Assembly (NCBI GenBank): GCA_963717145.1
Contig: OY970325.1
Location: forward strand, 1,088,001 to 1,152,000
Direction of reading: 5' to 3'
Source: an uncultured Armatimonadetes bacterium
GTDB taxonomy: Bacteria > Armatimonadota > UBA5829 > DTJY01
Length of the DNA: 64,000 bases
Position numbers and translations under genes: made by a program. Positions 1-64,000 of this stretch are shown here, in pieces (position 1 is the first letter of the stretch; every line of letters begins with the position of its first letter). The notes below the pieces were generated by a model. That model saw nothing but the letters and a program-made list of their open reading frames with translations. It had not been told where the DNA came from and made no database searches.

Positions 1-1140
1 CCTGTCAAGCTTTGATGATAGCCTGTGGATGCGTCTTAGTAGCTCCACCGGGTTCGTCGCTCTACGTTCTTTATCGAGGCGATCCTTTGCTTCATCGTCA
101 AGCCATCCTTCAACACTTATCAGCTTGCGGTACGGCGTCATCGCAGGCTCATAGCGTTTGATCACTTTACTCCCAATCCGCTCCTTTTCTTTAAGACGCA
201 TCATGGGCTGACAGAAGTTGTGATACGCCACGATCAGCGGATATATCGCCTTTAGTACCGCAAGCTGCTCGTCCGTCTCGAATCGCCGGTAACCTATAAA
301 CTGCCGGACTACGCTCCAGTTCTTCTGCTCTACATGACATTGATCGTTCTTCTTGTAAGGCCGACTGCGCGTAAACGTGATCCTGTGCGCTCGACAGTAC
401 TTGTTCATGTGATGGTTGATGAACTCGCCGCCGTTGTCGGTATCTATGCCTCTGACTGCAAACGGTGCGCTCTTGGACGCGGACTGCACCGCAAGCACGG
501 TTCCGTGCTCCCCTCGGCCTTTCATTCCATCAAGCGCTACCCATCCGGTCGCTACATCAGTCATAGTCAAAGTATACAGGAACTCTCCGCTCCCGTCACC
601 TCCGCAATGACCCACCAAGTCCATCTCGAAGAACCCAGGCTCAGCTTCATCCCAGTCGGCAAACGTCCTCACCGGGATCTGAGACCGAAGCAGTGTCCCC
701 GGCTTTGTTAAGGTCCTCCCTGTTAGCGATAGGGCAGACCGCTCCTTCTTCATCAACCTGTCGATGCTCGACGCGCTGATCGAGTTAAGCAGCCTCTCTT
801 CTTCTGGTGTAACCGTTATCTCCCCGAATGACTCCAGTATGGGTAGAAACTCAGTCAGAAACGGCTGCAGACGCTTACCGCACGCGTAGAAACTCGCAGC
901 CCAGAGTGTCTTCAGCTTGTGGGCTATCGGCTCGTATTTCGACTTCCTTGCGCGTCTCACTGGACTCCTCGCTGGTGGAACTCCTTTCGCGAACAGCCTC
1001 ACCAGCGACTTCCTGTGGTAACCGGTCAATCCCTGGACTTCACTCAATACCAGCTTCTTCTCCGATTTGGTGGCTTTGCCATATTCTTTGCGTTTGCGCC
1101 TCACGACTTCTCTTACGGATGCAGTTGTCATCTTCTCCAT
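1..1140 (-). CDS. DDE integrase-core transposase, runs off window edge (not in ORF track)
   Basis: Manual translation from ATG 1140: TKPGTLLRSQIPVRT, PGFFEMDLVGHCG, GIDTDNGGEF, FTRSRPYKKNDQCHVEQKNW (D-D-E triad). Confidence 0.9.
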   Translation of the reverse strand, partial: MEKMTTASVREVVRRKRKEYGKATKSEKKLVLSEVQGLTGYHRKSLVRLFAKGVPPARSPVRRARKSKYEPIAHKLKTLWAASFYACGKRLQPFLTEFLPILESFGEITVTPEEERLLNSISASSIDRLMKKERSALSLTGRTLTKPGTLLRSQIPVRTFADWDEAEPGFFEMDLVGHCGGDGSGEFLYTLTMTDVATGWVALDGMKGRGEHGTVLAVQSASKSAPFAVRGIDTDNGGEFINHHMNKYCRAHRITFTRSRPYKKNDQCHVEQKNWSVVRQFIGYRRFETDEQLAVLKAIYPLIVAYHNFCQPMMRLKEKERIGSKVIKRYEPAMTPYRKLISVEGWLDDEAKDRLDKERRATNPVELLRRIHRLSSKLDR

Positions 1141-1214
1141 GCCTCAGTTTCGGTAACATTCTTATCTGAGGCAACGTTTCCGTTTCGGTAACATCGTTCG
1201 TGAAGCAATTCGCA
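1..1214 (-). mobile_element. Insertion sequence (rve/DDE transposase, IS481-like/ISNCY type); other end outside window
   Basis: Transposase ORF plus two subterminal direct repeats GTTTCGGTAACAT-N6/7-TGARGCAA (1147-1174, 1182-1208); putative terminal TG on - strand at 1214. Confidence 0.7.
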
Positions 1215-1217
1215 GTG

Positions 1218-1246
1218 TTGCATTTGCGCGCAAGCTGGTGTATAAT
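1218..1246 (+). promoter_or_regulatory. sigma70-type promoter of tRNA-Ala
   Basis: TTGCAT-17 bp-TATAAT, 15 bp upstream of the tRNA. Confidence 0.7.
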
Positions 1247-1260
1247 AACATCCGACGCGT

Positions 1261-1336
1261 GGGGGTTTAGCTCAGCTGGGAGAGCGTCACGCTGGCAGCG
1301 TGAATGTCAGGGGTTCGAATCCCCTAACCTCCACCA
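1261..1336 (+). tRNA. tRNA-Ala (GGC)
   Basis: 76-nt cloverleaf; acceptor GGGGGTT/AACCTCC with G3:U70 Ala identity pair; anticodon arm TCACG-CTGGCAG-CGTGA; GGTTCGAATCC; 3' CCA. Confidence 0.97.
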
Positions 1337-1373
1337 TTTTCTTTTTACCTTGCTTAGGATCAGGCCGCACGCT

Positions 1374-2081
1374 TTGAACTCGAATGCATGTCTCCAACGG
1401 CGTCTCCGTCGATACGTCGTCTCCGCTTGCCTACTTCTGACCCTTGTCGCCACACTCGCTTCACCGTTGCTCTCGGCTCCGAAAGAGACAGCCCCGAGGA
1501 TTCCTGACCTGCTGATGCTCGTGTGGGTCAGGGAGCAGATGGACAGCGTCTCTTACACGTATCAGAATGTCGTGAAGCGCAGCGTCGCCGAGAAACATTT
1601 GGCGAATCTGCTTCAGGAAACGGGTTGGTCCGCAAACAACATTCAGGTTCAGGACCTCAAGATGGCGGACGGCAGCGCGACAACGACCGTCGAGTTCACG
1701 ACCCTCGGAACGGTCAACCTGGCGTCCGGCGGATTTCCCCTCGAACCCATCGTAAAGGCCTTCAAGGATTTACACTATCTGGAGATACAGTTTGTGATTT
1801 CCATGCCGTTCACTTTCCAGGGTCTGCAGCATTTCGAGAATAAGTACGTTAAGATCGTGCTCAATCGTGGCACTAATGTCTACGGGTACAGTGCGTTCAT
1901 AAAGGATCCGAGTTTCCAGACTCTGAACCTGCCACTGGTACAGCCGGCGGTGTCTGCAGCCCCAGAACCTGACGGGAAGCGCTCCAATTTGCTGGACCTG
2001 GCGCTGATTCTGTTACTGGGTACTCTCGCTGCGATGGTGGTCTATTTCGCTATGAGATGCGCATCGCGCAGAGGGAGTTGA
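1374..2081 (+). CDS. Hypothetical exported/membrane-anchored protein (start uncertain)
   Basis: Signal-peptide-like N-terminus and C-terminal TM helix with basic tail; the track's start overlaps the tRNA so it was moved downstream. Confidence 0.6.
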   Translation: MNSNACLQRRLRRYVVSACLLLTLVATLASPLLSAPKETAPRIPDLLMLVWVREQMDSVSYTYQNVVKRSVAEKHLANLLQETGWSANNIQVQDLKMADGSATTTVEFTTLGTVNLASGGFPLEPIVKAFKDLHYLEIQFVISMPFTFQGLQHFENKYVKIVLNRGTNVYGYSAFIKDPSFQTLNLPLVQPAVSAAPEPDGKRSNLLDLALILLLGTLAAMVVYFAMRCASRRGS

Positions 2082-2097
2082 AGGAGATGATTGTTTC

Positions 2098-3159
2098 ATG
2101 GACTTAACCGAACTTCTGAAGATAGGCGAGGAGCGCCGTGCATCCGACCTGTTCCTCAAAGAGGCTTCCCCTCCCGTGCTCCGCGTACACGGACGGATCG
2201 ACTCCATCGAGGGATATCCGGTCCTGAGCGCCGAGGATGTGCGTGACCTCTGCTACAGCATCATGACCCACGACCAGATCGGCCGCTTCGAGCACCGGCA
2301 TGAGATGGATCTCGCATTCACGATCGAAGCAGTCACCAGGGTCAGGGCCAATATCTACCAGCAGCGGGGCAGCATGGGCATGGTATGCAGGCTGATTCCG
2401 CTCAGCATCTACAGCCTCGACGACCTCGGGTTGCCCGTCGTACTCAAGGATATGACCCTGCATCGCCAGGGCCTCATTCTCGTCACCGGCCCCACGGGAT
2501 GCGGCAAGTCGACCACTCTCGCCGCCATGATCGACCTTATCAACCAGACCCGGCGGTGCAACATCGTGACGGTAGAGGATCCAATCGAGTTCGTGCACCC
2601 CGACAAGAAGGGGGTCGTCAACCAGAGAGAGATCGGCATCGATACGGCTTCGTTCACAGAAGCCCTGAAATACGTTGTGCGCCAGAGCCCGGACGTCATC
2701 CTGATCGGTGAGATGCGCGACGTCGAAACGATGAATGTCGCGCTTCAGGCATCTGAAACCGGCCACCTGGTCCTTTCCACGGTGCATACCTCCAGCGCAT
2801 CCGAGACCCTCGACCGGATCATCAACATGTTCCCGCCGCACGACAAGCCGCAGATCTGTCTGCGCATGTCACAGTCGCTCAGAGGGATCGTTTCTCAGAA
2901 GCTGATTCCCAAGATCGACGGCGGAGGACGGGTCGCTGCGGTCGAGATCATGATCGCCACGCCGACGATCAGCAAGCTGGTGGAGGAGGGCAGATCGAGC
3001 CAGGTCTATGCGGCCATTAGTGAGGGCGGTTATTGGGGCATGCAGACCATGAACCAGTGCTTGACGAAGTTCTTCAAAGCTGGTCAGATCAGCGAGGAGG
3101 AGGCTTACGTCAGTGCCGGCAACCTCACCGAGCTGAAGCAGATGATCCGCAGACCTTGA
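2098..3159 (+). CDS. pilT: Type IV pilus retraction ATPase PilT/PilU family
   Basis: GPTGCGKSTT Walker A, TVEDPIE, RQSPDVILIGEMRD, ETGHLVLSTVH, GMQTM. Confidence 0.93.
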   Translation: MDLTELLKIGEERRASDLFLKEASPPVLRVHGRIDSIEGYPVLSAEDVRDLCYSIMTHDQIGRFEHRHEMDLAFTIEAVTRVRANIYQQRGSMGMVCRLIPLSIYSLDDLGLPVVLKDMTLHRQGLILVTGPTGCGKSTTLAAMIDLINQTRRCNIVTVEDPIEFVHPDKKGVVNQREIGIDTASFTEALKYVVRQSPDVILIGEMRDVETMNVALQASETGHLVLSTVHTSSASETLDRIINMFPPHDKPQICLRMSQSLRGIVSQKLIPKIDGGGRVAAVEIMIATPTISKLVEEGRSSQVYAAISEGGYWGMQTMNQCLTKFFKAGQISEEEAYVSAGNLTELKQMIRRP

Positions 3160-3182
3160 GGCCATTCAGCAAGGCAATATCC

Positions 3183-3265
3183 AACGGGAGGGCGAGTGCC
3201 CATCAGTTGTTGGGGCTGGAGTTCAACCCCAGCCCCAACAGCTCATGGTGATTCGCCCTCCCGTT
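3183..3265. repeat. Nested inverted repeat/hairpin after pilT
   Basis: AACGGGAGGGCGA/TCGCCCTCCCGTT enclosing TGTTGGGGCTGG/CCAGCCCCAACA. Confidence 0.6.
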
Positions 3266-3514
3266 TCTACGTCTGCCAAGCGTTCATCCATTCACCGACA
3301 GCCCGACAATCTACCCCCGTGCAAGTTTCCACAACGCGCTCATCGGGGATAACAAAAGGACATGCACGCGGTCCCGCACATCAGAGCTTCGACTCCATGA
3401 AGGTATTTCCGGTTGGATGTCGAACAATGTGTTACGCCACCGGTGATCTGTGACTGTGATCTTCTGTGCGGGATGCCTGGTGATGTATCTGTGTGCAGGA
3501 AAGGAAACTTGGTC

Positions 3515-3865
3515 ATGGAGAACGACCTCGACATACTCGTGAGCCGGACCGACTCCGGCACCGTTCTGGAGCTGGCGGGTGATATTGACTCTTTCAACGC
3601 CCGGCAGTTGCAGGAGGCTATTCGGGACCTGCTGGCATCCGGCGAGAAGAAGATACTTGTCAGCATGTCCCATGTGGACTACATAGACAGCTACGGCCTG
3701 GGGACTCTCGTCGGAGGACTCCGCAGGGCGCGCGAGCACCACGGTGACCTCTCCATTACCGACGCCAGTGCCCAGGTATGCCGAGTACTGAGCGTCACAG
3801 GACTTCACAGGGTTTTCGATTTTTCGATTATCGATGAAGCAGAGGCCACCGACGACATACCCTGA
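3515..3865 (+). CDS. STAS-domain anti-sigma factor antagonist (RsbV/SpoIIAA-like)
   Basis: LAGDIDSFNA, VDYIDSYGLGTLV (phospho-Ser motif); RBS AAGGA before ATG 3515. Confidence 0.88.
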   Translation: MENDLDILVSRTDSGTVLELAGDIDSFNARQLQEAIRDLLASGEKKILVSMSHVDYIDSYGLGTLVGGLRRAREHHGDLSITDASAQVCRVLSVTGLHRVFDFSIIDEAEATDDIP

Positions 3866-3882
3866 TTCAGGCGACGAGAGCA

Positions 3883-5250
3883 ATGGGAGATATGCAAGTG
3901 CAGGTAAAAGAGCCGCCTAGAGAAGCACAAGCCAAGCCGGGAACCGAGCCGGCTGAGGAGACGCAGTTAGCAGATTCCAGGGAAGGTTGGCATCCGGAAG
4001 ACCTGAAGATGTTCAAGTTTCTTCGGGAAGTCGTCAACCGCATCGAGATTGCATACGTGGCGACGTATCCGCCGCAGGAGTGCGGAATTGCTACGTTCAC
4101 AAAGGATCTCGTCACGGCCATCGCGAAGTACACGCCCTTTTCAGAGCCGTCAGTTGCCGCGGTCACCGCCGACGTGGCGATCGAGCAGTATCCGAAGACG
4201 GTGAAGTACCACATCGCCAAGCCCGATCGGCAGTCCTTCATCGATGCCGCAAACAGGATCAACGATTCATCCATCGACCTCGTGAGCGTGCAGCATGAGT
4301 ACGGGATCTTCGGGGGGGACGACGGTTCGCACATCCTGGCCTTCATGGAGCACCTCGATAAGCCGATCGTGACCACGCTTCATACGGTTCTCTCCAATCC
4401 CAGCGATGGTCAACGAAGTGTCATGAACGGTATCGCGCAGCTCTCGGGCGCGCTCGTTGTGATGATAAAGGCCGGCCGCAACATCCTGCTGAACAATTAC
4501 GAGGTACCTCCCGGCAAAGCGGTCGTGATCCCCCACGGCGTCCCGAACGTCCATCGTGTCAGTTCGGTGTCCGTGAAGAAGTCGCTCGGCATCGCGAACC
4601 GGCCGGTCATCTCCACCTTCGGGCTGATCAGCAGGGGCAAAGGGATCGAAGGTGGCATCAAGGCTATGCCGAGGATTCTCGAGAAGCTACCGGACGCCAT
4701 GTATCTCGTTCTGGGGGAGACTCACCCGGGAGTGCGGCGACATGAGGGGGAGAGCTATCGGAATGAGCTTCTCCAGCTCGTTTCTGACCTGGGGATCGAG
4801 AAGAACGTCCGCTTCAACAACCGCTATCTGTCACTGGAGGAGCTGATCAACTACCTTTGTGCGACGGACGTCTACCTGACCCCTTACATCAACAAGGACC
4901 AGATCACCAGTGGCGCGCTCGCCTATGCGATCGGCTGTGGAAAACCAACCGTTTCGACGCCCTACCTGTATGCGGAGGAAGTGCTTTCCGATGGGCGAGG
5001 GATACTCGTGGATTTTCAGGACAGCGACGCCATGGCCGACGCCGTCACAAAGATCCTCGGTGACCCGGTGCTGCGCGAGCAGATGGAGTCGAAGGCGTAC
5101 AGATACGGCCGCCGGGCGGCATGGTTCAATGTGGCCATCGACTATCTCGACCTGTTCCACAGACTATGCGTAATGTGCAAAGCGCCTCAGCCGACATCAA
5201 GAACCAGCGACGGCGAGAGTGAGGCCCCGCGCGGAGGGTCTCCCTGTTGA
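3883..5250 (+). CDS. Glycosyltransferase family 4
   Basis: TYPPQECGIATF, QHEYGIFGG, IPHGVP, GKGIE, DVYLTPY, SGALAYAIGCGK. Confidence 0.9.
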   Translation: MGDMQVQVKEPPREAQAKPGTEPAEETQLADSREGWHPEDLKMFKFLREVVNRIEIAYVATYPPQECGIATFTKDLVTAIAKYTPFSEPSVAAVTADVAIEQYPKTVKYHIAKPDRQSFIDAANRINDSSIDLVSVQHEYGIFGGDDGSHILAFMEHLDKPIVTTLHTVLSNPSDGQRSVMNGIAQLSGALVVMIKAGRNILLNNYEVPPGKAVVIPHGVPNVHRVSSVSVKKSLGIANRPVISTFGLISRGKGIEGGIKAMPRILEKLPDAMYLVLGETHPGVRRHEGESYRNELLQLVSDLGIEKNVRFNNRYLSLEELINYLCATDVYLTPYINKDQITSGALAYAIGCGKPTVSTPYLYAEEVLSDGRGILVDFQDSDAMADAVTKILGDPVLREQMESKAYRYGRRAAWFNVAIDYLDLFHRLCVMCKAPQPTSRTSDGESEAPRGGSPC

Positions 5251-6329
5251 TAGCCTATCCGCCAGTCTCCCTCCGGTACCTCAAGTCTCTGACGGACGAC
5301 ACGGGGATATTCCAGCATGGGGTCTTTGCCGTACCTAACCGCCAGCTCGGATACACCACCGACGACAATTCTCGTGCGCTCATCGTGGCTGTGCGGGGTT
5401 ACGAGCACACGCAGTCGCCTGAGATGCTCGAGTTGATACGGATCTACCTCAGTTATCTCCATTACGCTCACACTCCTGAGCACCGTTTCAGCAACATCAT
5501 GACCTACCAGCGGATGTTCCTCGATTCCGATGGCACTGAGGACTGCTTTGGGCGGTGTATGTGGGGCTGTGGGGTTGCATCATCCGCCGACATTCCGGTC
5601 TGCATGCGCGCCGTTGCCAAGAAGATCTTCGACTCGAGTATCCCATGGGTTGCGGACCTGGTCAGTCCTCGTGCGAGGGCATACTCGATCGTCGGGATGT
5701 GTGAGTACCTGGCGATCAACAAGGATGCCGTCGACATTGGCCACAAGATCCTCGCTCTGGCGGATTCCCTGGCTACGCTCTTCCGCGAGTACAGCAGCAG
5801 CGACTGGACTTGGTTCGAGCCGTATATGACTTACGGCAATGCCATATTACCTGTCTGCATGTTGCTGGCCGGCAGTGTAACCGGGAAGAAGAAGTATATG
5901 GAGGTCGGGCGGAGCAGCCTCGATTTCCTTACGGAACAAACTATCATTGACGGCCGGCTCGAGATCGTCGGCAACGACGGCTGGCTGATGAAGGGCGGCA
6001 ACCGTCCCTGGTACGACCAGCAGAGCATCGATGCGGGATACGCGGTGTATGCCTACACTGTCGCATATTCGCTGCTCGGCGACAAGAGCTATCTCGACCA
6101 TGCCTTCACGTGCTATGACTGGTTCTTTGGCAACAACAGATCAGAGATGCCCCTCTACGACCCTGGGAGCGGCGGATGCAGAGACGGCATAAACCCAACG
6201 GGAGTCAATGAGAACCAGGGGGCCGAGGCGTGTTTCTCGTTCCTGCTGGCCCAGCTTGCACTGCGAGACTACATCGAACAGAGGGAACTGCCCACCGAAC
6301 TCGAAGAAGCGCACAGCGAACGACCATGA
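5247..6329 (+). CDS. (alpha/alpha)-toroid glycoside-hydrolase-like partner of the GT4
   Basis: TDDTGIFQH, GYTTDDNSRAL, DQQSID, WFFGNN, GGCRDG, NENQGAE; this module is often fused to such GT4s. Confidence 0.75.
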   Translation: MIAYPPVSLRYLKSLTDDTGIFQHGVFAVPNRQLGYTTDDNSRALIVAVRGYEHTQSPEMLELIRIYLSYLHYAHTPEHRFSNIMTYQRMFLDSDGTEDCFGRCMWGCGVASSADIPVCMRAVAKKIFDSSIPWVADLVSPRARAYSIVGMCEYLAINKDAVDIGHKILALADSLATLFREYSSSDWTWFEPYMTYGNAILPVCMLLAGSVTGKKKYMEVGRSSLDFLTEQTIIDGRLEIVGNDGWLMKGGNRPWYDQQSIDAGYAVYAYTVAYSLLGDKSYLDHAFTCYDWFFGNNRSEMPLYDPGSGGCRDGINPTGVNENQGAEACFSFLLAQLALRDYIEQRELPTELEEAHSERP

Positions 6330-6339
6330 GGAGGTTTGC

Positions 6340-7203
6340 ATGAGAAGCGATAGGTTGATGGAGTTGGTCACGAACGGGCCGGTCCTGGCTGATGGCGCAA
6401 TGGGCACGATGCTTCAGCTCGAAGGAATGACGCCGGGCGCATGCCCCGAGTTGTGGAACGTGGATAACCCCGATGCCATCAGGCGCGTGCATGCCGCCTA
6501 TGTGGAGGCCGGTTCGCGGATCATCTCTACGAACACTTTTGGCGGAACACGACTCAAACTTGCCGCCTACGGACTTGCGGACCGGGTTGCGGAATTGAAC
6601 TCCGCCGGCGTGGCACTGGCGAGAGAGGTTGCAGGCGACGACCATTTCGTGGCGGCCTTCGTAGGACCGACGGGCAAATTCCTGGAGCCCCTTGGCGATC
6701 TGAGCTTCGACGATGCCGCCGACATATTTGCTGAACAGGCCGCGGCCCTGGCATCGGCCGGCGCAGATGCGATACTCATGGAGACGTTCTCGGATCTCGA
6801 TGAACTGAAGGCCGCGCTTGCCGGGTCGATGAGGACCGGGCTGCCCTGCTTCTGCACTATGGCATTCGATACAGGGGGCCGCACGATGATGGGGGTTGCC
6901 CCTGATGTCGCGGCCAGAACGCTGTCCGACGCCGGCGCCGCTGCTGTCGGTGGGAACTGCGGGATCGGCCCGGACGGGATGCTGGAGGTGCTCCGGCTCA
7001 TGAGGGAGGCCACCGATACCCCCGTGATGGCTCAGCCGAATGCCGGCCTACCGAGGGTAGTGGGAGGCACCGTGATTTTCGATGCGACTCCAGCGGATCT
7101 GGCCGAGTTCGCATCAGAATGCGCATCTCTGGGCATAAACATCATCGGTGGGTGCTGCGGGACTACGCCCGAGCACATCCGGGCGATGGGTGCGAGACTC
7201 TGA
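6340..7203 (+). CDS. Homocysteine S-methyltransferase family protein (stand-alone MetH N-domain)
   Basis: DGAMGTML, TNTFG, ETFSDL, GGNC, QPNAGLP, IIGGCCGTTPEHI (Zn ligands); RBS GAGGAGG. Confidence 0.92.
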   Translation: MRSDRLMELVTNGPVLADGAMGTMLQLEGMTPGACPELWNVDNPDAIRRVHAAYVEAGSRIISTNTFGGTRLKLAAYGLADRVAELNSAGVALAREVAGDDHFVAAFVGPTGKFLEPLGDLSFDDAADIFAEQAAALASAGADAILMETFSDLDELKAALAGSMRTGLPCFCTMAFDTGGRTMMGVAPDVAARTLSDAGAAAVGGNCGIGPDGMLEVLRLMREATDTPVMAQPNAGLPRVVGGTVIFDATPADLAEFASECASLGINIIGGCCGTTPEHIRAMGARL

Positions 7204-7204
7204 A

Positions 7205-8308
7205 ATGCACACCCCTCTGTTCGAAGAGCATGAGCGTCTCGGTGCGAAGATAACCGATTTTGCCGGATGGGAGATGCCCCTGTTCTACAGCGGCATAGTG
7301 GAAGAGACGCTGGCGGTCCGTTCGGCGGCGGGGCTATTCGACCTGTCACACATGGGCGAGATCGTCCTGTCCGGGCCGGGAGCCTCGGATTCGCTCCAGC
7401 ATCTGACCACCAACGACGCCACGCGGCTCGCCGTCGGACAAGCACAGTACACGCTGATCTGCAACGAGCGCGGGGGCGTGCTCGATGATCTGATCGTGTA
7501 CCGCATCGAGGAGGACCGTTACCTGTTGGTCGTGAACGCCTCGAATGCCGGATCAGACTTCACGTGGATCAGCAGGCATCTACTGCGCGAGACTCAGGCA
7601 ACGGATGAGTCGAGGAAGACGGCGATCATCGCAGTTCAAGGGCCCGCTTCATCCAGGATACTATCGCAGTCGGCCGATTTCGACGTCGAGTCGATCAGGC
7701 GCTTCCACGTGCGGCCCGGAGAAGTCGGCGGCATCCAGTGTATGACCGCGAGGACCGGATACACCGGCGAGGACGGCTTCGAGTTGATCTGCGCATGGGA
7801 TGATGCACGTCCTCTCTGGAGTGCTTTGATGGATGCGGGACGGCCACACGGCCTCGTTCCTGCGGGCCTCGGGGCGAGGGACGTGCTCCGGCACGAGGCG
7901 GCTTACTCGCTATATGGGCATGAACTGACTGAGGAGATCACGCCGGTGGAGGCGCGGCTGATGTGGGTCGTAGACCTCGAGAAGGGCGACTTCATCGGCA
8001 GGGATGCGATCCGAACTGCGAAGGACGCAGGCCCGAAGAAGGTGTTGGCGGGGCTTGAGGCGATCGAGAGATGCATTCCTCGTCAGGGCTACCCGGTCCA
8101 GTCGGCAGGCGATTGGATCGGTTACATCACGAGCGGAACGTACTCTCCGACCCTTAGAAAGGCGATCGCCTTGTCCTATGTTTCGCCGGATTTCGCTCTA
8201 GCAGATACCGAACTCGATATCATCGTTCGCAACAGGCCTTGCAAGTCGCGCGTAGTGCGCACGCCGTTCTACAAGTCCGGCGCTGTTCAGACGAGCGCAT
8301 CAGTCTAA
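7205..8308 (+). CDS. gcvT: Glycine cleavage aminomethyltransferase T
   Basis: FAGWEMP, GLFDLSHMG, RTGYTGEDGFE, GLGARD. Confidence 0.95.
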   Translation: MHTPLFEEHERLGAKITDFAGWEMPLFYSGIVEETLAVRSAAGLFDLSHMGEIVLSGPGASDSLQHLTTNDATRLAVGQAQYTLICNERGGVLDDLIVYRIEEDRYLLVVNASNAGSDFTWISRHLLRETQATDESRKTAIIAVQGPASSRILSQSADFDVESIRRFHVRPGEVGGIQCMTARTGYTGEDGFELICAWDDARPLWSALMDAGRPHGLVPAGLGARDVLRHEAAYSLYGHELTEEITPVEARLMWVVDLEKGDFIGRDAIRTAKDAGPKKVLAGLEAIERCIPRQGYPVQSAGDWIGYITSGTYSPTLRKAIALSYVSPDFALADTELDIIVRNRPCKSRVVRTPFYKSGAVQTSASV

Positions 8309-8320
8309 GGAGGACTCACA

Positions 8321-8701
8321 GTGAATCCTGAGGATCTCAGATACAGTACTTCGCATGAATGGGTCAGAGTAGAAGACGACCTGGCGACTGTCGGGATCAC
8401 CGACTACGCGCAGTCGGAGCTTGGCGATGTCGTATTCGTCGAACTGCCTGACCAGGGGGCGACGTTCCAGAAGGGCGATGTGTTCGGCACGGTGGAATCG
8501 ATCAAGACTGTTTCAGACCTGTTGATCCCGGTGAGTGGCGAAGTCGTCGAGGTGAACGACGAACTCCCGGACATCCCCGAGCATGTGAATGACAGCCCTT
8601 ACGGAACCGGCTGGATGGTGATTGTGAAGCTCGAGGACCCCAGCGAGATTGACGATCTGATGACCTCTGAGCAGTACGAGATCTTCATCAAAGACCAGTG
8701 A
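8321..8701 (+). CDS. gcvH: Glycine cleavage H protein
   Basis: HEWV, GITDYAQSELGDVVFVELP, lipoyl-Lys in ESIKTVS, NDSPYGTGW. Confidence 0.96.
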   Translation: MNPEDLRYSTSHEWVRVEDDLATVGITDYAQSELGDVVFVELPDQGATFQKGDVFGTVESIKTVSDLLIPVSGEVVEVNDELPDIPEHVNDSPYGTGWMVIVKLEDPSEIDDLMTSEQYEIFIKDQ

Positions 8702-10038
8702 AGTCACCCTACATCCCGAATGCCGAAGCAGACCGCAGGAAAATGCTCGATTCGCTTGGCCTTTCGAGCGTTTCCGACCTGTTTTCGTCCGTCCCCCCCG
8801 AGATGCGTCTCAAGGGAGACCTCGATATCCCTGGGCCGCTCAGTGAGCCGGAACTGCGCCGGCACGCGTTGGAGATCGGCGCTCGGAACCACGATATCGA
8901 GTCACATCCGTGCTTCCTTGGCGCGGGCATCTACGACCACTACATCCCGGCGACCGTTCCCGCGATCACCTCGCGGTCGGAATTCTACACGTCCTACACT
9001 CCATACCAGCCGGAGATGAGCCAGGGAAACCTGCAGGCGATCTTCGAGTTCCAGACTATGGTCTGCCGTCTCACCGGCATGGAGGTCGCAAACGCCTCGA
9101 TGTACGACGCCGCGAGCGCACTGGCCGAGGCGGCTCTGATGGCGAACAGCATCACCGGCCGGACGAGATGGCTCGTGTCGCGCGCGGTTCATCCCTCATA
9201 CCGCGAGACGATGCGAACTTATGGGTGGGGCTCCGGGTCCACGATCGACGAACTCCCGATGTCCGGCATACTGACCGACATCGAAGCCCTGGAGTCGCGC
9301 ATCGGTCCGGATGTCTCGTGTGTGGTCGTCCAGCAGCCGAACTTCCTGGGCGCGCTGGAGGATCTCTCGCGCATCGAGCAGATCGTTCACCAGCACGGCG
9401 CCCTCTTCGTCGTCAGCTTCGATCCGATCTGCCTCGGACTACTGAAGTCGCCCGGAGAGTATAGCGCCAACATCTGCGTGGGGGAGGGACAGTCGCTCGG
9501 CATCGCGCCCGGCTTCGGGGGACCGCTCCTCGGCCTGATGGCGTGCAAGAAAGAGTACGTGCGCCAGATGCCCGGGCGTCTCGTCGGAGCCACGGTCGAT
9601 GTGGAGGGCAGGCGATCATATACCCTGACTCTGCAGACCCGTGAGCAGCACATACGCCGGGAGCGCGCGACTTCCAACATATGCACGAATCAGGCGCTCA
9701 ATGCGCTTGCCGCGACGGTCTATATGGCAACTCTCGGGCCTCACGGCCTGCGACAAGTCGCGGAGTTATGCTTCGAGAAAGCGCATTATGCCGCGGAACG
9801 GATCGCGGGACTCGATGGATTCGACGTCCTTGAGGAGCAGCAGTTTGTTAAGGAAGTTGTCCTGAGATGTAACAGACCTGTACCTGCGATCAACGCACGA
9901 CTTCTGCAGCAGGGCGTCATCGGCGGGCTCGATCTCGGCAGGTTCTACCCCGAGTTCGCCAATCACATGCTGCTCTGCGTCACCGAGAAGCGCACCAGGC
10001 AGGAGATCGACGCGTTAGTGGAGTGTCTTGCGGAATGA
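8698..10038 (+). CDS. gcvPA: Glycine dehydrogenase subunit 1
   Basis: YTPYQPEMSQG, NASMYD, FGGP, LQTREQHIRRERATSNICTNQ. Confidence 0.95.
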   Translation: MKSPYIPNAEADRRKMLDSLGLSSVSDLFSSVPPEMRLKGDLDIPGPLSEPELRRHALEIGARNHDIESHPCFLGAGIYDHYIPATVPAITSRSEFYTSYTPYQPEMSQGNLQAIFEFQTMVCRLTGMEVANASMYDAASALAEAALMANSITGRTRWLVSRAVHPSYRETMRTYGWGSGSTIDELPMSGILTDIEALESRIGPDVSCVVVQQPNFLGALEDLSRIEQIVHQHGALFVVSFDPICLGLLKSPGEYSANICVGEGQSLGIAPGFGGPLLGLMACKKEYVRQMPGRLVGATVDVEGRRSYTLTLQTREQHIRRERATSNICTNQALNALAATVYMATLGPHGLRQVAELCFEKAHYAAERIAGLDGFDVLEEQQFVKEVVLRCNRPVPAINARLLQQGVIGGLDLGRFYPEFANHMLLCVTEKRTRQEIDALVECLAE

Positions 10039-11486
10039 AAGACGAGCCAACCATCTTCGAACTGAGTTCACCCGGGCGGATCGGTGTCAGCCTCCCCGAG
10101 AGCGATGTGCCTCACCAGGACGCCGAGGGCATCCTGGGCACATCTGTCCGCGATTCTCTCGCGCTCCCTGAGGTCAGCCAGGTGGACGTGATTCGCCACT
10201 ATACGCATCTCTCGACGATCAACTACGGGATTGACACCGGCTTCTACCCGCTCGGCTCCTGCACGATGAAGTACAACCCCAAGATCAACGAGCAGTTGGC
10301 GGCTCTGCCCGGGCTCTCCATGCTCCATCCGTACCAGGACGAGGCGGCCAGCCAGGGGATCCTTCGGCTGCTCCACGATATGGGGCGCTTCCTTGCGGAG
10401 ATCGGCGGGATGGACGCGGTCACACTTCAGCCGGCGGCGGGGGCTCAAGGCGAACTCGTGGCCATGATGATCTTCAAACGACACCATGACAGGGTGGGGG
10501 AGGGTCACCGGCGCATAGTCATCGTTCCCGACTCCTCCCACGGGACGAATCCCGCTACGGCCGCCCGAGCCGGTTACGAGGTGAGGACGGTGGTTTCCGG
10601 CGCGGATGGACGAGTGGACGTGGAGGCTCTTAAGGCGGAACTGTCGGATCAGGTTGCAGCCGTCATGCTCACGAATCCGAACACGCTTGGGCTTTTCGAG
10701 AGCGAGGTTGCACAGATCACGAAATGCGTCCACGATGCCGGCGCACTCGCGTACTGCGACGGCGCCAATATGAACGCCATCCTCGGGATCAGTCGGCCCG
10801 GTGACATGGGCTTCGATGCGATGCATTTCAACCTGCACAAGACTTTTTCCTCGCCACACGGGGGTGGGGGACCGGGTTCGGGTCCCGTCGCCGTAAAGGA
10901 TTTCCTTTCGCGATATCTGCCTGTGCCGATCGTGGAGGACCGCGACGGCCGCATTCTCCTCATCAACGACAGGCCCGATTCCATCGGCAGGGTGCATGCG
11001 TTCTATGGCAATATCGGGGTGATCGTCAGGGCCTATCTCTACATCATGAGTCTCGGCGCGGAAGGACTCCGATCGGTAGCTGAGAATGCGGTTCTGAATG
11101 CCAACTACCTGCTGGCACGGATGGAGGGCGCCTATGACGTGCCCTATGGCCACCGATGCATGCATGAGTTCGTCGCATCGGCTCAGAGGCAGAAGCTGAG
11201 GGGCGTCAAGGCGATGGACATCCTCAAGCGGCTCATGGACTTCGGCTTCCATCCTCCCACGGTTTACTTCCCTCTGATCGTACCCGAGGCGCTCATGATC
11301 GAGCCCACCGAGACGGAGAGCAGAGAGACCCTCGATGCATTCGCCGATGCGATGTTGACGATCGCGCAGGAGGTCGAGACGAATCCCGAAGTGGTAACAT
11401 CCGCTCCGCACAACACATACCGCCGGCACGTGGATGAAGCCCAGGCCGCTCGTAAGCTGGAGTTGACATGGGAACCTGGCGACTGA
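10035..11486 (+). CDS. gcvPB: Glycine dehydrogenase subunit 2
   Basis: YPLGSCTMKYNP, HGTNPAT, NLHKTFSSPHGGGGPG (PLP Lys), MIEPTETE. Confidence 0.95.
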   Translation: MKDEPTIFELSSPGRIGVSLPESDVPHQDAEGILGTSVRDSLALPEVSQVDVIRHYTHLSTINYGIDTGFYPLGSCTMKYNPKINEQLAALPGLSMLHPYQDEAASQGILRLLHDMGRFLAEIGGMDAVTLQPAAGAQGELVAMMIFKRHHDRVGEGHRRIVIVPDSSHGTNPATAARAGYEVRTVVSGADGRVDVEALKAELSDQVAAVMLTNPNTLGLFESEVAQITKCVHDAGALAYCDGANMNAILGISRPGDMGFDAMHFNLHKTFSSPHGGGGPGSGPVAVKDFLSRYLPVPIVEDRDGRILLINDRPDSIGRVHAFYGNIGVIVRAYLYIMSLGAEGLRSVAENAVLNANYLLARMEGAYDVPYGHRCMHEFVASAQRQKLRGVKAMDILKRLMDFGFHPPTVYFPLIVPEALMIEPTETESRETLDAFADAMLTIAQEVETNPEVVTSAPHNTYRRHVDEAQAARKLELTWEPGD

Positions 11487-12223
11487 TCTGCGACGGTGAC
11501 AGGAACGCGGCCATGAACATGGCCGTCGACGAAGCCATCATGGCGGCACACCTCAATGGCCGATGTCCGCCCACCCTGCGACTCTACGGATGGGAGCGCC
11601 CCTCGCTCTCCTTCGGCTACTTCCAGGACATCGCTCGCGGCGGAATAGACCTGGATTTCTGTCAGGAGGCCGGAATCCAACTTGTCCGAAGGCCCACAGG
11701 GGGCCGCGCGGTGCTTCACGGGCACGATGTCACCTTCAGCATCGTCATATTGGAGACGGAGCTGCCGGATGATCACAGAAGCGTGCTCGGCAGCCATACC
11801 TGGCTCATGGGAGGAATAGTCGAGGGATTGAGAGCGCTCGGGATCGATGCCCGACTCGGAGGCGCGGAGGGCTCGCCCTCCGCGAAGAGTGCGGACTGCT
11901 TTGCCCATGCGGCTGCCTGTGACATCGTGGTGGGAGCGCGCAAGGTCGCCGGCTCGGCGCAGGTCCGACGGCATGGGGTGATCCTCGAGCAGGGATCGAT
12001 CCCATTTCGCCGTCCGGAGGTCGAACCTTCCCGCGTTTACGGTCGTCAGATGGATGAAGATTGTGAGCTGCTTCCCGGTCTTGATCGAAGATCTATCGAG
12101 GATGCGATCGTCCTCGGGTTTCGAGACAGCCAGGGAATCGAGATGATCGAGCATCCGCTCTCTCCACAAGAGATCCGGGCTGCCGAGGTCCTCGCCGCGA
12201 CCAAGGTCAGCGATCAGCAGTGA
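11468..12223 (+). CDS. Lipoate-protein ligase/octanoyltransferase family (LipM/LplA-like)
   Basis: NMAVDEAI, PTLRLYGW, VRRPTGGRAVLH, KVAGSAQ; follows the gcv genes. Confidence 0.88.
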   Translation: MGTWRLICDGDRNAAMNMAVDEAIMAAHLNGRCPPTLRLYGWERPSLSFGYFQDIARGGIDLDFCQEAGIQLVRRPTGGRAVLHGHDVTFSIVILETELPDDHRSVLGSHTWLMGGIVEGLRALGIDARLGGAEGSPSAKSADCFAHAAACDIVVGARKVAGSAQVRRHGVILEQGSIPFRRPEVEPSRVYGRQMDEDCELLPGLDRRSIEDAIVLGFRDSQGIEMIEHPLSPQEIRAAEVLAATKVSDQQ

Positions 12224-12228
12224 CTCTG

Positions 12229-12400
12229 GGGTGCATTCGAGCTGAGTGGGTGGCGACCGTCTCTCGTTATGCCACCAGAGTGGCTACTCGAGACTAGACG
12301 GTTGGGGTTTGGAGACACTGGCATACCACCCAACCGTTCTCCTCGAGTAGCCACTCTGGTGGCATAACGAGAGGCTAGCCCACTCTGCGGAAATGCACCC
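12229..12400. mobile_element. MITE (172 bp, non-autonomous)
   Basis: Imperfect 22-bp terminal IRs starting GGGTGCATT; 9-bp direct repeat GTGACTCTG at 12220-12228 and 12401-12409; internal perfect 32-bp IR. Confidence 0.85.
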
Positions 12401-12417
12401 GTGACTCTGCACATTCG

Positions 12418-12446
12418 TTGACACGAGAGAGCGGCCATGCTATACT
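12418..12446 (+). promoter_or_regulatory. sigma70 promoter (extended -10)
   Basis: TTGACA-17 bp-TATACT, with TGn before the -10. Confidence 0.75.
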
Positions 12447-12476
12447 AACTGCGATTGTCTTACAGGAGGACACCTT

Positions 12477-12887
12477 ATGCCGCGGAAGATTCTTACCGTC
12501 GACGACGAGAAACACATAGTCCGGCTGATCCAGGTCAATCTGGAGCGCCACGGATACGAAGTCGTGACGGCCTTTGACGGTCGGGAAGCGCTCACAAAGG
12601 TTGATGAAGAGCGTCCCGACCTGGTGATTCTCGACGTCATGATGCCGTATATGGACGGGTTCGAGGTGCTGCAGAACCTCAAGCGGAACCCCGGCACTCG
12701 AGATATTCCTGTGATAATGCTAACGGCGAAGGCTCAAGATGCCGATGTATTTAAGGGATGGCAGTCGGGCGTTGACTGCTACCTTACGAAGCCTTTCAAC
12801 CCGATGGAGTTGATATCGTTCGTACAGCGCATCTTCAAGTCGTTGGAGCAGGACGACTTCGGCGGAAAGCGCTACGAGCTGAAGTAA
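12477..12887 (+). CDS. Single-domain response regulator receiver
   Basis: ILTVDDE, PDLVILDVMMP, MLTAK, YLTKPF; RBS AGGAGG. Confidence 0.93.
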   Translation: MPRKILTVDDEKHIVRLIQVNLERHGYEVVTAFDGREALTKVDEERPDLVILDVMMPYMDGFEVLQNLKRNPGTRDIPVIMLTAKAQDADVFKGWQSGVDCYLTKPFNPMELISFVQRIFKSLEQDDFGGKRYELK

Positions 12888-12910
12888 CATTATCTTATCG
12901 AGGGGTGGCA

Positions 12911-13141
12911 ATGTCTGAAGATACCGTATGCTGTCTCGGCGACAACGCAAAATGGCCGACTGTTGTGGGTATCACAGCCGGAGTGGTCGGTGGCTTGCTC
13001 GTGGGTCTATATCTCTACATGCGGGCGCAGGAAGACGCAGAAATCCCGGTCCGCGACGCGAAGGATGTTATAGCGCAGTGCTATGAGAAGATCCAGGAGA
13101 TCGAGTCGGGGCTCAGCAGCCTGAGGCAGCCGGCCACCTGA
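12911..13141 (+). CDS. Small single-TM protein
   Basis: One hydrophobic helix followed by a charged helix; directly follows the response regulator. Confidence 0.6.
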   Translation: MSEDTVCCLGDNAKWPTVVGITAGVVGGLLVGLYLYMRAQEDAEIPVRDAKDVIAQCYEKIQEIESGLSSLRQPAT

Positions 13142-13306
13142 CGAGTCTCGAAGAAGCCGAAGAGAATTGCTGAACGAGGGGCATGGATACGCGATCCTGC
13201 CCCTCGTTTGTTTGTGGAGCAGCAGGGGATGAGAGGCCATCCGGTCGAATCGAAATCCACAGTCCGATAATATATCTTATGTTAACTCACTGGTCCTGAA
13301 CGCAAG

Positions 13307-13339
13307 AAAGGCGGCCCGGAGACTATCCGGACCGCCTTT
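13307..13339. terminator. Intrinsic terminator between convergent genes
   Basis: AAAGGCGGCCCGGA...TCCGGACCGCCTTT hairpin. Confidence 0.6.
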
Positions 13340-13352
13340 ACGATGTCATCCC

Positions 13353-13922
13353 CTACTGCGTATCGAAGTCTTCGCCTACCGCGGCCTGTTGCAGGACCGA
13401 TTCCGCGACGTAGATCGGCGCCTTTGCCCTCAGTGCCAGAGCGATCGCATCACTCGGGCGCGAGTCGATGTCCACGAGATTCCCGTTGTTCCCAACCGAA
13501 ATCTTCGCGTAGTACGTCTCATGCCACAGGTCGTCGATCACAATCCGCTCCATGCGACCTCCGAGTCGATCCACGAGGTTCTTCATCAGGTCGTGAGTCA
13601 TCGGACGATCTGGCGTAGCGCCTTCCAGAGCCAGTGAGATGGCATATGCCTCATACCGGCCAATCCAGATCAGCACCTGACGCCCACGGCTATCTCTGAG
13701 AAGGACGAATGCAGCCGCCTCCATGCCTTGCTCCAGATGCTCGTACACACCCATGACCTTGACTTCCTTCTCGTCGAGGTCTCGAGGCGTTCGATTCTCC
13801 ACCTCGGAGTCGAACGATCTGTCCGGACTCTCTAAGCCACCCAGATCCGGTTGCGCATCCTGCGGCATACCATTATCCAGATTATCTTCAGGTTCTCGAT
13901 CGAACGGCTGTTCGTTTTCCAC
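13353..13922 (-). CDS. Bifunctional nuclease family (DUF151)
   Basis: IWIGRYEAYAI, RPMTHDL, DSRPSDAIALALR. Confidence 0.9.
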   Translation of the reverse strand: MENEQPFDREPEDNLDNGMPQDAQPDLGGLESPDRSFDSEVENRTPRDLDEKEVKVMGVYEHLEQGMEAAAFVLLRDSRGRQVLIWIGRYEAYAISLALEGATPDRPMTHDLMKNLVDRLGGRMERIVIDDLWHETYYAKISVGNNGNLVDIDSRPSDAIALALRAKAPIYVAESVLQQAAVGEDFDTQ

Positions 13923-14000
13923 GAAACTACCCTCCGCTGCATTACCGGCCCACGGCTTTCTCTTACTATTATGGCCGTTGTTACCCTAGAATGCAGTGCG

Positions 14001-15290
14001 CTAATCCAGGTCTGAACTCTTGATCGTCTTGTCGACAATCTTAAGGAACTCGCCGTTATTCTTAGTATGCGCCAGTCTGTCGATCAACAGCTCGGTAGCC
14101 TCAGCGCTTCCGAGAGCCGCGAGCAGGCGATGGAGCTGCCAGATCCGCTTCAACGTGTCTTCGTCGTACAGCAATTCGTCATGGCGGGTGCCTGAGCGCT
14201 TGACGTCGATCGCGGGGTATATCCTCCGCTCCGCCAGACTCCTGTCGAGCACGAGTTCCGTGTTGCCGGTAGCCTTGAACTCCTCGAAGATGGCGTCGTC
14301 CATGCGGCTTCCGGTCTCGACCAGTGCGGTGGCCAGCACTGTAAGGCTTCCGCCCTCCTCGATGTTCCGCGCGGCGCCGAAGAACCTCTTCGGTCGATAG
14401 AGCGCAGATGGATCGAGTCCGCCGGAGAGCGTTCGTCCGCTCGGCGTGACAGTCAGGTTCGAGGCGCGTGCAAGCCTGGTAAGGCTATCGAGCAGAACTA
14501 CTACATCCTTGCCCGATTCCACGAGACGTTTGGCCTTGTCGAGCACCATTTCCGATACCCGCATGTGGTTCTCCGGCATTTCGTCGAACGTGGAACTGAT
14601 GACCTCGCCCTTGACCGACCGGCGGATGTCTGTGACCTCTTCCGGACGCTCGTCGATCAGTAAGACCATCAGCACGATCTCCGGATGGTTTGCCGTTACG
14701 CTGTTGGCGATCGTCTTGAGCAGGGTCGTCTTGCCGGCCTTGGGGGGCGCAACGATCAGACCGCGCTGACCCTTGCCGATCGGAGCGATCATGTCGATGA
14801 ACCGGGCGGAGATATTCTTTGCGTCGGTCTCCAGAATGATGCGCTCGTTCGGGTAGATCGGCGTCAGATCATCGAAATTGACCCTCTTCCGTGCCACCTC
14901 GGGGTCGAGCCCGTTGACGGCCTCCACACGAAGCAGACCGAAGTACTTTTCGCTGTCCTTGGGCGGGCGGACCTGCCCGGAGACCATGTCGCCGGTCTTC
15001 AGACCGAATCGCTTGATCTGAGACTGCGAGACGTAGATATCCTCGGGGTCCGGGGCAAAGTTCTTGTTGTGGCGCAGGAATCCCCAGCCGTCCGGGAGTA
15101 TCTCCAGAGTGCCCTGGCTGAATATCAAGCCACTCTGCTCGGTTTGCGCCTGGAGTATCTTGAAGACGAGTTCCTGCTTCTGCAGGTCGCCCTCATCGAT
15201 TCCTATGCCGAGTTCTTTTGCGATGTCCTGGATCTCTTCAACGCTCTTGGTTTCGAGATCTACTAGCTCTAGTGCCTCCATATGGGCCAC
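14001..15290 (-). CDS. rho: Transcription termination factor Rho
   Basis: GWGFLR, PIGKGQRGLIVAPPKAGKT, LIDERPEEVT, FFGAARNIEEGGSLT. Confidence 0.98.
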   Translation of the reverse strand: MAHMEALELVDLETKSVEEIQDIAKELGIGIDEGDLQKQELVFKILQAQTEQSGLIFSQGTLEILPDGWGFLRHNKNFAPDPEDIYVSQSQIKRFGLKTGDMVSGQVRPPKDSEKYFGLLRVEAVNGLDPEVARKRVNFDDLTPIYPNERIILETDAKNISARFIDMIAPIGKGQRGLIVAPPKAGKTTLLKTIANSVTANHPEIVLMVLLIDERPEEVTDIRRSVKGEVISSTFDEMPENHMRVSEMVLDKAKRLVESGKDVVVLLDSLTRLARASNLTVTPSGRTLSGGLDPSALYRPKRFFGAARNIEEGGSLTVLATALVETGSRMDDAIFEEFKATGNTELVLDRSLAERRIYPAIDVKRSGTRHDELLYDEDTLKRIWQLHRLLAALGSAEATELLIDRLAHTKNNGEFLKIVDKTIKSSDLD

Positions 15291-15532
15291 ACCTCGTTTG
15301 TTAGAAGATTATGAGCGGCACCACATGTGCCGGAAGAGTGAGTTCTGAGAATGAACGAACGTCAGCCTGAGAAACCTGAATGGGAACGGCTGCTGTCTTG
15401 AGGTAAAAACGATACCCGGCGGCAACTTGCCGCCAAAATGGGGAAGGTTCTCTTTCCACCGTAATCATACCATATCTCACAGCTTCTTGTCTACGCAATT
15501 CATCGCGATGTTTTCAAAAAGCTGCGCATGGC

Positions 15533-16075
15533 CTAACCGCTTTCCTCCCTCAACACGCCGACAAACGGCAGATTTCGGTAGAAGCCCTCATAGTCGAGGC
15601 CGTAACCGATCACAAACTTGTCAGGGATCACAAAGCCAACATAGTCCGCGCTGATATCAGTCTCGCGCCGGCTGGGTTTGTCCAGCAGCGTGCAGATCCT
15701 GACGCTGGCAGCCTTGCGCCTCACGAGATTGTCCGTCAGATAGCTGAGTTTCAGCGTCAGCCCGGTGTCGATGATATCCTCGACGATGAGAACATGCTTG
15801 CCCTCTACGCTCTCATCCAAGTCCTTGATGATGCGTACCTCACCCGATGTCCGGGTGGACTTGCCATAGCTCGAGATGGCCACGAAATCGATCTCGACCG
15901 GGATGGAGATCGCTCGAATCAGGTCCGCCATGAAGACGAAGGCGCCCTTCAGAATACCGACCAGCACGAGGCTCTCTCCCGCATAGTCGGCTGATATCTG
16001 TCTGCCAAGCTCTGAAACGCGGGCTGACAACTGCTCGGGGGTGAACAACGTCTCCGACACACGGTCCTCGCACAT
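15533..16075 (-). CDS. hpt: Hypoxanthine phosphoribosyltransferase
   Basis: ILKGAFVFMADL, VLIVEDIIDTGLT, FVIGYGLD. Confidence 0.95.
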   Translation of the reverse strand: MCEDRVSETLFTPEQLSARVSELGRQISADYAGESLVLVGILKGAFVFMADLIRAISIPVEIDFVAISSYGKSTRTSGEVRIIKDLDESVEGKHVLIVEDIIDTGLTLKLSYLTDNLVRRKAASVRICTLLDKPSRRETDISADYVGFVIPDKFVIGYGLDYEGFYRNLPFVGVLREESG

Positions 16076-16080
16076 CAGGG

Positions 16081-17628
16081 CTACTCCCATTCGATGGTGG
16101 ACGGGGGCTTCGAGCTTACGTCATACAGCAAGCGGTTTACCCCTTTTACCTCATTGATAACCCGATTGCTGATCCGTTCCAACAATTCGTAGGGAAGCCG
16201 CGCCCAATCCGCCGTCATCGCATCCTCACTCGTGACGGCGCGCAGCACGATGGGATACGAATATGTGCGCTGATCGCCCATCACCCCGACGCTGCGAACG
16301 CACGGAAGGACCGCGAAGACCTGCCACAGCTTGCGATAGAGGCCGGCGTTCTTGATCTCCTCGATGATGATCGCATCCGCCTCACGCAGGATGTCGAGCC
16401 GCTCCTTGTTCACGTCACCGATGATGCGTATGCCCAGTCCCGGCCCGGGGAAAGGATGTCGCCAGGTGATCTCCTCAGGAAGGCCCAGCTCGTCCCCCAC
16501 CCTTCGCACTTCATCCTTGAACAGATTCCTCAGGGGCTCGACCAGGTGAAACTCCATGTCATCAGGCAATCCACCGACGTTGTGGTGCGTCTTGATCATC
16601 GCGGCGGTCTTGGTGCCACTCTCGATCACGTCCGGATAGAGCGTGCCCTGTGCCAGGTACTGCACCTCGCCGAGCTTGCAGGCCTCTTCCTCGAAGACAC
16701 GGACGAACTCCTCGCCGATGACCTTGCGCTTCTGCTCAGGCTCGGTCACACCCGAGAGCTTCGAGAGGAACCGCTCCTCGGCATCGACATAGACAAGCTT
16801 GATGTTGAACGCTCCGGCGAACGTCGCGCGGACCTTCTCCGATTCACCCTTGCGCAGCAGGCCGTGGTTGACGAAGATGCAAGTCAATTGCTCACCAATT
16901 GCGCGATGCACCAGGGCGGCAACCACCGAGGAATCCACACCGCCGCTGAGTCCGCAGACGACCTGACCGTCCTTCACCTGCGCCCTTACGGCCGCAGTCG
17001 CGTCCTCGATGAATGAAGACATAGTCCACAGTCCCTGGCAACCGCACGGGCCGTAGAGGAAATTGCGGAGAATCTCAGTCCCTCTCGGCGTATGAGCGAC
17101 CTCAGGATGGAACTGCACGGCGTAGAGCTTCCGCTCGGGGTTCGACATCGAGGCAACCGGTGTATTGCCGCTGCGGGCGAGCACCTTGAATCCGGGCGGT
17201 GGCTCTCGGACGGCGTCTCCGTGGCTCATCCAGCACACGAGGCTGCGCTCCAGGCCCTTGAACAGGTCGCCGTCATCGAGCACATCCAGATCGGTCTTGC
17301 CGTACTCGCGCTTCTCGCCCGGCACGACCTTTCCGCCGAGCATATGGCCCATGAGCTGCATGCCGTAGCATATCCCGAGGATAGGGATGCCGAGGTCGAA
17401 GATCCCCGGATCGCACGACGGCGCACCCGGTTCGTAGACGCTCGAAGGGCCGCCCGAGAAGACAATCCCCTTGGGACTCAGCGCCTTCAACTCCTCTGCG
17501 GGAGTGTCGAAAGGCATGATCTCGGAGTAGACCCGGCACTCACGAATACGCCTGGCGATGAGTTGGCTATACTGAGCGCCGAAATCGAGAACGACAACGA
17601 GTTCCTGTTGTTGGATCGGATTGGTCAT
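16081..17628 (-). CDS. guaA: GMP synthase (glutamine-hydrolysing)
   Basis: [46 protein letters not shown]. Confidence 0.98.
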
Positions 17629-17762
17629 ATGAGAAAAAGGGAGATGCAGTCAATGCGTAACTTAGTGACCGCGGAGCGTGCAGCGTTATTCTAGCAGAGC
17701 AATCCGGCCCTGTCAAGGGATTGTGTATTGCGCGGGACTTTTCTTGGCCCTATTGTCTCAGC

Positions 17763-17877
17763 CTCGATGGGGATGGATTCCACATCCATCCCCATCGAGA
17801 AGTCACGTAGTGGCCGTGCCTCTGTGCCGGCCATGCAACGTAACTGGCCGGCACAGAGGCACGGCCACTACGTGACT
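17763..17877. repeat. Two adjacent hairpins: GGGGATGGA-type IR and a GTAG-REP doublet
   Basis: 16-bp IR 17763-17799; perfect 33-bp IR 17801-17833/17845-17877. Confidence 0.8.
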
Positions 17878-17885
17878 CTATATCA

Positions 17886-19833
<1,948 letters not shown>

Positions 19834-19864
19834 AACGTGAACACCTCCATTCAGAATTCGGTTC

Positions 19865-19891
19865 TTAGCACTCCGACCAGCCGAGTGCTAA
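19865..19891. promoter_or_regulatory. CIRCE (HrcA operator)
   Basis: Perfect TTAGCACTC-N9-GAGTGCTAA upstream of groES. Confidence 0.96.
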
Positions 19892-19931
19892 ACCGTATGA
19901 TAGCACGATCCTATGATGCTGTGCAACCCTT

Positions 19932-20019
19932 GGCGTGGACCGTAGGGGCGATCCTTCAACGGTCGCCCGGTTGCACATCCGCGGGCGACCGTTGAAGGAT
20001 CGCCCCTACGGTCCACGCC
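19932..20019. repeat. GTAG-REP doublet
   Basis: Perfect 38-bp IR; each arm contains GTAG-GGGCGATC-cttcaac-GGTCGCCC. Confidence 0.85.
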
Positions 20020-20024
20020 GAAGA

Positions 20025-20852
20025 TCAGGGCTTGAGCTTCAAAATCCCAGGGTCGAGATCCGGATCGACCGGTGGCGGCGCGCCGAGCATCTGGGCAAAC
20101 ATCTGGGCGTTCTGCGCGGCCTTGCCCTGGTAGTGGTTATTGAAGAAGAGATACGCCTCCTTCGCCTTCGATGCGAGCCGCTTCACCTTCGGCTCCCACT
20201 CCTCCAGCTCGTCCCGGGAGTAGAGGTAATCGTACCGCTGCCACGCCGCCTCGTGCTCGAACCATTTCTCCGCATTCCGCCCATGGAACCGGACATAGGC
20301 GAGGTCGGACGTAGCCATCGCCACGCTCGGCATCAGTCCACGCAATCTCGGCTCGTCTACACAACAATACCCGATTCCCAGATCTTTGAGCAGGGCGAAT
20401 GTCTCCTCCGAGGCCCACGAGTAGTTCCGGAACTCGACCACGAGTGGAATATCGCCGAACTCACCCCGGAGTTGGCGCACTCTGGACGCGTTCGTCTCGG
20501 TCCTCTTGAAGCTCCAGGGATACTGCGCCAACAGGCACCCCAGCTTGCGAGCGTCGATCAATGGCTGCACTGACTCCACGAACTGCCGGCACACCGAAAG
20601 GTCCACGTCGGGAGCGTGTGTGATGTCTTTGTTCGCCTTCACCGAGAACCGGAAGCCATCCGGCGTCTTCTGGGCCATGCGCTCGAAGGTCGAGGGCGGC
20701 GGGATACCGTAGTACGATGAGTTGATCTCCACCGCCCGGAATTTCCTGGCGTAGTACGCCAGCATGTCGGCCTTCTTCATATCGTTCGGGTAGAAGAAGC
20801 CGCGCCAGTCGTCGTAACTGAAGCCGGATGTCCCGATCAGTATGTCACCCAT
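20025..20852 (-). CDS. DUF72 family protein
   Basis: IGTSGFSYDDW, VEINSSYY, VEFRN, YVRFHGRN, YDYLYS, FFNNH. Confidence 0.9.
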   Translation of the reverse strand: MGDILIGTSGFSYDDWRGFFYPNDMKKADMLAYYARKFRAVEINSSYYGIPPPSTFERMAQKTPDGFRFSVKANKDITHAPDVDLSVCRQFVESVQPLIDARKLGCLLAQYPWSFKRTETNASRVRQLRGEFGDIPLVVEFRNYSWASEETFALLKDLGIGYCCVDEPRLRGLMPSVAMATSDLAYVRFHGRNAEKWFEHEAAWQRYDYLYSRDELEEWEPKVKRLASKAKEAYLFFNNHYQGKAAQNAQMFAQMLGAPPPVDPDLDPGILKLKP

Positions 20853-20866
20853 CAGATGTGTGCTCG

Positions 20867-21664
20867 TCAGGCCGCCCGGATTATACCCATGAAATCGGCG
20901 ACCTTCAAACTCGCCCCACCGACGAGCGCGCCATCGATGTCCGGCTGGCTGAGCAGGTCCTCCGCGTTGTCGGGCTTGACACTGCCGCCGTACTGGACTC
21001 TCAACTTCTCCGCGGGTGCATGGCCGAACATCGAGCGCACGACCCCGCGGATCATGCCGCATACGCGCTGGGCCTCGGGGGTATCGCACACCTCGCCCGT
21101 ACCGATCGCCCACACCGGCTCATATGCGATGACCATGCCGGCCGCCTGCTCGGCGGTGAGTCCCTTCAGGCCCTTTTCGACCTGACTGCGGATCACGTCA
21201 TCGGTCTTCCCTGCCTTGCGCTCGTCGAGGGTTTCACCACAGCACATGATCGGCTTCAGACCAGCCGCGAGTGCGGCGAGGGTCTTGATGTTGACGCTCT
21301 CATCGGTCTCGCCGAAGTGCTTGAGGAGCGTGTCGGTCGTGCCCTCCTCGACCTTGCCGAACCGTCCACGGGTCTCCGAGTGGCCGATGATCGCGTAGGT
21401 GCAGCCGGCATCCAGCAACATCCCGCACGATATCTGGCTGGTGTACGCGCCGTGGTCCTTCCAGAACACATCCTGAGCGCCGACGCCGGCCCGAGAGCCC
21501 ATGAGCGTCCGTGCGACCTCGTAGATCGCGGTGTACGGCGGGCAGACGATGATCTCGGCCTTCTCGACGGAAGCAGCCTCGGTCCGAAGGTTCTCGACGA
21601 AATCGACGGCCTCACCGACGGTCTTGTTCATCTTCCAGTTGCCGGCAATCAGAGGTTTACGCAT
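20867..21664 (-). CDS. tpiA: Triosephosphate isomerase
   Basis: AGNWKM, GHSE, AYEPVWAIGTG, YGGSV, LVGGASL. Confidence 0.97.
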   Translation of the reverse strand: MRKPLIAGNWKMNKTVGEAVDFVENLRTEAASVEKAEIIVCPPYTAIYEVARTLMGSRAGVGAQDVFWKDHGAYTSQISCGMLLDAGCTYAIIGHSETRGRFGKVEEGTTDTLLKHFGETDESVNIKTLAALAAGLKPIMCCGETLDERKAGKTDDVIRSQVEKGLKGLTAEQAAGMVIAYEPVWAIGTGEVCDTPEAQRVCGMIRGVVRSMFGHAPAEKLRVQYGGSVKPDNAEDLLSQPDIDGALVGGASLKVADFMGIIRAA

Positions 21665-21681
21665 AATTCAGATATCCTTTC

Positions 21682-22865
21682 CTACTTATCATTGAGGGCC
21701 ACGACGCCGGGAAGCGCCTTACCCTCGAGGAATTCGAGCGACGCGCCGCCTCCCGTGGAGACGTGGCACATCTTGTCCGCGAAGCCCATCTGCTCGACGG
21801 CCGCAGCAGAGTCGCCGCCGCCGACGATCGTTGTGGCCTTCGACTCAGCCATCGCCTGCGCGACAGCGTACGTGCCCTTCGCGAACGGCTCCATCTCGAA
21901 GACGCCCATCGGGCCGTTCCACACGACCGTGCCGGCGTCCACGATATACTTGCGGAACTTTTCGATCGTCTCGGGGCCGATGTCGAGCCCCATCCAGTCG
22001 CCTGGAATACCGCACGACGGAACGAACTCCGTCTCAGCATCGGGCGACAACTCCGTGGCGACCAGAACGTCCTCGGGCAGCTCGAACTTGATGCCCTTGG
22101 TCTTTGCCTTCTGCATCAGTTCCTTGGTCAGTTCGAGATTACTCTCGTCGAGGAGCGACTTCCCGATCTCGCATCCGAGCGCCTTGAGGAAGGTGTAGGC
22201 CATTCCGCCGCCGATCAGCAGGACGTCGACTTTGTCGATCAGATTGTCGATCACCGGAATCTTGTCCTTCACCTTCGCGCCGCCCAGGATCGCGACGAAG
22301 GGCCGCTCCGGATTGGTGACCGCCTTGCCGAGGTAGTCGATCTCTTTCTGCATCAGGAAACCGGCAACCGCAACGGGGAGCAGGTGGGCGACGCCCTCAG
22401 TGGACGCATGAGCCCTGTGCGCGGTGCCGAACGCGTCGTTGACGTAGATGTCGGCAAGTGACGCGAGCTTCCTGGCGAAGTCCGGGTCGTTCGTCTCCTC
22501 CTCCTTGTAGAATCTGATGTTCTCGAGGAGTATCACATCTCCGGGCTGCACCTGATTGACGGCGGCTTCGACATCCGGCCCAATCGAATCGTCCAGCTTC
22601 TTGACCGGCTTGCCGAGGAGTTCCGACAGCCGCTTGGCGACCGGATCGAGCCTGAGTTCTCGCTCGGACCCTTGGGCCGGCCCAGGTGGGAAGTCAGGAT
22701 GACCTTGGCGCCGTGATCGATCAGGTACTGGATCGTGGGCAGGGCCGCCTTGATGCGGGTATCGTCGGTGATGCTGCGGTTCTCATCGAGGGGTACGTTG
22801 AAGTCGACGCGCACGAGTACGCGCTTGCCTTTGACATCGATGTCGGTGACGCTCTTCTTTTGCAT
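21682..22865 (-). CDS. pgk: Phosphoglycerate kinase with a 1-nt frameshift near 22640 (probable sequence error)
   Basis: N-part [16 protein letters not shown]; the other frame resumes [15 protein letters not shown]...LLENIRF...STGGGASLE. Confidence 0.93.
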
Positions 22866-22944
22866 AGGTATAATCCCCTTTCGACGGACTGAAGGGCCAG
22901 AGATCCCACAAGTGCAGTCTCCCTGGCCCTCATTTCACGGTGAT

Positions 22945-23070
22945 CCGTAGGGGCGGGCTTCCACGCCCGCCCGATTCCGTAGGGGCGGGCTTCCACGCCC
23001 GCCCGATTCCGTAGGGGCCGCGCCTCCGTGCCGGCCAGCTCAGGGAGGCCGTTGAAGGCCTCCCCTACGG
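22945..23070. repeat. Cluster of four GTAG-REP units (BIME-like)
   Basis: CCGTAGGGGCGGGCTTCCACGCCCGCCC twice in tandem, a variant unit, then an inverted unit ending CCCCTACGG. Confidence 0.85.
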
Positions 23071-23078
23071 AAGAGCGA

Positions 23079-24188
<1,110 letters not shown>

Positions 24189-24254
24189 GTATCTGCGGGT
24201 ATGAAGCCAAACGTTATTGTATCGGCAGGCCTGCTTGCGTGTCAAGGGGCGGTA

Positions 24255-25577
24255 TCAGGGGAAGAATGATTTCTCGGACACCAAGCGTAATATCGCCTGC
24301 GCCAACTTCTGCGGGTCGTGACGTACCACGTCCGTCTGGCTGATGAAGTTCCCCGTGATCGGCTTATACCCCATTTCGCGAATGACATCCACATCCGGGG
24401 AGACAAGCTGCGCGTGTTTGGCCTGGTATTTTTCGAGGAGGCGAAGTGACGGCACTTCGCGGTTGACGAGGACGTAATCGAAGATGCGTCGACCGGCATG
24501 ACGAACGACCGATTTGACGTGATCCGACGCCATGAAGTCGTCGGTCTCACCGGGCTGGGTCATGACGTTGCACACATAGACTTTGACCGCCTTGGATGAC
24601 GCAATGGCATCAGAGATCCCGCGCACCAGCAGGTTCGGAACGACGCTTGTGTAGACGCTTCCCGGGCCGATCACGATCGCATGGGCGAGGCGGATTGCCT
24701 CCAGCGATTCCTCCAGCGGTCGCACGTCCTCCGGAACGAGCGAAATCTGCCTGATCCCCTTCCCTGCCCCGACTATTTCAGACTCCCCGTAGAGAACTGA
24801 GCCATCGTTCATCTCGGCGCGGAGGCTGATGTTCTGGAGCGTGGACGGGAGCACAGTTCCGCGGATGGCGAGAACCTTGCTGGTCTCCTTCACGGCCCTC
24901 TCGAAGTCGCCGGTGATGTCGGTCATCGCGGCGATCAGGAGATTCCCGAACGAGTGGCCGCTGAAGCAGTTGTCCTCCGTCTCGAAGCGGTATTGGAACA
25001 ACTCGGAGAGCAGAGGTTCTGCATCTGCCAAGGCCACAAGGCAGTTGCGGATGTCACCCGGCGGGAGCATGCCCATCTGAGTCTTGAGAGTGCCGCTGCT
25101 CCCTCCGTCATCGCTGACCGTGACGATGGCTACGATGTTGCTCGTGTGCTCCTTCAGGCCTCTGATCATGGTCGAGAGGCCGGTCCCTCCTCCGATAATC
25201 ACGATCCTGTGCCCTTGAGCGAGGTAACGCCGTTTGTAGATGACGTCGGCCAGGTGCTCCTTATCCTCTGGGCTGATGACGCTGGCGATCGATCCGATGA
25301 CCTGCCGGAAGCTGATGAAGATGAGGACGAGACCTATCCCGATCGCGACGATAGACATCGGCACGTGGACATTCGGCTCAGTCAGATTCAGCCCCGTGCG
25401 CCTGAACAACTCCCGCGCGCCGATGTCCAGGTAGTCCACGACCTGCATGTTGGTCAGGAGGATCACGCCGACCACGACGAAGAAGAGCCCGATCGGCGTA
25501 AGGAGCAGCCATCTCTTGACCCTCATGCCGGGATACAGCCACTTCAGCAGACTCTTGAGGCGCCTGGTAGTTGCCAT
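24255..25577 (-). CDS. yvcK: YvcK/GlmR family with N-terminal TM helices
   Basis: IGGGTGLS, VSDDGGSSG, PPGDIRNCL, GHSFGNL, GPGSVYTS, NVMTQPGET, RHDP. Confidence 0.92.
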   Translation of the reverse strand: MATTRRLKSLLKWLYPGMRVKRWLLLTPIGLFFVVVGVILLTNMQVVDYLDIGARELFRRTGLNLTEPNVHVPMSIVAIGIGLVLIFISFRQVIGSIASVISPEDKEHLADVIYKRRYLAQGHRIVIIGGGTGLSTMIRGLKEHTSNIVAIVTVSDDGGSSGTLKTQMGMLPPGDIRNCLVALADAEPLLSELFQYRFETEDNCFSGHSFGNLLIAAMTDITGDFERAVKETSKVLAIRGTVLPSTLQNISLRAEMNDGSVLYGESEIVGAGKGIRQISLVPEDVRPLEESLEAIRLAHAIVIGPGSVYTSVVPNLLVRGISDAIASSKAVKVYVCNVMTQPGETDDFMASDHVKSVVRHAGRRIFDYVLVNREVPSLRLLEKYQAKHAQLVSPDVDVIREMGYKPITGNFISQTDVVRHDPQKLAQAILRLVSEKSFFP

Positions 25578-25578
25578 A

Positions 25579-26442
25579 CTACGTCTTCCCGACATCCCTG
25601 TGCTCGACGATCGTGCGATAGCCTTTCGACTTCAGGAATACCGCCAGTTCGTTCGCGATGGTGACGGAGCGGTGACGCCCGCCGGTGCAACCGATCGCGA
25701 TGTTCAGGTACGCCTTGCCCTCGGTCTCGTACTGCGGGAGAGAGAACCCTATGAGATCGAGCAGTTTGTCCATGAACTCCCCGGTGCGTTTGTCGCTCAT
25801 GACGTATTCCTGGACCGGCTGGTCGCGCCCATCATAGAGCTTCAACTCCGGCACGTAGTGGGGATTGATCAAGAAGCGCACATCGAACACCAGGTCGGCG
25901 TCCAGGGGCACTCCCCATTTGAACCCGAAGGAGGTGACGGTGATGATCATGCCGGTATTGATGGCGTCGGTACCGAAGTAGCTGACGATATCGGACTTGA
26001 GGCGGCTTGGTTCGATGTCGGACGTGTCGATGATCTTGTCGGCCAGTTCCTTCAGATCCACGAGCTTCTGTCGCTCGGTCGAGATACTCTCGAGGATACC
26101 GTGGTTCTGATCGAAGAGTGGATGCCGGCGTCGAGTCTCCTTGAAGCGCTGAACGAGCACCTCGTCCGTGGCGTCCAGGAAGAGTATCCGCGCCTGCTTG
26201 TAGCCATTCGAGAGCGTGGAGAACGTGCGGACAAGCTCGTCGAGCGGCTGGCCCGAACGTACATCGACGACCACGGCGATATTCTCCGCGGGGCACGTCT
26301 CCAGGTCCTGGCACAACTCCCGAAGATTCGGCAGCAGGCTCGGAGGCAGGTTATCCACGCAGAAATAACCCATGTCCTCGAACGCTCTGATTGCCAGAGT
26401 CTTCCCGGCCCCGGACATTCCTGTTACGATGACCAGATTCAT
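25579..26442 (-). CDS. rapZ: RNase adapter RapZ/YvcJ
   Basis: TGMSGAGKT, CVDNLP, ETRRRHPL, SFGFK, DVRFL, IGCTGGRHRS. Confidence 0.95.
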   Translation of the reverse strand: MNLVIVTGMSGAGKTLAIRAFEDMGYFCVDNLPPSLLPNLRELCQDLETCPAENIAVVVDVRSGQPLDELVRTFSTLSNGYKQARILFLDATDEVLVQRFKETRRRHPLFDQNHGILESISTERQKLVDLKELADKIIDTSDIEPSRLKSDIVSYFGTDAINTGMIITVTSFGFKWGVPLDADLVFDVRFLINPHYVPELKLYDGRDQPVQEYVMSDKRTGEFMDKLLDLIGFSLPQYETEGKAYLNIAIGCTGGRHRSVTIANELAVFLKSKGYRTIVEHRDVGKT

Positions 26443-26535
26443 ATTCTACAACCAAACTCGAAATTCGAAGCACGAAATTCGAAATCAGGTGTTCTGGAGT
26501 TGAACTCCGGAACACCGCATTTCAACCCTCGTGCT

Positions 26536-26901
26536 TTACTTCTCTTTCGGTGCAATCAGATGGTTTGCCAGACCCGAGATGATGCCCATCACGATGGAGC
26601 CGAATATCGCCGCCAGAAACCCGTGTACCTCGAAGCCGGGTATCCCAATCGCGCCGACCAGCCAAAACATCAGAGCATTGATCAGAAATGTGAACAGCCC
26701 GAGTGTGAGGCAGTTCAGCGGGAGCGTGAATAGCAGAATCAGCGGTCGGATGAATGCGTTCACGATCGCCAGAGCGGCCACCGCGAGCAGTGCCCCCGGC
26801 GCGCCCTCAACAACGATTCCCAACTTCAGCGCATTCCCCAGCAGTGCGGTGAGGTAGAGCGCGATCGCACTGACAACCCACCGGATCAGGATACCTTTCA
26901 T
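26536..26901 (-). CDS. YvlD/DUF360 (phage holin family 4) membrane protein
   Basis: NAFIRPLILLFTLPLNCLTLGLF; four TM segments. Confidence 0.88.
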   Translation of the reverse strand: MKGILIRWVVSAIALYLTALLGNALKLGIVVEGAPGALLAVAALAIVNAFIRPLILLFTLPLNCLTLGLFTFLINALMFWLVGAIGIPGFEVHGFLAAIFGSIVMGIISGLANHLIAPKEK

Positions 26902-26985
26902 GTCCACTCCTTCGGGAATGGGAGATGGTTGATGGTTCATGGTTGATGAGGAGCCGGTCCGCCACTAACCATGAACCATCAGCCA

Positions 26986-27510
26986 TCAACCATTCCCCTT
27001 CCTCCGCTCCATCTCGAGCAATCTCACTTTCCAGTGGAGGCCGCAACTGAAACCTCCGAGGCTGCCATCGGACCGGACCACACGGTGGCACGGGACGAGT
27101 ATCGGCACGGGATTCGAGCCCATCGCCTGTCCAACCGCCCGTGGACCGGCAGAACACCCGATCTGGTCGGCGATCCAGCCGTAGGACCGCGTCTCGCCAT
27201 AGGGAATCTCTCGCGCCTTCGCCCACACTCTGCGCCGGAAATCCGTATGGTCGGAAAGCTCCAGCTCGCAGGCAAAATCGACGCCATGACCGCAGAAATA
27301 GGCGGCAATCAGCGCGGCCTCGCCGGAGAAATCATCCAATGATTCGACAGCCTGGTCACCCGTTCCTGCCTTTACGGCGGACACGGCTTCTTCGCGAGTC
27401 GCCTTGGGGAGTTGGAGGTCGGATATCAGGGCGTCGCGTCCGGCGATCCCGACCCAACCCATATCGGTTTCGAATACGAAGTAGACTTTCTGCATTTCTG
27501 ATCGGCTCAT
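26986..27510 (-). CDS. ogt: Methylated-DNA-protein-cysteine S-methyltransferase
   Basis: IPYGETRSY, RAVGQAMGSNP, VPCHRVV active site. Confidence 0.92.
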   Translation of the reverse strand: MSRSEMQKVYFVFETDMGWVGIAGRDALISDLQLPKATREEAVSAVKAGTGDQAVESLDDFSGEAALIAAYFCGHGVDFACELELSDHTDFRRRVWAKAREIPYGETRSYGWIADQIGCSAGPRAVGQAMGSNPVPILVPCHRVVRSDGSLGGFSCGLHWKVRLLEMERRKGNG

Positions 27511-27660
27511 TATACCACGGAGGGGGTGAGTGGTGCATTTGACCGACCGTGCCGAATGCCGACATCCCCTTTCCGCGTATCCTTGCCAGTTCCCAGATTC
27601 TGTGATACTGTTGCTACAGGGATGTAGACGTCTCATCGGCGTCGTATAGGAGGCACGCAC

Positions 27661-27706
27661 TTGCCAGAGATGACCTTCGTTGCGCCGTACACCTACGACG
27701 CGCTAG
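27661..27706 (+). pseudogene. 5' stub of a gene cut by IS1182
   Basis: AGGAGG-7 nt-TTG; MPEMTFVAPYTYDAL then the IS begins after CTAG. Confidence 0.5.
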
Positions 27707-29294
27707 CAGCCTGTCCATGAAATAACCTCTGGCGCAAGGTGCCAGGTATGTAGTAAAATACGGGTATGAGCAAGCCATACCTTCCTTATCAACCTGACCA
27801 GATATTGCTGTTGCCGCCCTTGATGTCGGAGTGGCTGCCCGAGGGACATCTCGCATACTTTGTGAGCGATGTCGTAGACAGTCTCGACCTTTCCGCGATA
27901 TACGCCTCATACGAGAAAGAGGCCCGAGGAGCGCCGCCGTTCCATCCGGCAATGCTTACAAAGATCATATTCTACGGTTTGTGCCGGGGAGTGTATTCAT
28001 CTCGAAAGCTCTCCCTGGCCACGTATGAAGATGTAGCCTTCCGGGTGCTTGCGGCAGGAAATCATCCCGACTTCCGCACGATAAGCGAGTTCAGGAAGAG
28101 GCATCTCAAGTCCCTTGCGGACCTGTTTGTGCAAGTGCTCAGGCTATGCGCAAGCGCCGGGCTTGTGTCGATGAAACACATAGCCATAGACGGAACAAAG
28201 CTGCTTGCCAACGCAAGCAAGCACTCCGCCATGAGCTACTCTCGGATGGTCGAGAAAGAAAAAGAGCTTCAGGCTGAGATCGAGGCGCTCCTTGCGAAGG
28301 GTCTTTCTGTGGACGACCAGGAAGACGCGGAATATGGTCTTGACCGCCGAGGAGACGAACTCCCGGAGGAACTCGCAACCAGAGAGAAGCGGCTCGCCAA
28401 GATCAGGGAAGCAAAAGAAGCGCTGGAGCGCGAGGCCAAAGAGCGAGCATCAGCCGAAGAAGCGATGCGAGCCCAAGAGAAGGCGGAGCAGGAAGCATCC
28501 GGGAAGAAGCCTCGCGGCAGAGAGCCGGGGCCCGTAAAGACAGAGCCGGAAGGGAAGGCACAGCGGAACTTCACAGACCCGGAAAGCCGGATAATGAAGG
28601 ACGCAAAGAAAGCCTTCGTGCAGGCATACAACGGACAAGCTGCGGTAGACGCAGATCATCAGATTGTAGTGGCGTGTGATCTCACGAACCAGGCAGCGGA
28701 CTCACCGCATCTTAGTGACATGATCGAGGCAATCAAGGAGAACACCGGAAAGAAACCGGAAGAAGTATCCGCCGATGCCGGATACTTCAGCAGCGACAAC
28801 ATAGAGATGGTCGAGCAGCAAGGGATCGACGCTTATATACCGCCTGACAGACAACGTCATGGCAAAGAGCCGACGGCGCCTTCCTGCCTTGATCCGGCAA
28901 AGCAATCCGCCGCAGATCGCCAGAGAGCAAAGCTCTTGACTCCTCTTGGCCGAAAGATCTACGGGAGGCGGAAGGAGACGGTAGAGCCGGTGTTCGGCCA
29001 GATCAAGAGCGCACGGAACTTCCGAGGCTTCCTACTCCGAGGCCTTGCGAAAGCGAAGTCGGAGTGGACGCTTGCGTGTCTTGGGCACAACATGCTGAAG
29101 CTATACCGATACGGCGACCGGAAATCGATCTTCGATACGTAGATATATGACCTGGATCAGGCTGATTATCAAGGTACAAGGGGTCTTTACAGACCCTCGC
29201 CGGAAATCCGGCGAAAAACACTATCGAACAGCAGCCAGCGCGACCCCGCAGATGGGAAACTCACCCACATAGCGGGGAATTCTCAGACAGGCTG
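27707..29294 (+). mobile_element. IS1182-family insertion sequence
   Basis: Terminal IRs CAGCCTGTCCATGAA / (rc) CAGCCTGTCTGAGAA, each flanked by CTAG (27703-27706, 29295-29298). Confidence 0.9.
27766..29142 (+). CDS. IS1182 transposase
   Basis: WLPEGHLA, PDFRTISEFR, IDGTKLLANAS, NFTDPESRIM, ADAGY, RKETVEPVFG. Confidence 0.95.
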   Translation: MSKPYLPYQPDQILLLPPLMSEWLPEGHLAYFVSDVVDSLDLSAIYASYEKEARGAPPFHPAMLTKIIFYGLCRGVYSSRKLSLATYEDVAFRVLAAGNHPDFRTISEFRKRHLKSLADLFVQVLRLCASAGLVSMKHIAIDGTKLLANASKHSAMSYSRMVEKEKELQAEIEALLAKGLSVDDQEDAEYGLDRRGDELPEELATREKRLAKIREAKEALEREAKERASAEEAMRAQEKAEQEASGKKPRGREPGPVKTEPEGKAQRNFTDPESRIMKDAKKAFVQAYNGQAAVDADHQIVVACDLTNQAADSPHLSDMIEAIKENTGKKPEEVSADAGYFSSDNIEMVEQQGIDAYIPPDRQRHGKEPTAPSCLDPAKQSAADRQRAKLLTPLGRKIYGRRKETVEPVFGQIKSARNFRGFLLRGLAKAKSEWTLACLGHNMLKLYRYGDRKSIFDT

Positions 29295-30321
29295 CTAGTC
29301 CAAAAAGCGGTCCAATCCTCTCCGAAACACCTGGCGCATCCTTCTCATGCCGAGTTAGCCTCCGCCAGCCGTTCAGGTGTTCCTCGACACAACCATACGA
29401 ATCCTCGGTCACGTCAGAGTAATCCTTCGATTTCAGGGGTCTCCTAAACTTCAGGGCGCTCGTGTCTTTGGCGTAGAAGAGGATGGAGTCAAAGACGGAA
29501 GGAATGAACTCAGCAGTTCGATTGCTGGTAGTCCTAAACCTCAGCTCTGCTATGAAATTGGCGTCTCCGAATACCTCATCCAGCAACCCGCGCACCCGAT
29601 GCACGTTCTCATCCCCGATCTGGACGAAGATAGCCCCAGTGTCCGTTAGCAGATCCTGCGCAACCTTCAACCGATCCCGCAGGTAGGTCAGGTAGGAGTG
29701 GATGCCATCCCGCCAGGTATCACGAAAGGCCCTGACCTGTTCGGGCTCTCGGGTGATGTGATCGACCTTACCATCTTTCACGTCTCGACTCGTAGTTGAC
29801 CACTGGAAGTTGGAGTTGAACTTGATGCCATAGGGCGGGTCGATGTAGATGCACTGGACCTGGCCGCGCAGCCCTTCGCGCTCCGCCAGCGATGCCATCA
29901 CCTGGAGGCTGTCGCCCAGAATCATGCGGTTGGCCCAGTGCGCATCGTGCTGGTAGAAGTCGGTCCTCGCTCCATCGTCCGGCAGGCCGTTGAAGTCGGC
30001 GAAAAGATCGATCTGAGACTCAGCAGCTTTGGCATCTACCTTGCTGTGTCGCAGCAGGTCGTCGATCAACACCTTGGGCTGGACCTTCTCCTGTATGTAG
30101 AGCGGCGGGGCGTGAACCACCAGATCCGACCAGTCCTGCTCATCCTTCCCACGCCAGACCAGTTGCGGGTCGAGGTCCCGGTTCCGGCGCTCGTAGGCAA
30201 TGCTGACAGGGCTCTTCTCCGCCTCTTGCATGACCGACTGATGCTCAGCGGACGGGATGTTCTTCCGCGTGGCGTCAACATGCTTCAGTGTTTCAACGGT
30301 CTTGTTCGACTGCTTTGCCAT
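29295..30321 (-). pseudogene. mod: Type III R-M DNA methyltransferase (Mod), truncated by IS1182
   Basis: NRMILGDSL, YIDPPYG (motif IV), AFRDTW, QIGDEN; ORF reads into the IS at CTAG; no FxGxG SAM-binding motif in what remains. Confidence 0.85.
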
Positions 30322-30322
30322 A

Positions 30323-33300
30323 TCATGATCCTCGCATTTCCGGCTGGGCGGTCACGTCACCGATCATCTTGTTGAACTCAGCTTCGACTCGGGCCTCGAA
30401 ATCAGTCTCGATCTCGTAAACCTCCGTGAACTCGGCAGACGCCCAGCGGCCATAGGTGCCCAGGTTGTTCACACCCGGCACCCAGTAGGTGTCCATGGTG
30501 GTCTTCTTCTCTTTGGCATCCTCGCGCCGATAGCCCTTGATCTCTACGATCAGGTGCAGCAGGTCGTCCTCACCGCGACCGTCGTCCACCAGCACGATGA
30601 AGTCGGGGATGTACGTGCGCATCTCCGAGCCATAGCGGTACGGCACGTCGAGCCCTAGATTGTGATTCTTCACATAGGCCCGGACAGATGGATGCGATTC
30701 GGCCACTCGGCAGAACTCGGCCTCCCAATCGCTGTCGAGAATGACCCAGTTGATGTGGCAGCGCCGTGCGTCCGTCTCCCAGCGGCTGGTTCTCGATGTG
30801 GTGAAATTCACGTACATGGTCGAGCCGGTGGGGTTGTAGGGATCGAGCATCGCCTTGACGGGCCGTTGGCCTACAAGCGCGCGGGTGATGCCGGCGGTGA
30901 TGCGCTCGCAGGCCATATCCGCAAGCTCCTGATACATGAGCTGTGCCGGATAAGTGCCGCCTTTGCAGACCAGGCAGGTGTCGAGCCATTGCTTTGTGAT
31001 CCGCTTGAGTTGGCCAAACAGGTGCAACTTGGGCTCTTCGCCGGGATCGCGCCACTTGGTGTAGAGCAGACGCTGTGTGATATGGAACAGCAGCGTTGAA
31101 CGGCGCATATCGCCAGTATGGACGAGATTGAGATCGACGCCCTCGCCGATGATCCCCTGGTTCTTGGTGATCGAGGGGCCGACAAGGTCCGGGGTCAACT
31201 CCATCACCGAGTCCTCGTTGAACTCGGCGGTCAGCCGCTCCTCCGGCAGTTCGACTCTGTAGCCTGCCACGCGCGGGAACTGGATCTCAAGAGCAGCGCG
31301 GTCCGGGCGGACGGCCCTCACCTGGATGGTCTCGCGTGGCGGCTGAGGCGGGGCCACTACCGGCTTGGCGGTGAAGTCGAACGGAATCCCCAGGACATCG
31401 GCATACTCGACGTTGAAGAGGTTATCCTCGTTCAGATCGTAGGACTGCCGGCGCAACGCGCGGCCGATCACCTGCTCGCACAGCAGTTGGGTGCCGAAAG
31501 CGCGGACGCCGAGCACATGGGTGACCGTATTCGCATCCCAGCCCTCAGTGAGCATGGATACCGACACTACGCAGCGGATGGAGTCGCCGAGCCGGCCTGC
31601 CTTCCCGACGGTGTTCATTACCTCTCGGAGCAAGTCCTGGTCGGTGATGTTGTCGGCCTGGTTGCGATCGCCGGTGCGCTCCATGATCTCTCGCCGGAAG
31701 CGGTCGATCTCGTCGGATGCCATCGACCGGAAGCTATCGTCGAGCGCCTCACCGGATTCAAGCTGTACGCTGTCGATCAGTAGCGTACGAGGGCGACCGA
31801 GCGGATTGCCGTGCTCGTCGAAGTTGCGGAACAAGGCCAGCCGGCCATTCTCCAGAGTGCTTGAACCGTCTTCGTTCTCTCGCTGGAAACCTGAGATGTA
31901 GTCGTAGACCAGCTTGGACGTGGCGGTATTGTTGCAGACGACGATGAAACAGGGCGGCACTGTAATGCCGGCCTTCCCCCAAAGGTCGTAGGTCTTGACG
32001 AAGTGCCCGTAGAGGGCTTCCAGCGCGGTCTGGAGTTCCACAGGGATGCTCAATGGGTCGAGGGTGCTGGTTTTGCCCCTGCGCTTCTTTGGCATCCGGC
32101 TTCGGATGTGTTCCCAGAGGTTGCGGAACACCGGAACCTCCTCGCCTGGAATGTTGTCCGCCACTGGCACCCGTGGCAGCTTGACGATCCCGCATTCGAT
32201 GGCGTCCATCAGCGAGAAGTCGCTCATCGTCCAGGGGAACAGGGTACCCTCAGCATAGCCCGAACCGCGCAGGAAGAATGGTGTCGCCGACAAGTCTATC
32301 AGGTGTGTAAGCCCGAGCTTGCGGTTGACTATCTCCAGGCCGGATATCCAGAGACGCGCAGCCTCGTTGTTCTTCTCGGCTTCTTTCTTATCGTCACTGG
32401 TCAGGTCTTCCTCATCATCACGGCCCGGCTTCTCGCGGTAGCAGTGGTGCGCCTCATCGTTGATGACCAGGATATTCTTCATGCCCATCAGACCGGGCAT
32501 CACGCGCTGGAGCATCTGACCCTCGGTCTCAAGCGTGTTGAGCGCCTCACCACGGCCCTGGAGCAGGGATCGGCCACCTTTGGATAGCTCCATCCTCTCC
32601 TTGAGCTTGAATGCGTGGTAGTTGGTGATGACGATCTTGGCCCGTTCGAGGTCGGCGAGCATGTCGTTGGGGACGAGTTCGCGGCTCTGGTAGTAGCTGT
32701 CCGGATCGTTCGGCTGGAGCACACGAAGACGATCCCTGATGGTTATGCCGGGCGTGACCACGAGGAATCCTCGTGTGAACTTCTTGCTGTTCGGGCGGCG
32801 CACAGCATTGACGGTCTGCCAGGCGATCAGCATGGCCATAACGGTCGTCTTGCCCGCGCCGGTGGCGAGCTTCAATGCCATTCGCAGCAATTCGGGGTTC
32901 GCGTCGGCGTTGGCATTGACCAGATGCTCCAGGAAGTCCCTGCCGGCCTTCTCGTTCGGTGCGACCTCAGTCAACCAGATTGCGGTTTCTGCGGCTTCCA
33001 CCTGACAGAAAAACGGTCGGAAACTGCTGAACTTGTGATGCCGCCAGTGTTGGAGCAGCCGCGCTGTCTCAGGGGTAACCTTCCAGTCGCTGGGGTTTGG
33101 TATGTTGCGCCACTTGTCCACATGGCTGCGGAGAGCATTGATCACCGAGGTGGGATCGTACTGCTGCTCTGCCGTCGTCAGCCCTTTACCTTCATCGAAG
33201 AGCAACGATGTCTGTTCCGCCGCCGCTTTGCGCTTCCTCGGCTTCGGGATCGGCGTGATGAACTCCGCACGCCGCCGGCTCTCGATGATCTGCTGTGTAG

Positions 33301-33388
33301 GCTGGCCCTGCTCATCGAGTTCCCAGTGACGCGTCGGGTACTCGTACGGAGAGTTCAGGATGGGCTTCTCGAAGAATAGGTTTCCCAC
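30323..33388 (-). CDS. res: Type III restriction endonuclease Res subunit (SF2 helicase + PD-(D/E)xK nuclease)
   Basis: LATGAGKT, INDEAHH, SATP, MLTEGWD, EQVIGRALRR, YIPDF...EIKG; adjacent to mod. Confidence 0.9.
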   Translation of the reverse strand: MGNLFFEKPILNSPYEYPTRHWELDEQGQPTQQIIESRRRAEFITPIPKPRKRKAAAEQTSLLFDEGKGLTTAEQQYDPTSVINALRSHVDKWRNIPNPSDWKVTPETARLLQHWRHHKFSSFRPFFCQVEAAETAIWLTEVAPNEKAGRDFLEHLVNANADANPELLRMALKLATGAGKTTVMAMLIAWQTVNAVRRPNSKKFTRGFLVVTPGITIRDRLRVLQPNDPDSYYQSRELVPNDMLADLERAKIVITNYHAFKLKERMELSKGGRSLLQGRGEALNTLETEGQMLQRVMPGLMGMKNILVINDEAHHCYREKPGRDDEEDLTSDDKKEAEKNNEAARLWISGLEIVNRKLGLTHLIDLSATPFFLRGSGYAEGTLFPWTMSDFSLMDAIECGIVKLPRVPVADNIPGEEVPVFRNLWEHIRSRMPKKRRGKTSTLDPLSIPVELQTALEALYGHFVKTYDLWGKAGITVPPCFIVVCNNTATSKLVYDYISGFQRENEDGSSTLENGRLALFRNFDEHGNPLGRPRTLLIDSVQLESGEALDDSFRSMASDEIDRFRREIMERTGDRNQADNITDQDLLREVMNTVGKAGRLGDSIRCVVSVSMLTEGWDANTVTHVLGVRAFGTQLLCEQVIGRALRRQSYDLNEDNLFNVEYADVLGIPFDFTAKPVVAPPQPPRETIQVRAVRPDRAALEIQFPRVAGYRVELPEERLTAEFNEDSVMELTPDLVGPSITKNQGIIGEGVDLNLVHTGDMRRSTLLFHITQRLLYTKWRDPGEEPKLHLFGQLKRITKQWLDTCLVCKGGTYPAQLMYQELADMACERITAGITRALVGQRPVKAMLDPYNPTGSTMYVNFTTSRTSRWETDARRCHINWVILDSDWEAEFCRVAESHPSVRAYVKNHNLGLDVPYRYGSEMRTYIPDFIVLVDDGRGEDDLLHLIVEIKGYRREDAKEKKTTMDTYWVPGVNNLGTYGRWASAEFTEVYEIETDFEARVEAEFNKMIGDVTAQPEMRGS

Positions 33389-34017
33389 TTCCGTTCATCT
33401 CCTGGCAGGCAGAGATGACCACTCAGAGAGCGGCGGCCTCTCAAACCATCCTACGTCGTCACTTGCGGATGTGATGCGCTTCGCATGGTGGGCGTATGGT
33501 GGAACTATTCGACGTGTGGGTATCGCTGTCCTGCTTGGGCCACGCGGTACCAAATCGGTGTTGTATGGAAGTGGTGCGCGACAACCATGTCGTGTCGGCC
33601 ACTTCGGGGGTCCGCATATGGTTTCGTTCCCCAGGCGTTCGGTCGAAGTTAATCTGGACCGAGCGTTGTATGTGTGTCGGCGATTGCTTGCTTAGTGGTC
33701 TAGCGGTAACTATACAATCTCTTGCAGATAAGCCATATATATAAGTTTGGGGTCGCTCATTCATGGGTAAACAAGCAAACAGTTTCACCTATGGAGGATT
33801 AGGGAAGACTATGCCGGCTTGCCGCAACTAGCTCGGCGAAGAATCCCACGCCTCTTAGCTTCACCCGATGCACCACCTGATCTACCTGTCACAACTTATG
33901 CCATGACGGCAGCCAAGGAATGGAAGCCCCGATATTATGGGCCGTTCGCAAGTCGATTCGTAGACCTGCGGGCTCTTCCCATGTGTGATTCTCTATCAGC
34001 GAAAGGATGATCTGACT

Positions 34018-37000
34018 ATGCGCCCTGCCATGCTCCACCTGCGTCTGACTCTCTTGCTTGCCTTGCTCGGAGGCATGATGTTCATGCTGGCCGGTACGCC
34101 CGCTAGCTCCCAGAATGAATATGAACTCAAGCGGGGCAACTTCCATGTGCACTCGAATATCAGCAACAAACTGCCACCTATAACGTCAAGCTGCTATTGG
34201 GATTGGCCTCCTGTTGCCCCTGATCACGCATTCGCTGGCCAACCGGATGATGTGATGGCCGATTCGCACACAAGCGGGCTCGATGTGGTAGGTTTCTCAG
34301 AACACGGAGGAAAGATTAACCATGATGACACGTTTTTGCAGTATGATGAGTGGACATATCTTCGGAACATCGCAAGGGCTGGTGGGCCGGTTGCGCTCAG
34401 AGGCTTCGAGTGGACTGGTCAGCAACACGTGAACGTTTTCGGGACCGAGCATTATTGTGACGTGACCAACTGGTGTACCACTGGTGATCCAGAACCAACC
34501 TCAGACAATTTCAGCAGCCTTGCCAGTTGGCTTCTGGAGGAACCGCACTGGACGAATGGAAAACCACCAGTTGCCCAATTCAACCACATCGGATCTGGGA
34601 GCAACTTCGGCGGTTTCGCTTGGCCAGGCGGGTATAGTACATACCTGGACAGCATATTCTGTCTAGCAGAGCTGACCACAGATCCGCTTGGCAGGCAAGA
34701 CATATACCTGAGGGCAGGTGCATACGAGAGTATTTACAGCGAGGCTTTGCAGGCTGGATGGCACGTTGCCCCATCGATAGGCAGTGACAATCAGCTCCGC
34801 ATAGGTCAGAGTGCGGCTGACCATCATACTGGTCTGTGGATAGATGCTGGACAGGTGGGGACACGTGATGGTGTAATGGAAGCCCTGAGGTCGCGCCGTG
34901 TGTTTGCCTCGGAGGACAAGAACTTCGAATTACGTGTTCAGGTCGTCATCGATGGCGAGACAGCCATTCACTGGATGGGTGAAGTGGTTACTCTGGAGGA
35001 AGGTAGAGGGGTCACCTTTCGGATCCGCGCATACGATCCAGATGCGCAGGATGCCATGCAGTCCATCTTCCTTGTATCTCCCAACAGAGGCGTTTTCCTC
35101 CCAAGTACCGTTAGTGATCAGGGTGACCTTACGCACACATGCCACATAGAGGCAGACAAGATTCTTGATCGGGTCGGCAAGACTGATCGGGCGGAGCGGT
35201 GTTTGTTCCTGCGTGTCACGCAGCAGGACGGGGATTCGGTGTACTCAGCGCCGATGTGGCTCAAGCCGACATCAGGGTCCGATCCGCCGCCAACTCCGAC
35301 CGTGGCCGCTCCTACCCTCAGTATAGGCGGTGGCGGATTCGGTTCTGTGCAGAATGTTATCATAGACTGCGCGACAGATGGAGCAACCATATATTACACT
35401 ATCGACGGCTCCACACCCACACAGAGCTCTCCCACGTTAGCTCGCGGTGGAACCATCAGGATCGACCACAGCCTTACCCTGAAAGCAAGAGCATACAAGG
35501 ATGGAGAGTGGAGCGAGGTTGCCTCCGCGGTCTTCGTGATAACCGGCGCTATCAGGGTCTGCGCGTATGCCGACCAGAACTTGAACGGCCAGTTTGACGC
35601 GGGCGAGGCATTGCCCCACTGGCCATTCCGCATTGTAGGCGGAAGCCAAACGTATGAGACCGGAGTAGACGGTTGTGCCATCATCTCCGGGTTTGATGCC
35701 GGCGCGTATGCCGTAACGCAGGCGGTCGGTGATTTGGACGGTAACGGCAACTTCTCGTTCGGGGGCAAACGCTATCACGCGTTCGATGGACTCAGCCAAA
35801 CGCCTACCGTCGTACCTGGTCAGACCGTGAACGTGTCCTTCCGAAACGTCTGCCTCGGCGCGATCCAGGCAACCGTGTTCAACGATAGAGACATGAATGG
35901 CCAACTGGGTGGCGGTGAGATCGATCCCGATATGAACCAGTGGCCGCTCACACTCACAGGCACACTGATCAACAATAGCCCGGCTGAGACAGTCCCGGGC
36001 CATGCGGGCGCTGATGGCATATGCGTATTCCCAGACCTGTTCCCAGGGACCTATACCGTCAGTGAAGATGGCAGTGGGATTGCATGGGTGAAGACCAGCC
36101 CGTGTGGAACGTACTGCGATCTCAAGGCTGATTGGAACGGCAGGCGCTGGATATTCACGGTGGCTAAGGAAGAGGGCCAAGGTCCTGCCTACTCAAGCAC
36201 CTGTGACCTCGCTACGCCGCCGTCCGTGGGCGGCATTGTGATCGGCTGCAGCGACAACAAGAGATTCCAATTCGGCAACACGTGCCTGAACCCTGTGACG
36301 GTCACGAAGTTCAGGGACCTCGATATGGACGGGTCGAAGGGCGGCTCAGAGGAAAGACTCAACGACTGGCCGCTCAGGCTGACCGGGACAAGAGTCAACG
36401 GCCAGGTCATATGCCCGGATGAGGTACTGACTAGCGGCGGCGGCACACACACCTTCGCTGACCTTGCTCCAGGTTCTTATGCGGTGGCAGAAGATGGCCA
36501 CGGCATCGTCTGGGAAAAAGTCCAGACCGACTGCCCACCCATCGCCTACTGCGACTGGCGCACGACCTGGAACGGCGGAAGATGGCAGGCGACGGCTCCT
36601 CGTCCGCCGGATAACTGTGCCGCCGCAGGGCCTGTGCCCTCACTCGGCTTCAACGTCGCCTGCGGTCCCATAGCACCACTCGACTTCGGCAATGTTTGCT
36701 TAACGACGATCAGCGCCGAGAAGTTCAAGGACTGCAACATGGATGCCGTCTGGGATATGGATGAAGTCGCCCTGAGCAACTGGCCGATGAAGTTGGTCGG
36801 CACCAGGCGGGATGGCAGGCCAATCTGCACTAGATACGGGATGACTGGCGGCGACGGTAAGTACGTAGTCGCCGATCTCGCGCCAGGTAACTACGTGGCA
36901 AGCGAGGAATCGGATCCCTTGGCGGCGAAGCAGATCCAGTGGGAGAAGCATCAGACGACCTGCGGAACCATCAGCTACTGTGACTGGCGAACCTGGTGGA

Positions 37001-38877
37001 ATAATGATCGCTGGCAGGCGACGAACCCCAGGCCGGCGGACGACTGCAATGATGCAGGGAACGCTCCTGCGCTTGGCGTCGCTCTGGAATGCATCCCGCA
37101 GAGAGCGGTTTTCGGCAACGTGCCGTTGAGAACCGTCAGCGCCTTTACCTATCACGACCTCAACCTGACTGGCAAGTACGAGAAGGACGGCGAGCCATTC
37201 GTCGATGCAGACGGGGACGGAGTGTGGGATACCGCAGAGCCGTTTACCGATCTGCCTCCCTGCAACGGCACACGGGACTCGGACGAGTTCTTCTTCGACA
37301 GGAACAAGAACGGTGTTTGGGAGACTGCGGAACCGTTCACCGATCTCGACGCTGACGGCCAGTATGATCCGGCGGAGTGCCCTGTCCACTCGTGGCCGTA
37401 TGCTCTTCTGGGTAGCCGAGCCGACAACCGGCCGCTCTGCCCCAAAGGTCTCACCGACAGCACCGGCTGGATCACTTTCCCCGATATTCCTCCGAGCAAT
37501 GCACTGGGATACACGCTCAAGGAAGACTTGTCATGGTGCCCTGTCTTGTTGGGATGGCCCGGACAGGATCCCATCCTGCGCACAACCCTGCCGATCACAC
37601 CCATCTGCACTGGATATGGCGGCGGCAATCTCGTTGACCGCTGGCAGGCGACTACCCCTGTCCGCACGGATTTTGTCCTTCAGTGCGAGCAGAGTCGGTC
37701 GGACAGCTTCGGAAATGTCGGTCTGGCGAGAGTAGACGGGGTCAACAAAGTGTACGATGACGGCATGCCCGGCCAGGGAACACCCAGGCCGGGAGTCGGC
37801 TGGAAGATAGACCTTGCCGGACAGGATCACTACGGGCGGAATGTCGTCGCGAGCTTCCCCGAGTGTGCGCTCCTCCTACCTGCGTCCAAGTCGCCGATCG
37901 CCATACCTTGCCGGACTCCCGGCTGGTATGAGACGACGGTCGACGCGGACGGCAATTTCGCCTTCGTCGATCTGCTGCCCGGCCACTACCATCTCGCCGA
38001 GCAGCCGAATCCCGACTACCGATTGGCAATCGACAAACCAATGCTATGCGGTTTCGATGTCATGGCCACCCCATGGACGGTCGAGCTTCAGAACATTAAC
38101 AAGAGCCTCGCCTGGAAGGTCTACCAGGTCTACCCAGGCGATTCCATCGGGACCGAGACGAACTACTTCGGTCACCTGGGCACGTCGGGCGATCCGATCC
38201 TCGCCGTCCCAGGCGTGCTGCAGATCGGGCCAGGGAACAACTGGGAGAACTACAAGCAGGCTCCGCAACTCTGCCGTGAGTCACCGGCCAAGAACACGGT
38301 TCTCATCAAGGAATCCCCCGTGTTCTCACAGTGCGCAGACATCTTCCCTGCGGTGAGCATCCGGCAGGCGGGATCGTCAAACCTGCGTCTTCAATGGCCG
38401 CTGATGTATGAGACACCGGGCACGATGTGGACTCTCAAGCTCACCTACGGTACCAAGACGCCGGTCCAGTTCCCCGGAGAGGCTGTGGAGGGATACTTCC
38501 ACCAGGATGAGTGGAGATGGGTGGTGGACACGGACATCCCCAACATGCTCCTTCTACTGGATCTTTTCCACGAGGTCCCCTTCGGCGCCGACGAGGTGCC
38601 TCTCATCTCCGACGAGCTTCTCTATTGGGCACTCGGACAGAAGCTCACGGATATTGGAACGCTCGCGACCAGGAAGGATATGGTGAACGCCGGCCTGTTG
38701 CTCGGGGAGTTCGAGATGGAGGTCATGGATGCATGTATCGGCGTATCACCCTCCAAGCCCAATCCGACTGGGCCGCAGACGGGCGTAGCTCAGACGCTTG
38801 AGAATCCGGCGTGCTGCAAGCTGCTCGTTGACGCCGAGTACATCGGGAAGAAGCTCGGCATCATGCAGCCGAGATAG
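34018..38877 (+). CDS. Giant secreted protein: PHP-like metallohydrolase + Fn3-associated domain + SdrD-B-like/Ca-binding repeats + unknown C-domain
   Basis: Signal peptide; GNFHVHS, FSEHG, GFEWT, QFNH, GSDN; YYTIDGSTPT; repeated F.D.DM.G...E..L..WP.L.G; EPFxDxDxDG repeats. Confidence 0.8.
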   Translation: MRPAMLHLRLTLLLALLGGMMFMLAGTPASSQNEYELKRGNFHVHSNISNKLPPITSSCYWDWPPVAPDHAFAGQPDDVMADSHTSGLDVVGFSEHGGKINHDDTFLQYDEWTYLRNIARAGGPVALRGFEWTGQQHVNVFGTEHYCDVTNWCTTGDPEPTSDNFSSLASWLLEEPHWTNGKPPVAQFNHIGSGSNFGGFAWPGGYSTYLDSIFCLAELTTDPLGRQDIYLRAGAYESIYSEALQAGWHVAPSIGSDNQLRIGQSAADHHTGLWIDAGQVGTRDGVMEALRSRRVFASEDKNFELRVQVVIDGETAIHWMGEVVTLEEGRGVTFRIRAYDPDAQDAMQSIFLVSPNRGVFLPSTVSDQGDLTHTCHIEADKILDRVGKTDRAERCLFLRVTQQDGDSVYSAPMWLKPTSGSDPPPTPTVAAPTLSIGGGGFGSVQNVIIDCATDGATIYYTIDGSTPTQSSPTLARGGTIRIDHSLTLKARAYKDGEWSEVASAVFVITGAIRVCAYADQNLNGQFDAGEALPHWPFRIVGGSQTYETGVDGCAIISGFDAGAYAVTQAVGDLDGNGNFSFGGKRYHAFDGLSQTPTVVPGQTVNVSFRNVCLGAIQATVFNDRDMNGQLGGGEIDPDMNQWPLTLTGTLINNSPAETVPGHAGADGICVFPDLFPGTYTVSEDGSGIAWVKTSPCGTYCDLKADWNGRRWIFTVAKEEGQGPAYSSTCDLATPPSVGGIVIGCSDNKRFQFGNTCLNPVTVTKFRDLDMDGSKGGSEERLNDWPLRLTGTRVNGQVICPDEVLTSGGGTHTFADLAPGSYAVAEDGHGIVWEKVQTDCPPIAYCDWRTTWNGGRWQATAPRPPDNCAAAGPVPSLGFNVACGPIAPLDFGNVCLTTISAEKFKDCNMDAVWDMDEVALSNWPMKLVGTRRDGRPICTRYGMTGGDGKYVVADLAPGNYVASEESDPLAAKQIQWEKHQTTCGTISYCDWRTWWNNDRWQATNPRPADDCNDAGNAPALGVALECIPQRAVFGNVPLRTVSAFTYHDLNLTGKYEKDGEPFVDADGDGVWDTAEPFTDLPPCNGTRDSDEFFFDRNKNGVWETAEPFTDLDADGQYDPAECPVHSWPYALLGSRADNRPLCPKGLTDSTGWITFPDIPPSNALGYTLKEDLSWCPVLLGWPGQDPILRTTLPITPICTGYGGGNLVDRWQATTPVRTDFVLQCEQSRSDSFGNVGLARVDGVNKVYDDGMPGQGTPRPGVGWKIDLAGQDHYGRNVVASFPECALLLPASKSPIAIPCRTPGWYETTVDADGNFAFVDLLPGHYHLAEQPNPDYRLAIDKPMLCGFDVMATPWTVELQNINKSLAWKVYQVYPGDSIGTETNYFGHLGTSGDPILAVPGVLQIGPGNNWENYKQAPQLCRESPAKNTVLIKESPVFSQCADIFPAVSIRQAGSSNLRLQWPLMYETPGTMWTLKLTYGTKTPVQFPGEAVEGYFHQDEWRWVVDTDIPNMLLLLDLFHEVPFGADEVPLISDELLYWALGQKLTDIGTLATRKDMVNAGLLLGEFEMEVMDACIGVSPSKPNPTGPQTGVAQTLENPACCKLLVDAEYIGKKLGIMQPR

Positions 38878-39259
38878 GACGCGTAGGTGGACTACTGAAC
38901 TGGTATCGGAAGGTTTGAGGCGGTGGCATTCATCACGTGGCCGCCTCTCTAGCGCAGTGACGCGAAGGCTTAAGGAAGCGCCTGTAATCACGTCGGCAGC
39001 GATGGCTATGGATCGTATCCGGGTTGGGTCTAAGCGATACATCGACGGCTTCGGATAGCTCAAGAGGCATATGGCGGTAAGTTGGGTACTGCCACCAAAC
39101 ACGCCCTGCTCTTGACCGACGACCTACTGTGCTGATAGGCAGGGCAACTCCCTGCTCCACGGAGATCGTTACAGCAGAGAATGGATTGCGTAGTGTCCGC
39201 GACTCACGATACTGATCTCGAAAACAGGGATTGCGTCGGATGGCTTGTGTCCATTCCCC

Positions 39260-39280
39260 CAATTCCCCCTGGCGCTACCA
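39260..39280 (+). other. Isolated tRNA 3' end (att-like site)
   Basis: CAATT-CCCCC-TGGCGCT-A-CCA = T-loop half, T-stem, acceptor strand, discriminator, CCA; no 5' half upstream. Confidence 0.65.
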
Positions 39281-39290
39281 CACGAACCTC

Positions 39291-39341
39291 ACGGCCCGTC
39301 CCTGATCCCGGCTCAAACCGCGGATGGGGCGGGCCGTTTTT
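39291..39341 (+). terminator. Intrinsic terminator after the tRNA remnant
   Basis: ACGGCCCGTCCC...GGGGCGGGCCGT followed by a T run. Confidence 0.65.
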
Positions 39342-39506
39342 CTGTGTCCGCGCCGCGAATAACGAGCCTTACTGCAACGGGCGTGTCTATCGGATCGACT
39401 CCTGCGCTGTTTCCTGTCGATCGGTTTGGCGAATACGACCACCGGAATGGAACAGGATGGTCACCAACTGACGCGCCGTGCGGGAGCATCGCTCAAAAAT
39501 GATCGC

Positions 39507-39535
39507 TTGACAATCGTTCGAGTTGGGACTATATT
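39507..39535 (+). promoter_or_regulatory. sigma70 promoter
   Basis: TTGACA-17 bp-TATATT. Confidence 0.7.
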
Positions 39536-39670
39536 GCGAACAGGAGGTACGCCTATCGAATAGAAGGATCGAGCTTCGGCATCCATTTCCCAGATTCGTA
39601 TGATCCCGCGTAATGGCGGGGCGGGGAGCTTGCCCGCATGGTGGCCACCAGAAGGACAAGAACGGTAAGA

Positions 39671-42600
39671 ATGCTCAAGGTAAGACAGGTTGTCTGTACC
39701 GCGATGTTGTTACTCCTGCTGGTTGCATCGGCAGGTTATGCCCAGGAGTTCCGATCCATCGAGATTACGGCATGGGGGTCGGGCTTCGAGAGCGCATCAG
39801 CGTGCACAGCGCTGGTCAACTACGCAGATTCCTGCAATCTCAACTGCATCATCCCTGAACTCAGGCTCAGATGCGACGCGTACTACAATTCCAACTTCGA
39901 ACCCCCCGGCACAGGTGTCGCCCCGTCACCCGCGGGTTTTGACTCTCTGGCCGATCTCATAACCAAGGCCCACGCCGCTGGTATCGAAGTCCACCCCTGG
40001 GTCGTGACTTTCCGCGTCTGGACGACAGTCGACGGACCCGCGCACATGTCTCCGGAGCACATCTGGTATACGCATGGTCCCGGGCAGAGCGATCCGGACG
40101 AGGACTGGCTCATGTACAGCGACACGGGCGCTTGGAGCTACGGCGGCGTGTCCAACCTCGATCCGGGCGTCCCGGCGGTTGAGGACTACCTCATCAGCGT
40201 GTTCATGGATATGGTGAACAACTACGATGTGGACGGCCTCAACCTGGACTACATCCGGTATCCTCAGACGAGTTGGGGCTATAACCCCAAGGCCGTCGCC
40301 AGATTCAACGCCGAGTATGGGTTGAGCGGCAACCCTTCGTCCAGCAATACCACATGGCAGAACTGGCGCAGAGATCAGATCTCCAATCTGGTGAAGCGGC
40401 TGTATCTCGAGATCAAGGCCGTCAAGCCTTGGGTCAAGCTGAGCGCCGACGTATGGAACTCGGCAACCACGGGGAACAACAGCTACTTCCAGAACTGGGA
40501 TCACTGGATGGCGAACCACTGGCTGGACTTCGCGCATCCGATGTCCTACACGTCCACCAACTCCACCTTCAGTGGCTGGTGCGATGCTTATGTAAACAAC
40601 GCGCACGGACGGCACGTATATCCGCTGGTCGATGCCTCAAACAGCATCACCGGGAATGTGCTTCCGCAGATCGACTCCGTGCGAACGCATGACTTCGCCG
40701 GCACCGGGCTCTATGCGTACAGCTCGATCCCGAACAAGTCGGCGCTCCAGAGCGCATTGGTCAGCGGCCCATTCCCGACGGCTGTCGGGATGCCTGACAT
40801 GCCCTGGCTCAGCACCCCCACCCTCGGGATGCTGAAAGGGTATGTTAAGACCGGCGCCGGTGTAGCCATCTATCCTGCGACCGTCACCATCCAGAGCAGG
40901 AACACAAAGAACACCGGCACGGGTTTCTATGGGTTCGTCGACCTGACGACCGGTACATACACCGTTACGGCCAGTGCGCCGGGATACGTCAACGTCAATG
41001 GCCAGGTGACTATCACCGCGGGCCAGGTCGCTACTCTCAACCTGACAATGGGCTCAGACACGACTCCGCCGACGATATCGAACGTGCGGACGGCCAATGT
41101 TCAGGCGACGAATGCCCAGGTCCTCTGGGACACGAATGAGGGCGCGACGAGCCAGGTCGAGTACGGCTTGACCACCGGCTATGGAAACCAGACGACCGAG
41201 AACATGGCGCTCGTTACCGCGCATACCGTCCAACTCGTCAATCTGACGGGGAACACGCTCTATCACTATCGAGTGAAGAGCAGGGACGGCGCGGGCAACC
41301 TGAGGACCTCGAGCGACTACACGTTCACAACCGCGCCAGGTGATACCGTTGCCGATATCATCATCGACAACACATCCGCCACGCTTGTCGGCAGTTGGAC
41401 CACGGGCACATCCGCCACCGACAAGTACGGCACGAACTACTACTACTGCACCACCGCCGCAAGCGAGACCAAGTCGGCACGGTGGACGCCGAACATCATC
41501 ACCGCCGGCAACTACGACGTCTACGTCTGGTATCCCGCGGGATCGAACCGTACCGCCATGGCGCCGTACACCGTGTACTGGAACGGCGGCTCGCAGACCT
41601 ACACCGTCAACCAGAAGGTCAGCGGCGGCGTATGGAACCTCATCGCCGAGACCAAGCCGTTTGCGATCGGCACGGGCGGCTCCGTGAAGCTGGGTAACGG
41701 CACAGGTGAATCGGCGCTGAACGTCATGGCTGACGCCGTCAAGTTCGTCTATCCGCAGGCGGCCGATACCGAAGATCCGACGGTCCCGACGAACCTGAAT
41801 GCCGTCGCGATCTCAGGCACGCAGGTCGATCTCACGTGGACCGCGTCAACCGACAACATAGGGGTCACGGGCTACAAGATCTACCGCGACAGCGTGGAGA
41901 TCGACACGAGCACGACTCCGTCGTATTCCGATACCACCTGCACGTCGATGACGACATACAGCTATCGCGTATCGGCCTACGATGCTGCGAGTAATGAGTC
42001 CGGCCTGAGCACCGCGGACGTCGTGACGACGCCCGACTCAGCGCCGCCTACCGTGCCGACGAATCTCTCGGCAACAGCGATCTCTCAGACTCAGATCAAC
42101 CTGAGCTGGACCGCTTCCACCGATAACGTCGGTGTGACGGGCTACAACGTCTACAGAGACGGCGATTACCTGACCACCGTCGCAGGCGCGAGCTGCTCGG
42201 ACACGAACTGCGTGGCGAATACTCTCTACACCTACCAGGTGACGGCATTCGACGCGGCGGGCAATGAGTCCGGGCTGAGCACGCAGGCGTCGGCTACCAC
42301 GCTGGCCAGCACGGACATAGTGATGGACAACCCGGCCGCCGTGTTTGTCGGAAGCTGGATCGTCGGCACGACGTCCAGCGACAAGTACGGCGCGGACTAT
42401 GAGTTCGCCACGACCGCGGCCACCGAGACGGCGACCGCGACATGGACTCCGAATATCGGTGTCTCCGGGTACTACGTGGTCTACTGCTGGTATCCGCAGG
42501 GTGCGAACCGCTCCTCCGCTGCTCCCTATACCGTGAACTGGAACGGCGGATCGCAGACGGTCAACGTGAACCAGACCACAGGCGGCGGAACGTGGAACAC

Positions 42601-43684
42601 GCTGCTCACCAACAAGCGGTTCCTTTCCGGCACCGGCGGCAGCGTCAAGCTCGGGAACGGCACCGGCGAGGCATCGCTCGTAGTGTTGGCCGATGCGGTG
42701 AGGTTCCTGATGGTGTCGGACGATCTGACTGCTCCCACCGTGCCGACGAACCTGTCGGCGACCGCGGTCTCGACGAGCCAGATCAACCTGACCTGGACCG
42801 CCTCGACTGATAACGTGGCTGTCACCGGCTACCGGATCTTCCGGAACGATGTCGAAGTCGGAACGAGCGCGACCACTTCGTTCTCCGATCCCGGACTGAC
42901 GCAGTACACCACCTACACCTACAAGGTGGCGGCCTATGATGAGATGGGCAACGAGTCGGCCAAGAGTTCGCCGGACTCCGAGACCACCTGGGACGGGCAG
43001 GCGCCGACTGTCCCGACCAATCTCAACGCGACTCCTATCACCAGCACCCGGATAGACCTCACCTGGACCGCCTCGACTGACAATGCAGGCGTGACGGGCT
43101 ACAAGATCTTCCGGAACAGCGGGCAGATCGGGACGTCTCCCACCGCGAGTTACAGCGACACCACATGCTCGCCGAACACAACGTATTCCTACGAAGTGTC
43201 GGCCTATGACGCCAGGGGCAACGAGTCCGCCCACAGTGCGGCTGATGTCGCGACCACGCCTTCCGGCAGCCTGGCGAACATCATCATCGACAACCCGGCC
43301 GCGACGTTCACCGGGACATGGACTACGTCCACCACCGGCACGGATAAGTACGGGACGAACTACAGATGGGCCAGTTCGGCGGTCTCCCAGAGCCGGACCG
43401 CCAAGTGGACGCCGACCATCGCAACTGCCGGAGGGTATGACCTCTACGCATGGTGGTCCGTCGGTTCGAACAGGGCGACGAACTCGCCGTACTTCTGCCA
43501 GTGGAACGGCGGCTCACAGACCGTCAACGTCAACCAGACGATCAACGGCGGCGCGTGGATGAGTCTGCTCACGAACAAGAGCTTCGCGACAGGCACCGCC
43601 GGCTTCATCAGGCTGGGGAACGGCACCGGCTCGACGGGTAAAGTCGTCGTCGCCGACGCCGTGAGGTTCCAACAGGTCAACTAA
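39671..43684 (+). CDS. Secreted GHL10 (DUF187/DigH-like) glycoside hydrolase with FN3 and 3 golvesin-like modules
   Basis: Signal peptide; AHAAGIEVHPW, LDPG.P.V, YDVDGLNLDYIRYP, FQNW..W, PMSY; carboxypeptidase-regulatory-like domain; FN3 LTWTASTDN repeats. Confidence 0.85.
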   Translation: MLKVRQVVCTAMLLLLLVASAGYAQEFRSIEITAWGSGFESASACTALVNYADSCNLNCIIPELRLRCDAYYNSNFEPPGTGVAPSPAGFDSLADLITKAHAAGIEVHPWVVTFRVWTTVDGPAHMSPEHIWYTHGPGQSDPDEDWLMYSDTGAWSYGGVSNLDPGVPAVEDYLISVFMDMVNNYDVDGLNLDYIRYPQTSWGYNPKAVARFNAEYGLSGNPSSSNTTWQNWRRDQISNLVKRLYLEIKAVKPWVKLSADVWNSATTGNNSYFQNWDHWMANHWLDFAHPMSYTSTNSTFSGWCDAYVNNAHGRHVYPLVDASNSITGNVLPQIDSVRTHDFAGTGLYAYSSIPNKSALQSALVSGPFPTAVGMPDMPWLSTPTLGMLKGYVKTGAGVAIYPATVTIQSRNTKNTGTGFYGFVDLTTGTYTVTASAPGYVNVNGQVTITAGQVATLNLTMGSDTTPPTISNVRTANVQATNAQVLWDTNEGATSQVEYGLTTGYGNQTTENMALVTAHTVQLVNLTGNTLYHYRVKSRDGAGNLRTSSDYTFTTAPGDTVADIIIDNTSATLVGSWTTGTSATDKYGTNYYYCTTAASETKSARWTPNIITAGNYDVYVWYPAGSNRTAMAPYTVYWNGGSQTYTVNQKVSGGVWNLIAETKPFAIGTGGSVKLGNGTGESALNVMADAVKFVYPQAADTEDPTVPTNLNAVAISGTQVDLTWTASTDNIGVTGYKIYRDSVEIDTSTTPSYSDTTCTSMTTYSYRVSAYDAASNESGLSTADVVTTPDSAPPTVPTNLSATAISQTQINLSWTASTDNVGVTGYNVYRDGDYLTTVAGASCSDTNCVANTLYTYQVTAFDAAGNESGLSTQASATTLASTDIVMDNPAAVFVGSWIVGTTSSDKYGADYEFATTAATETATATWTPNIGVSGYYVVYCWYPQGANRSSAAPYTVNWNGGSQTVNVNQTTGGGTWNTLLTNKRFLSGTGGSVKLGNGTGEASLVVLADAVRFLMVSDDLTAPTVPTNLSATAVSTSQINLTWTASTDNVAVTGYRIFRNDVEVGTSATTSFSDPGLTQYTTYTYKVAAYDEMGNESAKSSPDSETTWDGQAPTVPTNLNATPITSTRIDLTWTASTDNAGVTGYKIFRNSGQIGTSPTASYSDTTCSPNTTYSYEVSAYDARGNESAHSAADVATTPSGSLANIIIDNPAATFTGTWTTSTTGTDKYGTNYRWASSAVSQSRTAKWTPTIATAGGYDLYAWWSVGSNRATNSPYFCQWNGGSQTVNVNQTINGGAWMSLLTNKSFATGTAGFIRLGNGTGSTGKVVVADAVRFQQVN

Positions 43685-43745
43685 CAGACCGCCGCTTCCC
43701 GATCGTTGGGGATGGAGTTGGACTCCATCCCCAACGATTAGCGCG

Positions 43746-43776
43746 AAGGGCAGGGGGATCACTCTCCCTGCCCTTT
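43746..43776 (+). terminator. Intrinsic terminator (shared family)
   Basis: AAGGGCAGGG...CCCTGCCCTTT. Confidence 0.7.
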
Positions 43777-43823
43777 CTTCCGAGTAAGTGACTGCACCAC
43801 AAGCGGTTGTTTCCGTCACAAAC

Positions 43824-43942
43824 TCCGGAGAACCCCACCCCGGCCTTCGGCCACCCCTCCCCGCAACGGAGAGGGGACGTGGGCGACTCCCCCTCTCCGT
43901 TGCGGGGAGGGGTGGCCGAAGGCCGGGGTGGGGTTCTCCGGA
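43824..43942. repeat. Long palindromic intergenic repeat
   Basis: Perfect 53-bp arms 43824-43876/43890-43942, each with internal hairpins. Confidence 0.85.
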
Positions 43943-44031
43943 TCGCGGTTTGGCCATCAAAAGAGAAAAGGGCGGAGACATCATCGTCCCCCGCCCCATT
44001 CTGACTTCTGACTCCTGACTTCCTTCCCCCC

Positions 44032-44688
44032 CTACGCCGCCATATCACCCCGGGCAGCGATCGTCTCCGTACCTGACTGATCGCCGATCTGAGACGCGTC
44101 CGTGCCTCGATACCGCACGAAGTAGGAATAGTCCGTCCCGTCGCCGGTGATCCGGTCGGTGTAGGGCGATGCTTTCTGGAACGCCAGGAGCGAGAACTCG
44201 GTCTCCCCGGCCTTCCTGCGGTAGATGTTGCATCCCGCCGCCCATGCCGGCCTGCTGTTCATCCGCTCATTCGTCGGGTTCGTGCCGAAGTGGATCACCA
44301 CCTTGGCGATCGCGCTCTCCAGGAATATCGCCGGAGTCTCCGGCCCGATGGAATGAGTCGTGGGAGCTGAGCGGACCGGCAGCCCGAGTTCGCCGCGAAT
44401 CTCGTCCGTCATGCCCGGAGCGTGCTGGACGCGCTGAACCAGCGGACGAATAGTGTCCTTCAATGCGCCCTTCTTGTTCTTCTTGTCATTCGACGCCGCG
44501 GTGAACGCGAGCTTCTTGTCGCCATAGCTCGAGTGGGCCGTGTTGAACGCGGTGTAATCGGTCTGCAACGGCACTATGTCCGCCGCATCGAGGCCCAGGT
44601 CCACCAGATGGTCGGTCAGACCCGTGACCAGATTGTAGGTCCAAGATGCGAGTTCCGCATCGTTTGCAGGCACATAATCATTCGCCAT
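44032..44688 (-). CDS. Hypothetical protein (helical N-half, FN3-like C-half)
   Basis: RBS GGGAGG before ATG 44688; C-terminal GCNIYRR...YTD...YSYFVRY pattern. Confidence 0.7.
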   Translation of the reverse strand: MANDYVPANDAELASWTYNLVTGLTDHLVDLGLDAADIVPLQTDYTAFNTAHSSYGDKKLAFTAASNDKKNKKGALKDTIRPLVQRVQHAPGMTDEIRGELGLPVRSAPTTHSIGPETPAIFLESAIAKVVIHFGTNPTNERMNSRPAWAAGCNIYRRKAGETEFSLLAFQKASPYTDRITGDGTDYSYFVRYRGTDASQIGDQSGTETIAARGDMAA

Positions 44689-44774
44689 TTCAGTACCCTC
44701 CCGTAGATGGATTTTTGCTCCCTCAAGCGTCGTCGGCATCGTTGCCCGATGGTTTCCTGCGGTCCGGATCCAGA

Positions 44775-44914
44775 GCTCTGCGCTCGCACAAATGTGCTCT
44801 GCATCCGCACAAATGTGCTCTTCATTCGAACAAATGTGCTCTGCATCCGCACAAATGTGCTCTTCATTCGAACAAATGTGCTCTGCATCCGCACAAATGT
44901 GCTCTTCATTCGCA
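44775..44914. repeat. 21-bp tandem repeat, about 6.7 units, two alternating variants
   Basis: GCTC(TGCATCCGCA|TTCATTCGAA)CAAATGT. Confidence 0.92.
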
Positions 44915-45322
44915 TGAAGATCCATCGGATCCTGGCTGGAGAGCATGTGATGCCGCTGTGGCCTCAGGGGGATGGGATCGAGATCAGAGTGTGGACTTTC
45001 GAAGTAACACCGAGCGGCTGCCCAGAGGAGGGGAATCCGGCATCCGGAATCCGGCAAATCCGCATTCCGCACTCCGCATTCCGCATTGGTCTCCCGGGCT
45101 TGCGGCCCGATGGCCCGATCCGTATCCGCCTTCCGCCGATTGACTGCTCAAGGAACGAGTGATTGCCTTACACCCAGATGATTCCACGCATATTGCGGAG
45201 GTTGATACTGTTTTTTTTACCGGGTGTCGGAAAATCGGCGGTGGAGGTGGGATACTCGCCGCCCGAACCGCCCGTGTTGCGCGGCAGCGGGGAGACCAAT
45301 CGCCGAGAAGGAAAACATGTCC

Positions 45323-45351
45323 TTGAACAAATCGGCGACTAGGTATATAAT
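45323..45351 (+). promoter_or_regulatory. sigma70 promoter of the STAND gene
   Basis: TTGAAC-17 bp-TATAAT. Confidence 0.65.
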
Positions 45352-45453
45352 CCCTCGTAAGAATCGCGAGTTATCAGAGCCTCGACCGGACCTCGCCGCA
45401 AATGCCCGGATTCATCCTGCCGTCGAAGATGCGGCGTTCATGGGGGGACGCAC

Positions 45454-48400
45454 ATGGCTGACCTGGAAGCATATCTACAAGAGAAGAGCCCAGACCTGCA
45501 CAAGAAGTACATCGAGATAACTGAGGCGTGCAAGAAGCTCTGGGGCAATACCAAGCTCGATTGGTTTACTGACCATACCCCAACCCACTCCGCCAGGTTA
45601 GTGCGATACCTGAACCAGATGCTCGCCCCGATAGAGCAGACCGACCGCTTCCTGACCCCTGATGAGTGCTTCGTTCTGTTATCGAGCTGCTATCTGCACG
45701 ACATCGGTATGCAGGACATGAGGAGGACGGGAAAGACCGAGGAGAAGTTGAGCGATGAGGAGTTCCGTCGCATACGGGATGAGCACGCACAGAGAAGCTT
45801 CGATATGATCAAAGAAGGGACTCTGCGCCCGGACGGTATCAACTCTGTGGATATCAGGTTGGAAGGTCAGGATGCATGGGCCAGGGCAATGGCATGGGTC
45901 AGCAAGGCGCACTCCACACGCTACTACGATGAATCTGTAGAGTACATCACCAGCGATCCACTCATAGTCAGAGGAAATCGGCTGAGAGGTCCATTCCTTT
46001 GCGCTCTGCTCCTATTGGCCGATGAACTTGATCTGACTGACGAACGCGTGGATTTCTCACAGGCAGTTCTGAAAGACTTGTCGCCCGAGACCTTGCTCCA
46101 CTGGTATGTGCATCACTACATTGAACTGGTAGAGATTGTCAACCAGCAGGTCAGTATCACCTACCGCATCCATGAGGAACTAAAGCCGTATGCAGATCTC
46201 CTGAAGGCACATGTTGCAGGTAAGCTGAATGGCCAGTTCCATCGCTGCAGCCCGATCTACCGTGAGGCAGCCGGCATTGGCGGTCTCGAACTTGCGACTG
46301 CGAAGGTGAACATGAGCGAAGGATTCAAGAGACCCATGCCTGCCGAGGTCCTGGAACTGCTCAAGAAGGAGGCCGAGCCGGACGAGAGCGAATCGCCCGA
46401 AGATAATGCGCCCGGTACAGCCATCCGCGTGCGTCCGCCTCAACCCTCCTCCCTGTTCACTGGGCGCGCTGATGAACTGGAAATGCTTGAGGGTCTAGTT
46501 AGCGATCACAGGGTGTCCATGATCACGGGTATCGGCGGAACAGGCAAATCCCAACTCGTAGCCCAGTATGTTGCTGAGCGGACCCACTTCCCATCGGACT
46601 CTGTGTATTGGTTCGATCTCGCATACAAACAGACTGCCGATGATATCGCCATCGCACTCGGCTTCAGCGAGATGCTGAAGAAGGAGAGGATGACGGCACA
46701 GGAAAAGGGCGCCAATCTGGCTGATATCATCGATCGGACCAAGTGCCTGGTGGTGATAGACAACATCCAGGACTGCCAGGATGAAGCCCTTGGTCATACG
46801 ATTCATCAGTCGGTCGACCGCTTGAGTCGGTCTCGCATACTTCTCGTTGGAAAGTCCCGCCCCAAGTTCGTGGTCGTTCTGGAACCAAGACTCGTCATCA
46901 AGCAGATCAACGGACTGAAGGACGACGGCATAGCCTATGCCCGGAAGCTGAGAACCCAGTGGGAGATAGACATCACTGATGCTGAGACGGTGGATATGTG
47001 CCGCGAGGTCGGCAATCATCCTATGGCGATAGAGGTTGCATTCAACGTTCTCCGCTATGAGGAGAAGCCTCGAGACCTCCTGCAGAAGATCGTCGAGTTT
47101 ACCAAGGATAGCGATGATCCAGAAGCTCTTAGCGCTCGCCTGCTTTCCGAACTGCACAGCCATGCTACTAAGCCTCAGCGTGATCTCGCCTACCGACTTT
47201 CCGTGTTCCGCAGGCCTTTCCCCCGGTCAGCAGCCGGATTCGCCGCCGGACGGGAAGATTGGCAAGCAGATTTCAAGGAACTCGTGGACAAATTGATGTT
47301 CAGGAAGGAAGATGACGAGTTCCATATGCATCAGTTGGTCAGGGCGTTCTGTAACGACAAACTCTCAGACACTGCAGGCACCTCTGCTCATGTTGGAGCC
47401 GCTGCCTTCTACAAGTCCCTGCGCGGGAACGGAGCCAACATCGCCTTCGAACACGAGATAGTCCACCACTTGCTACGCGGCGGCAGTCGCGACGAGGCCG
47501 TGGACATCTTGGTTAGTCACGGGAGAGATTTCCTGATCTGGGGGCACACATCTGCATTGCTGGACATGCTTGCCGAGGTAGACAATCGCGGGGGGCTAAC
47601 TGACAGGCTGCTGAACCTCAGAGGTCGACTTTACGAGTCGCTTGCACAATACGACCTGGCAATGGTTGATCTAGATGCCGCGCGTTTATCCCCTGATCCG
47701 GAGTGTCGCGCCGAGGCTCTGTATAGAAAAGGGGCGATCTGGCTTGCGCGATGTGATCTGCAGAAGGCTGAGGGACTGCTGGAGGCCAGTCTCTCCATCG
47801 CGCAGGAGCATCACATCCCTCGGCTGATTGCTTACAACACGGATGCTTTCGGTCGCATGGCTGAAGGTCAGGGCCGTCTTCATGATGCTATGGCTCGGTT
47901 CCAAAGCGCATATGCCATTCTACAGAATGTGCCTCAGAGAGACGAACACGATATTGGCGTAGCCATAAGGAATATTGGAGCTGTATTACATGGCCAAGGA
48001 GACCTGAAACGAGCGATGGAGAAGTACGAGGAGAGCCTCCAGATACGTATCGCTGTCGGCGACCAGTTGGGCATCGGCTCTTGTGTGCACGACATAGGCA
48101 GCATACTTCAAGATCAGGGAAACCTAGATGGCGCAATGGCGAAGTACGAGGAGAGCCTCCAGATACGTATCACTGTCGGCGACCAGTCCGGCATCGCAGG
48201 CTGTACCAGGGCCGTGGGCACTATACTCGAAGCCAAGGCAGACCTAGAAGGCGCGATGGCGAAGTACGAAGAGAGCGTAGCGATATACTCTGCTATCGGC
48301 GAGCAGAGCGGTATCGGAGCCGGTATATGTAGCATAGGTCGTGTACTGCAGAGGCGCGGGGACCTGCAAGGAGCGATGGCTAGGTACGAACAAAGCGTGG

Positions 48401-48912
48401 CGATATATACTGCTATGGGCAACACCTTGAATGTCGCCCGTAGTCTTAACAACATGGCAACTGTCCACGACAAACTGAATGAACCTGGGCTGGCTGCAAA
48501 TCGCTTTGCCGAATCGTGCGGTCTGTACCGAGACGCAGGGGCGTTGGGCGATCTTGCATTCACCCTGCGAAATCTGGCTCGATGTTATGAGAATGCTGGC
48601 GAGCACGAGTACGCTATACGTCCATTCCTTGAAGCTGAGGCTCTCTACCGGCGGCTCGAGCGCGAACGGGAGACTGAAGAAACTGCCAACGAGATATGCC
48701 GGGCAAGACAGAGCATCGGCTTCCAAGAGTTTCGGCGGCTAGCGGAGGCAGCGTACGGCGTGCTCCCTGATGACCTGAAACCGTTCTCACACTACCACGA
48801 GTATATTGCGGACACCACCCTGCGAAAGGAGACAAGGGCTGGTCGAAATGATCCATGTCCGTGCGGCAGCGGGAAGAAGTACAAGAGGTGCTGCTTGGGG
48901 AAAGACGCATAG
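45454..48912 (+). CDS. NLR-like STAND protein: HD phosphohydrolase - NB-ARC-like NTPase - TPR - SEC-C
   Basis: FTDH..TH, YLHDIGM, AHS, LADELD; FTGR, GIGGTGKS, LVVIDN, GNHPMAI, MHQLV; 40-aa TPRs; GRNDPCPCGSGKKYKRCC. Confidence 0.88.
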   Translation: MADLEAYLQEKSPDLHKKYIEITEACKKLWGNTKLDWFTDHTPTHSARLVRYLNQMLAPIEQTDRFLTPDECFVLLSSCYLHDIGMQDMRRTGKTEEKLSDEEFRRIRDEHAQRSFDMIKEGTLRPDGINSVDIRLEGQDAWARAMAWVSKAHSTRYYDESVEYITSDPLIVRGNRLRGPFLCALLLLADELDLTDERVDFSQAVLKDLSPETLLHWYVHHYIELVEIVNQQVSITYRIHEELKPYADLLKAHVAGKLNGQFHRCSPIYREAAGIGGLELATAKVNMSEGFKRPMPAEVLELLKKEAEPDESESPEDNAPGTAIRVRPPQPSSLFTGRADELEMLEGLVSDHRVSMITGIGGTGKSQLVAQYVAERTHFPSDSVYWFDLAYKQTADDIAIALGFSEMLKKERMTAQEKGANLADIIDRTKCLVVIDNIQDCQDEALGHTIHQSVDRLSRSRILLVGKSRPKFVVVLEPRLVIKQINGLKDDGIAYARKLRTQWEIDITDAETVDMCREVGNHPMAIEVAFNVLRYEEKPRDLLQKIVEFTKDSDDPEALSARLLSELHSHATKPQRDLAYRLSVFRRPFPRSAAGFAAGREDWQADFKELVDKLMFRKEDDEFHMHQLVRAFCNDKLSDTAGTSAHVGAAAFYKSLRGNGANIAFEHEIVHHLLRGGSRDEAVDILVSHGRDFLIWGHTSALLDMLAEVDNRGGLTDRLLNLRGRLYESLAQYDLAMVDLDAARLSPDPECRAEALYRKGAIWLARCDLQKAEGLLEASLSIAQEHHIPRLIAYNTDAFGRMAEGQGRLHDAMARFQSAYAILQNVPQRDEHDIGVAIRNIGAVLHGQGDLKRAMEKYEESLQIRIAVGDQLGIGSCVHDIGSILQDQGNLDGAMAKYEESLQIRITVGDQSGIAGCTRAVGTILEAKADLEGAMAKYEESVAIYSAIGEQSGIGAGICSIGRVLQRRGDLQGAMARYEQSVAIYTAMGNTLNVARSLNNMATVHDKLNEPGLAANRFAESCGLYRDAGALGDLAFTLRNLARCYENAGEHEYAIRPFLEAEALYRRLERERETEETANEICRARQSIGFQEFRRLAEAAYGVLPDDLKPFSHYHEYIADTTLRKETRAGRNDPCPCGSGKKYKRCCLGKDA

Positions 48913-48981
48913 GCGTGTGGTTCACTTCCCCTTCCCCAACCTGATCATCCAGATAGAACATAAGGACACGGGCGCTCCGGT

Positions 48982-51951
48982 CTAGTTCACTTCCGCGAGG
49001 ACCGGGGTGAGCGGAAGAAGGGTGGTGACCTTCTCACGCCCGCCGAGGCTCAGGAGGTCATGGGCCTCGATCTCGATGCCGGCGCGAAGGAGCTTGACAT
49101 CATATGGCTTGCCGCGCAGGTTCACGATATTGATGACCGTCCGACCGCCGACCTTGACCGGAAGCCATTCGACGCCCCAGATCGGTTCGCCGGTCTTTGC
49201 ATCGACGAGCGAATATGCCGATGAGATGGCCGCGAGGTCGAGTTCCTTGCGGAGAGCCGGCCAGATGACCTTCTCCGGGTCACCGTCCGGAATGCGGAGT
49301 GCGGAATGCGGATTGCGGAATGCGGAATCCGGAGTGGCGAGTGCGGAATGCGGACTGAGGAGGTCTTCGATCGCCTGCGGATCGCGCTTCTTGCCATACT
49401 CGTTTCGGGTGAAGCACTCATTCATGAAAAGCAGCCGCGTCGACAGAAGGCTGCGGATCGCCTGGAATGCCGCATCGGTGATCGTCTCGGCCTCGGGGAC
49501 GATGATCATCCTGTAGTCCGCGCCCTTGCCCGCCGCGAGCTGCTTCTCTGAGATGAAGTCGATCTTCACGCCGCAGGAGTTGAGCGCCTGGTAGGCCCGC
49601 ATTGCCGCGTCGGTATGCTGACCGTGACGGATGACCGACGACATCGAGTAGAGGATTGCGACACGAGCCCTCGCGGTCTCGAGCGCGGTCACCTCCTCGG
49701 CGAACCGGTTCAGATCGAGGCACGTCGTCCCGACCGCCTGCGCACATGCCGGTCGGTCGAGGATATTGCCGAGGAATCCCCACTTGTTGTCGTAGTCGCG
49801 CTCCCAGACCCAGATCGTCGTCGCGCCCTGGCCGTGGATCGCTCCCTGCCAGAGGGCGGTGCGGAAATGCTCTGCGGGTATGTAGTACTGCGAGCCGTCG
49901 GGGCTGATGTGGTTCTCGGAGTTGAAGACCGGCTTCCGCGCGAACGACCGCTGGAGGTCGTAGGACGTATTCAGCATCCACGGGTCCATCGGCCAGTCGG
50001 GATTGCCGGTCGGGAAGCTGTAGCAGTCGTTGCCGTTGATCTCCAGCAGGTTGCCGAACAACTCCTGGTCGGTGTTGAAGCCCACCTGGCCGGCGTTCAT
50101 CGCATTCGACATCACCTTGGCATGCGTCGGGACGTTCGGGGCAAGCTGATGGATGATGTCGGCCATCCACTTGTGCCAGCCGGCGAACCGCTGCTGGTTG
50201 AAGAACGTCCAATCGCAGGCCTGGGCGTCACCGCTGTAGGGCACGTCATCGAAGGAAGCATAAGGCGTCCCGTAGCGGAAATTGAGGGTGCCGATATGGC
50301 CATGGACGCGCTTGAGATAGTCGACCCACAGTCCCTTTGTGTTGTCACAGTTCACGGTGTCGATGAGCAGCGGCTCATTGGTGAGACAGAAGCTGTGGAG
50401 CGCGGGCTTATCCTTGAGAAGCGGAACGGCAACACGGAGGAACTGCTCGATCACCTGCTTCGCCGCCGGATCATCGACACAGAAGCCAAGCCACCCTCCC
50501 CCACCCTTGCCGAGATGCGGCCACTTGTTCATCGCCCACGCCGGGAAGTAGTGCGGGGAGAGCAGGACGTTGACCATGATGTTGTGCTTCGCCGCGTTGT
50601 CGAGCACCTTGGCGACATTCTTCAGGGCGGTCAGGTCCACCTTGTCCTCGGTCGGGAAGGTGATGCTCGGCCCGACTTCGATCTGGATGATATTCACCCC
50701 ATAGCTCGGGAATCGAGGGATATCCTCGCGCACCTGGCCGAAATGCCCGAGTCCGCAGAAGAAGACCGGTCCGACATCCTTCCGGCCCTTGGAGTCCACC
50801 CGGTCGCCGATGAAGCTGAGGCCCTCGATCGAGACATTGCCGGTCCGGAAGCGCTTGGTGACCGGTTCCAGAGTCGGGTCCTGCAGGTACGCCTTCATCA
50901 GCGCGATGCCGTCGTCGAGCGACCGATTGAAGTCGCCGATGGCCCACTTCGCGCGGTACTCGAGCCCGTGCCGGACGTCATCGCGGGCGTATGGGATGAA
51001 CTGCTCGAGCATCACCTTCGCTGCCGACGGGTAGTCGAGGTTGATGCCCTTCGCCTTGCACTGCGCATAGAGGGCGTCGAACTCCTTCTTGCGCGCCTCG
51101 ACGCCGTCGATCTCCTTGAGGACCGGCGAGTCGATGACTTCGGTGGTCACGCTCCCCTGGGCGAGGACGACTCCCCCGGTGTCGAGCACTCGGACGCGCA
51201 GGGTGTAGTCGCCAAAGGGCAGGTTGCCGACCTTCCACTCCCAGTCGATCTGGTTCTCGCCGGGCCTGACAGGACTGCGCTTCTCCGCGATCTTCCGTTC
51301 GCCGTACATGACGGTGGACTCGACGGTGGCGGCCTTCTTCGACGATGTCGTCAGGAAGACGCAGACGGGGACGGAGACCCCCTGCCCGATCACCTTCGGC
51401 TCGGTGAGTATCATGCCGTCGATGCCGTCGGCCTGCAGGCGGCCTCCGAGGGGCCGGAGAGAGACATCATCGACCGCGAGGGCCTGGCACTTGTTGGCGA
51501 TGTTGATCCCGAGGTTGATCGAGTACTGGCCGTGCTTGGTGGTGAACTCGATCGAGACCTTCTGCCAGTCGAACGTACCGGTCGGGAAGTTCAGGGTGTA
51601 GCTGTTCCAGTCGGTCATGTGGAATCCGCCCGGTTGGGTGCTCACCTCTTCCCCACGGACCCAGCAGCTCAGCTCGTACCTGGCGTTCGGCACGACGTTC
51701 GCGGTGGCATTGAACCTGCCGTAGACGTGCGGCGCCTGGCCGGACTCGTTGCTGAAGACGACGCATCGCTTGCCCGAGTGAGGGTCGGTCGTATCGATTA
51801 CGTAGGAAGCCCTGGCGGCGTTCATCGTCTGCCAACTCCAGCCGAGCGGTTCCTTCTCGAATCCGGGATCGGCGATCGTGGGAATGAGCACCGATGCACC
51901 GGCCATCGTGCAAAGTGCTGGGATTATGAGCGCAATCAGGATCAGCTTCAT
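48982..51951 (-). CDS. Secreted GH42-like beta-galactosidase with an N-terminal CBM4/9-like domain
   Basis: Signal peptide MKLILIALII; TNEP acid/base, NSENH nucleophile region, trimerisation-like C-domain (VAILYS, KIDFI). Confidence 0.78.
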   Translation of the reverse strand: MKLILIALIIPALCTMAGASVLIPTIADPGFEKEPLGWSWQTMNAARASYVIDTTDPHSGKRCVVFSNESGQAPHVYGRFNATANVVPNARYELSCWVRGEEVSTQPGGFHMTDWNSYTLNFPTGTFDWQKVSIEFTTKHGQYSINLGINIANKCQALAVDDVSLRPLGGRLQADGIDGMILTEPKVIGQGVSVPVCVFLTTSSKKAATVESTVMYGERKIAEKRSPVRPGENQIDWEWKVGNLPFGDYTLRVRVLDTGGVVLAQGSVTTEVIDSPVLKEIDGVEARKKEFDALYAQCKAKGINLDYPSAAKVMLEQFIPYARDDVRHGLEYRAKWAIGDFNRSLDDGIALMKAYLQDPTLEPVTKRFRTGNVSIEGLSFIGDRVDSKGRKDVGPVFFCGLGHFGQVREDIPRFPSYGVNIIQIEVGPSITFPTEDKVDLTALKNVAKVLDNAAKHNIMVNVLLSPHYFPAWAMNKWPHLGKGGGGWLGFCVDDPAAKQVIEQFLRVAVPLLKDKPALHSFCLTNEPLLIDTVNCDNTKGLWVDYLKRVHGHIGTLNFRYGTPYASFDDVPYSGDAQACDWTFFNQQRFAGWHKWMADIIHQLAPNVPTHAKVMSNAMNAGQVGFNTDQELFGNLLEINGNDCYSFPTGNPDWPMDPWMLNTSYDLQRSFARKPVFNSENHISPDGSQYYIPAEHFRTALWQGAIHGQGATTIWVWERDYDNKWGFLGNILDRPACAQAVGTTCLDLNRFAEEVTALETARARVAILYSMSSVIRHGQHTDAAMRAYQALNSCGVKIDFISEKQLAAGKGADYRMIIVPEAETITDAAFQAIRSLLSTRLLFMNECFTRNEYGKKRDPQAIEDLLSPHSALATPDSAFRNPHSALRIPDGDPEKVIWPALRKELDLAAISSAYSLVDAKTGEPIWGVEWLPVKVGGRTVINIVNLRGKPYDVKLLRAGIEIEAHDLLSLGGREKVTTLLPLTPVLAEVN

Positions 51952-52058
51952 CGTTTCCTCCGCGGGGTGAGCGCGCCAATTGATGGGACAGTGTTCGGCG
52001 ATGACATGGGTTTCTCCTTGACGTCGTCCAGGCCCAGAGTGTCGATGGTGCACTCCAG

Positions 52059-52136
52059 CGGCTGTCATTCTGAGCGAAGAGAAGAATCCGGCTGCAGCAT
52101 GGGCCGGATTCTTCTCTTCGCTCAGAATGACAGCCG
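52059..52136. repeat. GTCATTCTGAGCG-type palindromic repeat
   Basis: Perfect 34-bp IR 52059-52092/52103-52136. Confidence 0.85.
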
Positions 52137-52175
52137 TTACCTCAATCGTGGGCTGCTTTGCAGAGCAGAATTCGT

Positions 52176-52310
52176 TTGACAAGTCGCCGATTCTGATGTA
52201 ATCTGGTGTCAACGCTCGTAGAGCAGTTCGACGATCGTTTTCTAATCGCATCCCAAGGCCACCAACGGTCCGCTAAGCCTCGAGCGAAGTAAAGTTGGGA
52301 GGGGTGCAAT
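52176..52310 (+). promoter_or_regulatory. Promoter plus conserved structured leader (copy 2)
   Basis: TTGACA-17-TAATCT; GATCGTTTTCT..GCATCC..AAGGCCACCA..TGGGAGGGRTGCAATTGAA shared with 58544-58630. Confidence 0.65.
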
Positions 52311-52570
52311 TGAACCAGCATTGTCTTTCGCCTCCGTAGCTACTGCCCTCGCAGTACCCGACGGTCAAGCGTCCTACCCGCACGCCTCCGGATTCCTCGA
52401 AAAGGGATCGGAAGGTTGAGGACGTTTCAGACCGTGACAGAAACATTCCACTTCGCCCACTGACCAGTATGCCATGCGACGCGTGGTCCGTTCGGCGCCT
52501 TACAGCTCCGGATCGCCAACTCACCCAGCGGCGATCGGGCAAGTGCGTGGGTATCAGGAGGTAACCATCC

Positions 52571-55500
52571 ATGAAGTCAGCACGCTCCGTCGTCTGGGCA
52601 ATCGCGCTCGTGACCCTGTTGAGCTTTGTTATCCCGAGCGCGGCTCAGAACACATCCGGTCCGGAAGGGTCCGGCTTACCGGCATTCGCGGCCAGCAACA
52701 CTGAGCCGTGGACCGGACCACTCATGCCGATATTCGAGAAAGCAGCGAAGGCACATGATATCCCGCTGCCATTGCTCCTCACACTCGCAAACTTCGGCAG
52801 CGCATTCGAAAATCGCGGCGACGCTCCAACCATCGAAACCGGCTACGGTGTGATGGCACTCCGCGAGAATGCGGTCCTCAACTCGCTTGCAGAGGGCGCT
52901 GATCTGGCCAAAGCTCCAAAGGCCAAAGTCAAGGTCAACCCGCAGGCGAATATCAACGCCGCGGCGGCGCTCCTGTCGTCGTATGCGAAGAAGATGGGCA
53001 TCGACCGCAGCCAGGGACTTGCCGCCTGGCTCGAACCGATCATCAAGTACGCGGGCCTCGATGAGGAGAACAGCAAGTTCTTCGCATATGAGGTGTTCGA
53101 GAGACTGCTGATCGGCCTGGACGTCAAGAACTCCCGCGGCGAAACCTTCTCGTTCCCGCCGCAGGATATCGGGGCCATCGATATCGGCCCGCTGAGACCT
53201 GCCGATATTCGATTTGCCAACGATGGCTCCGGCGCTCAGTCGTTGGGCACTGACTCCAGTATCGGGGAGGCGCTCTCTGCTCAGTATCCCCCGGCAATCT
53301 GGGATCCGGCGGCGACCTGCAACTACAGTGCCTACTACACGGGCAAGAACACGGTCGTCATCCATACTATCGAGGGTACGGCGGCCGGCTGCAGGTCCTG
53401 GTTCAAGAACTGCAACGCCCAGGTATCCGCTCACTACGTGACATCGGAAGCGGGCGGCGTTTGGCAGTGCGTGGATGAGACTTACAGAGCGTGGCACGTG
53501 GGATGCGCTAACAACTACTGCATCGGCATCGAGAACGAGGGCTATGCCGGCTCTCCAAGCCATCCCGCAAGCCTCTACAACGTCGCAGGACTTCTGACCA
53601 GAGACATCTGCGACAGTTGGGGCATCCAGAAGCAGCACAACGGCTGTCCGCCCGGTGTCCTCGGACACGTGGATATCAACAACTGCGTATGCGGCGGCAC
53701 TCACTGGGATCCAGGCGGTGGCTGGGACTGGGGCTACTTCATGGGAGTCGTGGTAGGCGCTCCGCCTCCTCCGACCTATGCCGCCCACTACGTCGGCCAG
53801 TCGTATCCCGCGACCATGGTCGCCGGATCGACCGCGGTGGCGTGGGCTGAATACATGAACGACGGCACGGCGACCTGGGGTCATGCCGCTACACGACTCG
53901 GCACTCAGGGCCCTCAGGACCGCTGCAGCCCGTTCTACGAGGCCGGCAACTGGATCAACTGTGGCCGCCCGAGTGAAGTCGACCAGAGCGCCGTCTCGAC
54001 CGGCCAGGTCGGGCGGTTCACCTTCGTCATGAGAGCACCGATGACTCCAGGCGCCTATGTGGAGCAGTACCGGCCTCTTCAGGAAGGCGTGACATGGTTC
54101 GGCGGTGACGTCACCTTCTGGATCACAGTTAACGCTTCCACCGGAGGCATCATCGGTACCGTCCGCAACTCGGTAGGCGGCGCAGGCATCTCCGGCGCTA
54201 CGGTCAGTATCGACGGCGGCGGATCGACTACGACTGATGCGAACGGTTACTACTCGTTCAGTGGGCTCAACGCCGGCGGGTACACACTGAATGCCAGCAA
54301 GTCGGGCTTCAATCCGGCAAGCGCCGGGGTTAGCGTGACCGCGGGGTCCAACACGATTCAGGACTTTTCGCTCACACCGACCGATACCCAGGCGCCGACT
54401 GTGCCGACCAACCTGGCGGCCGTTCCGGTCCTGCCGACTCAGATCAACCTGAGCTGGACTGCTTCGACCGACAACGTCGGAGTCACCGGATACAAGGTAT
54501 TCCGAGACGGCAACTTCCTAGGAGCAGTCAGCGGAACCACCTATCCCGACGGCGGCCTTGCGCCGAACACCAGTTACTCATATCGCGTGTCGGCCTACGA
54601 CGCGATCGGCAATGAGTCCGCTCAGTGCGGCGCGGTCGTCGATCTACTCCGCCGAACGAGTACATCATCGACAACACGGGGGCGACGTACACCGGGTCAT
54701 GGTCGACTGCTACCGCTTCCACTGACAAGTACGGCGCCGACTACCGATTCGCCAGCACCGCAGTCAATGAGAGCCGGACTGCGCGCTTCACGCCGAATCT
54801 GCCGAATGGCGGTACGTTCGACATATATGCATGGTGGACGGTCGGAACTAACAGGGCGACCAATTCGCCATACACCGTCTACTACAGCGGCGGCTCGCAG
54901 ACTATCAACGTAAACCAGCAGGTCTCCGGCGGAACGTGGAATCTGCTCTTTACCGGCAAGACCTTCGCCATAGGCACGGGCGGATACCTGAAACTCGGCA
55001 ACGGTACCGGCGCAACCGGCAAGATCGTTGTTGCCGATGCAGGGCGGTTCATCATGACCTCGGTGGATGCAATCCCGCCGAGCGTCCCGACGAATCTCGC
55101 TGGGAACCCAGTGTCGATGACCCAGGTGAATCTGACCTGGACCGAATCGACCGACAACGTCGCAGTGGCCGGTTACAACGTCTACCGCGACATGGTTCTG
55201 ATCGGCTCGACCGCGGGGGTCGCCTACAACGACACGACCTGCGCGCCGGGCACGGCATACAGCTACCAGGTAGCAGCGTATGACACGGCTGGCAACGAGT
55301 CGGCCCTGAGCGCGGCGGCAAACGTGACCACACCGATGGATACTGAGGCGCCGAGTATTCCGATGAACCTCGCCGGAACCGCGATCTCCGAGACCAGGGT
55401 AGACCTGACGTGGACCGCTTCAACCGACAACATCGGAGTGACCGGCTACAAGGTCTTCCGAGACGACGTCCAGATCGGGACGAGCGCAACCACTGCTTAC

Positions 55501-58344
55501 TCGGACACCACTTGCACCATAAACACCACGTACATGTACAAGGTGTCGGCTTATGATGCTATCGGCAACGAGTCCGCAAGGAGCACTGCCGCCGAGGTCA
55601 CGACTCTGGGCAATGACACAGAGGCTCCGACCGTTCCTGCGAACCTCCAGGCGACCGCGGTTTCCGCCACTCAGGTGGATCTGGCATGGGAGGGCTCGAC
55701 GGACAACGTCGGAGTCACCGGTTACAGGATCTTCCGCGACAATGTCGAGATCGCCACAAGCGCCTTGACGACCTATTCCGACACAACCTGCGCCGAGTAT
55801 ACGGCCTACACCTATGAGGTGTCAGCGTACGATGCATCGAGCAACGAGTCGGCAAGGAGCGCGGCTGCCAACGTCACGACACTCGACGTGACGGCTCCCG
55901 GCATCCCGGCCAATCTGGCCGCGACCGCGGTATCCGGCACTCAGGTAGATCTGATCTGGACCGCCTCGACTGACAATGTGGCCGTCACAGGCTACAAGGT
56001 CTTCCGGGACAGCGTTCAGATCGGTACGAGCGCGACGGCTTCGTACTCCGACACGACCTGCTCGCCTGCGACGACCTACACCTACGAGGTCTCGGCCTAC
56101 GACGCAGCCTCGAACGAGTCCGCCAAGAGCGCGCCGGATCAGGCAACCACCCCTGATACTGTCGCTCCGAGCGTTCCGACCAACCTGAATGCAACGGCGG
56201 TCTCGGGCACCCAGGTCGATCTGACCTGGACCGCCTCGACTGACAATGTGGCCGTTACCGGCTACAAGGTCTTCCGCGACAGCGTCCAGATCGGCACGAG
56301 TGCGACTGCTTCGTACTCCGATACGACCTGCTCGCCTGCGACGACCTACACCTATGAGGTATCGGCTTACGACGCAGCGACCAACGAGTTGGCGAAGAGC
56401 GCGCCCGACCAGGCGACGACTCCTGACACGATCGCTCCGACCGTTCCGACGAACCTCGGGACGACTGTGATATCCGGCACTCAGATCGACCTGAGTTGGA
56501 CCGGCTCCACCGATAACGTTGGGGTCACTGGCTACAAGGTCTATCGCAACAGCGTGCAGATAGGAACCAGCGCGACTCCGTCGTACTCGGATACGACCTG
56601 CTCGCCCGCGACTACCTACACCTATGAGGTAGCTGCTTACGACGCAGCCTCGAACGAGTCGGCAAAGAGTGCGCCCGCTCAGGGGACGACTCCCGACACG
56701 ATCGCGCCGAGTGCGCCCACCAACCTGGTGGGAACTCCGATAGCCTCGACTCGGATTGACCTGAGTTGGACTGCATCGAGCGACAACGTGGGAGTGACGG
56801 GATACAAGGTCTTCCGCAACAGCGTGCAAATCGGCACGAGCGGTACGACCAGCTACTCCGATACCACCTGCAGCCCCAACGTAACCTACACCTACGAGGT
56901 GTCGGCCTACGATGCGGCCCAGAACAACTCGGGCCTCAGCAATGCCGTCCAGGTGGCGACGGTGGCCAACACCGACATCATCATGGACAACACGTCGGCA
57001 ACCTACGCAGGCAGTTGGTTCACCGGCACAGCGGCGACCAACAAGTATGGCGCTGACTACCGGTACATCACCACTCAGGCTACTGAGACGGGGACTGCGA
57101 CGTGGACTCCCACAATCGACGTGGCGGGCTACTACAACGTCTACTGTTGGTATCCTCATGGAGGCAATCGGTCCGCGATAGCACCGTACACCATTCAGTG
57201 GGACGGCAGCTCGCAGACCGTTGCGGTCAATCAGCAGATCAACGGCGGCGTATGGGTCGCACTGGTCTCGGCCAAGCGGTTCCAGGCCGGCACAGCCGGT
57301 TACGCCAGAGTGGGCAACGGTACTGGTGAGGTCGCACTAAGCGTGATGGCGGATGCCGTCCGGTTCCTGCTGGTATCGGACGACCTGACTGCTCCGAGCG
57401 TACCGACGGATCTCGCGGCCAACGCCGTTTCGTCGAGTCAGATCGATCTGACCTGGACTGCATCCACCGATAACGTCGGTGTCAGCGGCTACAGGATCTT
57501 CCGTGACAACGTCGAGATAGGAACGAGCGCAACGACCTCCTACTCGAGCACCGGGCTCTCGGGAGGTACTCTCTACACGTACAAGGTGACGGCTTACGAC
57601 GCGATGGGCAATGAATCCGCCCAGAGCGCGCCCGCGAGCGCCACCACCTGGGACGGCATTCCGCCGACGGTTCCGACCGGCGTCGCAGCCTCGGCTGTCG
57701 GTCCCCAGAGGATCAACATCTCCTGGACCGCCTCCACGGATAACGTGGGCGTGACGGGATACAAGGTCTTCAGGAACGGCGGGTATGTTGGTTCCTCGGC
57801 GACCACGAGCTACTCCGACGGCGGCCTCGCACCGAACACGGGATACACCTATACCGTGTCGGCCTACGATGCCGCGACCAATGAGTCCGCTCAAAGCACG
57901 GGCGCGGGTGCGACGACTCCTGGATACCAGGAGACCATCATCGACAACCCGGGCTGCACATGGACCGGCGTGTGGACAACATCGACCTCGGGCACGACAA
58001 AGTACGGTGCGGACTACAAGTACGCCAGTACCGCCGTGAGCGAGGGCAAGACCGCGCGATGGACGCCGACGATTGCCTACGGCGGCAACTACGACATCTA
58101 CGCGTGGTGGACGGCGGGATCCAATAGAGCCACGAACTCCCCGTTCTTCGTGCAATGGAACGGCGGCTCTCAGACTGTCAGCACCAACCAGTCTACCAAC
58201 GGTGGAGCATGGAGAGTGCTGCTGACCGGCAAGAACTTCGCGGCCGGCACTGCCAGCTACCTAAAGCTGGGCAACGGAACAGGCGCTACCGGCAAGGTCG
58301 TTGTTGCCGATGCAGCGCGTTTCGTGCAGGTCAGCGGAGACTGA
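52571..58344 (+). CDS. Giant secreted Amidase_2 (N-acetylmuramoyl-L-alanine amidase) with 10 FN3 and 3 golvesin-like modules; frameshift near 54641
   Basis: Signal peptide; VVIHTIEG, SAHY, AWHVG, IGIENEG, GH, HWDPG; NBR1-Ig-like domain; one added base joins ORFs 52571 and 54625. Confidence 0.85.
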
Positions 58345-58378
58345 TAGCCAACCGCTCGACAGATCGCACGTAACATCG

Positions 58379-58412
58379 AGGGCAGGGAGTGCATGCATTC
58401 CCTGCCCTTTTT
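58379..58412 (+). terminator. Intrinsic terminator (shared family)
   Basis: AGGGCAGGGA...TCCCTGCCCTTTTT. Confidence 0.8.
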
Positions 58413-58485
58413 CATTGTCTACGGATGCTCAGCAGTCACGTCGGCAATTGGACGGAAAATACTCTCGAATAATAGCATTTATGGC

Positions 58486-58625
58486 TTGACATGTCGGTGG
58501 CATAGAGTATAATAGGCGGGAAAGGCTCATCGAGCCAACCAGGGATCGTTTTCTGCTGCATCCATCCGAAGGCCACCAGCGATCGTAGGAGCAGGTGGGC
58601 CGACACATCTAATGGGAGGGATGCA
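58486..58625 (+). promoter_or_regulatory. Promoter plus conserved structured leader (copy 3)
   Basis: TTGACA-16-TATAAT; stem GATCGTT/AGCGATC; loop TGCATCC complementary to GGATGCA at the SD/start. Confidence 0.65.
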
Positions 58626-61600
58626 ATTGAAAGCCTCACGTATTACACCCCCGCTTGCACTGCTCATGGCAGTGCTGGGATGCTTCCTGCTTGCAGGCAG
58701 CTCCCCCGCCGGGCCGGTGGCGTACATCGACCCCGTAGATGGCGACATATTCGTTGTCGATCATCCGGATGCCGTTGACGCTGTTTCGGCTCTGGCACTA
58801 CTCTCTTCACCACCGGCCAATATCCCCTTTGTACAGCAGGTGATATCGGCGGTACCGCCCGGCGCTAAGCTCCTCGACTTCGCCATGGAAGGTGACACGG
58901 CCGTGGTCACTTTCTCGAAGAACATGGTGACGGGACCCGTTGGCGAGGGTCAACTGGCCACTGTGTTCGACCAGGTGAGATGGACACTCTGGAACTATGG
59001 TTTCCAGGGCGATGTGAAGATCATGGTCGAAGGCAACCTGCTGTCGGACTACACTGATCCAACACCATTTGTCGGACAGCGTCCGTCTTGGGATCCGGAC
59101 GCTGTCGGGCTCGGCGGGCACAGCATCACGCTCTCGCCGGGACACGGCTCGGTACTGGAACGGCAGCGGATGGCATACCCAGCGTCCGGTGTACTGCTCT
59201 CCCCTGAACCAGGAGGACTTCCACACTCTAGAGATGGCGGCGACCCTCAGGACCTTCCTGTCGCAGGACAGCATGAACGTCAAGATGGCGCGCCAGATCA
59301 GCAAGACCTACGGCACCTACTCCGTCAGCGGCAAGCCGTGGTGGCAGATGGCGGGATGCTACTGGCTGAAGCAGGCCGGCTATCCCTGCAGCGTATACGG
59401 CAGCTCGTCCGGCTGCACTCTGGGCAGCGGCGCTGACGAGCACAGCGATGACATCCGAGCCAGGCCGCTTGCTTCCGACTACGATGCCACCAACATCTAC
59501 GTCTCGCTGCACACCAATGGCTACGGCGGCAACTGCAACGGTACCGGCTGCCCGAGAGGCACCATCACGTACTATGACTGCAGTTCGGAGCACGCATCCT
59601 GGTGCACGGTCAGTCAGAACCTGGCCGGGGACATACAGAATGCGCTGGTCAGTACGATCCGCTCCTACTATGACTCCGGTTGGACCAACCGCGGTACGGG
59701 CAACGGCAACGGCAACTACGGCGAGATCCGCATACCGAACAGAGCCGCCGTTCTCATCGAGTTGGCCTTCCACGATAGCTGCACCACGGACGCCCTCGCT
59801 CTGCGCGACAACTGGTTCCGCAGCGTATCTATGTGGGGCATCTACAAGGGCATTTGCGACTACTTCGGCGATACCCCGACGTGGGGGTTCTACTCCGACG
59901 AACTGGTCAGCAATACCATCCCGAGCACTATGAATACCGGCGAGACCAAGTCGGTCAGCGTCACCTTCCGAAACCGAGGTGTACTCTGGACCAATGCCAG
60001 GGCTTACAAACTCGGCGCGGTCGGTGACAGCGATCCGTTCACCGCTACGACCCGTCAACTGATCTCCGGAGAGGTCGGTCCGAACACGACCTACACGTTC
60101 ACATTTAACCTGACCGCTCCGAGCACGCCGGGCACTTACACCACAGACTGGCGCATGGTTCGTGACGGGTACACATGGTTCGGCGCTACCTGCTCTAAGG
60201 CTATCACGGTGTCAGGCAGCGACCTCCAGGCGCCGACCGTGCCCCAGAACCTGTCGGCAACGGCCGTGTCACCGTCTCAGGTCAACCTGACCTGGAGCGC
60301 TTCGACGGACAATGTCGGGGTCACTGGGTACAAGGTCTTCCGCGACAGCGTGCAGATCGGTACCTCGGCGACGGCCAGCTACTCTGACACCACGGCAACG
60401 GCAGCCACGACCTATAGCTACCAGGTCTCCGCTCATGATGCCGCCGGGAACAACTCCGCACTGAGCACCGCTGCCAACGTGACCACACCGGCGGTCGATG
60501 TGATCGTCGACAATCCGGCCGCCGTCCTTACGGGCGCGTGGTCTACAGGCACTGCATCCACCGACAAGTACGGCGCGGACTACCAGTTCGTAGGTACTGC
60601 TGCGACCGAGACCAAGAGCGCCAAGTGGACGCCCACCCTCACGTCAGGCGGCACATACAACGTGTACTGCTGGTACACTCAGGGAACCAACAGATCGACT
60701 GTTTCCCCGTACACCGTATCCTGGAATGGCGGCTCGCAGGTCGTTAATGTCAACCAGCAGACGAACGGCGGATCGTGGAGGACCTTGGTCTCCAGCAAGC
60801 CGTTTGCCGCGGGAACAGCCGGCTACGTCAGGCTCGGCAATGGCACTGGAGTAACCGGCGATGTCGTTGTCGCCGATGCAGTCCGGTTCGCAACCGTGTC
60901 TATCGACGTCACCGCTCCGACGGCTCCCTCGAACCTGGCCGCGACCGTTATCTCCGAGACGCAGGTGAACCTTACCTGGACCGGCTCGACCGATAACGTC
61001 GCCGTCACCCAGTATCGCATATACCGTGACGGATCTGAGATAGCGACGAGTACGACGACGTCCTACTCCGACACTAGCTGCTTGCCCGGCAACACCTACG
61101 AATACGAGGTGTCCGCGCTCGATGCCGCCGGAAACGAGTCACCGCTCAGCAATCTCGTCACTGCCACCACTGAGGGCGATTCGACGGCGCCAAGCACTCC
61201 GACCAACCTGGCGGCCACCGTGCTGTCGCAGACCGAGATCAGCCTGAGTTGGACCGCCTCGACCGACAACATCGGTGTCGCCGGATACATCATCTACCGG
61301 GATAACGAGGAACTCGCCACTAGCGCGACCACCTCGTTCATAGATACCACCTGCGCTCCGAGTACGACGTACTCGTATCAGGTGTCGGCATACGATGCAC
61401 GGATGAACGAGTCGGTGCTGAGCGAAGCGGTTCAGGCGACGACTCAGAGCAATGACACCGCCGCTCCGACAGTTCCCACGGAACTCGCTGCAACGGCGGT
61501 ATCCGGCACTCAGATCGACCTGACCTGGGTCGCCTCCGTGGACAACGTAGCGGTCACCGGGTACAGGATCTTCCGCGATAACGTGGAGATCGCGACAACC

Positions 61601-63643
61601 GCCGACCTCTCGTATTCGGACACCGGCCGCACCCCGGCGACCTCATACGGCTACAAGGTGTCCGCCTATGACGCGGCAACCAACGAGTCAGCACCGTGTG
61701 ATCCCGTGAGTGCGACGACGTTCGACACGATCGCCCCGACAACACCGAGCGGTCTGTCGGCTACGGCGGTATCCGGCACTCAGATCAACCTGAGTTGGAC
61801 CGGATCGACCGATAACGTAGGCATCTCGGGGTACAAGATCTATCGCAACGGAGTGGAGTTCAGCTCGACCGGCGGCACATCCTTCTCCGACACGACCTGC
61901 GCGCCGGCGACGACCTACACCTATCAGGTCTCGGCCTACGACGACGCTACCAACGAGTCGGGGCTGAGCAATACGGCGGGCGCGACAACGTTCGATACCG
62001 CGCCTCCGACCGCGCCGACCAACCTGGCGGGGACCGCCATCTCGCAGACCCAGATCAACCTGACCTGGACTGCATCGACTGACAACGTCGGAGTGACCGG
62101 CTACAAGGTCTTCCGAGGCGGCGTCCAGATCGGTACCAGCGGGACGACCAGCTACTCCGACACCACATGCAGCTCATACACGAGCTACATGTACGAGGTG
62201 TCCGCCTACGATGCGGCCCAGAACAACTCCGCGCTGAGCAATCAGGCGAACGCGACTACTCTGCCGTACACGGATCTCATCCTGGACAACACGGTGGCGA
62301 CCTTCACGGCAACGTGGTTCACCAGTTCATCAGCCACCGACAAGTACGGCACGAACTATCGGTACATCACCACTCAGCCAACTGAGACGGAGACCGCCAC
62401 CTGGACGCCGGATGTGGACATCGCCGGCTACTACACGGTCTACTGCTGGTATCCGCAGGGATCGAACAGGTCGGGGGCAGCTCCATATACCGTCTACTGG
62501 GACGGCAGTTCGCAGACCGTGGCTGTCAACCAGAAGTCGAACGGCGGCTCATGGAGGACCCTGGTCAGCACCAAGAGGTTCCAGGCCGGAACAGCAGGAT
62601 ACGTCAAGCTCGGCAACGGCACGGGTGAGGTCGATATGAGCGTCATGGCGGATGCGGTCCGGTTCCTCCTCATATCGAGCGACCTGACTGCTCCGACCGT
62701 ACCGACGAACCTCGCAGCAACCGCGACATCAGCCACTCAGATCAGTCTGACGTGGACGGCCTCGACCGACAACGTAGCAGTGACCGGTTACCGGATCTAC
62801 CGCAATGACGTCGAGGTAGGGACGAGCGCAACCGCCTCCTACTCCGACAGCGGGCTGACCCAGTACACCACGTACACCTACAAAGTCGCTGCCTATGATG
62901 CGATGGCAAACCAGTCGGCCCAGAGCAGCCCGGACTCCGAGACCACCTGGGATGGTCAGGCGCCTACGGTTCCGACGGGACTGACAGCCACCGCTGTCGG
63001 ACCGCAGAGGATCAACCTGGCCTGGACCGCTTCCACCGATAACGTGGGAGTCACCGGCTACAAGATCTTCCGTGGCGGCGTAGAGATAGCCACCTCGGCG
63101 ACGAACAGCTACTCGAACGGCGGTCTCGCACCGAGCACCGCCTACACGTTCACCGTTGCGGCATACGACGCTCGCAACAACACGTCGGCACAGAGCACCA
63201 GCGCCGGTGCGACAACGCCCGCCTACCAGACGATCATCATGGACAATGGTGTGGCGACCTGGACCGGCGTGTGGACTACGTCCACCTCAGGTACGGACAA
63301 GTACGGAGCGGACTACAAGTACGCCAGTACGGCCGCGAGTGAGGGCAAGACCGCCAGGTGGACACCGACCATCGTCTACGCAGGCAACTACGACACGTAC
63401 ACCTGGTATTCGAAGGGCACTAACAGGGCGACGAACTCGCCCTTCACCGTCTACTGGAACGGCGGTTCTCAGACCGTCGCCATGAACCAGACCATCAACG
63501 GCGGCTCGTGGAGGACTCTGCTCACAGGCAAGAGCTTCCTCGCGGGCACGGCGGGCTACGTCAAGCTTGGCAATGGTACCGGTGCGACCGGCAAGGTTGT
63601 TGTCGCTGATGCGGTCAGGTACGTGCAGACCAGCGGGAACTAG
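58621..63643 (+). CDS. Giant secreted GerMN + Amidase_3 protein with 8 FN3 and 3 golvesin-like modules; frameshift near 59150
   Basis: Signal peptide; GerMN-like GDTAVVTFS..QVRWTL..VKIMVEG; ITLSPGHG, YVSLHTNG, AVLIELAFHD; removing one base gives GHGWYWNG and joins the two ORFs. Confidence 0.85.
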
Positions 63644-63675
63644 ACTCCGCTGACTGATGATGCACGACGTACAAC

Positions 63676-63709
63676 GAAGGGCAGGGGTTGATCCCCTGCC
63701 CTTCACTTT
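63676..63709 (+). terminator. Intrinsic terminator (shared family)
   Basis: GAAGGGCAGGGG-TTGAT-CCCCTGCCCTTC. Confidence 0.7.
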
Positions 63710-63744
63710 CTATTGACGCCGGAGCACATATTGGGGTAAGCTCT

Positions 63745-63803
63745 CCGTAGTGGAGGCCTTCAACGGCCTCCCGCCGGGCGGGCGTTGAAGCCCGCCCCTA
63801 CGG
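63745..63803. repeat. GTAG-REP doublet
   Basis: CCGTAGTGGAGGCCTTCAACGGCCTCC ... GGGCGGGCGTTGAAGCCCGCCCCTACGG. Confidence 0.8.
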
Positions 63804-63824
63804 CCCACGAAGGAGGCATCCACG

Positions 63825-64000
63825 TTGAGGAAGCACAAGGAGTCCGCGAGCTTTGCAGTCACCGCACGGCCCATGCCGCCCTTGGAGATCGCGCGCATCC
63901 TCGAATCCGGCGGCCAGGAGGTCGACGGCTACCTCGAAAATGCCATTTACGCGAATCCCAACCCGGAGTATCTCGCTCGGCAGAGGAAGCGCCTGGCCGA
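63825..64000 (+). CDS. Partial CDS of unknown function, runs off window edge
   Basis: AAGGAGG RBS then TTG; open to the end (MRKHKESASFAVTARP...). Confidence 0.55.
   Translation, partial: MRKHKESASFAVTARPMPPLEIARILESGGQEVDGYLENAIYANPNPEYLARQRKRLA

Follow-up and report, generated by a model that had tools for sequence, protein, structure and literature searches.

Three predicted exported proteins of an Armatimonadota bacterium carry unlike murein-hydrolase-type heads on one Golvesin_C/FN3 tail

Why should catalytic domains of unlike families be carried on one long C-terminal tail? The question is raised by three forward-strand genes of the window, the 64,000-nucleotide stretch of contig OY970325.1 analysed here, which a sequence-only reading had taken for a co-regulated, mix-and-match toolkit for wall lysis. 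The first gene (W1) occupies 39671–43684, or starts at 39638 to give 1348 amino acids, and is a single intact frame. The second (W2, 52571–58344) is read in two frames, 52571–54643 and 54640–58344, as is the third (W3, from 58621 or 58612 to 63643), with frames 58621–59148 and 59150–63643. Judged by eye, all three N-termini resemble signal peptides.

The heads are as unlike as had been claimed. W1 contains a GHL10 domain (39806–40585; 124.4 bits, cut-off 27.9) followed by a CarboxypepD_reg-like β-sandwich (40832–41050). W2 has an Amidase_2 domain (53348–53716; 84.1 bits), an NBR1-type Ig-like domain (53852–54130) and a CarboxypepD_reg-like domain (54149–54376). In W3 a Germane (GerMN) domain (58777–59037), of a type with a wider sporulation and envelope context, precedes an Amidase_3 domain (59125–59857), which is split by the frame change directly 3′ of SPGHG, and an NBR1-type Ig domain (60035–60211); all of these are Pfam assignments. 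At the Amidase_3 site where the W3 frame breaks an intact paralogue (L008) reads SPGHGIFWNGSGW. The Amidase_2 fold of W2 matches amidase endolysins (Z 18.3), and the His/His/Cys columns are invariant in the alignment that covers it. The domain N-terminal to it (52700–53191), earlier called an uncharacterised helical domain, is indeed unannotated in Pfam, but structure comparison gives it a lytic-transglycosylase (lysozyme) fold, with matches to MltC (Z 12.4), Slt (12.2), MltF (11.6) and MltE (11.2). It scores 17 bits with the SLT profile, under the cut-off of 21.3, and has GSAFEN at the position of ES in SLT domains; by eye it is apparently a lytic-transglycosylase-like domain without the usual catalytic Glu. 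This domain co-occurs with Amidase_2 in 32 of 32 matches.

The GHL10 head of W1 aligns with E. coli DigH (25% identity over 235 amino acids, E 7e-18) and with Cwp19 of Clostridioides difficile (PDB 5oq2, E 8e-18). A profile search found 35 GHL10 matches in the genome, a number that suggests varied substrates. All 29 matches examined read hD-Y-I-R-Y where DigH and Cwp19 have F-D-D-Y-F-Y, and the second Asp of the D-D motif is absent from every one. Asp196, the catalytic residue proposed in the Cwp19 report (PMC5765458), aligns with a Tyr in these heads; given the hD-Y-I-R-Y motif, the proposed catalytic Asp is not conserved. Because the Asp-Asp motif differs from that of DigH and Cwp19, a DigH-like specificity is something that we infer for the GHL10 heads.

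With HMMs made from the window's own modules, supplemented by Pfam for W1, the common tail FN3-Golv-(FN3)n-Golv-FN3-FN3-Golv was recovered as proposed, with n = 2, 7 and 5 in W1, W2 and W3. The W1 tail (41048–43669) consists of an FN3-like domain (41048–41326), Golvesin_C (41357–41746), two FN3 (41756–42292), Golvesin_C (42317–42706), two FN3 (42713–43249) and the terminal Golvesin_C (43280–43669). In W2 (54374–58323) the corresponding modules lie at 54374–54640, 54661–55050, 55057–56952 (seven FN3), 56977–57366, 57373–57909 and 57934–58323, and in W3 at 60212–60478, 60500–60889, 60896–62251 (five FN3), 62276–62665, 62672–63208 and 63233–63622. The last 455 amino acids are 62–76% identical, and the termini share a common ending, reading VVVADAVRFQQVN, VVVADAARFVQVSGD and VVVADAVRYVQTSGN. 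The count of exactly three Golvesin_C modules holds for each of the trio but is not special to it, as there are paralogues with one, two or four and a database protein with nine. In a tree the tail modules cluster by position, not by gene: the terminal modules of W1, W2, W3 and three paralogues (L017, L014, L002a) form one clade (support 91/93) and the middle modules a separate one (84/87). W2 contains a tandem array with a period of 270 nt (55624–56919), and the number of FN3 units varies through tandem duplication.

Each gene is followed by a terminator-like hairpin. That of W1 (43746–43775) is formed by AGGGCAGGG and CCCTGCCCT and runs into a T-rich stretch; that of W2 (58378–58409) has 14 pairs and is followed by TTTTCATT, and that of W3 (63676–63704) has 12 pairs. 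When the whole 5.37-Mb genome was searched, three of the four copies of AGGGCAGGG...CCCTGCCCT were these, 60–35 nt past the stop codons, which bears out the shared terminator; the fourth lies 3′ of the closest tail paralogue (G000 5192177). On sequence grounds the tail and terminator have descended together, and common descent of a tail cassette accounts for the shared terminator better than co-regulation does. The related 5′ leaders also claimed were not recovered: when the 260 nt before each gene were aligned locally, the scores were no better than those of shuffles, of which 87, 40 and 166 out of 200 reach the observed score. Gene 1 has a σ70-like promoter, by consensus match, at 39507–39535 (TTGACA-17-TATATT, 11/12) and gene 3 one at 58486–58513 (TTGACA-16-TATAAT, 12/12); none was found for gene 2. 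In a relative (G151) the closest homologues are on different contigs. Co-regulation is therefore not supported, given the unrelated leaders, the separate promoters of genes 1 and 3, the separate terminators and this dispersal, and each gene is its own transcription unit.

W2 is interrupted by a 1-nt deletion near 54640–54645, and W3 by a 1-nt insertion near 59149–59153, directly after the GHG motif of Amidase_3. These breaks could be real, in which case W2 and W3 would be recent pseudogenes in a birth-and-death turnover and W1 alone would work; eight of the ~31 genes of the family are frame-split, and the breaks do not fall in long homopolymers. However, similar breaks split two dnaE-like loci and RNA-polymerase subunit genes, which could not be broken in a living cell, as well as TamB and a GFO_IDH_MocA oxidoreductase gene. 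Decay of W2 and W3 is also made improbable by the downstream frames, which run on for 1234 and 1497 codons without a stop and keep every domain intact, and by intact homologues in relatives, among them GerMN–Amidase_3 ORFs. Full-length W1 orthologues occur in two other genomes (76% and 72% identity). As the dnaE-like and RNA-polymerase genes break alike, the frameshifts are probably assembly errors, so that all three genes are probably functional.

The module that defines the tail was compared with known structures. A profile of 38 Golvesin_C modules matches residues 907–1036 of PDB 6f2p, the terminal module of a Paenibacillus xanthan lyase (E 2e-33, 39% identity), and weakly matches CBM35 entries; the nearly invariant residues of the 38 are all present in the 6f2p module too. 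Foldseek with a structure model (pLDDT 95.4) returned 6f2p first (TM 0.88), then CBM6 and CBM35. As modelled, Golvesin_C is a carbohydrate-binding module of CBM6/35-type fold, with the xanthan lyase module as its closest solved relative. A review describes the latter as an unclassified xanthan-binding module (PMC10881899), and golvesin, a xanthan lyase and Bacteroides lectins that bind host glycans have been grouped in one CBM-like domain family (PMC9166713). The nearest characterised relatives thus bind xanthan or host glycans, not peptidoglycan, a point against a wall-glycan ligand. Among 14 control genomes only B. thetaiotaomicron has Golvesin_C matches.

The search for other proteins with the tail extended the pattern well past the trio. 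Across the genome, profiles found 45 Golvesin_C modules in ~31 genes, 22–23 of them with GHL10 (12–13), Amidase_2 (4) or Amidase_3 (7) heads and eight with other heads or none. Many of the enzymes are 1000–2400 amino acids long, with FN3 spacers of up to seven units and up to four binding modules. Amidase_2 and GHL10 are fused in L014 of this genome, in its homologue in G151, an intact ORF of 2388 amino acids, and in P0002. A PEP-CTERM signal is present on one small Golvesin_C protein of the genome. A list of 120 database proteins was made of the matches closest to one Golvesin_C module of this genome and is for that reason biased towards relatives; among those listed, 66 contain a peptidoglycan-hydrolase domain from one of five families (GHL10 39, Amidase_2 14, Amidase_3 6, GH25 6, M23 1), 19 have non-murein enzymes and 35 have no enzyme family. 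The listed non-murein partners are NAGPA, Glyco_hydro_cc, multihaem cytochromes, C10 peptidase, FAD oxidoreductase and β-lactamase-like proteins. Neither count describes a tail placed on functionally random proteins.

The reading that we prefer, with a probability of roughly 0.55, is that W1–W3 belong to a lineage-expanded ~31-gene family of Sec-exported modular murein hydrolases held on wall glycan by Golvesin_C. The proposed toolkit on a common chassis is supported and enlarged, apart from its co-regulation. Each protein would comprise an N-terminal catalytic head, small β-sandwich adaptors, FN3 domains as rigid spacers and one to four Golvesin_C modules, which may anchor the enzyme multivalently to cell-wall glycan. 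Amidase_2 and Amidase_3 heads would strip the stem peptides, the former assisted in W2 by the lytic-transglycosylase-like domain, probably by binding glycan strands and not by cutting them. The bared strands would then be cut by the GHL10 head, as DigH degrades denuded glycans generated by amidases (PMC12288456). Wall material outside the producer, from other bacteria or necromass, seems to us the most likely substrate, given how many and how large the enzymes are and how long their spacers. A search of the genome for a MurNAc-6-P etherase (MurQ) gave no match above cut-off (best 44.6 bits against 302), which weakens a full 'feeding on murein' reading. Trio and family together point to a so far undescribed wall-targeting role for this sugar-binding module.

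One Omp85 and five secretins were found in the genome, and by gene content the producer is probably diderm. In a diderm cell, export by a Sec signal and nothing more would end in the periplasm beside the cell's own wall, where the enzymes could act as autolysins that remodel or split it in growth, division or differentiation. By eye the only export signals are of Sec type, and no sorting tail is recognisable; the Omp85 gene, the lack of a MurQ above cut-off for catabolism, the sporulation and envelope links of GerMN (Pfam description) and the E. coli precedent of AmiA/B/C plus DigH (PMC12288456) agree with such a role. We nevertheless think it doubtful: ~23 enzymes appear far more numerous and larger than known housekeeping sets, the secretins are possible exit routes, and the GH25, M23 and C10-peptidase heads found on the module elsewhere resemble enzymes of attack or digestion.

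The tail may instead be a display anchor that binds surface polysaccharide or slime made by the producer itself, so that the heads share a location and not a substrate. The exopolysaccharide-binding relative, the PEP-CTERM protein, the module's occurrence on multihaem cytochromes, FAD oxidoreductase and peptidases, and the three CWB2 repeats by which Cwp19 binds a wall polymer (PMC5765458) are in keeping with this, and a general surface-anchor role also fits the listed proteins with non-murein enzymes (19 of 120) or no enzyme family (35) and the eight genes here with other heads or none. We regard a mere anchor as unlikely, however. Of the 85 listed proteins with an assigned enzyme family, 66 are murein hydrolases, drawn from five unrelated families; a tag for location alone should turn up on exported enzymes of more varied kinds; and other glycoside hydrolases of the window, the GH42-like and CHB_HEX_C proteins, lack Golvesin_C. 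Least probable is that the GHL10 heads cut another polymer, such as exopolysaccharide, and that the trio has no single substrate: the abundance of GHL10, the missing Asp, the poly-GlcNAc-acting PgaB domain that is Cwp19's closest structural neighbour (PMC5765458) and a Deinococcus GHL10 enzyme reported active on starch (PMC9967864) would allow it, but GHL10 is covalently joined to Amidase_2 in the three fusions and shares one position-matched tail with both amidase families.

Murein-hydrolase-type heads on a Golvesin_C tail have partial counterparts elsewhere. The terminal module of Paenibacillus nanensis PXL is of the same domain family and fold, but sits on a PL8 lyase, whereas here one to four copies are found on murein hydrolases. 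LytA, S. aureus AmiA/Atl and phage amidase endolysins resemble W2 in combining an Amidase_2 fold (6srt, 7f5i, 4knk and 4x36; Z 17–18) with repeated wall-binding modules. In such modular autolysins and endolysins these are choline-binding, SH3b or similar modules; none is known to have Golvesin_C with FN3 arrays or an N-terminal lytic-transglycosylase-like domain. The Bacteroides proteins Cbeg4 and Cbeg5 have a CBM6-CBM35-CBM36_like_2 domain, of the CBM-like family of golvesin and xanthan lyase (PMC9166713), an InterPro entry that would correspond to Pfam Golvesin_C; unlike the enzymes here, they are non-enzymatic lectins acting on host glycans. Cwp19 (PDB 5oq2/5oq3), which cleaves peptidoglycan (PMC5765458; PMC6016235), is like W1 in that its GHL10 head precedes three repeats that bind a wall polymer. 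However, its CWB2 repeats are unrelated to the CBM6/35-fold Golvesin_C and it has no FN3 spacers. In E. coli, where the septal amidases AmiA/B/C remove peptides and DigH (YddW) cuts the denuded glycan (PMC12288456), amidases are likewise combined with a GHL10 enzyme, one homologous to the W1 head. DigH, with F-D-D-Y in place of h-D-Y-I-R-Y, is a 439-amino-acid lipoprotein without FN3 or CBM, whereas the ~23 enzymes here, at 1300–1900 amino acids, share a CBM tail and in some cases fuse Amidase_2 and GHL10 in one chain.

Three giant genes on the forward strand encode the exported predicted peptidoglycan hydrolases W1, W2 and W3, and ORF reading confirms the positions proposed for them from sequence alone. 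W1 is a single open frame (39671, or 39638, to 43684), W2 consists of two overlapping frames (52571–54913 and 54625–58344), and W3 is formed from frames at 58612–59436 and 59069–63643. A signal peptide is seen by eye in each protein. The W3 signal sequence (58621–58720) contains a possible lipobox, VLGC, that by eye is absent from the paralogue L008. Behind the N-terminal head each protein continues with a common tail, FN3–Golv–(FN3)n–Golv–FN3–FN3–Golv, in which Golv is a Golvesin_C module (PF25275) and n is 2, 7 and 5 in W1, W2 and W3, respectively. This arrangement, first described in the sequence-only reading, is recovered with HMMs made from the window's own modules, counting, besides the first FN3-like unit of W1, only FN3 matches with E < 1e-35; weak FN3 matches (E 1e-9 to 1e-19) over the Golvesin_C modules were left out as seed artefacts. 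Pfam gives three Golvesin_C matches per protein (259–285 bits in total) and FN3 stretches of 5 (W1), 1+9 (W2) and 8 (W3). In NCBIfam the only matches are a weak one to AmpD and some below threshold to an exoglucanase model, in its FN3 region. Translation also upholds the similar C-terminal endings reported for the three proteins; the 'VVVADAVRF' ending is the last strand of Golvesin_C, and its invariant Ala-Asp is shared with a Paenibacillus xanthan lyase.

The heads are those originally assigned, with GHL10 in W1, Amidase_2 in W2 and Germane (GerMN) with Amidase_3 in W3. The W1 GHL10 domain (PF02638) reaches 124.4 bits (cut-off 27.9), and a CarboxypepD_reg-like domain is also present. W2 contains an Amidase_2 domain of the T7 lysozyme/AmpD/PGRP type (PF01510; 84.1 bits, cut-off 26) together with an NBR1-type Ig domain and a CarboxypepD_reg-like domain. 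The modelled Amidase_2 fold superimposes on an endolysin-type amidase (pdb 6srt; Z 18.3, r.m.s.d. 2.5 for 144 residues). Across 31 sequences His238 is fully conserved, His339 and Cys347 almost fully (at least 90%); these three residues presumably correspond to the zinc ligands of T7 lysozyme. In W3 the Germane domain is followed by Amidase_3 (PF01520; AmiA/B/C, CwlD type; 35.6 bits against 27 over positions 21–173, also 39.1 bits) and then by the same NBR1-type Ig domain as in W2. By eye, Amidase_3 shows the motifs GHG, E, H(T)N and (L)IE. The domain is not one open frame in the assembly, the frame changing directly after GHG; in two relatives, a single frame of the homologue encodes GerMN together with the whole of Amidase_3.

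The helical domain at the N-terminus of W2, which the sequence-only reading had called uncharacterized, does precede Amidase_2 as described (32 of 32 database matches), but its predicted fold is lysozyme-like, of the lytic transglycosylase type. The match to SLT (PF01464) is below the cut-off (17.0 bits against 21.3, E 0.0044). Residues 17–180 of the model (pLDDT 88.5) align with MltC (pdb 4c5f; Z 12.4, r.m.s.d. 3.0 for 132 residues), Slt (pdb 5o2n; Z 12.2), MltF (Z 11.6) and MltE (Z 11.2), Z values of 11–12 that the tool rates as uncertain where domains are helical. Nearly all structures matched over these residues are lytic transglycosylases, lysozymes, muramidases or chitinases, and a phmmer search of the domain against the PDB had no lytic transglycosylase among the matches listed. 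An invariant Gly-Ser closes the second helix and A-F-E-N comes next; the Glu, three residues past the Ser, is nearly invariant. Placed by eye, we take this Gly-Ser to sit where SLT domains have their catalytic Glu-Ser. We read the domain as a putative strand-binding or altered lytic transglycosylase domain.

On sequence grounds the tail of W1, W2 and W3 is one inherited cassette, the spacer of which changes length through tandem FN3 duplication. In a tree of 41 Golvesin_C modules from the source genome (5.37 Mb) the modules cluster by position and not by gene. The terminal modules of W1, W2, W3 and the paralogues L017, L014 and L002a fall into one clade (support 91/93) and the middle modules into another (84/87), and the first module of W1 clusters with the first modules of other GHL10 proteins. 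The tails are 62–76% identical over the last 455 residues and 67–77% at the DNA level, which therefore indicates old paralogy and not recent conversion. The common terminator noted earlier behind the three genes is also found, as a hairpin (AGGGCAGGG...CCCTGCCCT) with just four copies in the genome. Its fourth copy lies behind L017, the paralogue with the tail closest to that of W1, so the terminator belongs to the duplicated cassette. W2 contains a 270-nt array of 4.8 copies, its FN3 units 4–6 being 77–83% identical. In one relative (G151) the W1 orthologue is shorter by one FN3; in another (G152) it stops after the first Golvesin_C and two FN3 domains.

The 5' leaders had been described as related; over the 260 nt upstream, similarity among the three genes does not exceed that of shuffled sequence, and at the Rfam gathering score the sole match in the whole window is a tRNA (1261–1333), with no match in the leaders. 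W1 and W3 have sigma-70-like promoters of their own (11/12 and 12/12 against the consensus), none is found for W2, and each gene has its own hairpin terminator. The closest homologues in G151 lie on different contigs. Nothing beyond neighbouring positions therefore favours the co-regulation that had been proposed.

Between W1 and W2 a 1152-aa protein (45454–48912, forward strand) with an HD-CE domain, a STAND/AAA NTPase, TPR repeats and a C-terminal SEC-C motif looks from its domains like a signalling or defence-type NTPase. A tandem repeat (44784–44914; 21-nt unit × 6.2, or 42-nt unit × 3.1, 98% match) lies between W1 and this gene, inside a minus-strand ORF without a Pfam match (44032–45072). 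Two further giants lack the Golvesin_C tail: a 1630-aa protein with CHB_HEX_C and SdrD_B-like domains (33985–38877, forward strand) and a 1089-aa GH42-like protein with CBM4_9 (48982–52251, reverse strand). Both are probably exported and glycan-active.

A search of the source genome for other tail-bearing proteins, as the sequence-only reading had proposed, shows that murein hydrolase heads are enriched. There are 45 Golvesin_C matches in about 31 genes, where chance would place such a head on fewer than one (an estimate assuming about 4500 genes). GHL10 alone is found in 11–12 of these genes, Amidase_2 alone in three, both together in one (L014) and Amidase_3 in seven. The remaining eight comprise one Glyco_hydro_cc protein, two pectate-lyase-fold proteins, one Laminin_G protein, and one each of a PQQ propeller, a PEP-CTERM protein, a solo module and an unknown head. 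A second 'toolkit' locus, L004 (1563000–1573500 of the genome), contains a GHL10–Golv gene, a Glyco_hydro_cc gene with two Golv modules, a solo Golv frame of 177 aa and four tandem small Amidase_3–Golv genes (339–357 aa), with a further Amidase_3 match behind, at 1573307. In total the genome has 35 GHL10, 7 Amidase_2 and 17 Amidase_3 matches. E. coli and B. subtilis have one GHL10 each, and 35 in one genome is an unusually large, unexplained expansion. First-look numbers of GHL10 candidates in three genomes of the family, this one included, are 40, 34 and 25, a hint that the expansion is shared; scored candidates, counted up to 13 per genome, give no ranking of the expansions.

The association of module and head extends beyond this genome. 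Golvesin_C occurs in 79 of 151 sampled genomes of the phylum, mostly with 1–5 matches and with 10–45 in the organism's own family and class. The closest full-length homologues of W1 among the matches listed, at 76% and 72%, are from one MAG and from an 'Armatimonadetes bacterium' MAG, and source names among the database matches listed include Armatimonadota, Verrucomicrobiota, Sumerlaeota and Planctomycetota. The best 120 of the 265 database proteins that exceed the module in length, a sample skewed to relatives of the query, including six proteins of the source genome and with family names verified on ten examples, comprise 39 with GHL10, 14 with Amidase_2, 6 each with Amidase_3, GH25 muramidase and NAGPA, 2 with Glyco_hydro_cc, one M23 peptidase, 11 other enzymes and 35 without an enzyme family. 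In other organisms the module also sits on multihaem cytochromes, C10 (streptopain-type) peptidases and an FAD oxidoreductase (P0075, P0094, P0113, P0128, P0116, P0122 and P0117).

The module itself has a predicted carbohydrate-binding fold of the CBM6/CBM35 type. A profile of 38 Golvesin_C modules matches residues 907–1036 of the Paenibacillus xanthan lyase PXL (pdb 6f2p; E 2e-33) and, weakly, CBM35 entries; the model (pLDDT 95.4) superimposes best on the same structure (TM 0.88, 39% identity), with CBM6 and CBM35 structures next. The terminal module of PXL is described as an unclassified xanthan-binding module distinct from the CBM84 module of that enzyme (PMC10881899), and golvesin, a xanthan lyase and Bacteroides lectins have been grouped in one CBM6/35/36-like family (PMC9166713). 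Assignment of Golvesin_C to CBM84 is not supported: the PXL review separates the two modules (PMC10881899), and the CBM84 founder PspXan9 (pdb 6fhj) is absent from the seven PDB matches of the 38-module profile at E up to 1. In the literature on golvesin and CBM84, mostly at the level of titles and abstracts, no paper ties Golvesin_C to the cell wall, and the module is so far tied just to xanthan and host-glycan lectins.

The domain assignments, the inherited tail and the census together make a modular murein hydrolase family with a common glycan-binding tail the best-supported explanation of W1–W3. Murein hydrolases of modular build that carry wall-binding repeats are a well-known type. What the module binds, in which order the enzymes act, where they are located and what they target we infer. 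With a probability of roughly one in three, Golvesin_C is an unrecognized peptidoglycan-glycan-binding family that this Armatimonadota lineage and some Verrucomicrobiota, Sumerlaeota and Planctomycetota use to aim secreted, combinatorial murein hydrolases (GHL10, Amidase_2, Amidase_3, GH25, M23) at the walls of other bacteria. By analogy the module would perhaps prefer peptide-free, carboxylate-bearing strands, echoing the binding of the acidic polymer xanthan by its relative. If the module does direct hydrolases to foreign walls, these little-known soil bacteria would be specialized wall degraders or predators. Binding to peptidoglycan would make it a new wall-targeting CBM, usable as a probe or as the targeting part of a lysin, and would give a function to a Pfam family present in 79 of the 151 sampled phylum genomes. 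The lineage would then be a heavy investor in murein breakdown, with a bearing on necromass turnover in soil.

Alternatively, W1–W3 may be autolysins directed at the producer's own wall. The genome contains one Omp85 gene and five secretin genes, which suggests a diderm cell with possible export routes, and no MurQ etherase (TIGR00274) matches above the cut-off in it. The tail may instead be a display anchor on a polysaccharide of the producer itself; non-murein partners in other organisms suggest a wider surface-tethering use of the module, and murein hydrolases prevail among its partners here. A third alternative is that the GHL10 heads act on another substrate. The W1 domain is homologous to the GHL10 enzymes Cwp19 of Clostridioides difficile (E 8e-18) and DigH of E. 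coli (25% identity, E 7e-18), and in HMMER and BLAST alignments its L-D-Y is paired with their F-D-D, the first Asp being kept and the second replaced by Tyr; this second Asp is missing in all 29 GHL10 matches examined in the genome.

A fourth alternative is that W2 and W3 are true pseudogenes. W2 lacks a base near 54640–54645, between the first FN3 and the first Golvesin_C, and W3 has an extra base near 59149–59153, directly behind the SPGHG motif, where the intact paralogue L008 reads SPGHGIFWNGSGW. The downstream frames are open for 1234 (W2) and 1497 (W3) codons with all modules intact. The only public reads matched are two runs from one soil-metagenome sample (5–6% of words), with no RNA run among the matches listed; they yield contigs of a roughly 90% similar relative, none of them at the frameshift sites. 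A codon-usage heuristic flags 30 same-strand ORF pairs in the genome, W2 included, that resemble one gene in two frames, and 20 loci holding 21 of the remaining pairs were inspected for domains. Consecutive domains of single proteins were found there in different frames, as in a GFO_IDH_MocA oxidoreductase (L049) and TamB (L054); in L051 a phosphofructokinase frame covers the first 195 of 277 profile positions and its partner has no family match. Frame breaks also occur in two dnaE-like genes (L050, 852274–853864 of the genome, and L061, 3641387–3643488) and in RNA polymerase subunit genes (L060, 4269304–4272567), and are read as assembly indels. Since a living cell needs its essential genes intact, the assembly must carry indel errors. 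In both dnaE-like copies the break is close to the finger/HHH_6 boundary, an odd similarity of position. Eight of the ~31 genes of the Golvesin_C family are split, which, the genes being long, fits a uniform error rate. The breaks in W2 and W3 are probably an artefact of assembly.

In a family of murein hydrolases the amidases would, by analogy with E. coli, act first and GHL10 would then cut (PMC12288456). L014 (5013900–5022000 of the genome) combines a lytic-transglycosylase-like domain, Amidase_2, GHL10 and four Golvesin_C modules in one polypeptide, frame-split here; the same type of fusion is intact in G151 (a 2388-aa ORF; locus L042, 1087–8253) and is also found in the metagenome protein P0002. 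Such covalent Amidase_2–GHL10 fusions add genomic support for GHL10 acting downstream of amidases outside E. coli. In Cwp19 the acidic pair Asp195-Asp196 ends strand β4, and Asp196 is the proposed catalytic residue, a conjecture in the source itself (PMC5765458). Cwp19 and DigH share the motif F-D-D-Y-F-Y, whereas W1 and 29/29 of the GHL10 matches examined read h-D-x-[IV]-R-[YF], and the proposed catalytic Asp of Cwp19 therefore aligns with Tyr in W1.
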